From positions 70-54,579 of the forward strand of contig MFNE01000001.1 in the NCBI GenBank assembly GCA_001783695.1: 54,510 bases of DNA, read 5' to 3'. Source of the stretch: Candidatus Lambdaproteobacteria bacterium RIFOXYD2_FULL_50_16 (GTDB lineage Bacteria; SAR324; XYD2-FULL-50-16). A program made the position numbers and the translations under genes. The notes under the pieces were generated by a model. That model saw only the letters and a list, made by a program, of their open reading frames with translations. It searched no databases and had not been told where the DNA came from. Each line of letters starts with the position of its first letter. Positions within the stretch are counted from its first letter, which is position 1. This document shows positions 1 to 54,510 of the stretch, piece after piece.

Positions 1-107
1 CTATGCAGCGGTCTTAAAACGTCAAAAAGCCTCGTTTTAAAGCGCCACTTTGACACACCAGCTTCAGGAGCGGGGCGGTAAACGGCCGATAAAAGCACGG
101 GTCGGGC

Positions 108-149
108 AAAAAAAAACCGAGAAAAGTAAATAACTTTTCTCGGTTTTTT
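108..149. terminator. Intrinsic, probably bidirectional terminator downstream of ihfB
   Basis: Inverted repeat aaaaaaccgagaaaagt-aaata-acttttctcggtttttt with an A-run on one side and a T-run on the other, ~45 bp past the ihfB stop. Confidence 0.85.
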
Positions 150-194
150 AAAGCACTTCCCCCCCAAAGAAACAACTAGATAGAGGACCTTTTT

Positions 195-515
195 TTATTT
201 GTCTAGATTTTCGTTGACCTGCTCGCGTAGTTCGCGACCGGGCCTAAATACGGGCAGCTTTTTAGGCTCGACTTGAACCTTTTCCCCGGTTTTGGGGTTG
301 CGACCTACATATTTGCCATACTCTTTAGTCGAAAAGCTGCCAAATCCACGAATCTCTACCCGGTCTCCCGCGCCCACCGCATCTTTAATACTGTTGAAAA
401 AGAGATTCACCGTTTCGCGGGCGATCTCAGTTTTCTGTTTAGAATTGGTTTCAATGGCCATTTTTTCCATCTCCACGACCAACTGATCAATTAGTTGGGA
501 TTTCTTCATCTTCAT
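195..515 (-). CDS. ihfB: Integration host factor beta / HU-family DNA-binding protein
   Basis: GDRVEIRGFGSF and GRNPKTGE..V..K..P.F.PG..LR motifs; GGAGGA SD upstream of the ATG. Confidence 0.88.
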   Translation of the reverse strand: MKMKKSQLIDQLVVEMEKMAIETNSKQKTEIARETVNLFFNSIKDAVGAGDRVEIRGFGSFSTKEYGKYVGRNPKTGEKVQVEPKKLPVFRPGRELREQVNENLDK

Positions 516-544
516 TGGTTCCTCCGAATAAAACCAATTTTAAG

Positions 545-1282
545 TTAATTCATCCCCAATTTTGCCTTTAAACGGCTCAACTCGTCATCATCCTGATTCG
601 AAGTAGGACTGTTTAAAAGTTTGGGGGGTTGATCTGCCGAACCCAAAGCTCGCTGAATTTCCTCATCGAGTGATTTTGGGCGGTCAGCAAGGTCGGCGTA
701 AGCCGCCGAAAGCGCTTCCTGGTCCTCCACCTTTTGGCGCATACGTTCGAGCATCTCCACGGTGCCTTTAGGATCAGCCCCGGCAAGCTGTTTGTCTAGC
801 CTAGTAGCCGCCTTGGCGGCACTGCTTCTAGCTTGGAGAGTTTTAAGCTCATTTTTATATTGGTCAATCTGGCCTTTGATCCGGTCCACTTGACCTTGCA
901 TTCGGTTGACTACCTCGGTCTGTTGGCTCAAACCCGAGCCATACAATTGAATCCGTTTTTGGGCCTCTGCCTTATGAGCCAGAGCCCGCCGGGCTAAGTC
1001 TTCGGCTTGGGCGGGGTCCATTTGACCTGATTTAGCCCGACTCAGAAGCAACATCGCCTTTTCTTCATAATCAGCCGACTCTGTCTCGGCCTTTTGCAAC
1101 TCGGCCCGCTGCTTGTTAACCTGGGCTTTAACTTCCGCTAAGTCTTTGATCGCTTGTACATAATGCTTCTCAAGGTCGCGAATCCCTTGCTCGGTCATTT
1201 TGACCGGGTTTTCCAGTTGGTCTAATACCGAATGTCCTTCAGCTTCGCCGATCTTAAAAAGCCTTTGAAAAAGTCCTGCCAT
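545..1282 (-). CDS. pspA: PspA/IM30 (ESCRT-III-like) phage shock protein A family
   Basis: N-terminal amphipathic MAGLFQRLFKI..LDQLENP, long coiled coil, LARRAL, C-terminal DDELSRLKAKLG. Confidence 0.9.
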   Translation of the reverse strand: MAGLFQRLFKIGEAEGHSVLDQLENPVKMTEQGIRDLEKHYVQAIKDLAEVKAQVNKQRAELQKAETESADYEEKAMLLLSRAKSGQMDPAQAEDLARRALAHKAEAQKRIQLYGSGLSQQTEVVNRMQGQVDRIKGQIDQYKNELKTLQARSSAAKAATRLDKQLAGADPKGTVEMLERMRQKVEDQEALSAAYADLADRPKSLDEEIQRALGSADQPPKLLNSPTSNQDDDELSRLKAKLGMN

Positions 1283-1284
1283 GG

Positions 1285-1680
1285 TTATCCCCGATTCAGC
1301 GCAAGTAGTTCTGACGAAAACTCGGCCAACCCCAAACTTAAAGCGTTGATGCTGCCTTCGAATTCGTTAAAATCCAAGTTTTCTAATTCCAGCGTATCGC
1401 GAAACAAGATCCAATTACCGCTACCATCCATCACAAAGGCTCCATGGACCAACTCGCGGTTTATTTGCAGCAACCTTTTGAAATGGGGGCCACCTGCATT
1501 TTTAATCTGGTATATCGGCTGCTCAAAGATCAACAAAGCCCCTTCGCAATCAATCACCATCTGATGAATCGCTCGATCTGGCGCGGAAACAATCACTACT
1601 TGAGCAGAACCGTCCAGACGGGTTACTTCCAAGCCCATCTTTTGGCAGTACCCCACAATATCTTCGAAACCTTTAGCCAT
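1285..1680 (-). CDS. CesT/YbjN-like (type III chaperone fold) protein, likely PspA partner
   Basis: 131 aa, acidic; LLQINRELVHGAFV.D...ILFRDTLELENLD..E.EGSINAL resembles YbjN/Tir-chaperone-like proteins found next to pspA. Confidence 0.7.
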   Translation of the reverse strand: MAKGFEDIVGYCQKMGLEVTRLDGSAQVVIVSAPDRAIHQMVIDCEGALLIFEQPIYQIKNAGGPHFKRLLQINRELVHGAFVMDGSGNWILFRDTLELENLDFNEFEGSINALSLGLAEFSSELLALNRG

Positions 1681-1681
1681 T

Positions 1682-3364
1682 TTAATAAAGCTGTTTGCGT
1701 TTGTTTGAGGGAAGTAGGTTCATGGCCTCGCGGTACTTGGCCACGGTCCGTCTTGCTACCTTGATCTGTTCTGCTTCTTTAAGCATGTTTTTGATCTGTA
1801 AATCGGTCAAAGGTCTTTTTTTGTCTTCCGTATCAATCAGCTTCTTAATGTAATCTTTGATCTTTTTAGAACTGATTACATCGCCGTCCCCCTGATCAAT
1901 CCCAGAGGTAAAAAAGTATTTTAATTCAAAGATCCCTTGGGGTGTATAGACATATTTATTGGTCGTGATCCGACTAACTGTCGATTCATGCACCTCTATG
2001 TCCTCTGCTACGTCCTTTAACACCAAAGGCTTGAGGTAGTCGATACCTTTTTCAAAAAACTCATATTGATACTTGAGAATTGATTTGGCTACTCGATAAA
2101 TAGTTTTTTGTCGCTGTTCAATCGACTTCATCAGCCAATCGCCCGCCTTGATCTTCTCTTGCAGGTACAAATAGGTCATGTCTTCAGACTCGCTAGCGGG
2201 CTTCTTTTGAACCGCTTCTTTGACCTTTTGCTCAGAAATCAATTGTTGATAATAGGGGTTGATCCGCAGCTTAGGCAGCGATTCGTGGTTCATACTCACC
2301 ACATACTCGGCACCTCGTTTATAAATAAAAACGTCTGGGACCACATACTGGGTGACCTCTCTCCCGTAAGGGCGACCTGGCTTGGGTTCAAGCTCGGTAA
2401 TCAATTGATAAGCGGCCACCACTTCGTCAATCTCTGCTTTTTGTAGTCGGGCGATACGCTTTAGGTCTTTTTGCTCTAAAAGGTGCATTTGCTGGTCGAT
2501 AATCCGCCACTCAAGACTTCCCTCTAGCTTCAAAGCCCGCAGTTGCAAAAGCAAACATTCTTTTAGGTTGCGAGCCCCAACGCCAGGCGGATCGAAGTTT
2601 TGCACCCGTTTTAAAACCCGCTCCACCACCGCGCAATGGGCATTAGAGACAAGGTCCATCACGTCCATCGGTTCGCCCAATTCTTCTTCTTCGTCTTCCT
2701 CAAATTCAGGGCGTTTTCGTTTGCCTTTGACCGGTTCCTTTTTAGCCCGCAGGTCATGGCGTTCGTCAAAAAGGTTATTTTCCTTACTCCAGCCTGGAGC
2801 ATCAATCAAGCCATCACTTAGAGCTTGGGTCAATAGTTTTTGCAAACCCGGAGTCGAGGCTAAAAGCTCACGGATACTAACCGAAAGGTAGCCGTCTTCG
2901 TCGATGTTGCCAATTAGGTATTCGGCAATTTCGTGTTCGACTTCTTCTAAACGAGAGATATCGAGTTGCCACAAGAGGTGGTCCGCTAGGGACTCGGTGC
3001 GGCTGATGGTGGCTTCTAAGGGGTTAGAATCTTCGTCGGGCTCATGGGAGCGACTTTCTTGGATAACCCCTGCCCCTGATTCAACGTAATGTTGCCATTC
3101 TTCATCGTAGCTAAGCTGTTCTTGCTCATCAATCAGGTTTTCGGACTCGCCTTCATCCTCTTTTTTTTCCTCTTCTTTTTCTTCCTCTCTGACCTCGGCG
3201 TCGGACAGTTCTTCTAAGGTCGGGTTTTCAATCAACGCTTGGTCGATCAATTCCTGGAGCTCGACCCGAGAGAGCTGTAAGAGTTTAATTGCCTGTTGGA
3301 GCTGAGGAGTCATGATGAGCTGTTGGCTCATCTTCATCTCCAGCCCCATTTTCATACTGGCCAT
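1682..3364 (-). CDS. rpoN: RNA polymerase sigma-54 factor
   Basis: Region I MTPQLQQAIKLLQL; HESTVSR helix-turn-helix; ELKYFF; RpoN box ARRTVAKYRE. Confidence 0.98.
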   Translation of the reverse strand: MASMKMGLEMKMSQQLIMTPQLQQAIKLLQLSRVELQELIDQALIENPTLEELSDAEVREEEKEEEKKEDEGESENLIDEQEQLSYDEEWQHYVESGAGVIQESRSHEPDEDSNPLEATISRTESLADHLLWQLDISRLEEVEHEIAEYLIGNIDEDGYLSVSIRELLASTPGLQKLLTQALSDGLIDAPGWSKENNLFDERHDLRAKKEPVKGKRKRPEFEEDEEEELGEPMDVMDLVSNAHCAVVERVLKRVQNFDPPGVGARNLKECLLLQLRALKLEGSLEWRIIDQQMHLLEQKDLKRIARLQKAEIDEVVAAYQLITELEPKPGRPYGREVTQYVVPDVFIYKRGAEYVVSMNHESLPKLRINPYYQQLISEQKVKEAVQKKPASESEDMTYLYLQEKIKAGDWLMKSIEQRQKTIYRVAKSILKYQYEFFEKGIDYLKPLVLKDVAEDIEVHESTVSRITTNKYVYTPQGIFELKYFFTSGIDQGDGDVISSKKIKDYIKKLIDTEDKKRPLTDLQIKNMLKEAEQIKVARRTVAKYREAMNLLPSNKRKQLY

Positions 3365-3404
3365 GTCGGTCGAAATAAGGGTTTAAGAGTGTCTATTGGC
3401 CTGA

Positions 3405-3433
3405 ATCCTAGGCGTTACAGGGCTTAATGTCAA
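3405..3433 (-). promoter_or_regulatory. Sigma70-type promoter for the rpoN-cesT-pspA-ihfB operon
   Basis: Minus strand TTGACA-N17-TAGGAT, 40 bp upstream of the rpoN ATG. Confidence 0.7.
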
Positions 3434-3459
3434 AAGATTCGAGCAGTTTTTAACCATTT

Positions 3460-4893
3460 TTAGGCAATCCGGGCGATTAGTTCCCCGCATAGTAGCTGTA
3501 AACTAAGGGAATCGTAGCCAAAACAGCTCCATTTTTGGAGTGCTGGCACCACCTGATCCTCGCCATCGGATAGGTCCAAATGAATCACGGCACCACCTCG
3601 GCCTAAGACGATTTGCGCCTCTTCCCAAGCCTCGTGAAACCTAGCGTTTCTGGTGATAAGTAACACCAATTCCCCCCGGCCTTTGGATTCGACCACAATA
3701 TCCTCCAATGCCTTTAAATTAGACAAACTAATTTGAGAATATCGTTCGACTGGGGCCAATTGTTCAGCCATTTTTCGAATCAGGCTGGTTTGCACTTGGT
3801 CTGCGTTAATCCCTTCAAACCTGCGGGCGCTAACCTCAATAAGATGCCAAGGACCGCCGTGGCGAATCGGTTGTCCTTCGACCTTTAGGGTTTTCTGCCT
3901 TAGGTCTAAGGCTTCAGATATCCCACCCAGGGGGAGTGGCTGGGTCGGCTTAGGTCTATTAAATAGGGCTTCAATCCTGGCGTTTGGCCCCATGATTTCC
4001 TCAGAACGCAACACCTCAGCCAATTGGCGTTGAAAAAACCGATCCTTTTTGAGGCTATAACTACTCACCCAAAGGTCTAGCCCAGCATTGGCACCTAGTT
4101 CGATCATTTCTTTGGGCGCGAATCGTACGCTTAGCCCTTGCATCTCCAAACAATCTGAAACCACCAACCCCTTAAATCCTAACTCCCGTTTCAAAATACC
4201 CGAAAGCACTCGTTCAGATAGGCTGGCTGGGTACTCGGGGTCTAGGTCCAAATAGGTCAGGTGAGCGGGCATTACCAAAGGCACCCCACCTTCGATTAAT
4301 TTTTTAAAGGGGACTAAATCGAGTTCGTCTAAACTTTGCCGGGTAAACGCCACCTCACCCGCTTTAAAATGACTGTCCTCAAAGGCCCGCCCGTGGCCAG
4401 GAAAGTGTTTTGCTACCGATAGCATCCCCGCCTCTTTGTGGGCCTCAAGCACGGCTAATCCCCAATTGGCTACGGCGTTTGGGTCCGCGCTAAAACCCCG
4501 GATTCCGATTACCGGGGAAACCGAATCAAATAGGTCAATACAGGGCGCAAAGTTTAAATCGAACCCAAAATGGGCGGGCAAAGCCGCTAACATTTTTGCC
4601 GCTTTTTTTAAAGAAATCGGGTCCTCTAGGTGACTTAGGGCGTAAGCACTGGGCGGGAAGGCAAAGTTCGCAGGAAATCGGTTGACCACACCCCCTTCAT
4701 GGTCCAGGCTTATCAAGACCGGGCTTAACAGAGCGCGTAATTCGGCGATTAACCAGCGGATTTGCTCCTCGTTATCCAGATTTCGTTTAAACAGAATAAT
4801 ACCCCAAGGGTTGATCTCGGCGAGGTGCCTTTTGGTGTCCTCATCAAGGCTAAGGCCGTCGAAGCCCAAGATCAGGGGAACCTTTGGTTTCAT
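3460..4893 (-). CDS. nagZ: Beta-N-acetylhexosaminidase (GH3) with C-terminal extension
   Basis: G.ILFKRN, DHEGG.V.R, KHFPGHG...EDSH catalytic motif, SDCLEM. Confidence 0.9.
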   Translation of the reverse strand: MKPKVPLILGFDGLSLDEDTKRHLAEINPWGIILFKRNLDNEEQIRWLIAELRALLSPVLISLDHEGGVVNRFPANFAFPPSAYALSHLEDPISLKKAAKMLAALPAHFGFDLNFAPCIDLFDSVSPVIGIRGFSADPNAVANWGLAVLEAHKEAGMLSVAKHFPGHGRAFEDSHFKAGEVAFTRQSLDELDLVPFKKLIEGGVPLVMPAHLTYLDLDPEYPASLSERVLSGILKRELGFKGLVVSDCLEMQGLSVRFAPKEMIELGANAGLDLWVSSYSLKKDRFFQRQLAEVLRSEEIMGPNARIEALFNRPKPTQPLPLGGISEALDLRQKTLKVEGQPIRHGGPWHLIEVSARRFEGINADQVQTSLIRKMAEQLAPVERYSQISLSNLKALEDIVVESKGRGELVLLITRNARFHEAWEEAQIVLGRGGAVIHLDLSDGEDQVVPALQKWSCFGYDSLSLQLLCGELIARIA

Positions 4894-4902
4894 GGAGTCC
4901 TT

Positions 4903-6042
4903 TTGCGTCGATTACTGGCGTTAGCCGAAAAAGAAAAGCGTCTGGTTTTAGGGATGATGACCGGGACCAGCCTAGACGGGCTCGACCTCGGCTTGTTCTG
5001 GATCAGTGGTCAAAAGACCCAAGTCAAGATAGAGCAAGCGGCCTTCACCACTGAACCCTACCCTGAATCGTTAAGGGCTGCAATCATCCGTTGCTTTCAC
5101 GGCTCTGCCCAAGAGATTTGCCGTCTTAATATGGACCTAGGTCAATTTTATGCTTCTAGGGCGCTGGATTTTGCAAGCGACCAAGCGCATTTGGGGCCCA
5201 TTGACCTAGTAGGCTCCCATGGCCAAACCATTTGGCACGTACATGGTCACTCTAGTCTGCAAACCGGCGAAGCTACCCTTTTAGCACAAACCTTAGGTTG
5301 CCCGGTGGTTTCAGACTTTCGGGTATCAGACATCAGCCAAGGGGGTTCTGGTGCGCCGCTGGTTCCCTACCTTGATCGTATTTTTTATGGCCAATCGGGC
5401 CTTAACACGGCCCTTTTAAACCTAGGTGGGATTGGCAACGTCACCTATTTACCTGCTGATCCTAACGAACCGTTGATCGCTTTCGACACTGGCCCGGCCA
5501 ACGGGATTTTAAACGAAGCCGCCTTTATTATCAGCCATGGTGGTTCTACTTGCGACCTAGACGCGCAGTTCTCCTCCTTAGGCAAGGTTGATCCCCAACT
5601 ATTAGCCCTGTTACTCGATCATCCTTATTTTAAGCTACGCCCGCCCAAATCTACAGGCCGCGAATTGTTTGGGCAGCCTTATGTGCAAAGTATCTTTAAC
5701 AAATGGCCAGGTGGTCATTTCGACCTATTGCGCAACCTAGTGGCCTTTGTGGCGCACTCGGTGGCTCTTAGCTTTGAACAGCATTTACCCAAGCTAGACC
5801 GACTTTTTGTTTCTGGCGGTGGCGCCCATCACCCCCTTTTAATGGCTGACCTCAAAGAGCGACTGGCCCCCCTTTCTGTTGAACCCCTGCCAACGACCAG
5901 CGCTTTTACCGCAGATTCGAAGGAAGCAGCAGCCTTCGCTTTGTTTGCTCATGAACGAATCAACAGCAATCCCACAAGTCTGCCAGAGGTAACCGGTGCC
6001 AGAAGGGCGGTAAGTATGGGAAAAATCAGCTTGCCCGACTAG
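4903..6042 (+). CDS. anmK: Anhydro-N-acetylmuramic acid kinase; start probably TTG 4903 rather than 4762
   Basis: GMMTGTSLDG.D, GSHGQT, DFR..D...GG.GAPL, LNLGGIGNVT, FDTGPAN, PKSTGRE.F, KEAAAFA; GGAG at 4894-4897. Confidence 0.95.
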   Translation: MRRLLALAEKEKRLVLGMMTGTSLDGLDLGLFWISGQKTQVKIEQAAFTTEPYPESLRAAIIRCFHGSAQEICRLNMDLGQFYASRALDFASDQAHLGPIDLVGSHGQTIWHVHGHSSLQTGEATLLAQTLGCPVVSDFRVSDISQGGSGAPLVPYLDRIFYGQSGLNTALLNLGGIGNVTYLPADPNEPLIAFDTGPANGILNEAAFIISHGGSTCDLDAQFSSLGKVDPQLLALLLDHPYFKLRPPKSTGRELFGQPYVQSIFNKWPGGHFDLLRNLVAFVAHSVALSFEQHLPKLDRLFVSGGGAHHPLLMADLKERLAPLSVEPLPTTSAFTADSKEAAAFALFAHERINSNPTSLPEVTGARRAVSMGKISLPD

Positions 6043-6515
6043 GCAAGGGCCTCCCAGGCCGCTAAGGCCGCTCGGTACACCTGCTCTAGCGGAACCGAGG
6101 CGGAATTTGCCAGGGCGAGGCAATCTTCGAATTCGGGGCTAGCCTGCATCAACTCCCCGTCCATATAGCCCAATTTAACCCCAACTCCCCCCCAAGGCGT
6201 TTGGACAAGGAACCATCGTTTTTCTAACCGGTGGCAGGTGACTGGGTGGTATCTTAAACCTAAGGTTTTGGTTTCGTTAAATATAAGCCGCTCAATCTTC
6301 TCTAAATCTGCCCCCATTGCTAAAACCTGTAAGCAAACCGCAAGCCGTCCCTTTTTCATCACAATCGGGGTTAGCCAAGCATCTTTGGCCCCGGCTTTAA
6401 GCAGCCGGTCAAGCAGAGGAGCTAAGGTTTCAGGGCTTTGATTATCCAGGTTGCAGGCGATTTCTAGCAGATCTTTATCGATCTGTTCCTCTTCCAGTTT
6501 ACGAGGCGCGCTCAT
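6039..6515 (-). CDS. LarC (DUF111) nickel-insertion protein, C-terminal half only (LarC2-like)
   Basis: E..NLD..PE, GA.DAW.TPI.MKK.R, ET.TLGLR, TPWG.V.VK, PEFEDC..LA; lacks the N-terminal His-rich LarC1 part. Confidence 0.8.
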   Translation of the reverse strand: MSAPRKLEEEQIDKDLLEIACNLDNQSPETLAPLLDRLLKAGAKDAWLTPIVMKKGRLAVCLQVLAMGADLEKIERLIFNETKTLGLRYHPVTCHRLEKRWFLVQTPWGGVGVKLGYMDGELMQASPEFEDCLALANSASVPLEQVYRAALAAWEALA

Positions 6516-7095
6516 ACCGCTCCCGCCATTCTATGTAAGAGATTCCCAAGCTTTCTGCCTTCTTTTTTCGATATAAGGTCAGGTATTTCATGGTAGCCCA
6601 ATAAGACAAAATCGCTAAGGGTGTGGCCCAAAAAAGGCTGCCAATAATCATTGGGTAACCCAAATCAACTAAAAGAAACTGCCCTCCCTCAAGGGCTTTG
6701 CCCCAACTAGAAAGCGCTGGGTTTTCAGTGATGGCTTCTAATTTTTTCTCAAAGTCCGCATACCCCATACCCACTACTTCCTTACCCAAGAGATGAAAGA
6801 ACCCCACCCCAGTGGCTAAAAAACCATAATATAAGGGCACTAACGTAATAGGGTTACTCAGCCAAACCAAAGCTGTACCCACAACTAAATCAAAACGGAA
6901 ACGAAATATATATTTAAATATCAACCAAATCATAAAGACCTCCCACATCTGTATCCCTACGGTGGGGGTCATCCCGGCAAACATCCCTACCGCCGCGCCC
7001 ACCGCCACTGAACGGACCGGCAAATGGGACTCCAGAACGGGTCTAATTATATGAAGATTGATCTTTTCTTTGATCTTTGCGAAGAGGTTGGCCAT
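6499..7095 (-). CDS. DUF2062-family membrane protein
   Basis: VA.G.AVG.F.G..P..G.Q and W.SNP.T..P.Y motifs; hydrophobic segments. Confidence 0.8.
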   Translation of the reverse strand: MANLFAKIKEKINLHIIRPVLESHLPVRSVAVGAAVGMFAGMTPTVGIQMWEVFMIWLIFKYIFRFRFDLVVGTALVWLSNPITLVPLYYGFLATGVGFFHLLGKEVVGMGYADFEKKLEAITENPALSSWGKALEGGQFLLVDLGYPMIIGSLFWATPLAILSYWATMKYLTLYRKKKAESLGISYIEWRERYERAS

Positions 7096-7317
7096 GTATT
7101 ATCTCAACTCCCTCCCATCGAGGAAAACGGTCCCTAAAATAGCCAAAATACGCAAGAAGGTGAACTTAGCGCGGTAGGCTGCAAATGGGTTGTTTTTTTT
7201 AGCCGCCTTATGGCTCCTTTTATAAAAGCCTAAAAGCCCTATGGATAAAGGCATGGTGCTCCTAATTTTGGAAAGTTGGGCTAGGGTACTTTTTTTTTAG
7301 GATTCTGCAAATTGCCC

Positions 7318-7346
7318 TTTTCATAGCGCCCACCGGACCTTATAAT
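7318..7346 (+). promoter_or_regulatory. Putative sigma70 promoter of leuA
   Basis: TTTTCA-N17-TATAAT (perfect -10) 55 bp upstream of the ATG; GGAG SD. Confidence 0.5.
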
Positions 7347-7401
7347 ATGAGACTAAACGCTTTTTCAACCATTAACCTCGGCGAGCCCGATACGGAGCCC
7401 C

Positions 7402-8949
7402 ATGGACCCCCAGCGTATTTATATTTTTGATACCACTTTACGCGACGGTGAGCAATCACCAGGTTGCAGCATGAATCAGGAAGAAAAACTGATGATGGCC
7501 AAGCAACTCGCTCGCCTCGGGGTGGATTCGATCGAGGCTGGGTTTGCCGCCAGTAGCCCTGGGGATTTTCAGTCGGTTCAGATGATTGGCCATGAGCTTA
7601 AAGGCCCAAGGGTGGTCTCTTTGTGCCGAGTGATGGATAATGACATTGACGCCGGGGTGAATGCCCTAAAGGGCAGCCACAATTGGGGAATTCATTGTTT
7701 TATTTCCACTAGTGACCTGCATTTAAAAGAAAAATTGCGGATCGACCGGGCGCAGGCTTTGGCCAAGGCTGTGCGCGCCGTAGAGCGGGCAAAGGCGCAT
7801 ACGGAGAACGTCGAATTTTCTTGCGAAGACGCCACGCGCTCGGACATTGAGTATTTGATAGAGATTTGCTCGGCTGTGGTTAAGGCCGGGGCAACCATCC
7901 TCAACATCCCCGACACCGTAGGCTACACGACCCCTTTAGAGATGTACGCTTTATTTAATCGTTTAAAAAACGAGGTTTACCGAGGCGACGAGGTGGTGTT
8001 TTCGGCTCACTGCCACAACGATTTGGGGCTAGCAGTAGCCAACAGCTTGGCGGCCCTTCAAGGCGGCGCCAAACAAATCGAATGCACTATCAACGGGATC
8101 GGCGAACGGGCAGGCAATACTAGCCTAGAAGAGTTGGTAATGGCGTTGCAGGTACGGGGTCAATACTACGGGCTTAAACACCAAGTGGACACCACCCAAT
8201 TGATCCATTCCTCTAAATTGCTGACCAAGCTTACCGGCCAGTTGGTGCAGGCAAACAAAGCCATCGTGGGTGACAACGCCTTTGCCCACGAGTCAGGCAT
8301 TCACCAAGATGGGATGCTAAAAAACCGTCTTACCTATGAGATTATGACCCCCGAATCGGTAGGCCTCTCCAAGTCCAACTTGGTGATGGGCAAACACTCC
8401 GGTCGGGCGGCCTTGGTCGAACGGGTTAAGGAATTGGGCTATCAAGTCAACGACGAAGAATTAGCCCGCATTTTTGAGGAATTTAAAAAACTCGCCGACA
8501 AAAAGAAGGTGGTTTATGACGAGGACCTGGAACTATTGATTGCCGGGGACCGGGTGCAACGTAAGGACCGATACCGATTACTGCGAATCAACGTATTTTC
8601 CGGTACAGACGCACCCCCTACCGCAACGGTTACCCTAATGCGAGATGAGGAGGAACTGCCTCCCCATTCGGCCTTAGGTGCGGGCCCTATCGATGCAGGG
8701 CTTAATTGCATAAAGGAAATTTTGGGTTCAACTTGTCGGCTTACCAAGTTTTCGGTGCAGTCGATCACGGGCGGAACGGACGCCCAAGGGATTGTTTCGA
8801 TTGGCGTTGAGGAAGGGGGTTTGGCCACCTCAGGTCGTGGCTCAAACACCGACATTTTTATCGCCGCCGCCCATGCGTTTGTGGACGCCTTGAACCGATT
8901 GGAGCTTAAAAAAACCAATCAAGCCAAGGCCTCGGTTGAAACGATTTAA
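7402..8949 (+). CDS. leuA: 2-isopropylmalate synthase
   Basis: DTTLRDGEQ, HCHNDLGLAVAN, GIGERAGN, HESGIHQDG, GKHSGR; C-terminal regulatory domain. Confidence 0.97.
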   Translation: MDPQRIYIFDTTLRDGEQSPGCSMNQEEKLMMAKQLARLGVDSIEAGFAASSPGDFQSVQMIGHELKGPRVVSLCRVMDNDIDAGVNALKGSHNWGIHCFISTSDLHLKEKLRIDRAQALAKAVRAVERAKAHTENVEFSCEDATRSDIEYLIEICSAVVKAGATILNIPDTVGYTTPLEMYALFNRLKNEVYRGDEVVFSAHCHNDLGLAVANSLAALQGGAKQIECTINGIGERAGNTSLEELVMALQVRGQYYGLKHQVDTTQLIHSSKLLTKLTGQLVQANKAIVGDNAFAHESGIHQDGMLKNRLTYEIMTPESVGLSKSNLVMGKHSGRAALVERVKELGYQVNDEELARIFEEFKKLADKKKVVYDEDLELLIAGDRVQRKDRYRLLRINVFSGTDAPPTATVTLMRDEEELPPHSALGAGPIDAGLNCIKEILGSTCRLTKFSVQSITGGTDAQGIVSIGVEEGGLATSGRGSNTDIFIAAAHAFVDALNRLELKKTNQAKASVETI

Positions 8950-8981
8950 TACCAGTCCCCTTAAAAGGGGATGAGTATTAG

Positions 8982-9010
8982 TTGATCTTTGTTGGTTAAG
9001 GCCTTATACT
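8982..9010 (+). promoter_or_regulatory. Sigma70 promoter of the lon-miaA operon
   Basis: TTGATC-N17-TATACT, preceded by a short hairpin tcccct-taaa-agggga after the leuA stop. Confidence 0.65.
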
Positions 9011-9049
9011 TAAAAGCGAATAGTCGCAGCCAACCCTTTGAGCCTCTAC

Positions 9050-11473
9050 ATGACTGAAAAATCAGAGAATAACATTATCACTCTGCCGATGTTGCCCATG
9101 CGTAACATCGTGGTTTTTCCCCATATGACCACCCCCTTTTTTATTGGCCGTCAACAGTCTATTGAGGCGCTCGAAGAGGCTTTGGCCGGGGATCGAGAAA
9201 TATTTGTGGTTGCGCAGAAAGACCCGATGATCGAAAAACCGGGCAACGAAGACCTGTACCAGATCGGCACCGTCGGTACGGTTTTGCAGATCATGCGTCT
9301 GCCCAACGGCACCATCAAAGCGCTTTTTGAAGCCAAGGCCCGTGGAAAAAGGCTGAAAGTCGATTTAGAAAGTACCGCTTATTCTGCTGAAGTCGAAAAG
9401 CTGGTTTGTCTGCCTGCCCGCGACTTAGAAACAGTTGCCTTGGTGCGCTCGGTCAAAGACGAACTTAAAAACTTCCTCAAGCGGGTTACCAAAGGGGTTG
9501 ATTCGGCAGAAAAGATTCTATCAGGCGACTATTCTCCCGGTGAAATGGCCGATCTGATCGCCCCGCTCTTGACCCTAGAGATCCAGCGCCAGCAAGACCT
9601 TCTAAACGAACTTAACGACAAAAAACGCTTAGAGATGGTTTACGCCCGGATGCTTGAAGAAGAAGAGCATAAAAAACTAGAACAAAAGCTTAAGGAACGG
9701 GTCCAAGGCCAAATTGGGCGAACCCAAAAAGAATATTACCTCAACGAACAAATGAAGGCGATTCAAAAGGAGCTTGGCTCTGAAGACGCCAAAGAGGAAT
9801 TTGAGGAATACGAAGAAAAAGTCCGCACCTCTGGGATGAACGAAGGGGCTCGCGAAGTGGCGTTAAAGGAGCTTAAAAAGCTCAAACAAATGCCCCCCAT
9901 GTCTTCGGAAGCCAACATTGTACGCACCTTTATCGACTGGTTGGTCACCGTCCCCTGGAAGGTCCAAACCCAAGACAACCTCTCGGTTGAACATTCCCAA
10001 GCGATCTTAGATGAGGATCACTATGGTTTAGATAAAGTAAAAGAGCGGATTATCGAATACATCGCTGTGGCCAATCTAGTGGGCAATCTAAGGGGCCCCA
10101 TTATTTGTTTAGTCGGCCCTCCAGGGGTGGGTAAAACCACCTTGGCCAGGAGTATTGCCCGCGCGTTAGAGCGGAAATTTGTGCGCCTTAGTTTAGGCGG
10201 GGTGCGCGACGAGGCCGAGATTCGCGGGCACCGGAGGACCTATATTGGTGCCATGCCTGGAAAGATAATTCAGTCGATGAAGAAGGCTAAGACCAACAAT
10301 CCGGTGATGCTCTTAGACGAGATCGACAAGATGGGTCAAAGCCATATGGGAGACCCGGCCTCGGCGCTTTTAGAGGTCTTAGACCCAGAACAAAACAAAG
10401 AGTTTATGGATCATTACCTTGAGGTCGAATACGACCTGTCCAAGGTTATGTTTATCTGCACCGCCAACAACAAGGCCGACATTCCCGCCCCCATGGTGGA
10501 CCGCCTAGAGATCATCGACCTCTCCGGTTATTCGGAGGTAGAGAAGGAAAAAATCGCCGAGCGCTATTTGGTCCCTCGCCAAAAGGAAGAAAACGGGCTC
10601 GCCGATAAACCGGTACTGATTCCTAAAGAAGGGGTTTTAGAAATAATCCGCTATTACACCCGCGAGGCTGGGGTGAGAAGCTTAGAGCGGTTAATCGCCA
10701 AGGTCTGCCGCAAAGCGGTCACCGAAATTGTCAAAGTACAATCAGGGGAACTAATCGAAGTCACCCCGACTAAGGTAAACGAGTACCTAGGGATTCGCAA
10801 ATACGACGACGACCATATCGACAAAAACAACGAGGTCGGGATTGTTAATGGCCTTGCCTGGACCTCGGTGGGGGGGGAGATGTTAACCATTGAGGTTAAC
10901 GTGATGAAAGGCACAGGTAAAATTCAATTAACCGGCAAGTTGGGCGAGGTAATGAAAGAGTCCGCCCAAGCGGCCCTTAGCTTTATCCGCTCTAACGCCA
11001 ATTCTTTGGGTATTTACGCCAAGGTTTTCGCTGACTTGGACATTCACGTCCACGTTCCCGAAGGGGCTACCCCTAAAGACGGACCTTCGGCAGGGGTCGC
11101 TATTACGACTGCTTTGGTATCTGCTTTGACAGGCATACCCATTAAGAAAACGGTGGCCATGACGGGCGAGATTACCTTACGAGGCAAGATCTTGCCGATT
11201 GGGGGCCTTAAAGAAAAACTCTTGGCGGCCAAGCGTAATCGATTGGAGATGGTGCTGATTCCCCTTGAAAACGAAAAGGACCTGTCTGAGATCGACAAAG
11301 AGATCACCGAAGGCATTGAGGTTAAGCCGCTGCGCCATGTGCGCGAGGTGCTTCGGCTCGCCTTAGAGCGTGAGCCCCAGACAGTCGATGAACAAGACTT
11401 GGTTAGCAGTGTGGTGCCACCTTTGGCAGCCAGTGACGGCTTTGGTGTTGAAATCCCGGCAAGCCATCATTAA
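9050..11473 (+). CDS. lon: ATP-dependent protease La (LonA)
   Basis: LON N-domain; Walker A GPPGVGKT; LLDEIDK; catalytic PKDGPSAG and Lys in IGGLKEK. Confidence 0.98.
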   Translation: MTEKSENNIITLPMLPMRNIVVFPHMTTPFFIGRQQSIEALEEALAGDREIFVVAQKDPMIEKPGNEDLYQIGTVGTVLQIMRLPNGTIKALFEAKARGKRLKVDLESTAYSAEVEKLVCLPARDLETVALVRSVKDELKNFLKRVTKGVDSAEKILSGDYSPGEMADLIAPLLTLEIQRQQDLLNELNDKKRLEMVYARMLEEEEHKKLEQKLKERVQGQIGRTQKEYYLNEQMKAIQKELGSEDAKEEFEEYEEKVRTSGMNEGAREVALKELKKLKQMPPMSSEANIVRTFIDWLVTVPWKVQTQDNLSVEHSQAILDEDHYGLDKVKERIIEYIAVANLVGNLRGPIICLVGPPGVGKTTLARSIARALERKFVRLSLGGVRDEAEIRGHRRTYIGAMPGKIIQSMKKAKTNNPVMLLDEIDKMGQSHMGDPASALLEVLDPEQNKEFMDHYLEVEYDLSKVMFICTANNKADIPAPMVDRLEIIDLSGYSEVEKEKIAERYLVPRQKEENGLADKPVLIPKEGVLEIIRYYTREAGVRSLERLIAKVCRKAVTEIVKVQSGELIEVTPTKVNEYLGIRKYDDDHIDKNNEVGIVNGLAWTSVGGEMLTIEVNVMKGTGKIQLTGKLGEVMKESAQAALSFIRSNANSLGIYAKVFADLDIHVHVPEGATPKDGPSAGVAITTALVSALTGIPIKKTVAMTGEITLRGKILPIGGLKEKLLAAKRNRLEMVLIPLENEKDLSEIDKEITEGIEVKPLRHVREVLRLALEREPQTVDEQDLVSSVVPPLAASDGFGVEIPASHH

Positions 11474-12377
11474 ACTGCCCGTTTTACTGGCGATATTAGG
11501 CCCCACTGCGAGCGGCAAAACCACCTTGGGGTTAGAGGTGGCCCAGGCCTTAGGGGCAGAGATTATTTCTGCCGACTCCATGCAAATTTACCGGGGCATG
11601 GACATTGGCACAGCCAAGCCTAGTCGGGCAGAGCGGGCCTTGGTGCCCCATCATTTGATCGATATTTTAAACCCCGATCAGCCTTACAACGTGGGCCAGT
11701 TTGTCACCCTGGCCCGGTCCGCTTTCGCAGAGCTTGAGTTAAAGAAAAAGCCCGCTTTGGTTCTTGGGGGTACGCACCTCTATATTAAAACCTTGACCGC
11801 TGGCCTGCCCCCTGCCCCTGCCGCCCCACCAGAACTCAAGGCCGACCTTTACCAACGTTTAACCCAAACCGGGGTGGCCCCTTTGTATGAAGAATTAAAA
11901 CGCCTAGACCCCCAAGTCGCCGAGCGCCTGCACCCCAATGACCAAGCGAGGGTGACAAGGGCGCTTGAGGTGTTTTTAGCCTTTGGCCGCTCGATCGACA
12001 GTTATCCCCGCTGCGCACCTGCCTACCGAACTTTTTTTATTGGGATTGAGTGGCCTCGCGAGGAGCTTTATCAAAGAATAAATCAACGAGCCATAGAAAT
12101 GGTTGAGTCAGGATTAGTCGCCGAGACCGAATCCTTACTTAACGCCGGGTATAAGCCCGAATTGCCCGCCATGGGAGCGATTGGATATAAACAAGCGGTC
12201 GAATATTTAAAGGGCCAAATTTCCAAAGAACAGATGATTGTTGAGCTTCAAACCCAAACCCGCCGCTATGCTAAAAAGCAACTCACTTGGTGTAAAAGTT
12301 TAGAAAATATCCATTGGGTGCCCCCAGGCCCACTCCAACCTGAACTACTAACCCAAATCCAGAAATTTTATGAGTAA
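11445..12377 (+). CDS. miaA: tRNA dimethylallyltransferase; start uncertain, near the lon stop
   Basis: GPTASGKT, DSMQIYRGMDIGTAKP, PHHLID, AIGYK, TRRYAKKQ.TW. Confidence 0.96.
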   Translation: MLKSRQAIIKLPVLLAILGPTASGKTTLGLEVAQALGAEIISADSMQIYRGMDIGTAKPSRAERALVPHHLIDILNPDQPYNVGQFVTLARSAFAELELKKKPALVLGGTHLYIKTLTAGLPPAPAAPPELKADLYQRLTQTGVAPLYEELKRLDPQVAERLHPNDQARVTRALEVFLAFGRSIDSYPRCAPAYRTFFIGIEWPREELYQRINQRAIEMVESGLVAETESLLNAGYKPELPAMGAIGYKQAVEYLKGQISKEQMIVELQTQTRRYAKKQLTWCKSLENIHWVPPGPLQPELLTQIQKFYE

Positions 12378-12939
12378 GCGCGCCCTTTACAACCCAGACA
12401 ACTGGTTGGTTTATCTTCGTATGCCCGATACAGCCCTATTAAAATTAGCCGAGGAAAGCCGTTACAAATCTACCGGCAAGGGGGGGCAGAAAAAAAATAA
12501 AACCGAAAATGCGGTTCGCCTAACCTTAGGAGACCTCTTGGTTACCGAGAGCGGGACCCGTTCCCAGGCGACTAACCGCTTGGGCGCTCTGAAAAAATTG
12601 AGACTGGCGATTGCGTTAGACTTAACAAAAGGCAGCGAGTTTAGGACCTTGATGAGTAGCCCACCTGAAGAGATTGTTCCTTATCTAGGAACTGCCGAAT
12701 TAAGGATCAACCCAAAAAATCCAGTTTACTCGATCTATATCGGTTATTTAATGGACCGATATGGGGCTCATTTCGGTGAGTTGGCTCCCTTAGCTAAGGA
12801 GCTTGGTTATTCTAGGACCCAGTTGACCCGTTTTATTGAGCGCACCCCTAGTTTAATCGGAAAGCTAGGTGAACTGGCGGGATACATAGAAACTCTGCGT
12901 TTTTTAAAAGGTTCCGTTCCCGTCGAGCCTGAGCAATAA
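12370..12939 (+). CDS. Peptide chain release factor-like GGQ-domain protein with C-terminal helical/HTH-like region
   Basis: STGKGGQKKNKTENAVRL and E...RSQ..NR..A...LR of the RF-1/ArfB/PrfH peptidyl-tRNA hydrolase domain; overlaps the miaA stop. Confidence 0.75.
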   Translation: MSKRALYNPDNWLVYLRMPDTALLKLAEESRYKSTGKGGQKKNKTENAVRLTLGDLLVTESGTRSQATNRLGALKKLRLAIALDLTKGSEFRTLMSSPPEEIVPYLGTAELRINPKNPVYSIYIGYLMDRYGAHFGELAPLAKELGYSRTQLTRFIERTPSLIGKLGELAGYIETLRFLKGSVPVEPEQ

Positions 12940-13022
12940 GAATAAAAAATTCTTGCCTAAAAAGCCCAGTCGTGGCAGTTCCTGAAACATTCGTTCCCTG
13001 TCTGTTTTTCAAAGAGAAGGTC

Positions 13023-13895
13023 TTGAAAACTCAAAAAATAACCAACCGAATCCTTATCGCCGACGACGAGCGGAGCGTTCGAGTCCTGCTAACCCAGTTT
13101 CTGGCAAAGCGTGGATACGAACTTTTCGAAGCCGCCGACGGCTATGAAACCATAGAAAAGGTAGATGAACATCTCCCCAACATTCTGCTTTTAGACCGCA
13201 ACATGCCGGGGCAAGATGGGCTTGAAGTCTGCCGGGAATTGCGCCAAGGTTCGCACCATCCTTTGCTTTACATAGTGCTATTTTCTGCCCACCAAGGGGC
13301 CGAAGAGATTGAAAAAGGACGCCAGGTCGGTGCCGATGCCTATCTGACCAAGCCCTGCGACCTAACCCTACTCCTAGAAACCATTGAAGAGGGGTTTAAA
13401 TCACTAGAAGAAAAAAGTAGGGCCTCGCTTGATCCCCTGACAAATCTCTTTAATCAGAACCACTTCGGGGTAACTTTGGAGCGTTTGGCGGCCCGAATCA
13501 ACGCCGGAACCGACGATCCCTGTACGGTCTTGATGCTAGACCTAGATCACTTCAAAGACGTAATCGAAACCTTTGGCGAAGAGCTGGCCGAGGTCGCTTT
13601 AAAGACCTACTCCCAACTATTGGGCGAGGTCACCCGGAAATACGACCTACCCTGCCGCTGGGAAGCAGATCGTTTTATGATGTTGCTGCCCGAAACCGAT
13701 TTGGACGCAGCCGAAATGATTGCCCTACGGATCCAAAAACAAACCGACGAGTTGGAGGTCGAAGGGGGGCTAAAGTTATCTGTAACCATCGGAATCGCCC
13801 GATTCAAACAAGACTCTTCCGAATTGGTGGAGCGAGTGAAGCGAGCCTTGGACGCCGCAAAATCCGAAGGTAGAGGCGGGTTAAAAATCCTCTGA
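13023..13895 (+). CDS. Response regulator receiver plus degenerate GGDEF domain protein; start TTG 13023, alternative 12972
   Basis: REC motifs ILIADD, LLLDRNMP, TKP; GGDEF fold DPLT, DLDHFK, with RKYDLPCRWEADRF in place of RxxDxxxRxGGEEF. Confidence 0.88.
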   Translation: MKTQKITNRILIADDERSVRVLLTQFLAKRGYELFEAADGYETIEKVDEHLPNILLLDRNMPGQDGLEVCRELRQGSHHPLLYIVLFSAHQGAEEIEKGRQVGADAYLTKPCDLTLLLETIEEGFKSLEEKSRASLDPLTNLFNQNHFGVTLERLAARINAGTDDPCTVLMLDLDHFKDVIETFGEELAEVALKTYSQLLGEVTRKYDLPCRWEADRFMMLLPETDLDAAEMIALRIQKQTDELEVEGGLKLSVTIGIARFKQDSSELVERVKRALDAAKSEGRGGLKIL

Positions 13896-13969
13896 TCCAT
13901 CTGTCTCGAACCCTTGCTCTAGCGCAAAAAAGGGAATAACCTGTCTAATTATATCCCAGAGACCGGTTT

Positions 13970-15766
13970 ATGAAAAAGATTGCCCTTTTTTTAGGTGTTT
14001 TGTTTGCCAGTGCTGGCGGGCTATGGGCCTTTAAGCAGCCTGATCTGGACAAGCTTTTGGCGTCAAAGGTCTGCAACAATTGTGATCTGACCAACGCCGC
14101 CATGCAAAACGCCGAGCTGGCTGGCGCAAATATGCGCGGAAGTAATCTAAGTCGGGCCAACCTGATGGGCGCCGACCTTACCAACGCCGACCTAACCGAG
14201 GTAAATTACACCCAAACCTACTTCGAAAACGCCACCTGGCCCAACGGGGAAAAGTGTAAAAAGGGCAGTTTCGGCAAATGTATTACCCTCAATCTGGAGC
14301 GAATTTCCAACCAAAAGAACTGTAAAGATTGCGCTATGCCATACGCATGGCTAGAAGAGGCCTATTTGCAAGGGGCTTTTTTAAAGGGCAGTGACTTTAA
14401 AGGTTCCAATCTGCACAAAGCGGTTTTAGTTAACGCCAACCTTGAGGAGGTTAACTTCACCGAGGCGAACCTGACCAAAGCCAACCTTACTGGTGCCGAG
14501 ATCAACAAAATCAACATGAATCACGTCAAGCTTGAAGACGCGATCTGGATCAATGGGGAGAAATGTTTGGCCGGTTCAACAGGTATGTGCCTTACCCAGG
14601 CTTGGTTCGACCTGCTTTCTAAAAAAACCTGCGACGGCTGCGTTTTGATCCGCATCCAAAAACCAGCACTCGATTTGCAGAGCGCCAAGATCAAAGACAG
14701 TAACTTCAAGGGGGGGGCCTTTCCAGGGACCAATTTTGCCAAAGCCGAATTGATCAACTCCGACTTTTCTGGCTCAGACTTAACTGACAGCAATTTTGAA
14801 GGCAGTAAACTTAAAAAAACCCGCTTCGCTAAGGTCAAGTTTGGCAAAACCAATTTCCAGCACGCCAACCTGGAAGAGGTGCGCATCGAAGGGGCTAGTT
14901 TAGCTGAATCCAATTTCACAGAAGCTAATTTTCAACAAGCAGAAATTACGGATTCAGACCTTTCCAAGGGGATTTTTACCAAGGTTGCCTTTAAAGACAC
15001 CGACTTTTCTAATTCAAATCTAAACCTTTCGGTGTTCGAAGAGGTCGATTTTGCCAATGTCCGCTTAACCGGAGCAACCTGGATTAACGGGCTAAAGTGT
15101 CTGGCTGGGAGCCAGGGGTTTTGTATCACTAAAAATGTTCAACAAACCTCTGGGCAAAAAACCTGCGCCAAATGCAGTCTGCCCTATGCAAACCTGTCGG
15201 CGATTAACCTAGAAAAGGTTGAACTTGCGGAGTCTTATTTATATCGGGCAAATTTAAGCCGAAGCAACCTGACCGGGGCACGTTTGGACAACGCGGATCT
15301 TACCCAAGCCAACCTAGTCAACGCCGACCTCTCCTTTACCAGCCTAGAGGGTGCCGATTTTTCTGGAGCGTTGTGGCCTGATGGGGTGGTATGCGCGCCT
15401 GGCTCCAAGAGTCGCTGTTTAACTGAAACCATCACTAAACTGTTTGCAGAAAAAAAGTGCAAAGCTTGTAGTCTGCCTTATGCCAATTTTTCGGGTACCT
15501 CTTTAGCTTGGTTCAACTTAAACGGATCTAGTTTAATCGGGGCGAACCTGACCAAGGCCAACCTGACCGGGGTCTTTTTGGAAAACGTCAACCTAACCAA
15601 AGCCAACCTAGAAGGGGCCACCCTGGTATCAGCCGACCTCACTGGGGCTAGTTTAGAAGGGGCTAATTTAAAAAACGCCGATCTTTCTGGCGCTACCTGG
15701 ACAAACGGGCGCGTATGTCGCCCTGGCTCTTTGGGCGAATGCAAACTGCTCGGAGCCCCCAACTGA
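13970..15766 (+). CDS. Secreted pentapeptide-repeat protein with five Cys-capped modules
   Basis: Signal peptide MKKIALFLGVLFASAGGLWA; A(N/D)LxxA repeats; five CxxC...W..G..C..GS...C units. Confidence 0.9.
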   Translation: MKKIALFLGVLFASAGGLWAFKQPDLDKLLASKVCNNCDLTNAAMQNAELAGANMRGSNLSRANLMGADLTNADLTEVNYTQTYFENATWPNGEKCKKGSFGKCITLNLERISNQKNCKDCAMPYAWLEEAYLQGAFLKGSDFKGSNLHKAVLVNANLEEVNFTEANLTKANLTGAEINKINMNHVKLEDAIWINGEKCLAGSTGMCLTQAWFDLLSKKTCDGCVLIRIQKPALDLQSAKIKDSNFKGGAFPGTNFAKAELINSDFSGSDLTDSNFEGSKLKKTRFAKVKFGKTNFQHANLEEVRIEGASLAESNFTEANFQQAEITDSDLSKGIFTKVAFKDTDFSNSNLNLSVFEEVDFANVRLTGATWINGLKCLAGSQGFCITKNVQQTSGQKTCAKCSLPYANLSAINLEKVELAESYLYRANLSRSNLTGARLDNADLTQANLVNADLSFTSLEGADFSGALWPDGVVCAPGSKSRCLTETITKLFAEKKCKACSLPYANFSGTSLAWFNLNGSSLIGANLTKANLTGVFLENVNLTKANLEGATLVSADLTGASLEGANLKNADLSGATWTNGRVCRPGSLGECKLLGAPN

Positions 15767-16683
15767 TGAACCCAGGCCCCCAACTCTTGATTTTAGCTGC
15801 GGGGATTGGTAGCCGCTACGGCGGCACCAAACAATTGGGCAATTTTGGCCCCTCGGGGGAATCGTTAATCGAGTATGCATTGTACGACGCGGCCCAAGCC
15901 GGATTTTCCAAGGTTTGTTTGGTGATCCGCCCAGAACTAGAAGAAGCTTTTTTAAGCCGACTTAGCCCCTACCAAGACCTTATCGAAATCACCTATGCCC
16001 ACCAAACCTTAGCGCAACAATTAGGTGGTTTTACCCCTCCAAAAGACCGGATTAAGCCTTGGGGCACTGGCCAAGCGGTACTTTGCGCCAAAGACGAAAT
16101 TACCCAGCCCTTTGCGGTTATTAATGCCGACGATTTTTATGGGGCCAAAGCCTATCAAATCATGGGGGATTGGTTGCGCAAGCGAACCCCGACTGAAGCT
16201 CGTTACGCATTGCTTGGCTACCCACTAAAAAACACCCTCTCCCCACACGGCACCGTCAGCCGAGGGATTTGTGCTCAAGAGGATGACCAGTTGGTCTCCC
16301 TTGAAGAACATACCCAGATTAGATATGAACAGGAGCAGATCTACGACTTTAGCCAAGATCACCCCCGTCCTCTGTCCCATAACACCCCGGTTTCGATGAA
16401 CTTTTGGGGGTTTACCCCGCTGATTTTTCAAACCCTTGAATTGGGTTTTAACCATTTTTTACAAACCCGTGGGGCAGAGCTTAAGTCCGAGTATTATATA
16501 ACCAGCCCCATAGATAATCTAGTAAAAACCAATCAAGCCCAAATTACCTTGCTACCTTGCGAGGAGCATTGGATGGGGGTGACCTACCCAGAAGACAAGC
16601 TGGCTTTAGAGACGGGGCTCTTAGAGCTTCACCAAAGACGCCAATATCCTAAGACTTTAAAGCCCCTTATTATCCCTGGTTAA
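15766..16683 (+). CDS. Sugar-phosphate nucleotidyltransferase (NTP_transferase family)
   Basis: LILAAGIGSRYGG.KQ, R.KPWGTG.A, INADDFYG, SMNFWGF, W.GVTY..D; TGATG overlap with the upstream stop. Confidence 0.88.
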   Translation: MNPGPQLLILAAGIGSRYGGTKQLGNFGPSGESLIEYALYDAAQAGFSKVCLVIRPELEEAFLSRLSPYQDLIEITYAHQTLAQQLGGFTPPKDRIKPWGTGQAVLCAKDEITQPFAVINADDFYGAKAYQIMGDWLRKRTPTEARYALLGYPLKNTLSPHGTVSRGICAQEDDQLVSLEEHTQIRYEQEQIYDFSQDHPRPLSHNTPVSMNFWGFTPLIFQTLELGFNHFLQTRGAELKSEYYITSPIDNLVKTNQAQITLLPCEEHWMGVTYPEDKLALETGLLELHQRRQYPKTLKPLIIPG

Positions 16684-16686
16684 CCT

Positions 16687-17145
16687 ATGCATTTTGCAGA
16701 TTCCTTAGCGCTTGTTGCCATCGACCTGAACTTAAAGGCCGATTCCCCAATTGAGGTTTTAGAAGCTTTGGTCCGCTTGGCATCTAAGTCTCATCCCTTT
16801 GCTGCGCCAAACCAAATTGTTTCGGTGTTAATTGAGCGCGAAAACCTCTCAACTACGGGTATAGGTGGAGGCATCGCGGTTCCGCACTGCAAAACCGAGC
16901 AGGCAGACCGGTTAATTATGGCCTTTGGCCGCGCCCCAGGCGGGGTTGAATTTAAGGCGCTTGATCAAAAACCGGTGCAACTTTTTTTTCTATTATTGGC
17001 CCCAATCGAAGCCGCCAATACCCATCTAAAGGCACTGGCTAAAATCGCCCGATTTGCCAAAGACTCGGCGGTTATTGACTCACTGTTAAATCTGGAAAGT
17101 CCACAAGCAGTTCACCAATTTTTGGCAGAACAATCAAAGGGTTAA
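16687..17145 (+). CDS. ptsN: PTS IIA (nitrogen-regulatory, Fru/Mtl family)
   Basis: ERE.L.TTGIG.GIAVPH phospho-His motif; F.ALD.KPV.LFFLL; HLKALA.IAR. Confidence 0.88.
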   Translation: MHFADSLALVAIDLNLKADSPIEVLEALVRLASKSHPFAAPNQIVSVLIERENLSTTGIGGGIAVPHCKTEQADRLIMAFGRAPGGVEFKALDQKPVQLFFLLLAPIEAANTHLKALAKIARFAKDSAVIDSLLNLESPQAVHQFLAEQSKG

Positions 17146-17541
17146 ATGGAAGTTAGCCTCTTAGTGATCACCCACGGGTCCTTAGCCCAAGAATTGGTCT
17201 CTGTGGCCCAAATGATGTTAGAGCGCCCCCTTAACGTGCAGGCGGTCTGTCTCGCTTTAAAGGGGAGCAACGCTAAATACGCAGGTCAGGTCAACCAAGC
17301 GATCAAAGCGATCCCCGAAGGCAACCGAGTGATCGCCTTAACCGATATTTTTGGCGGGACCCCTTCGAATCTCCTTTTGCCATTTCTGCAAAAAGACCGA
17401 CTAGAAGTGATCACCGGGGTCAATCTGGGATTACTTATACACCTATTATCGAGCAAATTAGAAGGCAGTCTTAGCGATATTTGCAATTCGGCCAAACAGG
17501 CCGGGCAAGAAGCTATTTTAGTAGCCGGAGATTTTTTGTGA
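17146..17541 (+). CDS. PTS IIA, mannose/fructose family
   Basis: VITHG.LA, LTDIFGGTPSN, EVITGVNL. Confidence 0.9.
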   Translation: MEVSLLVITHGSLAQELVSVAQMMLERPLNVQAVCLALKGSNAKYAGQVNQAIKAIPEGNRVIALTDIFGGTPSNLLLPFLQKDRLEVITGVNLGLLIHLLSSKLEGSLSDICNSAKQAGQEAILVAGDFL

Positions 17542-17846
17542 TAGGGCTGCGAATTTTAGCCCGTTTACTAGATTGGGCCTTGGCTTTAGTGCTGCACTTG
17601 GCGGTTATACATTGGGTTGGCCCCCTGGCTTGGCCGCCCTTGCTTAGTTACTTATTACTCGAACTGGTCTTTGCCGTGAGCAATCAGGACTCGCCGGGGA
17701 AAAGGCTTTGTGGAATCAAGCTCTTGGGTTTAGGCCGTTTTAAAAGAATAGGGCGCGAGTTAGGGTTGTTTTGCTTGTGGCCCATTTTGATCTGGAATTG
17801 GTTCCCTAGGCCAGCGCCTTGGGGAGGTGAGGTTGTTCGTGGATAA
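17538..17846 (+). CDS. Short RDD-like membrane protein; GTG start overlaps the upstream TGA
   Basis: R.LA.LLD, two TM helices, SPGKRL.GI motif; last conserved Asp segment of RDD not evident. Confidence 0.55.
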   Translation: MIGLRILARLLDWALALVLHLAVIHWVGPLAWPPLLSYLLLELVFAVSNQDSPGKRLCGIKLLGLGRFKRIGRELGLFCLWPILIWNWFPRPAPWGGEVVRG

Positions 17847-19158
17847 ACGGCATATTGTACGCTGTCCGATCCATGGCAGCATGGAATTTTCTGCGCGTGA
17901 AATGGCGCTGATTGACTCCCCCTTTTTCCAGAGGCTCCGCCAGATAACCCAGTTGGGTTTTGCTGGCCTCGTTTTCCCAGGAGCGACCCACACCCGTTTT
18001 GCCCATTCTTTAGGCACAGCCCACTTGGCTGGACGAGTTTTCGACCAGCTTTGCAAGGGCAACAATTATGATCTAAGGGCTGATTATAACCTAGAACAGC
18101 TAAATTACGCTCGGAGTTTACTGCGTTTTGCCGCCCTGCTTCACGATGTAGGACACCCTCCCTTTTCCCACGCCGCCGAGGCCGTTCTGCCAAGGTTAGG
18201 TCAGTTGCCAATGCCCGATTTTTTACTTGATGACCCAAATCGGCAAGCAACCCATGAAGACTACTCCCATGCTATTATACATCATCTCGCAGAATCCCGA
18301 GGCTTGATCAGCAGAGAGGAAGCCAGCGATTTGGTGTCGATTTTATCGAAAAAACACGAGCCCTCTGACCAACTCAAAGCCAAAGACGGACGACATTTAA
18401 TTTATCCCCTTTTATGCCAGCTAATTAACGGGGAGATTGATGTGGACCGTATGGATTATCTGTTGCGCGATGCCTACAACGCAGGGGTGCCTTACGGTAA
18501 ATTCGACTTGGACCGTTTGATCGGCGCTATGGCGGTTTACAAAGAGGACCAAGCAGGTTGGTTTCTTTTGAGCCTTAAGGAAGAAGATGTGCCCACCTAC
18601 GAAAATTTTCTGCTTTCTCGGATCCATATGTTCCAGCAGATCTATTTTCACAAAACCTTGGGGGCCTTTAGTCACTATCTAACCCGCGCCTTTGTGGACA
18701 AAGAATTAGAGATAGAGGTCGATGGCAGTTTAGAGCAATTTTTGGGTTTTACTGAATCCCGATTGCGCCAAGCCCTTGCCCAGGTCAGCCATAAAAAGTG
18801 GTCTAGCCGGATTTTGGGGCGGGTAAAAGCCAAGAATATTTTGCGTGTGGTCGGAGAAGACACCGCAGATCTCGCCCGCTTGGTAATGGTTGAAGAAATC
18901 ATAAACCGCGCTGGAATCGAATCCTTTGTGGTCCGGTCTTCGAATCAATATTCTAGCCAGATCGAGGGACAGGTGAACCAAGGCACGGTTATGGTAATCC
19001 AGTCCGAGTTTGGTAAAACCAGAGCCCTGCCCTTGGCAAGCCGTTCAGATTTGTTGGATACTAGAGAAAAACGTATTTTAATCACCCAACTCTACGTGCA
19101 CCGGGAAGACGCTGCCCGCGCAATCGAGGAGATTAACCTTAAACTTGCCGATGGTTAG
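17827..19158 (+). CDS. HD-domain phosphohydrolase (SAMHD1/YwfO-like putative dNTP triphosphohydrolase)
   Basis: FQRLR.I.QLG, HTRFAHSLG, LLHDVGHPPFSH, DVDRMDYLLRD, R..M..QIYFHK. Confidence 0.9.
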   Translation: MRLFVDKRHIVRCPIHGSMEFSAREMALIDSPFFQRLRQITQLGFAGLVFPGATHTRFAHSLGTAHLAGRVFDQLCKGNNYDLRADYNLEQLNYARSLLRFAALLHDVGHPPFSHAAEAVLPRLGQLPMPDFLLDDPNRQATHEDYSHAIIHHLAESRGLISREEASDLVSILSKKHEPSDQLKAKDGRHLIYPLLCQLINGEIDVDRMDYLLRDAYNAGVPYGKFDLDRLIGAMAVYKEDQAGWFLLSLKEEDVPTYENFLLSRIHMFQQIYFHKTLGAFSHYLTRAFVDKELEIEVDGSLEQFLGFTESRLRQALAQVSHKKWSSRILGRVKAKNILRVVGEDTADLARLVMVEEIINRAGIESFVVRSSNQYSSQIEGQVNQGTVMVIQSEFGKTRALPLASRSDLLDTREKRILITQLYVHREDAARAIEEINLKLADG

Positions 19159-20182
19159 CCTAAGCCTCCGCCGCCCAGACGATTTTCACTTACACCTGCG
19201 CGACCTCACCGCGCTGGCAACCACCGTGCCCCACGCTGCCCGCCAATGCGCCCGTGCTTTGGTTATGCCAAACCTGCCCGAACCCATACGCAGCGTCGCC
19301 GAGGCCCGTGAATATCGGGAACGTATTCTGGCCGCCTTGCCACCGGTGCTTACCTTTGAACCTTTGATGACCCTTTATTTAACCGGAGAAACCCCCAAAG
19401 ATTCGGTCGCCGCCGCCCAAGCCAGCGGGTTTGTTAAGGCCTTCAAGCTTTATCCGCAAGGGGCTACCACCAATTCCGCTTATGGTCTTCCTAAGATTGA
19501 AGCAGGCTATAAGGTTTTTGAAGAAATGGAAAAAAGGGGAATGATCCTTTGTATCCATGGTGAAGTTACCAATCCCGAGGTGGATATTTTTGACCGAGAA
19601 AAGGTGTTTATCGAAACCCGTTTAGCCCCGCTAAGGGACCGGTTTCCTGGCCTTAAAATAGTGTTAGAACACCTAACCACCAAGGAGGGGGTCGAGTTTA
19701 TCAAGGCCTCTGGACCTAATCTGGCGGCTAGCCTAACCGCCCACCATCTCTGGCTTAACCGCAATGATCTATTAGTGGGCGGGATTCGCCCGCATCACTA
19801 CTGTCTTCCCGTAGCAAAAAGGGAGGAACACCGAAGGGCCTTGGTCGAAGCGGCCATTTCGGGCAACCCCAAGTTTTTTATGGGTTCTGATTCAGCGCCT
19901 CATCCCAAGTTGGCGAAAGAGGCTGCTTGTGGATGCGCCGGGGTCTATACAGGTCGGGACTTGATGGCCTTTTATGCTACTGCGTTCGAAAAGGTAAACG
20001 CATTGGACCGGCTTGAGGATTTTTGCTCTAGCTTTGGGGCCCAATTTTATGGACTTGCACCCAATGATGGCCAAATCACCTTGGTGAAGAAATCCCACCA
20101 AGTACCCACCCAACTACCCTATGCCCAAGGCCAACTGATCCCCTTCTGCGCGGGAGATAGTTTAAACTGGCAGCTTCAATAA
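19151..20182 (+). CDS. pyrC: Dihydroorotase, homodimeric (E. coli-type)
   Basis: DDFHLHLRD, MPNL, KLYP.GATTNS, HGEV, LEH.TT, G.DSAPH. Confidence 0.96.
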   Translation: MVSLSLRRPDDFHLHLRDLTALATTVPHAARQCARALVMPNLPEPIRSVAEAREYRERILAALPPVLTFEPLMTLYLTGETPKDSVAAAQASGFVKAFKLYPQGATTNSAYGLPKIEAGYKVFEEMEKRGMILCIHGEVTNPEVDIFDREKVFIETRLAPLRDRFPGLKIVLEHLTTKEGVEFIKASGPNLAASLTAHHLWLNRNDLLVGGIRPHHYCLPVAKREEHRRALVEAAISGNPKFFMGSDSAPHPKLAKEAACGCAGVYTGRDLMAFYATAFEKVNALDRLEDFCSSFGAQFYGLAPNDGQITLVKKSHQVPTQLPYAQGQLIPFCAGDSLNWQLQ

Positions 20183-20195
20183 AATTTATTTTTGC

Positions 20196-20225
20196 TTGCG
20201 ACTTAAACAAGGTTTGGTTTAAACT
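20196..20225 (+). promoter_or_regulatory. Possible sigma70 promoter of the 76-aa ORF
   Basis: TTGCGA-N18-TAAACT. Confidence 0.4.
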
Positions 20226-20258
20226 TGGATTGTACCTGACCGCCAACCAAGAGGGGCG

Positions 20259-20489
20259 ATGAACAACGACGCTTTTTGGGTTGAAGAATTTTATCGGGCC
20301 TCTGCGGGCTTATTAATGGGTCTAGCCGGTCCCGAACCAAGCTTAGAGGAGCAGTTGGACCTTCTCCTTGAGCAGTGCGAGGTCACCTCCGGCCCCATCT
20401 TTAGTCTTGCCAACCCCAAGGCGGTATATACGCTCGAAGGGTTTGGCATGCCGTTTAAGCAGCTAAAATACGACGGCTTTCCTCACTAG
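20259..20489 (+). CDS. Small acidic hypothetical protein (76 aa)
   Basis: ATG with GAGGGG SD; fills the gap between pyrC and the SDR; stop abuts the convergent SDR stop. Confidence 0.55.
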   Translation: MNNDAFWVEEFYRASAGLLMGLAGPEPSLEEQLDLLLEQCEVTSGPIFSLANPKAVYTLEGFGMPFKQLKYDGFPH

Positions 20490-21224
20490 CTAGAGGGCGT
20501 AGCCGCCGGAGATTACAAAGTTATTACCCGTTTGATAGGTGGAATCTGCTCGAAAAATCAGATCAAATACAGGCCAAAGGTCGGAGTATTCGCCAAAGCG
20601 GCCTTGGGGAATGTAATCTTCAGGGCTTTCGGATTCCATAACAATACTGTTGGCCAAGGTCCCTGGACTGATCACGTTAACACTAATTCCGTCCGGCCCC
20701 CATTGTTTGGCCATACTTTTAGTCAAACTAATCACACCCATTTTAGCCACATGATAGGCCCAAGCTTTGGCGGAGGTCACCCGGTCACCCATGGCGTAGC
20801 CAAAGTTTACAATCCTCGGTGACGCTGACCCCTTTAAAAATGGGTGCGCCGCTTTGCACATTAAAAAAACCGAATCCAAGTTGTTGGTTAGGTTTTTTTT
20901 ATAGTCTTCATAGCTGGTCTCCAAGATCGGCTGCTCATGGTAATCCCCGACCACATTAACCAAACCGTCGAGCCCCGTTTTTCGAGCTTTGATTTGAGCA
21001 AAAAGCTGGGCTACTGATTCTGGGTCGGTCACGTCTCCTTGCAGGGGGATCGCTCGCTCTGTGCCAAATTCCTTCGCCAGCGCCAGGGCTCCTTGATCAT
21101 TGGTGTAATAGTTAAGATAAACCCTGGCTCCATTGGCCAAAAAATATCGGGCAATGGCTCCCCCGGTGCGGGTTGCCGAAGCAGATTGGAGGATGGTTCT
21201 TCCTTCGTAGGGATTCGGTCTCAT
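20490..21224 (-). CDS. Short-chain dehydrogenase/reductase; start probably ATG 21224
   Basis: GDVT, LVNVVG, YHVAK (YxxxK), VNVISPG, TG....ISGG; atypical Gly-rich loop QSASATRTG. Confidence 0.88.
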   Translation of the reverse strand: MRPNPYEGRTILQSASATRTGGAIARYFLANGARVYLNYYTNDQGALALAKEFGTERAIPLQGDVTDPESVAQLFAQIKARKTGLDGLVNVVGDYHEQPILETSYEDYKKNLTNNLDSVFLMCKAAHPFLKGSASPRIVNFGYAMGDRVTSAKAWAYHVAKMGVISLTKSMAKQWGPDGISVNVISPGTLANSIVMESESPEDYIPQGRFGEYSDLWPVFDLIFRADSTYQTGNNFVISGGYAL

Positions 21225-21412
21225 TTTTGTAATTTTTGGTTTAGGTTTTTTATAGCCTAACCAACTTCTATACACCTTGACCAGCTTGGGTCAAATAGGG
21301 AAGGCAATTGGGTTTTGGCTATTTATTTGATAATATTAAATTAAATAATACAATTTTGCAGTTGCTTTGCTCGTAGTTTGTGCCAAAATGGGGTTTTCCT
21401 AAAGGAACGCAT

Positions 21413-22846
21413 ATGTGTGGTGTATTTGGCTTTACCGGCCACCCAGAAGCAAAACAAATCCTCCCCACTATCCTTGCCAGTTTGCAGCATCGGGGCCACG
21501 ACGCCACCGGTGTTGCCGGGTTGATTGGGGAAGGACCGGATTGTATTGATACGGTCAAGGAAATAGGGCGGGCAAGCCGGGTGATTGACCCTGATAAACT
21601 GAAGAAGTTTATTGGCAACCGCTTTATTGCCCACACCCGTTATTCGACTCGCAATAGCTCCAAGTCCCCCAGAGAGATTCACCCCCACTGGGCCCAGTCG
21701 ATGCAGGGGCGGATGGTCATTGTCACCAACGGGGACCTGATCAACGTTGATGAACTTGCCCAATATCTGGCCGAACGGAAGGTAAAGGTTTACGCTAAAA
21801 ACGACGCTGAAATCTTGGCTTCTTTGATTAATGTCCAGATTCGGCTGGCGGGCAAAAACATGATTGAAGCCATTGCAGAGGTTATGACCTTGGTCAAGGG
21901 TGGCTATGCAGCCATGGTGATGACTGAAGATGACCCGAATATTTACGCCTTTAGGGACCCCCAAGGGATTCGCCCCTTGCATTTCGCCGAATTTAAATTA
22001 AACGGCCATGTCTGCCGGGCGATATCTTCGGAAACCTGCTCGTTCGATCTGATCCAGCGATTTGATTTAGTTCGCTATCCCGAATCGACTGGCGACTATT
22101 TCCACCGCGAGGTGGGCCCTGGCGAAATCCTATGTTTTAACGACGTGGGGCCAGTTACCAATACCTTTTTTGCAGACCGTGAAGCCGACAAGATTGGCTG
22201 CGTTTTTGAGTCGATCTATTTTTCCCGTCCAGATAGTTTACAGCGGGGTGAATCTTTCCAGAAGATTCGCGAGCGAATGGGTGCTGAATTATACAAAGAG
22301 TTTAAGGTCGAGGCCGATATAGTAACCGCCGTGCCCAAAGGGGGTATCCCTTCGGCGATTGGTTATTCAAAAGCCTCCGGCATGCCTTATTCCATCGCTA
22401 TTTTAGAAGAGCCCTCGACTGGCGGACTGCGAAGTTTTACAACCAACGCCGTGGACCGGATCGCCTTGGCTAAGATGAAGTACTCGATCTTAAGAGACGT
22501 GGTGAAGGACAAACGGGTGGTGGTGGTTGACGATTCGATTGTGCGGGGGACTACCGCTAAGTTATTGGTTCGCTCCCTTTATGAGTCGGGAGCCAAAGAA
22601 GTGCATTTGCGGATCCCCTGCCCCCCTTACAACCATTCCTGCCATTATGGCATCGAAACCAAAGACCCTTCGACCTTAATCAGTTTTGGTAAAACTAACG
22701 AGCAGATATGCCAAGTCCTTGGGGCTGATTCGCTTGCCTATCTGTCCATCGAGGGGCTTTACCGCGCGCTAGGGGCTGATCGTTCCTTGTTTTGCGAGGA
22801 ATGCCTCTCAGGTCGTTCCCCGTTTAAAGAAAACATCCACCGCTGA
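21413..22846 (+). CDS. purF: Amidophosphoribosyltransferase (4Fe-4S type), divergent
   Basis: N-terminal MCG nucleophile, LQHRG, RYST, RDP.GIRPL, CVFE.IYF.RPDS, VDDSIVRGTT, CHYGI, CEEC; AAGGA SD. Confidence 0.88.
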   Translation: MCGVFGFTGHPEAKQILPTILASLQHRGHDATGVAGLIGEGPDCIDTVKEIGRASRVIDPDKLKKFIGNRFIAHTRYSTRNSSKSPREIHPHWAQSMQGRMVIVTNGDLINVDELAQYLAERKVKVYAKNDAEILASLINVQIRLAGKNMIEAIAEVMTLVKGGYAAMVMTEDDPNIYAFRDPQGIRPLHFAEFKLNGHVCRAISSETCSFDLIQRFDLVRYPESTGDYFHREVGPGEILCFNDVGPVTNTFFADREADKIGCVFESIYFSRPDSLQRGESFQKIRERMGAELYKEFKVEADIVTAVPKGGIPSAIGYSKASGMPYSIAILEEPSTGGLRSFTTNAVDRIALAKMKYSILRDVVKDKRVVVVDDSIVRGTTAKLLVRSLYESGAKEVHLRIPCPPYNHSCHYGIETKDPSTLISFGKTNEQICQVLGADSLAYLSIEGLYRALGADRSLFCEECLSGRSPFKENIHR

Positions 22847-22921
22847 TTATTTTTGGAAGTTAGAATATTCTAATAATCAGAAATATCAGCACTGCTAAAA
22901 AAGTTAACAAAAAGACTGCAC

Positions 22922-22947
22922 AAGAGTTTGCCAAACTCTTTTTTTTT
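22922..22947 (+). terminator. Terminator-like hairpin between purF and nuoA
   Basis: aagagttt-gcc-aaactctt followed by a T-run; the stem is AT-rich and weak. Confidence 0.5.
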
Positions 22948-23029
22948 GGGTAGCGTTGGCTCGAATTACGCCTTGTGGGTTACCCGGAAATCCAGACCGG
23001 ACGGCCTTAGGCCCATACCAGACCTGATT

Positions 23030-23437
23030 ATGCTGTTTAACTTCGGGGTGGCTTTAACCTTCTTGATCGTGATGGCGGGCTTCGTCGCTGGCAACCTGCT
23101 TGTGCAGTTGCTCCTTAGCCCACATAACAACTACGATGCCAAGAAGATGCCTTATGACTGCGGCGAAGAGCCGGTGGGCTCTGGCTACCGACAGTATAAC
23201 TTACGGTTTTACTTGGTCGCATTGGTTTTTGTGATCTTCGATGTGGAAATCGCGTTTATGTATCCAGTCACTGCTGTCTTTAAAGACCTAACCCAAGATG
23301 GTTGGGGACTGATGGCTTTTGTAGAAATCGCGATTTTTGTATTGATTCTGACGGTTGCCTTTGTTTACACCTGGAGCGAAGGGGGTCTGGATTGGATTCG
23401 TGAGCAGGTAAAACGGCCCACGTCGCCTAGGGAATAA
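23030..23437 (+). CDS. nuoA: Complex I subunit A; start ATG 23030
   Basis: [32 protein letters not shown]. Confidence 0.95.
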
Positions 23438-23441
23438 GAAG

Positions 23442-23930
23442 ATGAACAACCTCTTACACAGTTTCGAGTCAGACGGCATTGTCTTGACTACTCTTGATCA
23501 AGCGCTCAATTGGACCAGGGCCAATTCTCTGTTTTACATGTTGTTTGGCTTGGCTTGCTGCGGGATTGAAATGATGCAAACCGGTGGCCCTCGTGGCGAC
23601 CTGGACCGCTTCGGTTCGGTCCCCCGTGCTTCACCCAGACAGTCAGACTTAATGATTGTTGCCGGAACGGTAACCCTTAAGATGGCCAGCCGGGTTAAAC
23701 GCCTTTACGACCAAATGGCCGAGCCTCGATATGTGATTTCGATGGGCAGTTGCTCGAACACGGGTGGACTGTTTCAGTCGGGTTATTCAGTCTTGCATGG
23801 TGTGGACCGGGTAATTCCGGTAGATGTTTATCTGCCCGGTTGCCCTCCAAGGCCCGAGGCGCTCACCTCTGCGTTGATCGAGATCCAAAAAAAGATCAAA
23901 GCCGAGCGTTACCTGCGCAAACAGAAGTGA
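23442..23930 (+). CDS. nuoB: Complex I subunit B (N2 cluster)
   Basis: [34 protein letters not shown]. Confidence 0.97.
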
Positions 23931-23934
23931 ACCT

Positions 23935-24462
23935 ATGAGCTTAGATACAAACGCAATCTTAGAGCGACTTAAAGCCCAAGCCCCGGCACTGCGGCTTGAG
24001 CTGCAAAGCGGGGCGGGCGACCTAGCCATTAAGGCAGAGCCCCATGACTTGGCCGAGCTAATGAAGCTTTGCAAAAGCGACCCAGAGCTTAAATTTGAAT
24101 GTTTGGCCAGCCAAACCGCTAGCCATTATCCAAAGACCGAAACTACTGGGGAACATTTTAAACTTTATTATCACCTCTTAAGCCACAGTCTAAAACACCA
24201 ATTAGTGGTGGTTATAGAGGCTTTGGGCTCTGCACCAGAGGTGGATTCGGTGGTTAGTGTTTGGAACGCAGCTAACTGGCTAGAACGAGAGACCTGGGAC
24301 CTTTTAGGGGTTAGCTTTAAAGGGCATCCCGACCTAAGGCGGATTATGAATCCCGAAGATTGGGAAGGGCACCCACTACGCAAAGATTACGTGATTCCGA
24401 CCCAGTATCAAGACATCGACAACAAACCTTCGGAGATCGCCGAAAGTTTCAAGTTGAGTTAA
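23935..24462 (+). CDS. nuoC: Complex I subunit C
   Basis: ANWLERETWDLLG..F.GHPDLRRI..P.DW.GHPLRKDY. Confidence 0.96.
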   Translation: MSLDTNAILERLKAQAPALRLELQSGAGDLAIKAEPHDLAELMKLCKSDPELKFECLASQTASHYPKTETTGEHFKLYYHLLSHSLKHQLVVVIEALGSAPEVDSVVSVWNAANWLERETWDLLGVSFKGHPDLRRIMNPEDWEGHPLRKDYVIPTQYQDIDNKPSEIAESFKLS

Positions 24463-24473
24463 GGATTAAAGGC

Positions 24474-25592
24474 ATGGGCAAGCTCAGAACAGAATTGATG
24501 ACCATCAACATGGGTCCCCAACACCCTTCGACCCATGGGGTAATCCGGTTTATCATCGATACCGATGGCGAGGTTATTCACCGCTGCGAGCCAGATGTGG
24601 GTTATCTGCACCGCTCTATCGAAAAAATTACTGAACATTTGAGCTGGCAGGGGATTGTTCCCTTTACTGATCGGGTAGATTACCTTTGCGCAATGAACTC
24701 CAACTGGGCCTATGTGATGGCCGTGGAAAAGATGATCGCAGTGGAGGTGCCGCGGCGCGCTGAATTTATTCGGGTAATGGTAGGTGAGCTCAACCGGATA
24801 TCGAGCCACATGATCGCTATCGGCACCACGGATATGGACATGGGAGCCTTCACCCCCTTTATCCAACTCTTGCGCGAACGCGAATATATTAACGACCTCC
24901 TTGAGATGGTAAGCGGGGCGCGGTTAACCTATAATTACCTCTCCATCGGCGGGGTTAATTACGACATTCCTCGCAACTGGCTTTTTAAAGTAGAAGAGTT
25001 TTTGAATCATTTTGATCCCGCAATGGAACAAATGAACCGGCTATGTACCTATAACCGGATCTTTATCAATCGCATGGCTAATCTGGCGCCGATTTCTAAA
25101 GAGTTGGCTTTTGACTATAACCTCGTAGGTCCGAACCTTCGTGGTTCGGGGGTTAAATCGGATGTCCGCCGAGACCAGCCTTATTCGGTATATTCTGAAC
25201 TCGACTTTGAAATACCAGTCGGTGAGGGTTTTGGCGGGGAAGTGGGCGATTGTTACGACCGTTTTATGGTGCGGATCTTAGAGGTTCGTGAGTCGATCAA
25301 AATCCTTCGCCAATGCATCAAGATGATGCCCGAGGGCCCGATTCAAGCGAAGGTTAAAAACACCATTAAACCTCCAGAAGGCCACTTCTACTCACGCAGT
25401 GAAACCCCCAGAGGAGACACAGGCTATTTTATTGAGTCAAGCGGGGGAACCTCGCCTTACCGCTTAAAGATTAGGTCAGGAAGTTTTACTGGAATTTCGA
25501 TCACTCCCGCAATCTCCAAGGGTATCTTGATCGCCGACCTAGTGGCGGTGATTGGCTCCTTGGATATTGTTGCACCCGAATTGGACCGATAA
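24474..25592 (+). CDS. nuoD: Complex I subunit D; start ATG 24474
   Basis: NMGPQHPSTHG, GYLHR..EK, DRVDY, ELNRI.SH, E.PRG, C-terminal SLD.V..E.DR; no NiFe CxxC pairs. Confidence 0.97.
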   Translation: MGKLRTELMTINMGPQHPSTHGVIRFIIDTDGEVIHRCEPDVGYLHRSIEKITEHLSWQGIVPFTDRVDYLCAMNSNWAYVMAVEKMIAVEVPRRAEFIRVMVGELNRISSHMIAIGTTDMDMGAFTPFIQLLREREYINDLLEMVSGARLTYNYLSIGGVNYDIPRNWLFKVEEFLNHFDPAMEQMNRLCTYNRIFINRMANLAPISKELAFDYNLVGPNLRGSGVKSDVRRDQPYSVYSELDFEIPVGEGFGGEVGDCYDRFMVRILEVRESIKILRQCIKMMPEGPIQAKVKNTIKPPEGHFYSRSETPRGDTGYFIESSGGTSPYRLKIRSGSFTGISITPAISKGILIADLVAVIGSLDIVAPELDR

Positions 25593-25595
25593 GCC

Positions 25596-26846
25596 ATGAT
25601 CATCGAACTCCTGACTTCGGTAGGAATCCCCGAGCTGGCCGCCAAATTTATTTTTGCCGGAGCAGTTGGGTTTTTGGCCATAAACTTCATCGCCGTTTAT
25701 GCGGGTGTGGTTTCGGTAATCGAGCGCAAAGTGGCCGCCAAGATGCAGTCCCGAGTCGGACCCAACCGGGTTGGCCCTGGAGGTTGGCTTCAGTGGCTCG
25801 CTGATGGAATCAAGTTGATGTTAAAAGAGGATATCCACCCTCACGGAGCGGATCACTTCTTATTTAACATGGCTCCCTTTTTAATCGTTTGCGGTGTGGC
25901 CGGGGCCTTTGCGGTACTTCCTTGGGGACCAGCCCACGCCATTGCGGCTGACCTTAACGTCGGGATTCTTTATTTTATATCGATCACCTCCTTAGTGGTT
26001 GTCGGCATTTTAATGGCCGGTTGGTCTTCAAACAACAAATGGGCCTTGATCGGCGGGATGCGAGCCGCAGCCCAGATCGTTTCCTACGAGATTCCGGTAG
26101 CCATGGGATTGCTACCGGCAATTATGATTGTAGGCAGCCTGCAAGTATCGGCATTGACTGAGTCCCAAGGCTTTATGCCCTGGGACTGGACCGCTTTTGA
26201 CAACCCCTTTGCGCTGCTCGGGTTTTTAGTCTTTTTGACTGGCTCTGTAGCCGAATCCAACCGCGCTCCCTTTGATTTACCAGAAGCCGAATCTGAGTTG
26301 GTCGCTGGCTTTTTTACCGAATACTCGGGTTTCCGCTTTGCCTGCTTCACCCTAGGCGAGTTTGCGGCCACTTGGGCGATTGGGGCGATTACCACCGCCG
26401 TCTATTTAGGGGGTGGTCAATTGCCTCCTTCCATGGCCGGGATGATCCCCCTTTCGATTGGGCTTTTTGTCCTAAAAACCATGTCAGTGGTTTTCTTGCT
26501 AATGTGGTTCCGCTGGACCTTGCCCCGCTTCCGTATTGATCAGATGATGGATTTCAGTTGGAAATACCTACTACCGCTTTCGCTGGTGGCCTTTTTCGGG
26601 CAAGCGATTTACATCTTGATCTCGTGGGACAGCCCGGCGATGCAAACCATTGTTTCACACCTGTTGGCGCTGGCGGTGTTAGGGGTCATTTTCTTGTTTG
26701 CTGGAAGAGTAGCCTACAACATCAAGATTCAACTGATCCCGATCAACACGCTATCTACCGAGATTGGCCCCCTCGAACGCGCTGGCAAAATTGCCCCGCC
26801 GCCAGCAGTGGTCGAGGAAGTCGAAACGGCTGAGGAGGGCGCATGA
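25596..26846 (+). CDS. nuoH: Complex I subunit H with C-terminal extension
   Basis: ERK..A..Q.R.GPNRVG, ADGIKL..KE, AQ.VSYE, NR.PFDLPEAESELV.G..TEYSG, RWTLPRFR.DQ. Confidence 0.96.
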   Translation: MIIELLTSVGIPELAAKFIFAGAVGFLAINFIAVYAGVVSVIERKVAAKMQSRVGPNRVGPGGWLQWLADGIKLMLKEDIHPHGADHFLFNMAPFLIVCGVAGAFAVLPWGPAHAIAADLNVGILYFISITSLVVVGILMAGWSSNNKWALIGGMRAAAQIVSYEIPVAMGLLPAIMIVGSLQVSALTESQGFMPWDWTAFDNPFALLGFLVFLTGSVAESNRAPFDLPEAESELVAGFFTEYSGFRFACFTLGEFAATWAIGAITTAVYLGGGQLPPSMAGMIPLSIGLFVLKTMSVVFLLMWFRWTLPRFRIDQMMDFSWKYLLPLSLVAFFGQAIYILISWDSPAMQTIVSHLLALAVLGVIFLFAGRVAYNIKIQLIPINTLSTEIGPLERAGKIAPPPAVVEEVETAEEGA

Positions 26847-27478
26847 ACAGGAAACCCAGATTGAGCTTTAAAGCCTATTTCGGGCAAATCGTCAGCGGGG
26901 TGCAGACCATGTTCGAGGGGATGAGTATCTCCCTAGCCAGTACCTTTTTGAAGGTGCAAACCGTTGAATATCCAGACGTTGACATTAGCAGCCGCGAGTC
27001 CTTGCGCCAGTCCACCTACAAGGGGAACATGGCGGGTATGCCTGAGAACTATCGTGGGATTCTAAAAGTCGATTTGGATATTTGTACGGCTTGTTTGATT
27101 TGCATGAAGGCCTGTCCGATCGACTGCATTGCTATTACTAACGTCAAATGCGACAAACGCAAGTTTAACGGTAAGTCGGGTAAAGCCGCAGTCCAGACCC
27201 GAGCGGCAACCCGCTTTGATATTGATATTGGCAAGTGTATGTTTTGTGGACTTTGTGTAATCCCCTGCCCGACTGGAGCTATTGCCCATTCGAAGATCTT
27301 CGAGATGAACCGGGGCAGTTTGGCCGAGCTTGTCGAGCGGTTTGTTACCCCTGAACAGGCAGCCAAACACGAAGCACGCGCTTTAGAGATTGAAACGGAA
27401 GAAGCCGAAAAAAAGGCCGCTAAAGCCAAAACTGACGCCGAAGCCAAGGCTAAAGTTGAACCTAAAGGGGAAGCATGA
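26843..27478 (+). CDS. nuoI: Complex I subunit I (2x 4Fe-4S) with insertions and a Lys/Ala/Glu-rich tail
   Basis: T.EYP, YRG, CTACLICMKACP, CMFCGLCVIPCP. Confidence 0.93.
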   Translation: MNRKPRLSFKAYFGQIVSGVQTMFEGMSISLASTFLKVQTVEYPDVDISSRESLRQSTYKGNMAGMPENYRGILKVDLDICTACLICMKACPIDCIAITNVKCDKRKFNGKSGKAAVQTRAATRFDIDIGKCMFCGLCVIPCPTGAIAHSKIFEMNRGSLAELVERFVTPEQAAKHEARALEIETEEAEKKAAKAKTDAEAKAKVEPKGEA

Positions 27479-27972
27479 CACAGTCAGTCTTTTTTGCGAT
27501 TTTTTCGGGCCTGACCTTAGTCACTGCCGGGATTGTGGCGTTGAATCAAAACCTGATTCGTGCCGCCTTTGCCCTGTTTTTCTGCCTCTTCGCGGTTGCT
27601 GGGGTCTATGTCACCCTAGGCGGCGACTTTGTGGCCATGGTCCAATTGATGGTTTACGCTGGCGGGGTCGCAATTTTATTAACCTTCGGAGCGATGCTAA
27701 CCGCTGATGTTAGCCAACCTTCTGGGTCTAACCTAAACTTCCAAGGGGTTTGGGCGATGATTGGGGGAGTGTCGTTTTTTAGTGTTTTATACTACGTACT
27801 CGAAGAGACCCAGTGGCCCCTAAAGGGCACCAATTATTTGGACCCTACTACCAAAGAACTGGGCAAACTTTTACTCAAAGACTATTTGCTACCCTTTGAG
27901 GTGATCTCCTTTTTGCTCTTGATCGCTATGGTGGGCGCGGTTTACTTGGTTTTAAAGGGGGAACAGGAATGA
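27475..27972 (+). CDS. nuoJ: Complex I subunit J
   Basis: F.A.VQL.VYAGGV.IL..F..ML, YLLPFE.IS.LLL.A.VGA. Confidence 0.95.
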   Translation: MTQSVFFAIFSGLTLVTAGIVALNQNLIRAAFALFFCLFAVAGVYVTLGGDFVAMVQLMVYAGGVAILLTFGAMLTADVSQPSGSNLNFQGVWAMIGGVSFFSVLYYVLEETQWPLKGTNYLDPTTKELGKLLLKDYLLPFEVISFLLLIAMVGAVYLVLKGEQE

Positions 27973-28280
27973 GCCTTTCTTTGGTGCTAGCCATTTCCGC
28001 TGGCCTGTTTGCTTTGGGCACGATGATGTTTGTGGTCAAAAAAAATCTAATTGCGATTTTGATGGGGGTCGAACTCCTAATGAACGCAGCGGCCTTAAAC
28101 TTTATGGGTTTTTCCTATTACAGTCCGGCCAAGGGGCACCCCCTAGACGGACAGGTTTTCGCGTTGTTTGTGATCTTGATCGCCGCCGCCGAAGCAGTTG
28201 TGGCCTTAGGGATAGCCATTGCGGTTTATAAAGAGTTCGGCCATGTTTCGGCAGACAAACTCAGCCAGTTGGAGGGCTAG
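27969..28280 (+). CDS. nuoK: Complex I subunit K
   Basis: N.I..LMGVEL..NA, GQVFA.FV...AAAEA. Confidence 0.96.
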   Translation: MSLSLVLAISAGLFALGTMMFVVKKNLIAILMGVELLMNAAALNFMGFSYYSPAKGHPLDGQVFALFVILIAAAEAVVALGIAIAVYKEFGHVSADKLSQLEG

Positions 28281-30368
28281 ATGATCTCGATGATTCCCCT
28301 AGTCCCCATTTTGCCGCTGGTTGGAGCCCTAATCATTGGGTTATTTGGCAAACGAATTCAGGCTACTATCGGTGAGTTTGCCACGGGAGTTTTAGGTTGT
28401 GCTATGCCCGGTTTGGCTGCATTAATAAGTTTTGGTAGTTTTTTCGAGTTAATAGCTCGCCCAGCAACAGACCGGATTATTGTATCCCACTTGGCCCCCT
28501 GGGTCAGTGTAGCTGATTTCCAGGTCGAGTGGGCCTTCCGTTATGACCCCTTATCGGCGATGATGTTAATGATCATCACCGGCATTGGTACCCTGATCCA
28601 TGTCTATTCCATGGGGTACATGCACGAGGACCCTAGTTACTGGCGCTTCTTTAGCTATATCAACCTGTTTTTGGGGGCGATGTTGCTCTTGGTTTTGGGC
28701 GACAACCTTTTGATTATGTTCCTCGGTTGGGAAGGGGTAGGGCTTTGTAGTTACTTGTTGATTGGTTTCTGGTTTAACAACCCCGACTACGCCTATGCTG
28801 GACGAAAAGCCTTTATTGTCAACCGCATTGGTGACTTAGGTTTTTTAACCGGAATGTTTACCTTGATCCTCTTCTCGGCGGCCAACTTTGAGGTGGTGAC
28901 CTTAAGCTTCGGGGAATTACAAGGTCGCATGGATACCCTGGCCCAATATACGCTCTGGGGATTCCCGGTTTTAGAGGTCGCCGCCTTTTGTTTCTTTGTG
29001 GGCGCGATTGGCAAGTCGGCGCAGATCCCTTTGTACGTCTGGTTGCCCGACGCCATGGCCGGACCGACTCCGGTTTCGGCCTTGATTCACGCGGCCACCA
29101 TGGTAACCGCCGGGGTTTATATGATCGCCCGGATGTACTTTATGTACAGTCTCGCTCATTTTACCCTTGAGTTTATCGCGATTATCGCCGCCCTGACCTG
29201 CTTTTTCTCGGCCACCATTGGCATGGCCCAGTTCGACATTAAAAAGGTCTTGGCCTACTCGACCGTAAGCCAGTTGGGTTATATGTTTTTAGCCATGGGG
29301 GTTGGTGCCTACTCGGCAGGAACCTTCCACCTCTTGACCCATGCCGCCTTTAAAGCTGCACTGTTTATGGGCTCTGGCTCGGTGATTATCGCTATGCACC
29401 ACGAGCAAGACATGCGCAAGATGGGTGGGCTCTTAAAAAAGATGCCTATTACCGGCTGGGCCTTCATTTTCGCCACTTTGGCCATTATGGGGTTCCCTGG
29501 CACCTCGGGTTTTTTCTCTAAAGACGAAATCCTAGAAAAGGCTTTTGAAGAAAGTGTTTGGCTTTGGTTAGTTGGTTTTATTGTCGCGGGGATGACCAGC
29601 TTCTATATGTGGCGGGCCGTCTTTATGACCTTTTTTGGTGAATTCAAAGGGGATCACCATACTTGGGAACATTGCCACGAGCAGCCCAAGCGGACCGTTG
29701 TGCCCATTGCGATTTTAGCAGCCTTGGCCCTAAGTTTGGGATTCTTAAACGTCCCCGACTTTATGGGCGGCGATTACAGCTTTTCCAGATACTTAAGCCC
29801 AGTGGTTAAAAACCTGGAAGAGGCGCAGGTCCACGGAATGCCCGACTCGATCGACGGCGAACAGCACGCCCCGGTCCACGCCGAGGAACATGGGGATTTG
29901 TTGATAGAGGTGGGTTTGATGGTGGGTTCGGTCACTTGGACCCTCTTGACCGCCTTCTTGGCGTATTACCTTTACTTGGTTAATCCCAAGGCTCGCGAAG
30001 CCCTTATGAGCCGGGCAGGACCACAAGCGGTCTTTAAAGTGCTTAATAATAAGTACTATGTGGACGAATTTTACGACCTAGTAGTAGTCGGCCCCCTGAA
30101 GAAGTGTTACGCCTTTATGGGTGACTTCGATAAATACGTGGTCGATGGTGCAGTGAACTTGGCTGGGTATGTAGGACGTGGCTTAGGAATTTTAGCCGGG
30201 TTTTTAGACCAGCATATTGTGGACGGCGCGGTCAACGAGGTCGCATGGGCCTCGCAAACAACAGGAAAAGGCTTTAGTCTGCTCCAATCTGGGCGAATTC
30301 AAGCCTTAGTAGGAGCTACCCTGGTGTTTTTCGCGGCGGTGTTAACCGTTTGGATTGTTTATCTCTAG
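28281..30368 (+). CDS. nuoL: Complex I subunit L (antiporter-like) with lengthened transverse helix
   Basis: GWEGVGLCSYLLIGFW, KAF.VNRIGD, KSAQ.PL.VWLPDAMAGPTPVSALIHAATMV, HAAFKA, GF.SKDEI, Q.G near the C-terminus. Confidence 0.97.
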   Translation: MISMIPLVPILPLVGALIIGLFGKRIQATIGEFATGVLGCAMPGLAALISFGSFFELIARPATDRIIVSHLAPWVSVADFQVEWAFRYDPLSAMMLMIITGIGTLIHVYSMGYMHEDPSYWRFFSYINLFLGAMLLLVLGDNLLIMFLGWEGVGLCSYLLIGFWFNNPDYAYAGRKAFIVNRIGDLGFLTGMFTLILFSAANFEVVTLSFGELQGRMDTLAQYTLWGFPVLEVAAFCFFVGAIGKSAQIPLYVWLPDAMAGPTPVSALIHAATMVTAGVYMIARMYFMYSLAHFTLEFIAIIAALTCFFSATIGMAQFDIKKVLAYSTVSQLGYMFLAMGVGAYSAGTFHLLTHAAFKAALFMGSGSVIIAMHHEQDMRKMGGLLKKMPITGWAFIFATLAIMGFPGTSGFFSKDEILEKAFEESVWLWLVGFIVAGMTSFYMWRAVFMTFFGEFKGDHHTWEHCHEQPKRTVVPIAILAALALSLGFLNVPDFMGGDYSFSRYLSPVVKNLEEAQVHGMPDSIDGEQHAPVHAEEHGDLLIEVGLMVGSVTWTLLTAFLAYYLYLVNPKAREALMSRAGPQAVFKVLNNKYYVDEFYDLVVVGPLKKCYAFMGDFDKYVVDGAVNLAGYVGRGLGILAGFLDQHIVDGAVNEVAWASQTTGKGFSLLQSGRIQALVGATLVFFAAVLTVWIVYL

Positions 30369-30407
30369 TCAACGGACCAAAGGTCTCGCAAACAAACTGA
30401 GGTTGTG

Positions 30408-31916
30408 ATGAGTCATCTTCTATCCTGGGTCGTCTTTTTGCCCCTGATCCCCATCCCGCTTCTGTTCTTGCTACCCAAGGACAAAGGCAAGTGGCTAGCG
30501 CTAGCGGTTACTCTGGCCGATTTTGTCATAGGGTTGCCGTTGATCCTCGGCTTTGACCGGGCTATGCCGGGGGTAAGCAACCCAGGTGAGATGCAGTTCG
30601 TTGAGCGGGCTACTTGGATACCAAGCCTTGGGGTCGAATATTATATCGGCATCGACGGCCTATCGGTAACCATGATCCTTCTAACCCTGTTAATTGGGGT
30701 CTTGGCGGTTTTAGCTAGCTGGAACATAGCCAAACACGAAGCGGGATACTGGTCGATGTTTTTACTGCTGCAAACCGCCATGTTAGGGGTGTTTGTCTCG
30801 TTAGACCTGATCCTCTTCTTCGTATTTTGGGAGGTTATGCTCTTCCCCATGTACTTCCTAATCGGAATCTGGGGTGGGCCAAGGCGGGTTTACGCTGCCA
30901 TCAAATTCTTTTTATACACCCTTTTTGGGGGTGTGGGTATGCTCCTAGCCTTTATCGCCATTTGGTACTACGCGCCTGGGCAGCGCACTTGGGACATGAT
31001 CGAAATCTTGCAACGAGTTTCTGCGGGTGGACATTTCAACGGCCCTGATATTTTTGGCGTCGAATTTGCCAAGATGATCTTTGTGGTCTTGTTTGTGGGC
31101 TTCGCCATCAAGGTGCCGATCTTCCCGTTCCACACTTGGTTGCCTGACGCCCACGTTGAAGCGCCCACCGCCATATCGGTTATCCTGGCCGGGGTGCTTC
31201 TTAAAATGGGAACCTACGGGATGCTTCGAATCAACTTTACCCTGTTCCCCGAAGCTTTTCACTGGTTCAGAACCTTCTTGGTGGTCCTGGCGGTAATCAA
31301 CATCGTTTACGGGGCCCTCTGCGCCTTGGCGCAGTCGGACCTTAAAAAAATGGTGGCTTACTCCTCGGTGAGCCACATGGGCTTTATCCTCTTAGGCATG
31401 GCGGCAGCCACCCCACAGGGGATGAACGGTGCTATGTTGCAGATGTTTAACCACGGAACCATCACGGCCATGCTCTTCCTTTTGGTAGGCGTCATCTACG
31501 ACCGCGCCCACCACCGCCAAATCGACGGGTTCGGCGGCATGGCCTCGGTTATGCCTAAATTCGCCGCCCTGACCAGCTTCGCCTTTATGGCGGCTATTGG
31601 CCTACCTGGACTTTCAGGCTTTGTTTCAGAACTTCTGATTTTGTCAGGTAGTTTTAAGGTTTATCAGGTAGCCACTATCATCGCTGGGTTAGGGATCATC
31701 TTTGGAGCCGGGTACATGCTCTGGAGTTACCAGCGGGTCTTTTTTGGCAAGGTTAACGAGAAGTATGCCGATTTTAAAGATGTAAACGTGATTGAGGTTG
31801 CCAGCTTGGTACCCTTGTTGGTGATAGTGGTTTATCTCGGTATTTTCCCAAACAACCTGATCGTCTTTTTCGAGCAGTCGATGAACCACATCAGTGAGCT
31901 TCTTCTGGCGAGGTAG
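30408..31916 (+). CDS. nuoM: Complex I subunit M
   Basis: G.DG.S, FWE.ML.PMY, IK.P.FPFHTWLPDAHVEAPT, LLKMG.YG, AYSSVSHMG, GLPG..GFV.E. Confidence 0.97.
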   Translation: MSHLLSWVVFLPLIPIPLLFLLPKDKGKWLALAVTLADFVIGLPLILGFDRAMPGVSNPGEMQFVERATWIPSLGVEYYIGIDGLSVTMILLTLLIGVLAVLASWNIAKHEAGYWSMFLLLQTAMLGVFVSLDLILFFVFWEVMLFPMYFLIGIWGGPRRVYAAIKFFLYTLFGGVGMLLAFIAIWYYAPGQRTWDMIEILQRVSAGGHFNGPDIFGVEFAKMIFVVLFVGFAIKVPIFPFHTWLPDAHVEAPTAISVILAGVLLKMGTYGMLRINFTLFPEAFHWFRTFLVVLAVINIVYGALCALAQSDLKKMVAYSSVSHMGFILLGMAAATPQGMNGAMLQMFNHGTITAMLFLLVGVIYDRAHHRQIDGFGGMASVMPKFAALTSFAFMAAIGLPGLSGFVSELLILSGSFKVYQVATIIAGLGIIFGAGYMLWSYQRVFFGKVNEKYADFKDVNVIEVASLVPLLVIVVYLGIFPNNLIVFFEQSMNHISELLLAR

Positions 31917-31921
31917 GAATT

Positions 31922-33349
31922 ATGTTTAACACGCTACCCCATCTAGCCCACCTGCCAGCACACCTTGTGCTGTCTTTGGGATTGCTCTTTTTCTTCCTTG
32001 GAAAGACCATCCCTGGGATCAAGAAGCTTCCGGCTACCGCTATTTTTATTGCCATGCTGGCTTTAGCAGCAGCTTTAGAAGCGAGCGAAACTGGAAGTCA
32101 CGACCTCTTTTTTGGGATGGTCCAAACCGATAGTTTCTCTAGGTTATACAACCAACTCTATTTTATTGTTAGTGCTCTAGTGGTGGTGATGCTCCATTTC
32201 TCGGACGAAATGGACCGTGAAAACGACTGGGAGAACTACGGGTTACTTAGCTGTTTGATTCTGGGCATGATGTTTATGACCAGTGCCTCACACCTTTTAA
32301 TGGCCGTAATCGCCATTGAGATGGTTTCGATTCCTAGTTACTTGTTGGTCGCTCTTAACCGAAAAAACCCGGCCTCGAAAGAAGCAAGTATGAAATATAT
32401 CCTCTTTGGCAGTTTTGCTACTGGGGTTATGCTTTACGGGATGTCATTCCTCTTCGGGATGACCGGCAGTCTGACCTTTGCCGATATCTGGAACGGGTTA
32501 GGGAGTGAATCGGTAGGGACTCCTATTTACTATCTCGCCATTGGTTTTACCTTGGCTGGTATGTCCTTTAAAGTGGCTGCGGTTCCGTTTCATTTTTGGT
32601 GCCCCGATGCATACCAAGCCGCCCCCACGCCGATTACTGCCTTTTTGTCGGTCGCGCCCAAGGTAGCAGGCTTGACCTTGATGATGCGGTTTTTTGCAGA
32701 CCATCTGCCGGTACAAGGCGATTCCTTGACCCAGATGTTGTCGATTGTGGCTATTGTCACCATGGTGGTTGGCTCCTTCGCCGCCCTTAAACAAACCGAT
32801 ATCAAACGTCTTCTGGCTTATAGTTCAATAGCCCACGCCGGATTTTTGATGATGGGTGTGGCGGTGTTAAACACCGATGGGCGCCAAGCGGTTTTCTTTT
32901 ACATCCCCATTTACATCTTGATGAACCTAGGGGCCTTTATGGCCATTATTTACTTGGCTCAAGATCACGACTATAAAATCTCTGCCTTTAACGGGGCGGT
33001 TAAATCCAACCCCCTATTAGTAACCGCCTTTGCCGTCTGCACCTTGTCCTTGGCAGGGATACCGCCTTTTGCTGGGTTTGTGGGGAAATTTTATCTCTTT
33101 AAAGTGGCCATGGAAAAAGGTCTTTATCCGATGATCCTTGCCGCGGGTATCTCTACGGTAGTTTCCCTTTATTTCTACGTAAGTCTATTAAAGGTGATGA
33201 TTATCGATCAAGAGGCTCGAACCTTCTCCCCCTTGGGTTCCAAGGTGCCCGTGGTTTTTGTGTCTCTTTGCGCGTTGCCTCTAGTATTTTTAGGGTTATA
33301 TTGGGTGCCACTGGTGAACTGGGCCGACAAGGTCAGGCTTTTCCAGTAG
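31922..33349 (+). CDS. nuoN: Complex I subunit N
   Basis: E..S..SY.L, EA..KY...G, FKV.AVPFH.W.PD.Y, KRLLAYSSIAH.G, LSLAGIPP..GF.GK. Confidence 0.96.
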   Translation: MFNTLPHLAHLPAHLVLSLGLLFFFLGKTIPGIKKLPATAIFIAMLALAAALEASETGSHDLFFGMVQTDSFSRLYNQLYFIVSALVVVMLHFSDEMDRENDWENYGLLSCLILGMMFMTSASHLLMAVIAIEMVSIPSYLLVALNRKNPASKEASMKYILFGSFATGVMLYGMSFLFGMTGSLTFADIWNGLGSESVGTPIYYLAIGFTLAGMSFKVAAVPFHFWCPDAYQAAPTPITAFLSVAPKVAGLTLMMRFFADHLPVQGDSLTQMLSIVAIVTMVVGSFAALKQTDIKRLLAYSSIAHAGFLMMGVAVLNTDGRQAVFFYIPIYILMNLGAFMAIIYLAQDHDYKISAFNGAVKSNPLLVTAFAVCTLSLAGIPPFAGFVGKFYLFKVAMEKGLYPMILAAGISTVVSLYFYVSLLKVMIIDQEARTFSPLGSKVPVVFVSLCALPLVFLGLYWVPLVNWADKVRLFQ

Positions 33350-33399
33350 TTTAAGCAACCCCTACCCTAAATAACTGTCCTGTAGTTGCCCCTTTTGGT

Positions 33400-33429
33400 T
33401 TGACTTTACCTTGAGGGGGACTATAGACT
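33400..33429 (+). promoter_or_regulatory. Possible internal promoter of the PFOR gene
   Basis: TTGACT-N16-TATAGA or N18-TAGACT; 5'UTR hairpin tccgcca-ctc-tggcgga. Confidence 0.45.
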
Positions 33430-33496
33430 GGTCTAGCCGATTTGCCCTCCGCCACTCTGGCGGAACGCCCAGGAACAGACACATCCCAGGTAGTCC

Positions 33497-36400
33497 ATGA
33501 GCAGCCCAAAATACCCCGGTACCCGTACCACAACCAACGGTAATACCCTTGTTGCGCTTTATACTGAAGCGCGGATTGCGGAAGCCGGAATCTTTTATCC
33601 GATCACCCCTTCGACTGAAATGGGTGAGTTGTTCCAACATTCTTACTCGCAAGGTGAACTCAACGTTTTTGGCGATGCTAAAATCGCCCTTGAGGCCGAA
33701 GGGGAGCATGCCGCTCAATCGGGGTCGATTGCGGCTTCGGTGACCGGCAAACGGGTGGTTAACTTTACCTCTGGACAGGGAGTGGTTTACGGTAGTGAAC
33801 CCTACTATCATGCGCCCTCGAAGTTGAGTACCATGGTGCTAAACATCGCCGCACGGGCCTTGACTAAGTCAGCCCTAAACGTACATTGCGGACACGACGA
33901 CGTTTACACGGTGCTAGATACGGGCTGGACGATGCTGTTTGCTAAAGACGCCCAGCAGGCTTCAGACCAAGCGATGATTTTGCGAAAGGTCAACGAATTA
34001 TCCCTAAATCCTGGGATCAACATTCAAGACGGTTTTTTAACCAGCCACTTAGAGCGCACCTTCCGCATCCCCGAAGCCGGGCTGATCCGCGAATTTTTGG
34101 GCCGTTCAGACGACTTGATTGATTGCCCCACCGAGGCCCAACGCGAACTTTTTGGGCCTAAACGCCGCCGAATCCCAATTGGAATGGACCTAAAAAACCC
34201 TTTATTGTTGGGCTCGGTCCAAAACCAAGAGCATTACATGAACGGCGTTATTGCTCGCCGAAATAACTTTACCGAACAAATTTTAGGTTTTTTAGAAGAC
34301 GCCTATAAAGAGTTTGGCGAGTTAACGGGCCGCCACTACGGCCTGATAAGCCAGCACAACTGCGAAAAAGCGGAGACCGTTTTTATCTCCTTGGGCAGTT
34401 CTGCTGAAAACATGGAAGCCGCAGTGGATTATCTCAAGGCCACTCGCGGAGAAGAAGTGGGTGTGATTCACTTAAACGTGATCCGCCCCTTCCCAGAAAA
34501 AGCGGTAATCGAAGCGTTGCGTGGCAAAAAGAACGTGATTGTCCTAGAGCGGATGGACGACCAAACCGCTTCGGACAACCCGATGGCCCGCGACATCCGC
34601 ACCGCCTTGTCTAAAGCCGCCACCAACCACCGAACCAACGCTTTTGCAGACCTACCAAGCCTTTCGCCAGATGAAGTTCCGCGAATCTTTAGTGGGGTCT
34701 ATGGTTTAGGTAGTCGTGACTTCCGCCCAGAGGGCGTGCTGGGTGCCTACGAATTTGTCACCGGCAAAATCAAGCGCACCGACGGCAAATCGGCCGCCGA
34801 TGGGGTCAGCTTCATTTATATCGGGGTGGACCATCCCTACTCGGTTATCTCTGAAGATACCCCAAGTTTACTCCCTGACGGCGCCATTGCCATTCGCTTC
34901 CACTCGATTGGCGGCTGGGGCGCGATTACCACGGGCAAAAACCTGGGTGAAGTAATTGGATCGATTTCTAGTGTTATCGCTAAAAATCAAAACCGTATCG
35001 GCGACGACGGACAGCCCGAAGAGATCTTCCATGTCAGCGCCAACCCTAAATACGGTTCCGAGAAAAAAGGGGCCCCGACCAACTATTTCTTGGTCGCCGC
35101 GCCTGAACGGATTCGGGTCAATTGTGACCTTCGCCATGTTAACGTGGTGCTTTGTTGCGACCCTAAAGCCTTCACTCACACCAACCCCTTAGAGGGTATG
35201 GCCGATGGTGGGGCGTTGATTATTGAAACCGATGAATCGTCCTCAGCGGGCCTCTGGAGCCGCATCCCCAAGCGTTACCGCGCCGACATAATCAAGCGCA
35301 AGATTCGCCTTTACGGCCTAGCTGGCTTCCAAATCGCCCACAAAGCGACTGACCGTGAAGACCTCCAGTACCGAATGCAAGGCAACAGCTTTCTGGGAGC
35401 CTTTTTCAAGGTTTCTCCACTGTTAGAAAAATACGGGATCAGCGAAGACGAATTCAAAAAAATCGTAGAAGCCCAATACAACAAGAAGTTTGGCCGCTTT
35501 GGTGAGGCCGTAGTGAAGTCGAACATGACCGTTATGATCGACGGCTTCTCTGGGGTTTGGCAGGCCGAATACGGGGCCTTAGATGCCCCGGACCGTAGCT
35601 TGATGCGCGGAGACACCTTGATGCCTGTTAGCGGGGCGACCCGCTTCGGGGCCGATACCCTGGTCGCTCAGCCTCAAAAACACCCCTACAAAACCTTAGC
35701 GAAATACGACAGTGAATTCCGCATTGGTTTGGGTTATAATCAACCAGCTTCGGCGTTGGCCTCGACCGGGGTTATGGCCTCAGCGACGGCGGCAACCAAC
35801 TCCAAATACGTCTCTCGACGCCGAGTGCCGATTTATTACCCAGAAAACTGTACCCAGTGTATGGCCTGTATCGCCTCTTGCCCAGATACAGCTATGCCCA
35901 ACACCTCCCAAGACGTGGCCGTGGTACTCCAGACGGCTATTGGCAACTATGTTTCTGACGAAAGCGCCCGCGAGACGCTGATGGGTGCGGTAGAAGCGAT
36001 GGACCAAAGCTTGCGGAAAAAGATGTTGACTGCAGTGGAAGACAAAAAGGCAGCGCCCCCGTCCTTAACCCAATTGGTTGAAGGCGAATTAGCCGGCATT
36101 GATATTTCGGCCAACTCGAAAGCCGAGTTGTTAAGCATTTTAGGCAAAGTGCCCTTTGCTTACGCCAAGTCGCGGACGATTTTCGAGATCCCCGAGAAAA
36201 AAGAGGCTGGTGCCGGTGGTTTGTTCACCATCTTAATCTCAGATCTTTGTAAGGGTTGTGGCGAATGTGTCCAAGAATGTGGGGAACACCAAGCTTTGAA
36301 GATGGAGCCCGAAACCGAACAAATCAACGCCGATTTAGCTACGGGGATCCGCTTTTTAGACCTGTTACCTGAGACGCCACAAAAGTTTTTAGGGAAATAT

Positions 36401-38050
36401 GACTACGAAAACCCCCTAGAAACCCGCGCAGCAGTCTTGCACAACCATTTGATGGTCAGGAGCAACTACGAAGCCATTGTGAGTGGTGACGGCTCTTGTG
36501 CCGGTTGTGGCGAAAAAACCATCTTACGTGCGGTGGCCAGCATTACTGAAGCGGTCATGCGGCCTTTGTACCACCAAAAAGCGGGCCGTCTCACTGAAAA
36601 AGCCAAGGTTTTAGCCACCGAAGGGGCGGCTAAACTCAAGGCACTCAAAGAAAAAGACACCGATGCTTACCAGTGGTGGGCCAAGTCGGTGAAGCATTGC
36701 CTGCTTAATTTAGGCGGGGAAAACGAAAAAGACACGGATGCCCGAATCGAAGAAGGCTTTATGGGGGGGGACCCAGATTTGATCAAAGTGATTGATATGG
36801 TGCTTCGCCAGGATGCCTTTAACCACCGCGATTTGCGTGCTGTGGACGGACGGTATTCCAACGGGATGTCTGTATTGATGATGTCTAGCTCGACTGGTTG
36901 TAACTCGGTTTATGGCTCGACCCACCCCAACAACCCACACCCTTACCCCTGGATGAACAGCCTCTTCCAGGACAGCCCAACCTTAGCCTGGATCTTTGGC
37001 GAGACCATGATCATGGACCATGCTAAACGCAGTGTGATCCCTGAACGCTTGGCCGACGCCTTGCTTTCTGGCAAAGGTTGCAGCAAAACCGATTATTTCC
37101 ATTTGACCCACTTCTCGGATCATTACATGACCGATCAAGAGGTCTTGGAACTGCCCAAGGCTTGGGCGATTGGTGGCGACGGGGCAATGGGAGATATTGG
37201 GTTCCAAAACCTGTCCAAGGTGATGTTGCAAGGGCGGCCAAACGTCAAGTGTTTGATGTTAGATACCCAGGTTTACTCAAACACGGGCGGGCAAAACTCA
37301 GATTCGTCGATTATGCCCGGCGGCTACGACATGAACCAACATGGCGCTGCTACCGAAGGTAAATTGATTGAACGAAAAGAAGTCGCCTCAATCTTTATGG
37401 CAGGCCACGGTAGCCCCTATGTCGCCCAGGTCAGTATGGCCGACTCGGCGGCGATGTACCGCAGTGTGATGGACGCCATTGCCTATAGAGGTACCGCGTT
37501 CCTCCAAGCCTTTACCACCTGCCAGCCAGAACACGGCGTGGCCGACAATATGTCCACCGCCCAAGCCCAGAAGGTTCGAGATTCCAGGGCTATGCCCCAA
37601 GTGGTCTTCGATCCTAACCTTGGCGAACGCTACGAGTTAGCCCTGTCGGTCAAAGGCAACCCCAACCCTAAAAAGGATTGGATGCAAAAGAAAGGACCCA
37701 ACGGAAATACTTACAACTACACGGTTGCGCACTGGGCTACCAGTGAACAGCGTTTCCGCAAGCACTTCTTCTCGGTTAAGCCGGGTGAAGAAAGCAAGCT
37801 GGTGCATTTAGATGAAGTATTACCTAAGGTTAGCCAGCAGGACATCCATCACCGCCGTTATCTGGACCCCAACGCCACCTGTCATGTTCCTGAAAAGGGC
37901 GTGTATATTATGATGGAAAAGGATGACAAAATGGTTCCCATGGGTATTAGTCGCCAGTTGGTGCTCTTCTGCGTTGAGCGCCGCAAAAACTGGCGTATGA
38001 TCCAGTCGATGGCTGGTATTCAGTCGGAGGACTACGGCACCCCTGCCTAG
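33497..38050 (+). CDS. Single-chain 2-oxoacid (pyruvate):ferredoxin/flavodoxin oxidoreductase, large NifJ-like type
   Basis: YPITPSTEMGE, FTSGQG, YGLGS.DF, GG.G..T..K, KYGSEKKG, CTQCMACIASCP, CKGCGECVQEC, CAGCGE, TPP motif GGDG...DIG...DTQVYSNTGGQ, C.PEHG. Confidence 0.93.
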   Translation: MSSPKYPGTRTTTNGNTLVALYTEARIAEAGIFYPITPSTEMGELFQHSYSQGELNVFGDAKIALEAEGEHAAQSGSIAASVTGKRVVNFTSGQGVVYGSEPYYHAPSKLSTMVLNIAARALTKSALNVHCGHDDVYTVLDTGWTMLFAKDAQQASDQAMILRKVNELSLNPGINIQDGFLTSHLERTFRIPEAGLIREFLGRSDDLIDCPTEAQRELFGPKRRRIPIGMDLKNPLLLGSVQNQEHYMNGVIARRNNFTEQILGFLEDAYKEFGELTGRHYGLISQHNCEKAETVFISLGSSAENMEAAVDYLKATRGEEVGVIHLNVIRPFPEKAVIEALRGKKNVIVLERMDDQTASDNPMARDIRTALSKAATNHRTNAFADLPSLSPDEVPRIFSGVYGLGSRDFRPEGVLGAYEFVTGKIKRTDGKSAADGVSFIYIGVDHPYSVISEDTPSLLPDGAIAIRFHSIGGWGAITTGKNLGEVIGSISSVIAKNQNRIGDDGQPEEIFHVSANPKYGSEKKGAPTNYFLVAAPERIRVNCDLRHVNVVLCCDPKAFTHTNPLEGMADGGALIIETDESSSAGLWSRIPKRYRADIIKRKIRLYGLAGFQIAHKATDREDLQYRMQGNSFLGAFFKVSPLLEKYGISEDEFKKIVEAQYNKKFGRFGEAVVKSNMTVMIDGFSGVWQAEYGALDAPDRSLMRGDTLMPVSGATRFGADTLVAQPQKHPYKTLAKYDSEFRIGLGYNQPASALASTGVMASATAATNSKYVSRRRVPIYYPENCTQCMACIASCPDTAMPNTSQDVAVVLQTAIGNYVSDESARETLMGAVEAMDQSLRKKMLTAVEDKKAAPPSLTQLVEGELAGIDISANSKAELLSILGKVPFAYAKSRTIFEIPEKKEAGAGGLFTILISDLCKGCGECVQECGEHQALKMEPETEQINADLATGIRFLDLLPETPQKFLGKYDYENPLETRAAVLHNHLMVRSNYEAIVSGDGSCAGCGEKTILRAVASITEAVMRPLYHQKAGRLTEKAKVLATEGAAKLKALKEKDTDAYQWWAKSVKHCLLNLGGENEKDTDARIEEGFMGGDPDLIKVIDMVLRQDAFNHRDLRAVDGRYSNGMSVLMMSSSTGCNSVYGSTHPNNPHPYPWMNSLFQDSPTLAWIFGETMIMDHAKRSVIPERLADALLSGKGCSKTDYFHLTHFSDHYMTDQEVLELPKAWAIGGDGAMGDIGFQNLSKVMLQGRPNVKCLMLDTQVYSNTGGQNSDSSIMPGGYDMNQHGAATEGKLIERKEVASIFMAGHGSPYVAQVSMADSAAMYRSVMDAIAYRGTAFLQAFTTCQPEHGVADNMSTAQAQKVRDSRAMPQVVFDPNLGERYELALSVKGNPNPKKDWMQKKGPNGNTYNYTVAHWATSEQRFRKHFFSVKPGEESKLVHLDEVLPKVSQQDIHHRRYLDPNATCHVPEKGVYIMMEKDDKMVPMGISRQLVLFCVERRKNWRMIQSMAGIQSEDYGTPA

Positions 38051-38448
38051 TTGGAAGGTCATGCCCTAGCAGCCCGTCCAGGCCCGGCTAAGGGCCTTTT
38101 CCCAGCCCCCCCAACCTAGCTTCCGCCGGGTTGGGGGTTGACTGCGGGGGCGGTCTTTAAAACCAGCGGGCTTAAGTCCAAGTTTTTATTCGCCTACTTG
38201 CTAGCTTCCCCTTCCCCCTAATCCCCTAAGGGATTTCCGAACCTTCTAGCCTCCCCCCGCTGCCCTCAAAAAACCTAACTGGGTGCTTTTGTATATTCCT
38301 GATAGATTAATCATATTAAAAGGTTACCCGCTAGATAAGCCTAAAAATGCTCCGCTGCAAACTTTTCTATCATTTTTTGCAAATTTTTTGTAGTCTGGAG
38401 CCCATTCCATCCATTTGGATGAATTAACCCCATCATAAAGGAGCCCCG

Positions 38449-38646
38449 ATGAACAAACTCATCCTCATCTTGTTGACCCTTTTTTCTTTTAGTTTAATTG
38501 GTTGCGTGAAAATTGTTAATCAAAGCGAACCGACCCCGAAGAATTCCTCGGAGGAAAGCTCCACGACTCAAGAAGAAAAGGCCGCTCCCGACTGTGGCGC
38601 TGCTGGCGCGGCGGAAAACGCGGATTGTAAAACACCGGCGAAGTAG
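38449..38646 (+). CDS. Small lipoprotein (65 aa)
   Basis: AAGGAG SD; signal peptide with lipobox LIGC; Ser/Thr/Glu-rich linker; C-terminal Cys pair. Confidence 0.8.
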   Translation: MNKLILILLTLFSFSLIGCVKIVNQSEPTPKNSSEESSTTQEEKAAPDCGAAGAAENADCKTPAK

Positions 38647-38664
38647 CGATTTTTTCGTCCCTTT

Positions 38665-38700
38665 GGCTTAAATTACAGCGCGGACGCTGTAATTTAAGCC
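38665..38700. repeat. Perfect 16-bp inverted repeat between convergent genes (terminator or stabiliser)
   Basis: ggcttaaattacagcg-cgga-cgctgtaatttaagcc. Confidence 0.85.
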
Positions 38701-38731
38701 TGCTGAAAAAGTCATTGAACTTGCCTCCTCC

Positions 38732-39946
38732 CTAAAAGGGATACCCCACCCAAGCGATGACCTGCTGGCCCTCTTCACCAAAAGCCACATCCACCCGTAG
38801 GACCAAGTCGGATAAAAGCGCCCGCAACCCCACTCCCCGGCTTGCTTTTAGGTTTTCTAACAGCGATTGGTCCCGGTGAGGGCTCACTTGACCTAATTCA
38901 TAAAAAAAAGCCAACTGCCAAGCGTTAAAGATACCTTTAGCCCAAATCCAATCAAACGGGACCCAGTCTTCGGCTAGATACCAGCGGTGTTCTAAACCCA
39001 GAAATAGGCTGTGCGAATCATAAAACCGTTGTTGTGGAAACGCGCGTAACCGTTGGGTGCCCCCTAAGGCGGTGGCGTTCCCTCGATGCACATCCTCCTG
39101 GCGCTGCCGGTAGAGTTGATCATTTAACACTTGACAGCCGGGGTAAAGGGCTTCTTCACATTGGTACTTCGCCGGGTCCACCACCCCTGGGCGGGTGATT
39201 CCCGCTTCCGAATAAAATCCATAAAGCACCAAAATCTGTTCCTTGGGCACCAAGGGCACAAACCCCGACAGATGATAATCCCACTGGTACCCATCGCCTA
39301 AAGCAGGTTCGTTTTGTTTAACCGTCCAATGCTCCACCTGAGCCCGATACCCTATTCTTGGGTCTCGTCTATTGTCAGTATCGTCTAAATAGATACCGGT
39401 TATGGCCGCGTGGGAACCTAATTTATTCGAAAGTCTTGAGGTGTATTCGTTGCCTTGGGGATCAATAATAGCAGTGGGTTCGGCATAGATTTGCGTATCA
39501 ATGCGGTACAATTCTAGTTGGTCCTCAAAGAGGTGCAAACTGAGTTCGCCCCCATAAACCAAAATTCGGTTGGAGCGCAGCACAAACTTTTCGTCGGGCT
39601 TAGAATCCGGCCCTCTGGCCCAGCGCTCAATCCCCGCGCCTTGGGTCCTAAGGTAGATCGGCGAAAAGGTGAGTTTCGGGCTAAACAGGGGCAAATCCGT
39701 GATTAACAATAAATCCCCCGTAAAATCGCCCTCTGTATGTCCTACAATGGCGTCAACTTCGCTATCTTTGATCCTTGTCGCCGCCGCTCCTACCCCAACT
39801 CCAGTGCCGATTCCGGGGATAGAAATGTAAACAGGGAAAATAAAATACGACATGGTCGATGGTCTAACGGGTCGCCTATCGAAAAAGAAGGCGGATGCCG
39901 ACTGACTCCAAACTAGCAGCAATAAACCTAAAATCAATTGGCGCAT
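38732..39946 (-). CDS. Omp85/BamA-TamA-like outer-membrane beta-barrel without evident POTRA domains
   Basis: Signal peptide ending ASA; D.TDN..DP..G; LGG...LRAF...RF.D loop-6 motif; F.E.G.V; S.G.GLR; R.D.A.G.EG; C-terminal GYPF. Confidence 0.72.
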   Translation of the reverse strand: MRQLILGLLLLVWSQSASAFFFDRRPVRPSTMSYFIFPVYISIPGIGTGVGVGAAATRIKDSEVDAIVGHTEGDFTGDLLLITDLPLFSPKLTFSPIYLRTQGAGIERWARGPDSKPDEKFVLRSNRILVYGGELSLHLFEDQLELYRIDTQIYAEPTAIIDPQGNEYTSRLSNKLGSHAAITGIYLDDTDNRRDPRIGYRAQVEHWTVKQNEPALGDGYQWDYHLSGFVPLVPKEQILVLYGFYSEAGITRPGVVDPAKYQCEEALYPGCQVLNDQLYRQRQEDVHRGNATALGGTQRLRAFPQQRFYDSHSLFLGLEHRWYLAEDWVPFDWIWAKGIFNAWQLAFFYELGQVSPHRDQSLLENLKASRGVGLRALLSDLVLRVDVAFGEEGQQVIAWVGYPF

Positions 39947-41019
39947 TTGGCCTCCTTTTGGGCAACAAGCAAGGACTCACGATAGAGGCTAGGGGTTTGG
40001 CCCCATACCTTTTTAAAGGTGCGATTAAAGGGAGCGAGCGATGAAAAGCCGACAGCAAAAGCGATATCTAAGACCTTTTGTTCCCCAGCTAAAAGCCGCG
40101 CCGCCTCTTTAACCCGGTATTGATTTAAAAAATCGTTAAAGTTTTCGAAGCCCAATTGGCGATTAATTAAACAGCGCAAATCCTTTTGAGAGACTCCCAG
40201 CCTTCGAGCTAGACGGCCAACGGTCAATCCTTCTTCTGTAAAGATTTTTTTAATCTCCATTAGATCCATTAAGGGTCCCAAGTTGGGGGCTAACGGCAAA
40301 TGTTGGCGCTTTGGCCGCGGGGCTTGCCATATCGAGTCTGGATGCCCGCGCCAGTGAGAGAGGTTAAACAAAAACGCCATTAAACCAATAGCAAGCGCCT
40401 CAATTGGATAGTAGAAATCACCCTGATAGTAGAGTAACCCACTAAAATCAAAGTTAAGTTTGGACCAATCCCCCAATTGTTGATTAAATCCCCAAGTCTT
40501 AATTATGGTTCCCGCCAAAAATAGTCCCACCAAAACCGAAAAGAAATTCAGCCGCAAACGCCTTCTTGGCTCCACCAAGTCGTCCTTCCAGTCCTTAAGC
40601 ACCGCCCAGAGGCTTATACCTCCGAACAGTACAACCATCGTGTATAAAAAATTAAAACTCCAATGGATGATTTCAATAGGTGGCAAAGTCAACCCGTGAG
40701 CCACAAGGCTAGCTAAAGCAAAAACCGCTAACAATCCCCTCTCCCAAATTGGCGGCAGAACAGGAAAAAAAAGACGGGTCGAAAGTCCGTAAATAGAAGG
40801 CGTAATCAACATCGAGGCCGTCAAGGAAACCACCCACAAGGTCCAACCTCTTTCGCCCAATACATATAAAGGATGTATCAACAGATACACCATATACCCT
40901 AAACAAAACCCAATCAAAATTCGAAAAGGGGCCTCATCTCGGTGCCCCAGCATGGCTAAGGAGACCGTCAGTAGTAGCTGCGAAACCGCAAACACCCGTA
41001 ACATTAAATCTAAATTCAT
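39934..41019 (-). CDS. AraC-family regulator with N-terminal multi-pass membrane domain; start probably ATG 41019
   Basis: About 7 hydrophobic segments, then LT...LA..LG......L...IN..LGF.NF.DF.N.YRV..A and I..AVGF.S...FNR.FKK..GQTP..YR. Confidence 0.9.
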   Translation of the reverse strand: MNLDLMLRVFAVSQLLLTVSLAMLGHRDEAPFRILIGFCLGYMVYLLIHPLYVLGERGWTLWVVSLTASMLITPSIYGLSTRLFFPVLPPIWERGLLAVFALASLVAHGLTLPPIEIIHWSFNFLYTMVVLFGGISLWAVLKDWKDDLVEPRRRLRLNFFSVLVGLFLAGTIIKTWGFNQQLGDWSKLNFDFSGLLYYQGDFYYPIEALAIGLMAFLFNLSHWRGHPDSIWQAPRPKRQHLPLAPNLGPLMDLMEIKKIFTEEGLTVGRLARRLGVSQKDLRCLINRQLGFENFNDFLNQYRVKEAARLLAGEQKVLDIAFAVGFSSLAPFNRTFKKVWGQTPSLYRESLLVAQKEAKCAN

Positions 41020-41190
41020 CTGTATCCTTGGGGTGAGGGGGAATGTTGTTAAACAGTACCCTGCCTCGATGGTCACCAAAGGTCTGGTCGAATCGCGATT
41101 CGATCAGTTTTTTTTTAACAAAAACACATTTATCTTCAAACTGCCCAGTAGTAAAATAGGTTATTTTTGGGCTATTTACAAAAATAACTC

Positions 41191-41232
41191 AAAAAAAAAG
41201 GCCCGGTCCTTAGATTAAGAACCGGGCCTTTT
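41191..41232 (-). terminator. Intrinsic terminator of fusA
   Basis: Minus strand aggcccggttctt-aatct-aaggaccgggcc followed by T9. Confidence 0.85.
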
Positions 41233-41257
41233 AATTGGCCTGAAAAAAAGTGAACAA

Positions 41258-43357
41258 CTATTCGTCTTCTTTGAGCTTCTCGGCACGAGCCTTGATCACT
41301 TCTTCTTGGATGTTGCGTGGCACGGCAGAGTAGGAGTCAAACTCCATAGAGAAGGTCGCCTTGCCTTGGGTTGAAGAGCGCAAAGTGGTGGAGTAACCAA
41401 ACATCTCCGACAAGGGGACCGTGGCATTGATCACGGTCATTTCGTCGCGCACTTCAGAACCCCCAATAATACCCCGGCGGCTAGAAAGGTCGCCAATTAC
41501 CCCACCTTGGAATTCGGAAGGGGTTTCTACCTCGACCTTCATCATCGGCTCCAGGATCACTGGATTAGCCTTGCGAACGGCTTGCTTCATCGCCTGGCGA
41601 GAACAGATCCGAAAAGCCATGTCCGACGAGTCCACATCGTGGTATTTTCCGTCGTTCAGATGCACCCTTACCCCGACCATGGGGAATGCAGCCAAGGGGC
41701 CTTCAACCATTACGTCCCGGAATCCCGCCTCGCAAGCGTTGATGTATTCCGAAGGAATGTTCCCGCCTTTGACGTTGTTAACAAACTCAAATTCTTCGGC
41801 ACCGTCCTGGGTAAAGTCGATCGGTTCAATCGCGCCCACCGTACAGGCGTATTGACCGGAACCACCGGTTTGCTTTTTGTGGGTGTAGTCAAAAGGAGCC
41901 TTGGTGGTAATCGCTTCGCGGTAGTTAACCTGAGGCGCTCCTACCACTACGGGCACCGAGTATTCGCGCTGCATCCGCTCGATATAAATTTCCAAGTGTA
42001 ACTCACCCATACCCGAAATAATGGTCTCGCCCGACTCTTGATCGGTTTTAACCTTAAAGGTGGGGTCTTCTTTCATAAAGCGCGAAAGCGCCTTAGACAT
42101 CCGGTCCACGACCGAAGAATCTTTACACTTAATTGCTAAACTGATTACTGGGTCCGCAATAAACATCGATTCCAGAACCAGTTTTTGACCTTCAGCGCAG
42201 AAGGTATCCCCTGAGGCGCAATCCACCCCAATCAGAGCGATAATATCCCCGGCCATGGCGGTATCAATGTTTTCGCGGTCGTTAGCATGCATCCGCACGA
42301 TCCGGCCCACACGAATTTTTTTGCCGGTTCGGGTGTTGTGAACCGTGTCGCCTTTGTTCAGGGTGCCTTGGTAGATCCGGCAATAGGTCAACTGACCAAA
42401 CTGCTCTTCAGTGATCTTAAAGGCCATCATTACCAAAGGAAGCTTGGGGTCTGATTCAACAAATACCTCTAGCTTGGTTTCAACGTTGGTCGCTTTGGTG
42501 GGCTTGGCTTCTGCCGGATTGGGTAGGTAGCGACAAACAGCGTCCAAAAGTGGCTGGACAACTTTGTTTTTAAAGGCCGATCCCATATAAACCGGGGTGA
42601 ACTTGAGGCTATTAACCCCTTTGTACACGGCGTTGTGAATCGCCTCTTCTGCGATTTCTTTGCCTTCTAAAAGGTCTTCCATCAATTGGTCATCAAACAT
42701 GGAGACCGCTTCGAGCATTTCTTCACGCATTACTTGCGCTTCTTCAAAAAGCTCTGGAGGGCAGTCGGTAATCCGAATGTCGTCACCCTTCTCGCCTTCG
42801 GTGTAAATTGCCTTCATGGTGATCAAGTCCACGATCCCTTTAAAGGTATCTTCAGAGCCAATCGGCATTTGCATGGGTACGGCGTTGTGGCCCAGTTTAT
42901 CGCGAAGGTCAGCAATCCCTTTAAAAGGATCTGCGCCGGTCCGGTCCATTTTATTAATAAAGCAAAGGCGAGGGACACTGTAGCGTTTCATCTGCCGATC
43001 TACCGTAATCGACTGAGACTGCACCCCAGCTACGGCACAAAGCACCATAATCGCGCCATCGAGAACGCGCAAAGAACGTTCTACTTCGACCGTAAAATCA
43101 ACGTGGCCGGGGGTGTCGATGATGTTAATCTTTTTCTCGTGCCAATAAACAGTGGTTGCGGCCGAGGTAATGGTAATCCCTTTTTCCTTTTCCAGTTCCA
43201 TGTGGTCCATGGTCGCACCAGAGCCACCGCCGCGAACCTCTTCAATCTTGTGGATCTTTCCTGCGTAATACAGGATGCGTTCGGTAAGGGTAGTTTTGCC
43301 CGAGTCGATGTGGGCCGAAATACCGATGTTGCGCGTCGATTGGATCTCTTTGTTCAT
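41258..43357 (-). CDS. fusA: Elongation factor G, stand-alone copy (spdEFG1/mtEFG1-like)
   Basis: [50 protein letters not shown]. Confidence 0.96.
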
Positions 43358-43430
43358 CTGGCCTGATCCCTAAATGGATATGGAAAACGTTAGAGTTTTT
43401 CGAATTGATATGATATCGGTTAAACTCGGT

Positions 43431-43459
43431 ATATTAGGAAGCTCAGATGATCTTGTCTA
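43431..43459 (-). promoter_or_regulatory. Sigma70 promoter of fusA
   Basis: Minus strand TAGACA-N17-TAATAT. Confidence 0.6.
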
Positions 43460-43479
43460 TCCCTAATTTGCAAAAGCGC

Positions 43480-44277
43480 CTATGTTTCGGGTAGAAAAGC
43501 GATGGGGGCGGCCTGGGGAAGCTTGTTGATCTCGACCATTTTTTCCATAAATAAGTTAAAGCCCTCTTGATAGCTGGCGCTGAATTCGTAGTGGAGATTA
43601 GCTAGATAGCCCTCTAACTCTTTGGCACTAGGAAAGATTCCTCGGAAGCGAGACTGGGACATTTCAAAGAGCAAGCCCGCCGCCAACGCCTTGGATTTGA
43701 GTAAAGCCCCATGCAGAGCTAAAACCGCCTTTGGCGATTGGTCAAAAACTTCGCGCCGGACCACCCAAAGGGCAAAAACCATCGGCAGTCCAGTTTTTTG
43801 GTACCACAACTCGCCCAGGTCATACACAAAAGGATCTCGTTTTTCAAAGTAGCGTTTGATCGCATCATCAGCGATTAATAGCTCTGCTGCATGGGGCTGA
43901 TAAGGGTCTTGACTGTAACTTACTTTGAGGTCCTTTAAAAGCCATTGAATCAAGTGAATCGAGGTCAGCGAAAATTCGGTAAGCAAGATTTGCTGGTTGG
44001 CTAATTGCTCAAGTGGTTTGCTACTAAAGAGGTATATCGACCGTACCGGCCCCCTAGACGAGACCGAAAGCTCTGGGAGGATATAATAACGTTCAGGGTT
44101 TGCGGCGTATTCAAAACTAGAAATTACCGAAAGGTCTAATTCCCCTCGGTTGAGTTTCCCATTAAGCTCTGTTACCCTGCCAAATACAGGAGAAAACAGG
44201 CCCGAAGGGGGCGACTCAAGCAATTGATAAAAAACGGGCAAGACATTTAAAACGTCGATTACCCCCAATTTGAGCAT
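43480..44277 (-). CDS. mqnA: Chorismate dehydratase (futalosine menaquinone pathway)
   Basis: G.I..LN..P, LN..L..GELD...ISS.EY, G.V.SI, S.TS, LIADDA, YDLGE.W...TGLPMVFA.W. Confidence 0.85.
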   Translation of the reverse strand: MLKLGVIDVLNVLPVFYQLLESPPSGLFSPVFGRVTELNGKLNRGELDLSVISSFEYAANPERYYILPELSVSSRGPVRSIYLFSSKPLEQLANQQILLTEFSLTSIHLIQWLLKDLKVSYSQDPYQPHAAELLIADDAIKRYFEKRDPFVYDLGELWYQKTGLPMVFALWVVRREVFDQSPKAVLALHGALLKSKALAAGLLFEMSQSRFRGIFPSAKELEGYLANLHYEFSASYQEGFNLFMEKMVEINKLPQAAPIAFLPET

Positions 44278-44313
44278 TATTTCTCCTGTTGTTTACCACC
44301 TCGTAGGATAGAA

Positions 44314-45621
44314 ATGAATCCAGCCGTTGACAAGCTTAAACTGGCCTTCCTGCTGACAGGGGAAGAGGTTTTATCAGGTGAGGTGACCGACACCAACGGC
44401 CCCCTTTTAGCCCGGAGCTTTGTTGAGCTTGGCATAGGTCCCATAGCTAAACGGTTAGTAGGAGACGTTTTAGCTGACCTAAAAAGAGAGTTAAAAGACC
44501 TTTCAGAACTGGCTGACTGGATCGTGATCAACGGGGGCTTAGGCTCGACCGACGATGACCGAACCAACCAAGCAGTTTGCGAAACCTTCGGGGTCGAATT
44601 AGTCGAGCACCCAGGGGCCCTGGCCCACTTGTCTCAACGCCTCCAGGGACCAGTTTTGCCTGGATCGCTCCACTACAAACAATGCCTCTTGCCAAAAGGA
44701 GCAGAAATTTTACATAACCCCACCGGCACCGCCGTGGGCTGGGACTGGAAAAAAGGTAAGACCCGAATCTTCGCTACCCCAGGGCCTCCGAGCGAATTGT
44801 TGGGCATGTTAGAAACCGCTCTAATCCCCAAACTTTCCCAAGAAAAAATCCAAGGTGGCGTCCCTCCAATCATTCGTTTTTTGCTTATGGGCAAAGGGGA
44901 ATCAGCCGCTGAAGTTGGGCTTAAGGAATTTCTTAAAACAAAAAGAAAACAAGATCTGCTCACTGGACTAGAGTTAGGCTTTCGGGCCAGTTCACCTTAT
45001 TCTGAGGTCAAGCTTTGGGATACCAATGGGGATCACGCGAGAGTTAATGAGCTTGCCGGTTATATGGAGACCTATTTTGCTCCCCATTTAATCAGCCAAG
45101 GCCCTGAATTGCCCCAAGTAGTCAGTGAGTTACTCAAAGAGCGAGGATTAAACTTAGGTATAGCCGAATCCTGCACCGGCGGGCTTTTGGCCTCTATGAT
45201 AACTAACCTAGCCGGGGCTTCGGAAATATTCAAAGCCGGCGTGGTATCCTATTCGAACGAAGCTAAGGTCGAGTTTTTGGGGGTTTCACCGGACACCTTA
45301 TTAAAACAGGGGGCCGTTTCCGAGGCGACCGCGAAAGAGATGCTCGAAGGGATACTCAAAAGAACGGGGGCCGATTGCGGCATATCCTTAACCGGAATTG
45401 CCGGGCCCAGTGGGGCGGTTGAGGGCAAACCGGTAGGCACCCTGTTTATTGGTTTTGGTCTGGCCGGAAAAATCCAGGTCCGCCGTTTGGTAATTCGTGG
45501 GGATCGGGCTCAATTCCAACATACCGCCGCGTTAACCGGCCTCGACTTATTGCGCCGATCCCTTTTAGGACTTGATCTTCAAGTCCCCTATTACTTTGAC
45601 CGTTTAAAGCCGTCGATATGA
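44314..45621 (+). CDS. cinA: CinA family protein (MoCF-like domain plus PncC NMN deamidase)
   Basis: G.E.L.G...DTN, GGLG.T.DD.T, N..GTA.G, PGPP.E, AESCTGG, YSN..K, GAVS, TGIAGP.G. Confidence 0.9.
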   Translation: MNPAVDKLKLAFLLTGEEVLSGEVTDTNGPLLARSFVELGIGPIAKRLVGDVLADLKRELKDLSELADWIVINGGLGSTDDDRTNQAVCETFGVELVEHPGALAHLSQRLQGPVLPGSLHYKQCLLPKGAEILHNPTGTAVGWDWKKGKTRIFATPGPPSELLGMLETALIPKLSQEKIQGGVPPIIRFLLMGKGESAAEVGLKEFLKTKRKQDLLTGLELGFRASSPYSEVKLWDTNGDHARVNELAGYMETYFAPHLISQGPELPQVVSELLKERGLNLGIAESCTGGLLASMITNLAGASEIFKAGVVSYSNEAKVEFLGVSPDTLLKQGAVSEATAKEMLEGILKRTGADCGISLTGIAGPSGAVEGKPVGTLFIGFGLAGKIQVRRLVIRGDRAQFQHTAALTGLDLLRRSLLGLDLQVPYYFDRLKPSI

Positions 45622-46364
45622 AAGCTAACCTGCTATTTATATTTGCCATTTTAGGGCTAAGCAGTCCGCTCTGGGCAGACCCGTTACTACCTTTAGAACA
45701 ACTAACCAAAGAGCCGGTCATCCGCTTTGCAGGTCTAGCAGCCTGCTCGAAACCGGCCAACAAAACCCCCTTTTCTAAACAGTTAGAAAATCTCTATTTA
45801 GCGCAAAAGGAGATTGAACTTAAAGCTCAAGGCCAGAGCCTGGTGGATCAAGAGCGCGCGATCAATCGGGTTAAATATCAATTACACAAAAGTATCAAAC
45901 CCACTCCCCCTTTTTGGGTTCTTTTAGAGGGGATGATTAGCCTAAAAAAAGTGGCCAGTGGCCAGGAGGTTACTTTTTATTTGCTACCTGACCCTAAAAC
46001 CGCCCCCCTTGAAGAACCTCAAAGTGCTTTTTACCGAAGAAACGGGATGAAACTATCTCCGCTAGAAGTGGGCGGGATCGAGATTCAGGTTGATTTAACC
46101 TTGATGATGTTTGCCGCTGGCGGTTGTGAGCTAAAAGAAGGTTGCGGCGAGGTGCCTTACCGGCAAAAATTCCAATTATCGCCAAATCTATTAACCCAAC
46201 TGCAAAAAAAAGAGGTTAGTATAACACTAGGCAAAGAAACCCACCAGGGCACTCCCGTTAAGCTGATTCTTGAAATCGATAACTGCGCACAAGGTTGGCA
46301 AGATCTACGACTTCGCTTGAAACCTTTGGCCTTCATATTCGCTGGGCAAGAAGTTCGTCCTTGA
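45618..46364 (+). CDS. Hypothetical exported protein
   Basis: Signal peptide MKANLLFIFAILGLSSPLWA; ATGA overlap with cinA; no recognised domain. Confidence 0.7.
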   Translation: MKANLLFIFAILGLSSPLWADPLLPLEQLTKEPVIRFAGLAACSKPANKTPFSKQLENLYLAQKEIELKAQGQSLVDQERAINRVKYQLHKSIKPTPPFWVLLEGMISLKKVASGQEVTFYLLPDPKTAPLEEPQSAFYRRNGMKLSPLEVGGIEIQVDLTLMMFAAGGCELKEGCGEVPYRQKFQLSPNLLTQLQKKEVSITLGKETHQGTPVKLILEIDNCAQGWQDLRLRLKPLAFIFAGQEVRP

Positions 46365-46390
46365 CAAAAATTTGCGAGGCTTGTTACCTA
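46361..46390 (+). promoter_or_regulatory. Possible rpsU promoter
   Basis: Perfect TTGACA overlapping the upstream stop codon; weak -10 (TTACCT/TACCTA). Confidence 0.4.
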
Positions 46391-46436
46391 GAAAGATAAA
46401 CCCAAACGGCAACGCTGCACAGGATAAAAGAGCCAC

Positions 46437-46646
46437 ATGGAAATTAAAGTCGTCAATAATCAGGTAGAACGTGCGATGCGCGAACTCAAGCGCTTGCTGA
46501 TCCGAGAAGGTCTGTTCAAAGAAATCAAAAAAAGGCGCTATTACGCCAAACCCTCGGTTCGCAATAAGCTTAAGCGCGAAGAGGCCGAAAAAACTCGGCA
46601 CAAAGACCGCAAGCGTGCTGCCGCTCGGGCTCGCAATTTCCTGTAG
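46437..46646 (+). CDS. rpsU: 30S ribosomal protein S21
   Basis: I.V.....E.A.R..KR.....G...E.K.R.YY.KPS; basic C-terminus. Confidence 0.93.
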   Translation: MEIKVVNNQVERAMRELKRLLIREGLFKEIKKRRYYAKPSVRNKLKREEAEKTRHKDRKRAAARARNFL

Positions 46647-46684
46647 TTGGTATTGCCCCTTCTTTTGGAAGGGTGCGCTAGGCC

Positions 46685-46717
46685 AAAAAACCGTCCCTTT
46701 TTGGACGGTTTTTTTTT
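46685..46717. terminator. Bidirectional intrinsic terminator between rpsU and the lipoyl ligase gene
   Basis: aaaaaaccgtcc-cttttt-ggacggttttttttt. Confidence 0.88.
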
Positions 46718-46770
46718 GCCTATAAGTCCCCCCTGTTTTTCGCCAAACTAAGGTTTGGTTTTCAATAAAA

Positions 46771-47514
46771 TCAAAGCCTATAACTCGCGGCTTGCGACTC
46801 TAAATGTCGCCATTGGGCTCGGGTTATCACCCACTCTTCCGCCTTGAGTCCAGCAGCGTCCTCATATTCGGCCTGCACTGCTTGGGCCAGTTCGCGCCAT
46901 AAGGGGACTTGACCTAAAGCGGCCTCTAAAGAGGTGCAACGATCGGTACTTTGATCCCCCCAAAGTTGCCGCCACCAGGGCTGCTCAATTTTTAGCAAGA
47001 TAGCCCCGTGTTGCAAAAACCGCCCCCTCCCCCGCCTTTGGGCTGAACCAATCAGCTTTTTGCCGCCTAGATGGACCTCAAAGGGGGAGAGTTGAGCAAA
47101 GCAGTTGTCCCCAGAGGGATGGAATTTACGAAGCGGGCCCAAGTCCGCCTCAACCCCTAATGTTTGCAAAGCTTTAACCAAGGGCAGGACCACTTGAGCG
47201 GTGCATTCGGCTACGGACTTAGAAAAAGGGGGCACGTCTGCGGATAACGCATAGGTCAACTCATGGTGATGCAGCACCGCTTGCCCACCTGTTGGCCGCC
47301 GGATTAGATCGATCCCTTGACTGCTTAAAAATTCCCGGTCAACCCCCTCTAAGCTTTGGTTTTTTCCCAAACTTAAACAGGGCCTTTTCCAGTGATAAAA
47401 CCGCAAAAAGGCCCCTTTTTGATCTAGCATCCAACGGTCCAGGGCCATATGTAGGCCGCCATCACTATCTAAAGGGGCTATTAGATGGAGTTGATCTAAG
47501 TTCGGAAACTCCAT
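46771..47514 (-). CDS. Lipoate-protein ligase/octanoyltransferase (LplA/LipM family); start ATG 47514
   Basis: MA.D, LRFY.W..P.LSLG.NQ, RRPTGG.AVLH, ELTY, GKKLIGSAQ.R, LQHG; TAATG coupling to the U32 gene. Confidence 0.88.
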   Translation of the reverse strand: MEFPNLDQLHLIAPLDSDGGLHMALDRWMLDQKGAFLRFYHWKRPCLSLGKNQSLEGVDREFLSSQGIDLIRRPTGGQAVLHHHELTYALSADVPPFSKSVAECTAQVVLPLVKALQTLGVEADLGPLRKFHPSGDNCFAQLSPFEVHLGGKKLIGSAQRRGRGRFLQHGAILLKIEQPWWRQLWGDQSTDRCTSLEAALGQVPLWRELAQAVQAEYEDAAGLKAEEWVITRAQWRHLESQAASYRL

Positions 47515-48665
47515 TAAGCCCCCAGCATACGGGCCACAACCCATGGGCCTAGATTGGTCGGGGCGTCCAACCAAACCACCTGCCCAGGTTGGGCCACCAA
47601 TTGGGGCTCGCCTCCAAGACCTACCATCTTTTCTAAAGCCACCTTCCAAGTCCGCCCGTCAAAACCCAATAATTCCAATTCTTCTCCCAATTTAAGCCGA
47701 TTTTTGGCTAAAAACACCAACCTTCCATCCACCTGTTCTAAAACCTGCCCAGCCATTTGCCAAGGGGAGGCTAGATGATCGTCAGCGTCCCAGGTTTGCT
47801 CTATATCAGCTGGGCGATCCAGGCTTCCAGTGCCATAGTCACGGTGCGGGATTTTTTCGAGTTCCTCAGCCCAAAAAGGCCAAGTTTGCGGTTGGTCGAG
47901 AACCGACCGGTAAGCCCTTACGGTGGTCGCCAAATAAAGGCCCGACTTCATTCGGCCCTCAATTTTGAGGGCGTCGATCCCTAATGCTTGGGCCCGGCCA
48001 ACCAGTTCAATCCCTCGCAAATCCTTAGCACTCATAAAATGGCTAGACCTGAGCGTTTCCCCCTGTTCCAACTGATAATTAAATCGGCAAGAATGGACAC
48101 ACCCCCCCTGATTTGAATCCCGCCCGGCCATGTAGTTGCTGATGGTACAATGCCCAGAAAAAGACATACACATCGCCCCCTGGATAAAAACTTCCACCTC
48201 TAGGCCCGTCTTTTCTTTGATCTGGGCTGCCTGCTCCAGGCTGGTTTCCCGCCCCAACACCACCCGGCTTACCCCCATATCGCGGTAAAACGCCGCTGTA
48301 GCGCTATTTAAAACCGAAGCTTGGGTGCTTAAGTGAATGGGCAATTGAGGCGACCAATCTCTAACCGTTTCAACCACCGCCAGATCTGAACAAATCACGC
48401 CATCTGGGCGCTCTGAGAGTTCGGATAAAAACCCTGGCAATTCGGCTAATTCGAGATCGGGCAAGACCGCATTGAGAGCAAGGTAGGTTTTTTTGCCCAA
48501 CTGTCGGGCGTAACTGAAGGCCTCCCTCAATTGGCTTTTAGAAAAATTATCCGCCCCTGAACGCAGGCCAAAGCGCCGCCCAGCTAAATAAACCGCGTCC
48601 GCTCCATAGGCAAATGCGATTTTTAACTTTTCCGAATTCCCGGCAGGTGCTACCAATTGACTCAT
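47514..48665 (-). CDS. U32 'peptidase' family Fe-S protein (TrhP/YegQ-like tRNA hydroxylation)
   Basis: APAG, GADAVY, IHLSTQ, E.F..GAMC.S.SG.C, N.G.C...CR, LKIEGRMK. Confidence 0.88.
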   Translation of the reverse strand: MSQLVAPAGNSEKLKIAFAYGADAVYLAGRRFGLRSGADNFSKSQLREAFSYARQLGKKTYLALNAVLPDLELAELPGFLSELSERPDGVICSDLAVVETVRDWSPQLPIHLSTQASVLNSATAAFYRDMGVSRVVLGRETSLEQAAQIKEKTGLEVEVFIQGAMCMSFSGHCTISNYMAGRDSNQGGCVHSCRFNYQLEQGETLRSSHFMSAKDLRGIELVGRAQALGIDALKIEGRMKSGLYLATTVRAYRSVLDQPQTWPFWAEELEKIPHRDYGTGSLDRPADIEQTWDADDHLASPWQMAGQVLEQVDGRLVFLAKNRLKLGEELELLGFDGRTWKVALEKMVGLGGEPQLVAQPGQVVWLDAPTNLGPWVVARMLGA

Positions 48666-48682
48666 CTTAAACCAAACCTTTG

Positions 48683-50692
48683 ATGTCTTTCGATCTCAGT
48701 TCCCTCAATCCCCAACAGCGCCAAGCGGTCACCCTGATCGACCGCCCCCTATTGCTTTTAGCCGGGGCGGGCTCTGGTAAGACGCGAGTGATTACCTTTC
48801 GCATTGCCCACCTAATCGAACGGGGCATTCCGGCAAAAAAAATCCTGGCTTTGACCTTCACGAACAAAGCCGCAGGCGAAATGGCCGAGCGGGTCAAGGA
48901 ACTCTTAGGACCCCAAGGTCGGGGAGTAACCGTCACTACCTTTCACAGCCTTTGTGTCCGTTTTTTAAGGGAGTACATCCACCTTTTAGGCTACCAAAAG
49001 GATTTTGTCATCTTCGACACCGCCGGGCAGATGGCCTGTGTTAAAAATTGTTTAGAAGAAATAGACCTCGACTCTAGCCCGGCAAACGTTAAGTCGATCT
49101 ATTTCGAAATCATGAAACACAAGGGCGATGGTCTTAAACCCAAAGACCTAACCGACCAGACCAAAAACCCACACGCCGTCCAATTGGGCAAATTATACCT
49201 AGAGTACAACAAACACCTCAAAGACTACAATGCGTTGGACTTTGAAGATATTTTGTACAAAGGCTTAGAACTTTTCGAAGCCTTTCCTAGCGAGGTGGAG
49301 CCTTTGTTTGAAAGATACCACCAGGTGATGGTGGACGAATACCAAGATACCAACCGGGTGCAGTATCGGTTAATTAAATTTCTTAGCGAACGCCGCCGCC
49401 GCCTTTGTGTGGTCGGGGATGATGATCAGTCGATTTATGGTTGGCGCGGGGCTGACCTACGTAACATCTTGGATTTCCAAAAGGACTATCCTGACGCTGA
49501 GGTGATCCGTCTGGAGCAAAACTACCGCTCTACCGATGTGATCCTCAAGGCCGCTAACTCAGTTATCGAGAACAACGGTTCGCGCATGGCAAAAACTCTC
49601 TGGACTTCAGATCAAAACGGGGCGCCCTTGCGCTGGGTCAAGATGCCGACCGTTGCCGAAGAACTCGATGAAGTGATCCATCGCTGTCAAGTTTTCCGCA
49701 TCCGCCATTCCGCCAAGTGGTCAGACTTTGCCTTTTTGTACCGCAGCAACTTCCAGTCCCGCGCTATCGAAGAAGCCTTGCGGGAAGCGTCAATCCCCTA
49801 CCAAATGATTGGTGGCACCAAGTTTTTTGACCGTAAAGAGATCCAAGATTGCTTGGCCTACCTCCGTTTTTTACACAATCCCAAAGACGAGGTGAGTCTT
49901 TTTCGGATTCTAAACTACCCTCGCCGCGGGATTGGCAAGTCTTCGGTCGAGGCGATAGGCAAGGCTAGGCAAGATGGGCGGGGCTTTTATGAGGTGATGA
50001 CCCGTGCCGGGTACCTGACTGACTTGGGGCCAAGGGAGTTAGAATCAATTGCTTCCTTCGTATCTTTAGTCGAAGAGCACAAAATCCGCCTTAACGAGGG
50101 TGAGCCCTACGCTTTGGTGTTTAAAGAGCTTTTTGAGCGAATGGATATTGAAGGGGAAATTGTCCGCAGTGAAAAAGACGAAGGAAAAAGCGAAAAAAAG
50201 GTAACTAACTATTTAGAGTTTATTAACACCCTTTATCTTTATGGGGAACGGCGCGAGGGCTCCGCACTTAATGACTTTTTAGACTACGTTTCCCTTTTTA
50301 CGGACCAAGACGGGCTCGATGAAAAGGCGGATAAGGTTAACCTTTTAACCGTCCATTCGGCCAAAGGTTTAGAGTTTACCCTAGTGGCACTAGTGGGAAT
50401 GACCGAGGATCAATTTCCTTCCAAGCGCTCGGTCCAAGACGGTCAAATTGAAGAGGAGCGAAGGTTGTTTTATGTCGCCATGACCCGAGCCAAAAAGGAG
50501 TTGGTGCTCTCGATGTCCGATTCGCGGATGTATTATGGGGAGTATATAAAAAATCAACCGAGCCGGTTTATTAAGGAAATCAAACCTGAACTCTTCGAGA
50601 AACCACCTTTCGCCGAAGAAGCCCCTGAAAAATCAGAGGCCCGCAAAGCAGATGCCCGTGCTGATTTTTTCGCCCGCTTGAAAAAAAGCTAA
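48683..50692 (+). CDS. UvrD/PcrA/Rep superfamily 1 DNA helicase
   Basis: AGAGSGKT, TFTNKAA, VDEYQDTN, VGDDDQSIYGWRGA, QNYRST, TVHSAKGLEF, EERRLFYVAMTRA. Confidence 0.96.
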   Translation: MSFDLSSLNPQQRQAVTLIDRPLLLLAGAGSGKTRVITFRIAHLIERGIPAKKILALTFTNKAAGEMAERVKELLGPQGRGVTVTTFHSLCVRFLREYIHLLGYQKDFVIFDTAGQMACVKNCLEEIDLDSSPANVKSIYFEIMKHKGDGLKPKDLTDQTKNPHAVQLGKLYLEYNKHLKDYNALDFEDILYKGLELFEAFPSEVEPLFERYHQVMVDEYQDTNRVQYRLIKFLSERRRRLCVVGDDDQSIYGWRGADLRNILDFQKDYPDAEVIRLEQNYRSTDVILKAANSVIENNGSRMAKTLWTSDQNGAPLRWVKMPTVAEELDEVIHRCQVFRIRHSAKWSDFAFLYRSNFQSRAIEEALREASIPYQMIGGTKFFDRKEIQDCLAYLRFLHNPKDEVSLFRILNYPRRGIGKSSVEAIGKARQDGRGFYEVMTRAGYLTDLGPRELESIASFVSLVEEHKIRLNEGEPYALVFKELFERMDIEGEIVRSEKDEGKSEKKVTNYLEFINTLYLYGERREGSALNDFLDYVSLFTDQDGLDEKADKVNLLTVHSAKGLEFTLVALVGMTEDQFPSKRSVQDGQIEEERRLFYVAMTRAKKELVLSMSDSRMYYGEYIKNQPSRFIKEIKPELFEKPPFAEEAPEKSEARKADARADFFARLKKS

Positions 50693-50698
50693 TCCCCT

Positions 50699-50727
50699 TT
50701 GACCTGGGCCCAAGGCCCGATTAAGCT
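50699..50727 (+). promoter_or_regulatory. Sigma70 promoter of dsbA-like/cutA/ppi
   Basis: TTGACC-N17-TAAGCT, 21 bp upstream of the ATG. Confidence 0.6.
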
Positions 50728-50748
50728 TGAGCCAAACAGGACCCGGAT

Positions 50749-51393
50749 ATGACCCTTTTTATAGAATTTTTCCACGATCCCCTTTGCGCCTTTTGTTACA
50801 TCTTTTCTGCAAGGCTTCGCAGTCTCGTAGAAGAGATAGAAGGCTTAGAGATTGAGCACCGTGCGTTTGCTTTAAGCGCAGATCAAAACGATTTGATTAG
50901 GCGTTATGGCTCAAACCAAGCGGGCAAAGAGGCGATTTTGAACCAGTGGAAACGCGCTTTAAGCTTAGAGCCTCAAGCACAGATCAACCTGGAATCCATG
51001 GCCAAGGCCAGCTTTGATTTTCCCTACTCTCTGCCTCCTTTGTTAGCCCTAAAGGCCATCGAAAACCAGTTGGGGGCATCGGGGCATTGGGACTATTTTG
51101 AGCTTCTACAACAAGCCCATTTAAGCGAAGCACGTAATCTAAACGACCCTGAGGTGTTAATCGAGTTGGCGATGGGTCTAGGTGCTAAGCGCAAGCTTTT
51201 TATTGAAGACATGGCTACCCCAGATACCTTAGAACTAGTCGAGGCCGACTTAGAACTAGCTCGAATGTATCAGGTACACGCAGTGCCTAGTTTAGTGGTC
51301 GAACGCGGAGAATGGGTGATCAGCGGGGCGCTTGATCTAAGCGACCTCAAAGCCCGTATTTTAGCCATTCAAAAAGACATTCAAGGAGATTGA
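50749..51393 (+). CDS. DsbA/FrnE-family thiol oxidoreductase (cytoplasmic)
   Basis: F.DPLCAFCY (CxxC), cis-Pro VPS, ISGA; no signal peptide. Confidence 0.85.
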   Translation: MTLFIEFFHDPLCAFCYIFSARLRSLVEEIEGLEIEHRAFALSADQNDLIRRYGSNQAGKEAILNQWKRALSLEPQAQINLESMAKASFDFPYSLPPLLALKAIENQLGASGHWDYFELLQQAHLSEARNLNDPEVLIELAMGLGAKRKLFIEDMATPDTLELVEADLELARMYQVHAVPSLVVERGEWVISGALDLSDLKARILAIQKDIQGD

Positions 51394-51716
51394 TGGAAAC
51401 CTCCCTTTTACAAGTCACCACCACCTTACCTAGCGAAGTGCAGGCGCAAGAGTTAGGTCAAATCCTTGTCGAAGAACGTCTAGCTGCCTGCGCCCAAACC
51501 TCGGGCCCCATAGTTAGCCATTTTTTTTGGAAAGATGAATATTGCGAAGAAACCGAATGGCGGCTTACCTTAAAAACCCAAGCCTCCCGTTATGGTGACT
51601 TAGAGGAACGAATCAAAGAACTCCATCCCTACGAACTACCTCAAATCATTGCTGTAAAAATCGCTCAGGCCTACCTGCCCTACGAAGATTGGGTCAAACA
51701 CAATACCGAAGACTAA
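51393..51716 (+). CDS. cutA: Divalent-cation tolerance protein CutA
   Basis: [12 protein letters not shown]...[13 protein letters not shown]. Confidence 0.93.
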
Positions 51717-51717
51717 G

Positions 51718-52326
51718 ATGAAAAAACTACTTCTTTTGGCCCTAATCGTTTTTTGTACCCACCCCCTTTGGGCGGCAGACGGAATTTTTGCCGAAATCAA
51801 GACCAACAAGGGGATAATCAAGGCTGAACTTTTTTACGAAGCGGTCCCGGTGGTGGTGGAAAACTTTGTCCGCCTAGCTGAAGGCACCCGCCAATGGCGT
51901 ATCCCCAATACGGAAAACGCCGTTTATCAGCCCTTTTATGAAAACCTGATCTTTCACCGGGTGATCAAAGATTTTATGATCCAAACTGGTGACCCAACTG
52001 GCACCGGGTTAGGCGGACCGGGCTATTATTTCCCCGATCAATTTAGCCCCAAACATCTGCATGCAGGCCCCGGAGTCTTGTCTATGGCCAACCATGGACC
52101 CGCGACCAATGGCAGCCAGTTTTTTATTACCCACATAGCCACCCCCTGGCTAGACGGGAAACACTCGGTTTTTGGGCAGGTGACCGAAGGTATAAACGTA
52201 GTTAATCAGATTGAACAAGGAGACCGTTTGCTATCGGTCAAGATTCTTCGGGTTGGTCCCAAGGCCGAGGCTTTTGCTTCGGGAAAAGTAGCTAGCGAGT
52301 TGCCTAAGCATCCGCCTAAACCCTGA
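51718..52326 (+). CDS. Exported cyclophilin-type peptidyl-prolyl isomerase
   Basis: Signal peptide; [46 protein letters not shown]. Confidence 0.95.
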
Positions 52327-52332
52327 CCCAAC

Positions 52333-52361
52333 TTGTCGATTGATCTGGATTAAGCTACAAT
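52333..52361 (+). promoter_or_regulatory. Sigma70 promoter of the 40-aa small ORF
   Basis: TTGTCG-N17-TACAAT. Confidence 0.55.
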
Positions 52362-52408
52362 CTTAGGGTAGGGCGGTTTTTCCATAGGCTGCATATCCAG
52401 GAGTTTGT

Positions 52409-52531
52409 ATGGAGGCTATCCTAATAACCTTACTATTAATTGGACTCAGTCTAGGCCTTGGCTACCACCTGGGCCGAGAAATTTTACGGTTTATCGACAA
52501 AAAGGCCCGTAAAAATCAAAGGCGGCGCTAA
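52409..52531 (+). CDS. Small single-pass membrane protein (40 aa), absent from the ORF track
   Basis: MEAILITLLLIGLSLGLGYHLGREILRFIDKKARKNQRRR*; AGGAG SD at 52399-52403; own promoter. Confidence 0.7.
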   Translation: MEAILITLLLIGLSLGLGYHLGREILRFIDKKARKNQRRR

Positions 52532-52968
52532 TTCGCTCGGTCCAGGGTTTTAGTCTGTGGTTGGGATTGATAGCCCAAGACGTTTAGCCGTCCAAAGAGT
52601 TGATCCCTTATCCGCCTGAAAGCGTCTGCCCTTTGTTCGTGAGTTTCACCGATCTTAGCCGGGTCCTCGAAGGGTAGATGAATCCAAACCTTGGTTTTAA
52701 CTAAATCCGTATTTTCTAGTTCTGGTGATAGGGTTACTAATAGATCGTATCCTCGTCTGGGCAACTCATCTAAGGCTTTAGAGACCAACCCTTTAATTTC
52801 GATCTCCCGCTCGGCCAGCGCGTTTAAAGCCAAAACATGCAGCCCACCAGAAATGATCCCAGCACTGTAAACCTCCCAATGAGTACCAAACAAATGCCGA
52901 AAAATGGCTTCAGCCATCAACCCATTGGTGGCGTTATTTTGGTCTAAAAAGAGGATTTTTCCTTTCAT
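52528..52968 (-). CDS. LMW-PTP/ArsC-fold protein with degenerate active site
   Basis: ILFL...N....MAEA, YSAG, SK.L, D...TL, F.DP, FRR.RD fold motifs; P-loop reads DQNNATNG instead of CxxNxxRS. Confidence 0.8.
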   Translation of the reverse strand: MKGKILFLDQNNATNGLMAEAIFRHLFGTHWEVYSAGIISGGLHVLALNALAEREIEIKGLVSKALDELPRRGYDLLVTLSPELENTDLVKTKVWIHLPFEDPAKIGETHEQRADAFRRIRDQLFGRLNVLGYQSQPQTKTLDRAN

Positions 52969-53235
52969 ATTATTCTCCGTTGGCCTTCATATTCCCCTAA
53001 TAAGGGAAGCAAAAGGCAGAAACTGGTAAATTTAGCGTAAATTTACGATTTTTCAAAAGAGTCCTTGAACTAGAAATAACACCCCATAGACAATAGTTTG
53101 TTTTATAAAGTTTTTTATTCTCTGTAGCTTGCCTTTTTATAGGTAATTAAAGCTTTTCAAAAGCCAGATTAGATGTTAGAAAGTTGTAAATTTTATTGCC
53201 CGTTACGGGAAAACCCCTACCCCTTTGAAAAAACC

Positions 53236-53901
53236 ATGTTTAAACGATTTTTTGTTGTGGCCATGTTTGGCCTAATCGCTCCTTTGGCCTTCGCCCAGGA
53301 AGAGGCGGCTCAGGAAGCAGCTGCTCAAGCCCATGAAACCGCCGCTGACGCACAAGCTTCTCACGAAGGTGGGGATGAGCATGGTGCGGCGGCTGGTGGG
53401 ATATATGTGGTGGGTAAATACTTCACCAGCCCCGGCGCAAGCTATCAGCATAGTGGCCATACCATAAAAGGCGAAACCGCCAGCGGGTTTGGCGTGGATG
53501 TGGGTTATACCTTGGGTGGCCCTTTGGCTGTTGAATTTGCCTACTCGACCGGTTCTGGAACTGTTGGCGAAGGTCAAATTGCCCCTATAAGCCATTTAAG
53601 CGCGAGCACCACCACCGAAAAAGTTACGGCTACGGCCAACTATTCTAGTATGGCGCTGGTCGGGGTTTACACCCTACACTTGAGCGAAAAGGGTGGGTTG
53701 ATTGGTAAACTGGGTTTGATCTCTGAAACCGAAGACCTAGGTGAACTGGCGGACGCCGCTTCTAGCTCGGGTGTAGTTTATGCCATCGGGTACGAACACA
53801 AACTCTTTGGCCACAACGAAGTTGTAGTTGAATACGAAGACACCAACATCGAAGGCCCCCGCGCCTACACCCTGTTCTTGGGCTGGAAACACGGTTTCTA
53901 A
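53236..53901 (+). CDS. Outer-membrane beta-barrel protein (OmpA-barrel-like) with Ala/Glu/His-rich N-terminus; start ATG 53236
   Basis: Signal peptide ending AFA; G...GY....LAVE..Y; alternating strands; C-terminal LGWKHGF. Confidence 0.75.
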   Translation: MFKRFFVVAMFGLIAPLAFAQEEAAQEAAAQAHETAADAQASHEGGDEHGAAAGGIYVVGKYFTSPGASYQHSGHTIKGETASGFGVDVGYTLGGPLAVEFAYSTGSGTVGEGQIAPISHLSASTTTEKVTATANYSSMALVGVYTLHLSEKGGLIGKLGLISETEDLGELADAASSSGVVYAIGYEHKLFGHNEVVVEYEDTNIEGPRAYTLFLGWKHGF

Positions 53902-53924
53902 GGCGAAGTTCCAACTTAAGCTTT

Positions 53925-53964
53925 AAGAGGCCGGTTCCTTCTAAAGGAATCGGCCTTTTTTTTT
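53925..53964 (+). terminator. Intrinsic terminator between the OM protein gene and convergent pfaD
   Basis: aggccggttcctt-cta-aaggaatcggcc followed by T9. Confidence 0.85.
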
Positions 53965-53989
53965 GCCCTATCCTTAGGCCGACTTGGAC

Positions 53990-54510
53990 CTATTGTTGAG
54001 GATGGTAAAAGGCCAAGGAAGCGGGGAGGCGGACGCCTTGGAGTTCGAGCATCCGCAAGCGAGCCAGATAGGCCGTGCCCTTTAGTACTTGCTCGGCGAC
54101 CTTGACCGCTAGGCGGTTTTGGGGCGCTTCTAAATAACTTCCCCTAACCCAATCGTTAAAGGCACCCATCGCAGGTCCGGTCCAAATCTGGTAGTCCATC
54201 TCCCGCCCAGGGGTATGGGCCTTGGCCCAATGGCTCGATTGTCCGAGGTACCAGCGAAAGACCAAGGCCATCCGCTTTTTAGGGTTGGATTCGGCCTTTT
54301 TTAGTTCTGCCGGGTCACGCTGATTAAAGAAATTGACACAATCAGCCCATACCTCATCCAGCCCTTTTTTAAACAGTTGGGCTTCCAACTTTTGGCGTTC
54401 GGCCAAAGGAATCTCTTCCATACTGTTATAGGACTGATATAAATCATATAATTTCTGGGCCCGCATGGCAAAAAGGCTGCCCCGACGTAGCACCTGCAAC
54501 TTAACCCCCT
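53990..54510 (-). CDS. pfaD: PfaD-family FMN enoyl reductase (PUFA/polyketide synthase), 3' part; 5' end lies outside the window
   Basis: QVL.RG..F..RA.KLY.LY..Y, MALVFRWY, DYQIW.GPAMGAFN.WV motifs. Confidence 0.85.
   Translation of the reverse strand, partial: GVKLQVLRRGSLFAMRAQKLYDLYQSYNSMEEIPLAERQKLEAQLFKKGLDEVWADCVNFFNQRDPAELKKAESNPKKRMALVFRWYLGQSSHWAKAHTPGREMDYQIWTGPAMGAFNDWVRGSYLEAPQNRLAVKVAEQVLKGTAYLARLRMLELQGVRLPASLAFYHPQQ

Follow-up and report, generated by a model that had tools for sequence, protein, structure and literature searches.

A headless complex I operon and the giant PFOR-type oxidoreductase gene that follows it in a groundwater bacterium: probable coupling through ferredoxin

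What donates electrons to a complex I that lacks the NADH-oxidizing module? A locus of the groundwater bacterium Candidatus Lambdaproteobacteria bacterium RIFOXYD2_FULL_50_16 raises this question. Here nuoABCDHIJKLMN (23030-33349, + strand), without nuoEFG, is followed by a gene for a 1517-aa PFOR-type 2-oxoacid:ferredoxin oxidoreductase (OFOR). The initial annotation of the window (the whole analysed stretch of 54,510 nucleotides of contig MFNE01000001.1) had proposed a pyruvate-to-menaquinone proton-pumping system, in which the PFOR replaces the NADH module either directly or via ferredoxin. We analyzed the locus, the rest of the genome and the corresponding loci of other bacteria. The genome is 97.9% complete, so the absences reported below are not absolute.

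Gene content of the operon and of its giant neighbour

Pfam matches identify eleven ORFs in a row on the + strand as NuoA, B, C, D, H, I, J, K, L, M and N; all eleven core genes of the 11-subunit form of complex I are there and contiguous. As the stop of nuoD (25592) and the start of nuoH (25596) are separated by only 3 bp, there is no space for nuoEFG inside the operon, exactly as annotated. The first gene, nuoA (23030..23437; Oxidored_q4, E 6.8e-31), likely starts at ATG 23030, the Met at residue 35 of the longest ORF (from TTG 22928), and its alignments to relatives begin near this ATG. The nuoB product (23442..23930; Oxidored_q6; 270.5 bits against the NCBIfam NuoB cut-off of 255) has the cluster N2 ligands, namely the tandem CC, the Cys of SMGSC and the Cys of PGCPP, and is followed by nuoC (23935..24462; Complex1_30kDa, E 8.3e-40). 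For nuoD (24471..25592; Complex1_49kDa, E 3.9e-86), the only gene of its family in the genome, the start is likely at ~24471 and not at TTG 24360; residue 42 of the long ORF is where the alignments to the NCBIfam NuoD models begin. These models score higher than those of NdhH or FpoD. NuoD is of the quinone type: it retains both quinone-site residues, the His in STHGV and the Tyr in RVDY, which we take to be Nqo4 His38 and Tyr87. On inspection of the sequence, it has no Cys at the hydrogenase NiFe ligand positions and ends in SLDIVAPELDR, so that its description in the initial annotation stands.

The remaining genes are nuoH (25596..26846; NADHdh, E 2.6e-107), nuoI (26843..27478), nuoJ (27475..27972; Oxidored_q3), nuoK (27969..28280; Oxidored_q2), nuoL (28281..30368; 695 aa; Proton_antipo_M and Proton_antipo_N; 682 bits against the NCBIfam NuoL cut-off of 556), nuoM (30405..31916; Proton_antipo_M and Oxidored_q5_N) and nuoN (31922..33349; Proton_antipo_M). 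NuoI (211 aa; Pfam Fer4 families, with NCBIfam NuoI models matching below cut-off) contains two 4Fe-4S motifs and a C-terminal tail of ~45 residues rich in Lys, Ala and Glu. A tail of like composition was present in all seven relatives of its own lineage and absent from the NuoI of a Fibrobacteria MAG that is described below. The intact N2 ligands of NuoB, the two clusters of NuoI and the quinone-site residues of NuoD together suggest that this headless complex would pump protons while transferring electrons between a low-potential carrier and menaquinone.

The OFOR gene (33497..38050, + strand; Pfam POR_N, PFOR_II, POR and Fer4) begins 147 bp after the nuoN stop at 33349. According to the Pfam/NCBIfam positions and the alignment to 7plm, its product is one polypeptide in which the domains run I-II-III-V-VI. 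Two CxxCxxCxxxC motifs (C785-C795 and C918-C928) correspond to the pair of ferredoxin-type clusters noted at the outset. Against the NifJ-type model TIGR02176 it scored 343.5 bits, below the equivalog cut-off of 911.35, and we therefore regard it as a member of the PFOR superfamily and not as a NifJ equivalog. Its nearest solved structures are the PFORs 7plm, 1b0p and 6cin. The best 120 listed homologues are all 59-76% identical to it, measure about 1490-1680 aa and come from at least five phyla.

The thiamine-diphosphate/Mg motif GGDG...YSNTGGQ (37172..37294, + strand), located by residue-by-residue alignment to the M. thermoacetica PFOR 6cin, was invariant in 28/28 aligned family members. 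The same alignment placed the proximal-cluster ligands at a CxxC, the Cys of TGCN and the Cys of TTCQPEHG; taken together, the thiamine-diphosphate motif and the ligands of three [4Fe-4S] clusters were invariant both in 12 and in 28 aligned members. In addition, the Thr of YPITPST and the Arg of ARALT match the same residues of 7plm, and the Asn of YSNTGGQ aligns with 6cin; these three are presumably pyruvate-binding positions. The homodimeric PFORs (D. africanus 1B0P/7PLM and M. thermoacetica 6CIN) are the best fold match of the protein, which agrees with them in domain order, the thiamine-diphosphate motif, the cysteines of the proximal cluster, the two clusters of domain V and the substrate-site residues. 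It differs from them in being ~300 residues longer, mainly owing to insertions at 807-902 and 1005-1111, and in an identity of only 17-19% in structural alignments of the C-terminal half.

The first insertion (residues ~807-902; 35915..36202, + strand), recognized as a gap in the alignment to 7plm, is helical, with pLDDT about 90 in the predicted model, and lies in ferredoxin domain V between the two cluster motifs. The second (residues ~1005-1111; 36509..36829, + strand), recognized from the alignments to 7plm and 6cin and as helices 246-352 of the model, is a long-helix element of domain VI that separates the CxxC from the third Cys of the proximal cluster. We observed that both insertions are also kept where the OFOR gene lacks a nuo neighbour, in Acidobacteriota, Planctomycetota, Verrucomicrobiota and Bacteroidota. 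Judged by these alignments, the 1517-aa protein is one of a widespread clade of ~1550-aa OFORs that carry every PFOR cofactor motif plus two helical insertions; a search of openly accessible article texts yielded no characterised member of it. We infer a homodimer-type, PFOR-like enzyme that would use pyruvate as its substrate.

Conserved synteny and the nuoN-OFOR intergenic region

Orthologues of nuoN were found in 17 of 18 same-family relatives (58-72% identity). Sixteen same-family genomes are informative, and in 7 of them the gene after nuoN is of the PFOR type; in six it encodes the giant OFOR and in one (G001) a PFOR of canonical size. The layout nuoABCDHIJKLMN-OFOR is identical in seven relatives. 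The adjacency is gone in the other 9/16, and seven of these have another gene after nuoN, which we take to be NAPRTase-like. Outside the family, the layout occurs in a genome of another family (G022) and in a Fibrobacteria MAG, whose OFOR sits in a different, well-supported clade; the adjacency arose there independently, as a second origin. Its repeated occurrence among relatives, and once in a different phylum, shows that the neighbourhood of nuoN and the OFOR gene is more than chance; a search of openly accessible article texts found nothing specific on it.

In other phyla, nuoN was present in 1 of the 64 OFOR loci that had at least 2 kb of upstream sequence, and the insertion-bearing OFOR stands without it in 63. 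Clustering of 673 flanking ORFs from 80 loci turned up no universal neighbour of the clade: all clusters were restricted to particular lineages, and the largest spanned 10 loci. The 63 loci without nuoN leave the claim that the PFOR directly replaces the NADH module without support. Two relatives from sister genera, G002 and G010, have a paralogous giant OFOR (36% identity to the 1517-aa protein over the tblastn alignment) embedded between rnfB and rnfC in the arrangement rnfB-OFOR-rnfCDGEA-korAB. Because of this paralogue within rnf operons, we conclude that the OFOR genes of the lineage repeatedly pair with ferredoxin-dependent ion pumps.

The absence of an obvious terminator after nuoN had implied co-transcription of nuo and the OFOR gene. 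Our scan of this genome agreed in that no terminator-like site was found between 33350 and 33496. However, the scan flagged in the gap a sigma-70-like promoter candidate for the OFOR gene (33400..33429, + strand; TTGACT followed by a -10-like hexamer), in which the -35 TTGAC is invariant and TAnAnT occurs at a fixed spacing in 6/6 aligned genomes. Just 5' of the promoter-like site, a terminator-like hairpin with a T-run is present in G007 and G013, and in G010 a hairpin before that site was recognized by eye only. The promoter and terminator counts over the 16-kb region were near the shuffle expectation (16 vs 13.2 and 34 vs 22.9), and the promoter claim is based on conservation across genomes and not on the promoter scan. 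The conserved promoter, together with the hairpin before it in three relatives, indicates that nuo and OFOR are separate units, which weakens the implied co-transcription; as the OFOR gene has its own promoter-like site, adjacency does not mean co-expression. The segment 31000-36000 was found in six DNA datasets, from groundwater and soil metagenomes, and no RNA dataset containing it was listed.

These observations lead us to view the locus as two neighbouring, separately promoted units that are most likely coupled functionally through diffusible ferredoxin and not through contact, a reading to which we assign a probability of roughly 60%. Of the originally proposed pyruvate-to-menaquinone system, the headless state at the level of the genome (see below) and the synteny are supported, co-transcription is weakened and direct replacement is unsupported.

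The strongest competing explanation is that the synteny is simply inherited: the OFOR would feed a general ferredoxin pool serving nitrogenase, biosynthesis and 2-oxoacid synthases, the complex would have other donors, and the adjacency would be a relic of the lineage. The separate promoter-like site, the hairpins in three relatives, the loss of the adjacency in a majority of the informative relatives and the solitary OFORs of other phyla with no universal neighbour speak for a relic, and the OFOR tree largely follows phyla, as with a housekeeping gene. On the other hand, the independent second origin in the Fibrobacteria MAG, the canonical PFOR swapped into the same place in G001 and the paralogue inside rnf operons all indicate that a pairing of OFORs with ferredoxin-dependent pumps has been selected for. 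With these in mind, we consider the relic explanation rather unlikely.

NADH oxidation, electron carriers and the missing N-module

A genome-wide search revealed no cognate nuoEFG. The single Complex1_51K match lies on contig C43, far from nuo and beside a rubrerythrin gene, in a trio encoding a NuoE-like protein, a NuoF-like protein and a Fer2-GltD-NuoG-N-terminus protein. All three scored below the NCBIfam cut-offs (NuoE, 136.8 vs 141; NuoF, 436.6 vs 558.65; NuoG, 201.1 vs 470), and the NuoG signature PF10588 had no match in the genome. A canonical N-module encoded elsewhere was rejected on this basis. At its C-terminus the NuoF-like protein has an additional 2x[4Fe-4S] domain, and the third protein includes a GltD-type NADPH/FAD module; this architecture is presumably that of soluble bifurcating NuoF-family enzymes. 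The genome also encodes a full Na+-NQR (nqrABCDEF plus apbE, all six Nqr subunits above cut-offs), by which, on gene content, NADH:quinone activity is covered.

It could be argued that the trio joins the 11-subunit complex in trans to form an NAD(P)H:menaquinone oxidoreductase, to which the OFOR neighbour would be irrelevant. The NuoE fold, the FMN/NADH domain of NuoF and the NuoG-type N-terminal Fe-S part fit such a role, as does a NuoF-like reading frame of comparable length (598-607 aa) in G004, G002 and G010. We give this little credence in view of the sub-cut-off scores, the absence of PF10588, the additional domains, the remote location and the presence of Na+-NQR for NADH; moreover, G022 (86% complete), which has the nuo-OFOR layout, gave no Complex1_51K match.

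In the window, there is no general ferredoxin or flavodoxin gene. Genome-wide, a motif scan of ORFs of 45-220 aa detected only a nif-specific FdxN-type protein as a small 2x[4Fe-4S] ferredoxin, the others being two 2Fe-2S candidates. No 2-oxoacid dehydrogenase E2, PFL or flavodoxin (Flavodoxin_1) was found in the genome. A KorAB-type OFOR is present; besides it, only the large OFOR emerged as a candidate for interconverting pyruvate and acetyl-CoA.

The lack of a general-purpose small 2x[4Fe-4S] ferredoxin or flavodoxin, the adjacency itself, the position of insertion 1 within the ferredoxin domain that holds the exit clusters and the lineage-wide charged tail of NuoI would suit a direct docking of the OFOR, by its two helical insertions or by the NuoI tail, onto the NuoI/C/D/B face that is exposed where NuoEFG is missing, with electrons passing from the distal cluster to NuoI without free ferredoxin; yet the same insertions in four other phyla without a nuo neighbour, the canonical-size PFOR of G001, the tail-less Fibrobacteria NuoI and the separate transcription units make this very improbable. 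A complex prediction of NuoI (9-row alignment) with OFOR residues 769-964 (28 rows), run without controls, returned 'no answer' (score 0.00), which speaks neither for nor against docking. Equally far-fetched, in our estimation, is the extended form in which the whole ~1550-aa clade would be docking PFORs whose insertions serve as a platform onto ion pumps (headless complex I here, Rnf in sister genera). If true, it would mean a supercomplex that passes electrons from pyruvate to menaquinone and pumps protons without any ferredoxin; in reverse, it would synthesise pyruvate at the expense of the gradient.

The gene mqnA of futalosine-route menaquinone synthesis (43480-44277, - strand; VitK2_biosynth, E 1.5e-52), cited earlier for its nearness, does lie 5.4 kb past the OFOR stop. 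Being on the opposite strand and separated by three unrelated genes (Omp85-like, AraC-type and EF-G-like), it was rejected as a part of the nuo-OFOR system and only indicates that menaquinone is the likely quinone.

Proposed function and relation to known systems

In the ferredoxin-coupled reading, the OFOR would convert pyruvate and CoA to acetyl-CoA and CO2 while reducing ferredoxin; the headless complex would then reoxidise the ferredoxin, reducing menaquinone and pumping protons. In reverse, the proton gradient would drive electrons from menaquinol (e.g. formed with H2) to ferredoxin, and this would feed pyruvate synthase, 2-oxoglutarate synthase and nitrogenase. We lean slightly towards the oxidative direction as the default. 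The reverse mode, and with it the suggested reductive carboxylation, receives some support from gene content: nifDKENX-fdxN-draG, uptake-type NiFe hydrogenase genes, no RuBisCO found in the genome, and a candidate ACL/citryl-CoA-synthetase (CCS)-like pair with a Citrate_bind domain. The Citrate_bind family had matches in 0/14 control genomes, and the 907-aa partner in the pair showed no citrate-synthase-like domain at the thresholds used.

The route from PFOR via ferredoxin and an 11-subunit complex I to menaquinone has already been proposed for other organisms. As far as the accessible parts of these papers go, D. hafniense and M. thermoacetica likewise have nuoABCDHIJKLMN without nuoEFG, with PFOR/ferredoxin input and menaquinone as the proposed acceptor (PMC11238625, PMC13040438). 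When D. hafniense grows on pyruvate or lactate, its growth is sensitive to rotenone, and a PFOR-ferredoxin-complex model was proposed (PMC11238625); the M. thermoacetica enzyme was hypothesised to use ferredoxin (PMC13040438). In D. hafniense, according to the same portion of the text, neither candidate ferredoxin gene is near the PFOR gene (PMC11238625), whereas here a PFOR-type gene from the ~1550-aa insertion-bearing clade directly follows nuoN; Na+-NQR, nif genes and a haem-copper-oxidase-like gene are further differences of the present genome from that system. Prevotella also has a headless NDH-I together with NQR: in Bacteroidetes, NQR oxidises NADH beside an 11-subunit complex without NuoEFG, which has no assigned donor and whose role was left as respiration or cation/H+ antiport, and the portion of the article available mentions no PFOR adjacency (PMC6560451).

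Cyanobacterial NDH-1 is a ferredoxin-dependent ferredoxin:plastoquinone oxidoreductase (cited in PMC13040438, available in part). It resembles the present complex in being without the N-module and differs in the extra subunits needed for ferredoxin docking, whereas the nuo operon here has no extra genes. NdhS (PF11623) had no match in the genome, with a control match in Synechococcus. Complex I of Campylobacter and Helicobacter keeps NuoG and has two substitute subunits for NuoE and NuoF. In contrast, here nuoD abuts nuoH, and Flavodoxin_1 and PF10588 each gave 0 matches. The likeness lies in the sequence of a pyruvate/2-oxoglutarate oxidoreductase, a small carrier, a non-NADH complex I and menaquinone, the donor there being flavodoxin (Weerakoon and Olson 2008, as cited in the accessible part of PMC11238625).

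Outside cyanobacteria, the electron donor of N-module-less complex I has so far been inferred rather than shown. In the present genome a ferredoxin-reducing enzyme is encoded next to the complex, and in relatives next to Rnf, which makes this lineage and cultured bacteria with an OFOR of this clade (e.g. Pelagicoccus) good systems for testing that inference. Knowledge of the substrate, oxygen tolerance and partner of the OFOR clade would close a gap in what is understood of central metabolism in Acidobacteriota, Planctomycetota, Verrucomicrobiota and others. Were the complex to operate in reverse, a diazotrophic, possibly rTCA-autotrophic bacterium would obtain low-potential electrons from it without Rnf or Fix.

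The complex I operon and the OFOR gene downstream of nuoN

We observed that eleven successive ORFs on the plus strand (22928-33349) matched NuoA, B, C, D, H, I, J, K, L, M and N; nuoA likely starts at the ATG at 23030 and nuoD at about 24471. As nuoD ends at 25592 and nuoH starts at 25596, the N-module genes nuoE, nuoF and nuoG are therefore not there, and the operon is headless. The cysteines of cluster N2 (a tandem Cys and two further Cys) are present in NuoB, as are two 4Fe-4S motifs in NuoI. NuoD retains the 'STHGV' His and the 'RVDY' Tyr, which we take to be the equivalents of His38 and Tyr87 of Nqo4, and Cys residues at the hydrogenase NiFe-binding positions are absent from its sequence. 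The C-terminal tail of NuoI (residues ~175-211; 27365-27478) is Lys/Ala/Glu-rich and probably disordered. A tail of similar composition was found in all seven own-lineage relatives, and the Fibrobacteria NuoI has no such tail; that it catches an acidic partner would be speculation.

A gene for a 1517-aa 2-oxoacid:ferredoxin oxidoreductase (OFOR) lies 147 bp after nuoN on the same strand (33497-38050), with matches to POR_N, PFOR_II, POR and Fer4. TIGR02176 gave 343.5 bits where the cut-off is 911, and by sequence the protein is PFOR-like and not a NifJ equivalog. Among proteins of solved structure, it is closest to the homodimeric PFORs 7plm, 1b0p and 6cin, which were also the best matches of the predicted fold of residues 760-1517 (pLDDT 81, pTM 0.84). 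All the cofactor sites align with those of the solved PFORs, namely the Thr of 'YPITPST', the Arg of 'ARALT', the proximal-cluster ligands (CxxC and the Cys of 'TGCN' and of 'TTCQPEHG') and the thiamine-diphosphate motif GGDG...YSNTGGQ; domain V has two CxxCxxCxxxC motifs. By the alignment and the model, two helical insertions modelled with high confidence account for most of the extra length, one at residues ~807-902, separating the two domain V cluster motifs, and the other at ~1005-1111, within domain VI. The initial annotation had described a complex I without nuoEFG, having the quinone-site His/Tyr but no NiFe ligands in NuoD, followed by a giant PFOR with two ferredoxin-type clusters, and the ORFs, Pfam matches and motifs confirmed this description.

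The best 120 homologues listed were all 59-76% identical to this OFOR and about 1490-1680 aa long. The closest named one among them was from Candidatus Lambdaproteobacteria (75%), and the others included Hydrogenedentes, Phycisphaerae, KSB1, Verrucomicrobia, Planctomycetes and Acidobacteria; genome records extend the family to Gemmatimonadota, Bacteroidota and Fibrobacterota. Pelagicoccus is one cultured bacterium with such a homologue. A literature search found no publication on this ~1550-aa clade.

Downstream of the OFOR gene, a 65-aa ORF (38449-38646, plus strand; 400 bp past the stop) has a lipoprotein-like start, resembling a signal peptide that ends in Cys, and gave no family match. An Omp85-like, an AraC-type and an EF-G-like gene lie between the OFOR gene and mqnA (43480-44277), which is on the opposite strand to nuo and OFOR. 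A peptidase-U32-family gene (47514-48665, minus strand) is 3 kb from mqnA; U32 proteins have a role in quinone biosynthesis that does not require oxygen. The window also has a lipoate-protein ligase gene (46771-47649, minus strand), while 2-oxoacid dehydrogenase E2 (PF00198) was not detected in the genome. Elsewhere, pentapeptide repeats make up nearly the whole of a 598-aa protein (13970-15766, plus strand; Pfam Pentapeptide, E 1.2e-82). A 158-aa ORF (6039-6515, minus strand), from a gene that is either split or truncated, matches the Pfam nickel-insertion (LarC-type) family at its C-terminal positions 238-375 of 375 only.

Recurrence of the pairing and the nuoN-OFOR gap

We found NuoN orthologues, 58-72% identical, in 17 of the 18 same-family relatives. 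The giant OFOR directly follows nuoN in six of them (G002, G003, G004, G007, G010 and G013), and also in G022, from another family of the same order, where the gap is only 37 nt; in all seven the order is nuoABCDHIJKLMN with nuoD adjoining nuoH. In G001 (genus g2), a canonical-size PFOR, 26% identical to the OFOR of the window, lies directly downstream of nuoN (L133, G001:C164:2805-7046), so that by sequence the same position is filled by a different PFOR type. Seven relatives (G009, G012 and G014 to G018) share one gene type after nuoN, which we take to be NAPRTase-like; the gene is of neither kind in G005 and G008, and in G011 it is cut by the contig end. No OFOR lay within 1.5 kb in any of the 11 class-level loci retrieved.

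We surveyed the best 80 of at least 597 confirmed OFOR loci of other genomes, 64 of which had at least 2 kb of upstream sequence. Of these 64, only the locus of a Fibrobacteria MAG (L028) has nuoN immediately before the OFOR gene, and its nuo operon is likewise headless with nuoD adjoining nuoH. Among the best 80, nuoLMN lie 5-7 kb upstream of OFOR in two Acidobacteria loci and a nuoB-like gene lies about 5 kb downstream in five Vicinamibacterales loci; no neighbour was universal among their flanking genes. A tree built from the C-terminal half of 28 family members groups the own-lineage OFORs, including the non-adjacent member of G018, in a single clade (support 100/97) and places the Fibrobacteria OFOR in the other major clade. 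By this topology, the pairing has had at least two origins, and part of the family has since lost it.

Two sister genera, those of G002 and G010, carry a giant OFOR paralogue (~1490 aa) between rnfB and rnfC, in the order rnfB-OFOR-rnfC-rnfD-rnfG-rnfE-rnfA followed by korA and korB (L112, G002:C17:6000-20000, at 1168-13422; L113, G010:C7:30500-44500). Over their tblastn alignment, the paralogue of G002 shares 36% identity with the OFOR of the window; neither Rnf nor an rnf-OFOR cluster was found in our own genome. Judged by gene order, the OFOR genes of this lineage thus repeatedly sit beside ferredoxin-dependent ion pumps. It is possible that the nuoN-OFOR adjacency is a mere relic of synteny, but the second origin in Fibrobacteria, the canonical PFOR replacing the OFOR in place in G001 and the rnf-embedded paralogue all argue against it.

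In the 147-bp gap of the window, the scan found no terminator-like site, in line with the initial annotation, and detected a promoter-like site at 33400-33429, made up of TTGACT and a -10 element. When six genomes were aligned over the gap, the -35 element TTGAC was invariant and TAnAnT was at a fixed spacing. The scan placed a hairpin and T-run just before this site in G007 and G013; in G010, a hairpin and T-run after the nuoN stop were noted by eye only and were not flagged by the scan. The conserved promoter-like site and the hairpins indicate that the OFOR gene has its own predicted promoter and is, in some relatives, apparently insulated from nuo, while read-through from nuo may still occur in our genome.

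The initial annotation had proposed that the PFOR, directly or via ferredoxin, replaces the NADH module. This proposal is reasonable, although a system of this kind is already in print. Nothing positively supports its direct form, in which the OFOR docks onto the vacant face of the headless complex: the insertions occur throughout the family, and nuo and OFOR would be transcribed as separate units from the predicted promoter.

N-module-like genes and redox partners in the genome

The assembly (54 contigs, 97.9% complete) has one Complex1_49kDa gene, the nuoD of the window, and one Complex1_51K match, inside a three-gene cluster on contig C43 (L002, G000:C43:62000-81999, at 6484-12169, minus strand) that is followed by a rubrerythrin gene. 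The three products are a NuoE-like protein of 177 aa, a NuoF-like protein of 572 aa that has an extra 2x[4Fe-4S] domain at its C-terminus, and a protein of 974 aa in which a 2Fe-2S domain is fused to a GltD-type NADPH/FAD module and to NuoG-type N-terminal Fe-S domains. Soluble NuoF-family enzymes that carry out flavin-based bifurcation presumably share this architecture, and the trio resembles a soluble NAD(P)H/ferredoxin enzyme; G004, G002 and G010 also have a NuoF-like frame close in size to the 572-aa one. The nqrABCDEF-apbE cluster is complete, each of the six Nqr subunits scoring above its cut-off, so that complex I is not required for NADH:quinone activity. That the trio supplies an N-module in trans is unlikely, as it scored below the NCBIfam cut-offs (NuoE, 136.8 vs 141; NuoF, 436.6 vs 558.65; NuoG, 201.1 vs 470), the NuoG signature PF10588 had no match in the genome and Nqr covers this activity.

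The OFOR is the only candidate route from pyruvate to acetyl-CoA found in the genome, where PFL, 2-oxoacid dehydrogenase E2, flavodoxin, NdhS and RuBisCO were not found. A two-subunit KorAB-type OFOR is present. The only small 2x[4Fe-4S] ferredoxin found was a nif-type FdxN with an acidic insert, encoded in the cluster nifD-nifK-nifE-nifN-nifX-fdxN-draG (L104, G000:C38:21000-34000, at 5092-12418, minus strand), and there are two candidate 2Fe-2S ferredoxins. We also detected NiFe hydrogenase genes (one 589-aa frame at 782 bits) and a haem-copper-oxidase-like gene.

An H+-pyrophosphatase gene is followed by genes for a 479-aa ATP-grasp/Citrate_bind protein and a 907-aa CoA-ligase-alpha-like protein (L115, G000:C30:108000-117640, at 2773-9608). 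Citrate_bind matched in none of 14 control genomes. This pair may be an ATP-citrate lyase or a citryl-CoA synthetase of the rTCA cycle; the former is not established because the 907-aa partner, about 600 residues of which are without assignment, showed no match to a citrate-synthase-like domain. A second pentapeptide protein, of Sel1/pentapeptide type, is encoded beside this locus (L115, 760-2160).

A proposed soluble-carrier link between OFOR and the headless complex

Taken together, we consider a link through a soluble carrier most likely, where the PFOR-type enzyme would reduce (or consume) ferredoxin and would be reversibly coupled to a ferredoxin:menaquinone proton pump. In the oxidative direction, the OFOR would turn pyruvate into acetyl-CoA and the complex would conserve the energy that the low-potential electrons carry. 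The reductive direction would use menaquinol from H2 together with the proton gradient to yield reduced ferredoxin, which would feed pyruvate synthase, 2-oxoglutarate synthase and nitrogenase. We lean slightly towards the oxidative direction as the prevailing one.

Both directions of this idea have been published for other organisms. For D. hafniense, whose growth on pyruvate is sensitive to rotenone, electrons are proposed to pass from PFOR through ferredoxin to the 11-subunit complex (PMC11238625). In M. thermoacetica, the donor is hypothesised to be ferredoxin (PMC13040438). A headless NDH-I together with NQR is described in Prevotella (PMC6560451), and reverse electron transport by complex I in rTCA Campylobacteria (bioRxiv 10.1101/717884). 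What is new here is the genomic pairing itself, its recurrence, including that with Rnf, and the identity of the partner, a widespread and insertion-bearing PFOR clade for which we found no characterised member.

Follow-up and report, generated by a model that had tools for sequence, protein, structure and literature searches.

In the SAR324-type bacterium analyzed here, a unit of 26 residues in the lateral helix (HL) of NuoL, with the motif xDxxxVDGxVN, was duplicated in tandem long ago, and the nuo operon has a single nuoM. Excerpts of PMC9040806 and PMC6606698 present an insert of this length as marking a complex I that has a fourth pump. We found it in many operons with only one nuoM, where it is better conserved, including those of genomes without any spare antiporter-like gene. 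In this enzyme either one subunit is used twice or HL is anchored differently. The window was a stretch of 54,510 nucleotides of contig MFNE01000001.1 from Candidatus Lambdaproteobacteria bacterium RIFOXYD2_FULL_50_16; coordinates are positions in this window and all genes and motifs given with coordinates lie on its forward strand.

Duplication in the lateral helix of NuoL

The nuoL gene (28281..30368) lies between nuoK and nuoM and encodes a protein of 695 aa with the domains Proton_antipo_N (PF00662, 7.8e-23) and Proton_antipo_M (PF00361, 2.1e-81), whose best relatives in the PDB are NuoL, Nqo12 and NdhF chains. Towards its C-terminus the anchor motif YVDEFY (residues 593-598, 30057..30074) precedes two repeat units and the QSG entry motif (residues 669-671), which leads to TM16 (residues 673-694; entry and helix together 30285..30362, delimited by conservation and the AF2 model). 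In the translation, unit 1 (residues 612-637, 30114..30191) contains FDKYVVDGAVN (residues 616-626, nt 30126-30158) and unit 2 (residues 638-663, 30192..30269) contains LDQHIVDGAVN (residues 642-652, nt 30204-30236). As the original prediction had it, the two DGAVN copies are 78 nt (26 aa) apart, with their D codons at nt 30144 and 30222, and the span from DEFY to QSG is 75 residues, from D595 (nt 30063) to Q669 (nt 30285). The ordinary NuoL span, which the original prediction put at about 48-50 residues, was found to be 49-51, so that the span here is 26 residues longer.

The two units are identical at nine of 26 residues and gave an ungapped BLOSUM62 score of 44, which none of 100,000 shuffles reached, indicating a repeat beyond chance. 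The best self-match offset in the last 170 residues of NuoL was also 26 (score 46, against 15 for the runner-up). In a phmmer comparison with PDB chains the lone VDYNVVDGVVN of Thermosynechococcus NdhF1 (6hum_F, 604-614) matched both copies, indicating that 26 residues are extra here. The C-terminal alignment that had been proposed as a check thus revealed a net insertion of 26 residues with both phmmer and MAFFT; in the MAFFT alignment the short forms are gapped over one well-defined stretch of about 26 columns. Counted from the Y of YxDExY, the Q of the entry motif stands at +76 in this protein and at +50 to +52 in 31 short-helix loci.

Both copies are conserved. Across 52 diverse sequences Y592, D595, E596 and Y598 of the anchor region, D617, D622, V625 and N626 of unit 1 together with the G of its motif, and D643 and D648 of unit 2 are invariant, and V647, G649, V651 and N652 of unit 2 are nearly so. 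A 16-sequence alignment keeps the D, V and N of both DGxVN copies and the G of at least one. No direct DNA repeat at 78-nt spacing was found, indicating that the duplication is old.

We take the motif xDxxxVDGxVN to match the HL kink of E. coli. On this comparison the motif is probably the element of HL that touches NuoM, in agreement with the contact between the E. coli kink and NuoM described in excerpts of PMC3274701.

Gene content of the nuo operon and search for a fourth antiporter subunit

The operon consists of 11 genes, nuoABCDHIJKLMN. The genes upstream of nuoL are nuoA (22928..23437; PF00507, E 6.8e-31), nuoB (23442..23930; PF01058), nuoC (23935..24462; PF00329), nuoD (24360..25592 in the ORF list; PF00346), nuoH (25596..26846; PF00146), nuoI (26843..27478; Fer4 families), nuoJ (27475..27972; PF00499) and nuoK (27969..28280; PF00420). 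The start of nuoA, taken from the longest ORF, may be too early, since the relatives have 134-172 aa, and nuoD probably begins farther downstream than its listed TTG start, from which it would overlap nuoC by 103 nt.

Downstream of nuoL, the sole nuoM (30405..31916; PF00361, PF01059) begins 36 nt past the nuoL stop, and nuoN (31922..33349; PF00361, identified as N by its best BLASTP match) begins 5 nt past the nuoM stop. The cluster holds no second nuoM, and these gaps of 36 nt and 5 nt leave no room for a further gene inside the operon. In the window no extra ORF was found inside the operon or next to it. The antiporter-type genes of the operon are thus L, M and N only, as originally described from the sequence and now confirmed by the ORF list and Pfam. 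NuoL, NuoM and NuoN have 1673 residues combined.

The operon lacks nuoE, nuoF and nuoG, nuoD being directly followed by nuoH, and one NuoF-like gene (PF01512) is located elsewhere in the genome (contig C43). After nuoN there is a gene for a PFOR-like 2-oxoacid:ferredoxin oxidoreductase of 1517 aa (33497..38050; PF01855, PF01558, PF17147), which belongs to the context and not to the complex; a PFOR-like neighbor in this place was also seen in six of the 17 family loci and in one sampled locus, L075. The suggestion that an extra pump would suit the redox span from ferredoxin/PFOR fits this gene context, in so far as the operon has no nuoEFG and is followed by a PFOR-like gene.

A genome-wide search for PF00361 genes scored four candidates and returned only three matches in this genome (97.9% complete), and only three each in two genomes of the same family, G004 (97% complete) and G013 (100% complete). 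Three antiporter-like genes at 97.9% completeness exclude an orphan fourth subunit, and the idea of an antiporter subunit encoded elsewhere was rejected for these three genomes.

Helix length and nuoM number in other operons

The relation between helix length and nuoM number was surveyed in a small sample of 54 loci collected with the window's own NuoL tail as query. Most of the sampled matches share YVDEFYDL, which lies upstream of the insert, so the sample is not biased to long helices. A long helix was present in 23 of the 54 loci, nine with one nuoM, 11 with two and three incomplete, and none of the 31 short-helix loci had two nuoM. A single nuoM was therefore found in nine of the 20 long-helix loci with readable downstream genes, and the insert did not behave as the signature of a two-nuoM ("2M") complex that it had been taken for.

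Within the same family the long helix occurs in all 17 genomes that have the operon, and a second nuoM in none of them. All 15 complete operons among these 17 loci have the same 11-gene order, and all 15, like the nine other loci, combine the HL insert with one nuoM. Among the best 120 database matches, 118 have the YxDExY anchor, all of these with Q at +76 or +77, and both DGxVN motifs are kept in 113 of the 118. A relic, the last of the explanations first offered, is unlikely, since the long helix is kept without change of length in all 17 family operons, none with a second nuoM, and the D, V and N of the motifs are conserved (52 sequences).

In length and in the 26 alignment columns that it fills, the insert agrees with that of the L-M-M-N operons of Nitrospira and Acidobacteriaceae, and Q stands at +76 in all 11 L-M-M-N loci. 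The short, the long one-M and the long two-M forms all enter TM16 through Q-[ST]-G, which suggests, at the level of sequence, that the TM16 docking site is the same across the three.

NuoM and NuoN are of ordinary length, and no insert of more than 11 residues tied to the one-M long class was found in either. Extra helices in these subunits were therefore rejected; the largest class-linked insert, 11 residues at NuoM 208-218, is specific to the SAR324-type family. NuoH is long in the SAR324-type clade (386-417 aa). A genome considered as a clean short-helix sister (G022) was rejected, its helix being 17 residues shorter and the DEFY anchor lost.

Comparison with known complexes

The canonical NuoL/Nqo12/ND5 subunits (E. 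coli 3RKO, T. thermophilus 4HE8, T. elongatus NdhF1 6HUM) share with the SAR324-type NuoL the same 16-helix plan of TM1-14, TM15, HL and TM16. They also share the DEFY anchor and the QxG that leads into TM16, and they have a single DGxVN unit, whereas the SAR324-type NuoL has one more 26-residue unit.

The 2M complex I of Nitrospira and others (Chadwick et al. 2018, ISME J) is described in excerpts of PMC6606698, PMC9040806 and PMC7117926, and in the first two an insert in the NuoL HL is described at the same place and of the same length. The 2M enzymes thus resemble the SAR324-type NuoL in a 26-residue insert at the same place in HL; the Nitrospira operons are also without nuoE and nuoF (sampled loci and excerpts of PMC6606698), and a link to ferredoxin has been proposed for them as for the SAR324-type enzyme. 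On the other hand, 2M operons have two nuoM, against one in the SAR324-type operon, and in the 11 sampled 2M loci both motifs have drifted (DGxVR and YGGLN in Nitrospira, NGAVQ and NSGFD in Acidobacteriaceae), whereas both copies in the SAR324-type NuoL are canonical DGAVN. Our searches found no solved structure of a 2M complex I; its four-subunit arm was inferred from genes.

Inserts in single-NuoM complexes have already been noted: the excerpts of Yu et al. 2022 (PMC9040806) depict the NuoL HL insert in Complex_I_1 and Complex_I_2 of Ca. Manganitrophaceae without an extra NuoM. By description, the level at which they were compared, these complexes resemble the SAR324-type enzyme in having the insert and a single NuoM. 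The same source gives the Ca. Manganitrophaceae genomes several complex I sets and spare NuoM and MrpD, unlike the SAR324-type genome with its three antiporter-like genes. One-nuoM operons with the insert may already be listed in Chadwick et al. 2018 or in Fig. S2 of Yu et al. 2022.

Cyanobacterial NDH-1 has the same set of A, B, C, D, H, I, J, K, L, M and N with no NADH-oxidizing module in the operon, and differs from the SAR324-type complex in its short HL and extra Ndh subunits. This enzyme depends on ferredoxin, and the PDB titles among our fold-search matches include 'Fd-NDH-1L'.

Predicted structure of NuoL

The AF2 model of NuoL alone (mean pLDDT 86.4) has the expected C-terminal layout of TM15 (residues 536-567, 29886..29981), a long lateral helix and TM16. 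The lateral element (residues 569-669, 29985..30287) comprises helices 569-577 and 579-590 and HL itself (592-669), which is modeled as a single unbroken helix of 78 residues with no hairpin or loop-out, straight and about 39 Å longer than an ordinary HL. The pLDDT along HL is 58-85 and falls to 58-68 over residues 640-680, and lone helices in AF2 models tend to come out straight. The best Foldseek matches were NuoL chains (TM-scores 0.73-0.90). Superposition gave an rmsd of about 7-11 Å on full-length solved NuoL chains and of about 3.5 Å on entries without the far end of the helix, suggesting that the modeled helix end is not placed as in known enzymes.

Possible arrangements of the membrane arm

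Our preferred, unproven reading, which we hold tentatively, is that HL measures out four positions and that NuoM occupies two of them. The longer HL would act as a ruler, setting out an L-M-M-N membrane arm with antiporter-like subunits in four positions. The product of the single nuoM would fill two neighboring positions, each DGxVN unit would touch one NuoM, and TM16 would keep the docking place on NuoN that it has in ordinary complex I. Pumping would rise by a fifth proton per two electrons, and a four-pump enzyme of this kind would suit the ferredoxin-quinone span in either direction. Since the insert has the length and columns of that in the 11 L-M-M-N loci, and none of the 31 short loci is two-nuoM, the same geometry is the simplest assumption. 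The tight conservation of length and motifs, the unbroken modeled helix, the common entry into TM16, the ordinary size of NuoM and NuoN, the apparent repeated retention of the 26-residue step with one nuoM, and the lack of a fourth antiporter-like gene in the genome and of space for one in the operon also speak for this reading. Against it, the model is of NuoL by itself, with a pLDDT of 58-85 along HL, and the four-subunit arm of the 2M enzymes was itself deduced from genes. We know of no case in which one antiporter-like gene product occupies two positions of such a complex, and the tolerance of E. coli for HL inserts of 6-7 residues means that some slack is possible, which speaks against four positions.

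An unlikely alternative is a 1:1:1 L-M-N arm with a farther reach, in which unit 1 would lie on NuoM and unit 2 on NuoN, and TM16 would sit about 39 Å farther on, at NuoK/NuoJ/NuoA or near NuoH, so that the helix would clamp the whole arm. The gene content is simply L, M and N, the modeled helix is straight and longer by that distance, the rmsd rises when the far end is included, and NuoH is long in the SAR324-type clade. However, the length of NuoH does not follow that of the helix, since a long NuoH is also seen in L075 and in some short forms, and NuoN has no insert linked to the one-M long class. TM16 carries the entry motif of the short forms, in which it docks on NuoN; NuoN would have to bind a second canonical DGxVN, never met in ordinary enzymes, and the identity in length with the 2M enzymes would be a coincidence of descent.

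It is improbable that in a 1:1:1 arm the 26 residues are slack, neutral or left from a two-NuoM ancestor, and bulge out, kink or fold into a short hairpin on the cytoplasmic side. The linker of unit 1 is glycine-rich (LAGYVGRGLGILAG), the pLDDT is low over residues 640-680, and E. coli complex I tolerates flexible inserts of 6-7 residues at the HL sites G532 and P564 according to excerpts of PMC3274701. On the other hand, a neutral relic should decay or be lost, whereas all 17 family members, and one-nuoM loci of other phyla as well, keep both motifs and the exact length; moreover, the AF2 helix is unbroken and no 2M relative lies near the SAR324-type clade on the NuoL tree.

Quite improbable is a fourth membrane subunit of non-antiporter type, encoded elsewhere and placed in the extra position: the genome-wide search covered the PF00361 family, which leaves room for such a protein, but the window has no extra ORF in or beside the operon, the 11-gene order is shared by all 15 complete operons of the family, and no candidate was identified. 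The recruitment of an orphan NuoM or MrpD from elsewhere in the genome is close to refuted by the three PF00361 matches here and in G004 and G013, although other one-nuoM long-helix genomes (Binataceae, Bacillota, Symbiobacteriaceae, Acidobacteriota) have 5-7 PF00361 genes.

If NuoM is used twice, helix length alone could set the pump number of complex I. That would be a new principle of assembly, and it would offer a simple route to enzymes that work near the thermodynamic limit, between ferredoxin and quinone. If it is not, HL has a second anchoring mode, and insert length cannot give the pump number from genomes. Cultured members of the one-nuoM long-helix class make the NuoM question testable; Symbiobacterium is a candidate, with one protein (P0082) labeled S. 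terraclitae and with loci L016 and L078-L080 belonging to this class.

Phylogeny of NuoL and NuoM

In a tree of the NuoL core the one-M long forms stand beside short forms in three places. A single clade of all long forms was rejected (p-AU 0.005), the test group having been named after the first tree was seen and long branches being present. These results suggest that the step of 26 residues seems to have been kept repeatedly with one nuoM, and such retention would be easier to explain by an immediate gain. No 2M relative was placed near the SAR324-type clade, whose core is not sister to 2M NuoL.

If NuoM does fill two positions, one in-frame duplication would suffice to make a four-pump enzyme, so that one-nuoM long-helix operons would be the simplest way there, and two-nuoM operons would be a later or parallel specialization. 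A broader and more doubtful possibility is that one nuoM supplies two neighboring protomers, and a 26-residue duplication turns a three-pump into a four-pump L-M-M-N enzyme, throughout the widespread one-nuoM long class (SAR324, Binataceae, Symbiobacteriaceae and some Acidobacteriota), which would then be a stepping stone to two-nuoM operons. In a FastTree of NuoM, the NuoM of one-M long operons grouped with the second NuoM of 2M operons (support 93), a grouping that was unstarred, involves long branches and carries little weight.

A tandem repeat in the lateral helix of NuoL

The C-terminal tail of the window NuoL reads YVDEFYD...FDKYVVDGAVN...LDQHIVDGAVN...LLQSG in translation, with DGAVN starting at nt 30144 and at nt 30222, a spacing of 78 nt, and with 75 residues from D595 to Q669. 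The 26-residue units 612-637 and 638-663 share 9/26 identities and a BLOSUM62 score of 44, which none of 100,000 shuffles matched, and offset 26 was the standout self-match of the tail (46 versus 15 for the runner-up). No DNA-level repeat is left at the 78-nt spacing in nuoL, indicating that the duplication is old. In an alignment to solved structures the single VDYNVVDGVVN of cyanobacterial NdhF1 (6hum_F) matched both window copies, and the window NuoL therefore has 26 extra residues. Counted from the Y of the YxDExY anchor of the lateral helix (HL), the Q at the TM16 entry lies at +76 in the window versus +50 to +52 in 31 short-helix loci, and the short forms show a clean gap block of about 26 columns in an alignment of representative tails. 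The translation, the shuffle test and the alignments thus bear out the tandem 26-aa repeat, 78 nt apart within a 75-residue span, of the original prediction.

The AlphaFold2 model of the window NuoL, built from a 52-sequence alignment (mean pLDDT 86.4, pTM 0.83), has the ordinary 16-helix layout shared by solved NuoL chains. HL was modelled as one helix of 78 residues (592-669, about 117 Å; pLDDT 58-85); two short helices (569-590) lie before it and TM16 (673-694) after it. Foldseek matched NuoL chains at TM-scores of 0.73-0.90, with an rmsd of about 3.5 Å for entries lacking the far helix end versus about 7-11 Å for full-length chains, indicating that the modelled HL end is displaced relative to known NuoL chains.

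Operon structure and conservation in the family

The window operon (22928-33349, + strand, Pfam) comprises 11 genes, nuoA-B-C-D-H-I-J-K-L-M-N, with nuoH directly after nuoD and the NADH-oxidising nuoE, nuoF and nuoG missing; the single NuoF-like (PF01512) gene, a 575-aa frame, is located apart from it (G000:C43:72663-73175 of the window genome). The genes nuoL (28281-30368, 695 aa), nuoM (30405-31916, 503 aa) and nuoN (31922-33349, 475 aa), all on the + strand, are separated by 36 nt and 5 nt, and there is therefore no space for a further gene between them.

The operon was found in 17 of 18 genomes of the same family, all 17 carrying the long helix and both DGxVN motifs. A regular expression placed Q at +76 in 16 of these and the 17th has equal tail length; 15 have the full gene order with one nuoM, and the other two end within nuoM at a contig edge. 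In the 18th genome (G006, a 68% complete MAG) antiporter-like matches were restricted to one 12.4-kb contig (L095, G006:C69:1-12447), whose nuoL-like and nuoM-like genes are 37-40% identical to those of the window and have in-frame stops, counted as TGA, mostly at Trp positions of the window proteins. This contig is probably foreign, misbinned DNA of an organism or organelle reading TGA as Trp.

NuoL is shorter (627-655 aa) in 20 loci that belong to the same order and class but to other families, with Q at +51 or +52 wherever the helix was measurable. Outside the family, the closest NuoL (L075, G022:C20) has a very divergent tail that has lost the DEFY anchor, a helix 17 residues shorter and two degenerate repeat units; its genome is small (1.6 Mb), with an otherwise identical 11-gene operon and the same PFOR neighbour.

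Helix length and nuoM number

The relation between helix length and nuoM number was determined in 54 loci (36 from genomes, 18 from metagenomes) sampled with the window NuoL tail as seed, most matches sharing the word YVDEFYDL upstream of the insert. The 31 short-helix loci comprised 28 with one nuoM, none with two and three cut by a contig end; the 23 long-helix loci comprised nine, 11 and three, respectively. Long-helix loci with one nuoM came from Binataceae (L004, L005), Bacillota (L010), Symbiobacteriaceae (L016), Acidobacteriota (L018), a SAR324-like metagenome contig (L077) and Symbiobacteriaceae-like contigs (L078-L080); those with two were of Nitrospira type (L009, L011, L012, L013, L019, L034, L085, L087) or Acidobacteriaceae type (L007, L008, L086). 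The broken nuoL of L018, an Acidobacteriota MAG, is split into several frames and the first nuoM of L012, a Nitrospirae MAG, in two, possibly through frameshifts or assembly errors. The nine one-nuoM long loci and the absence of two-nuoM short loci show that, in this sample, two nuoM are always accompanied by a long helix, whereas a long helix can also accompany a single nuoM.

Yu et al. 2022 (PMC9040806) describe a 26-residue insert in the NuoL of Nitrospira 2M enzymes (complex I with two nuoM), and HL inserts in the NuoL of two Ca. Manganitrophaceae complexes (Complex_I_1 and Complex_I_2) depicted without an extra NuoM. The window insert is identical in length to that of 2M operons. The original prediction of a 2M signature was right in that the insert is the one found in 2M enzymes, but it is not specific to them. 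In our literature search no other account combined a long NuoL helix with a single nuoM, and no 2M enzyme structure was found.

Both units of the one-nuoM long class bear recognisable motif copies, which read DGxVN in most cases; the second unit of the Symbiobacteriaceae type has degenerate forms, for example DALVT or DTLVT. The 2M class shows drift in both copies (DGxVR with YGGLN, or NGAVQ with NSGFD). A protein search with the tail, biased to the long form and lacking gene context, gave 641 relatives; among the best 120 the anchor was present in 118, with Q at +76 or +77 in 118/118 and both motifs kept in 113/118, and by eye the two anchor-less relatives have two motif copies as well.

In trees of the NuoL core (first 500 residues) long forms are scattered over several places, each beside short forms, and forcing all long forms, L075 and L076 into one clade was 50 log-likelihood units worse (p-AU 0.005). 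The +26 step was either gained or moved several times, or lost several times. In a FastTree of NuoM, the proteins of one-nuoM long operons branched together with the second copies of 2M operons (support 93, unstarred, long branches), which is only a lead.

Possible arrangements of the membrane arm

The E. coli helix has a kink contacting NuoM about 26 residues before TM16, according to PMC3274701. An antiporter-like subunit is as wide as this spacing, so the duplication would lengthen HL by the width of one subunit and supply a further contact motif. DGxVN presumably corresponds to the E. coli kink. The identical insert length in 2M operons, the tight conservation of both motifs, the unchanged TM16 entry motif, the unbroken modelled helix and the lack of another candidate gene point to a four-position geometry as in 2M enzymes. 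Based on sequence and model, we tentatively favor the possibility that the single nuoM product fills two positions.

The rival in which the arm is 1:1:1 and TM16 finds its anchor past NuoN is somewhat unlikely. That the insert is slack or a relic is unlikely; the relic reading of the original prediction is opposed by retention of the insert and both motifs in every family operon. It is very unlikely that a non-antiporter subunit fills the extra position. Supply of the fourth subunit by an orphan antiporter-like gene, also predicted originally, is hardly credible, since a genome-wide PF00361 search of the window genome (3.14 Mb, 54 contigs, 97.9% complete) and of G004 (97% complete) and G013 (100% complete) of the same family found no fourth gene, the three matches in the window genome being nuoL, nuoM and nuoN and the other two having just three each. 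The other one-nuoM long-helix genomes checked have 5-7 antiporter-like genes each, and borrowing is ruled out solely by the small SAR324 genomes.

Other features of the operon

A PFOR-like gene directly downstream of nuoN (33497-38050) encodes a very large fused oxidoreductase of 1517 aa. A PFOR-like neighbour with 61-76% identity follows nuoN in 6/17 family loci (L040, L041, L042, L044, L049, L052) and in L075; this association of complex I with an enzyme that reduces ferredoxin is conserved in part of the family. The window NuoM has an 11-residue insert (residues 208-218, 31026-31058) in the GGHFNGPDIFG region; about 80% of the long-helix set with one nuoM, essentially the window's family, share it, and it is rare elsewhere. 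With its TTG start, the longest nuoD ORF shares 103 nt with nuoC (24360-24462), and the true start is therefore probably further downstream. The nuoA ORF, of 169 aa, exceeds most relatives (134-172 aa).
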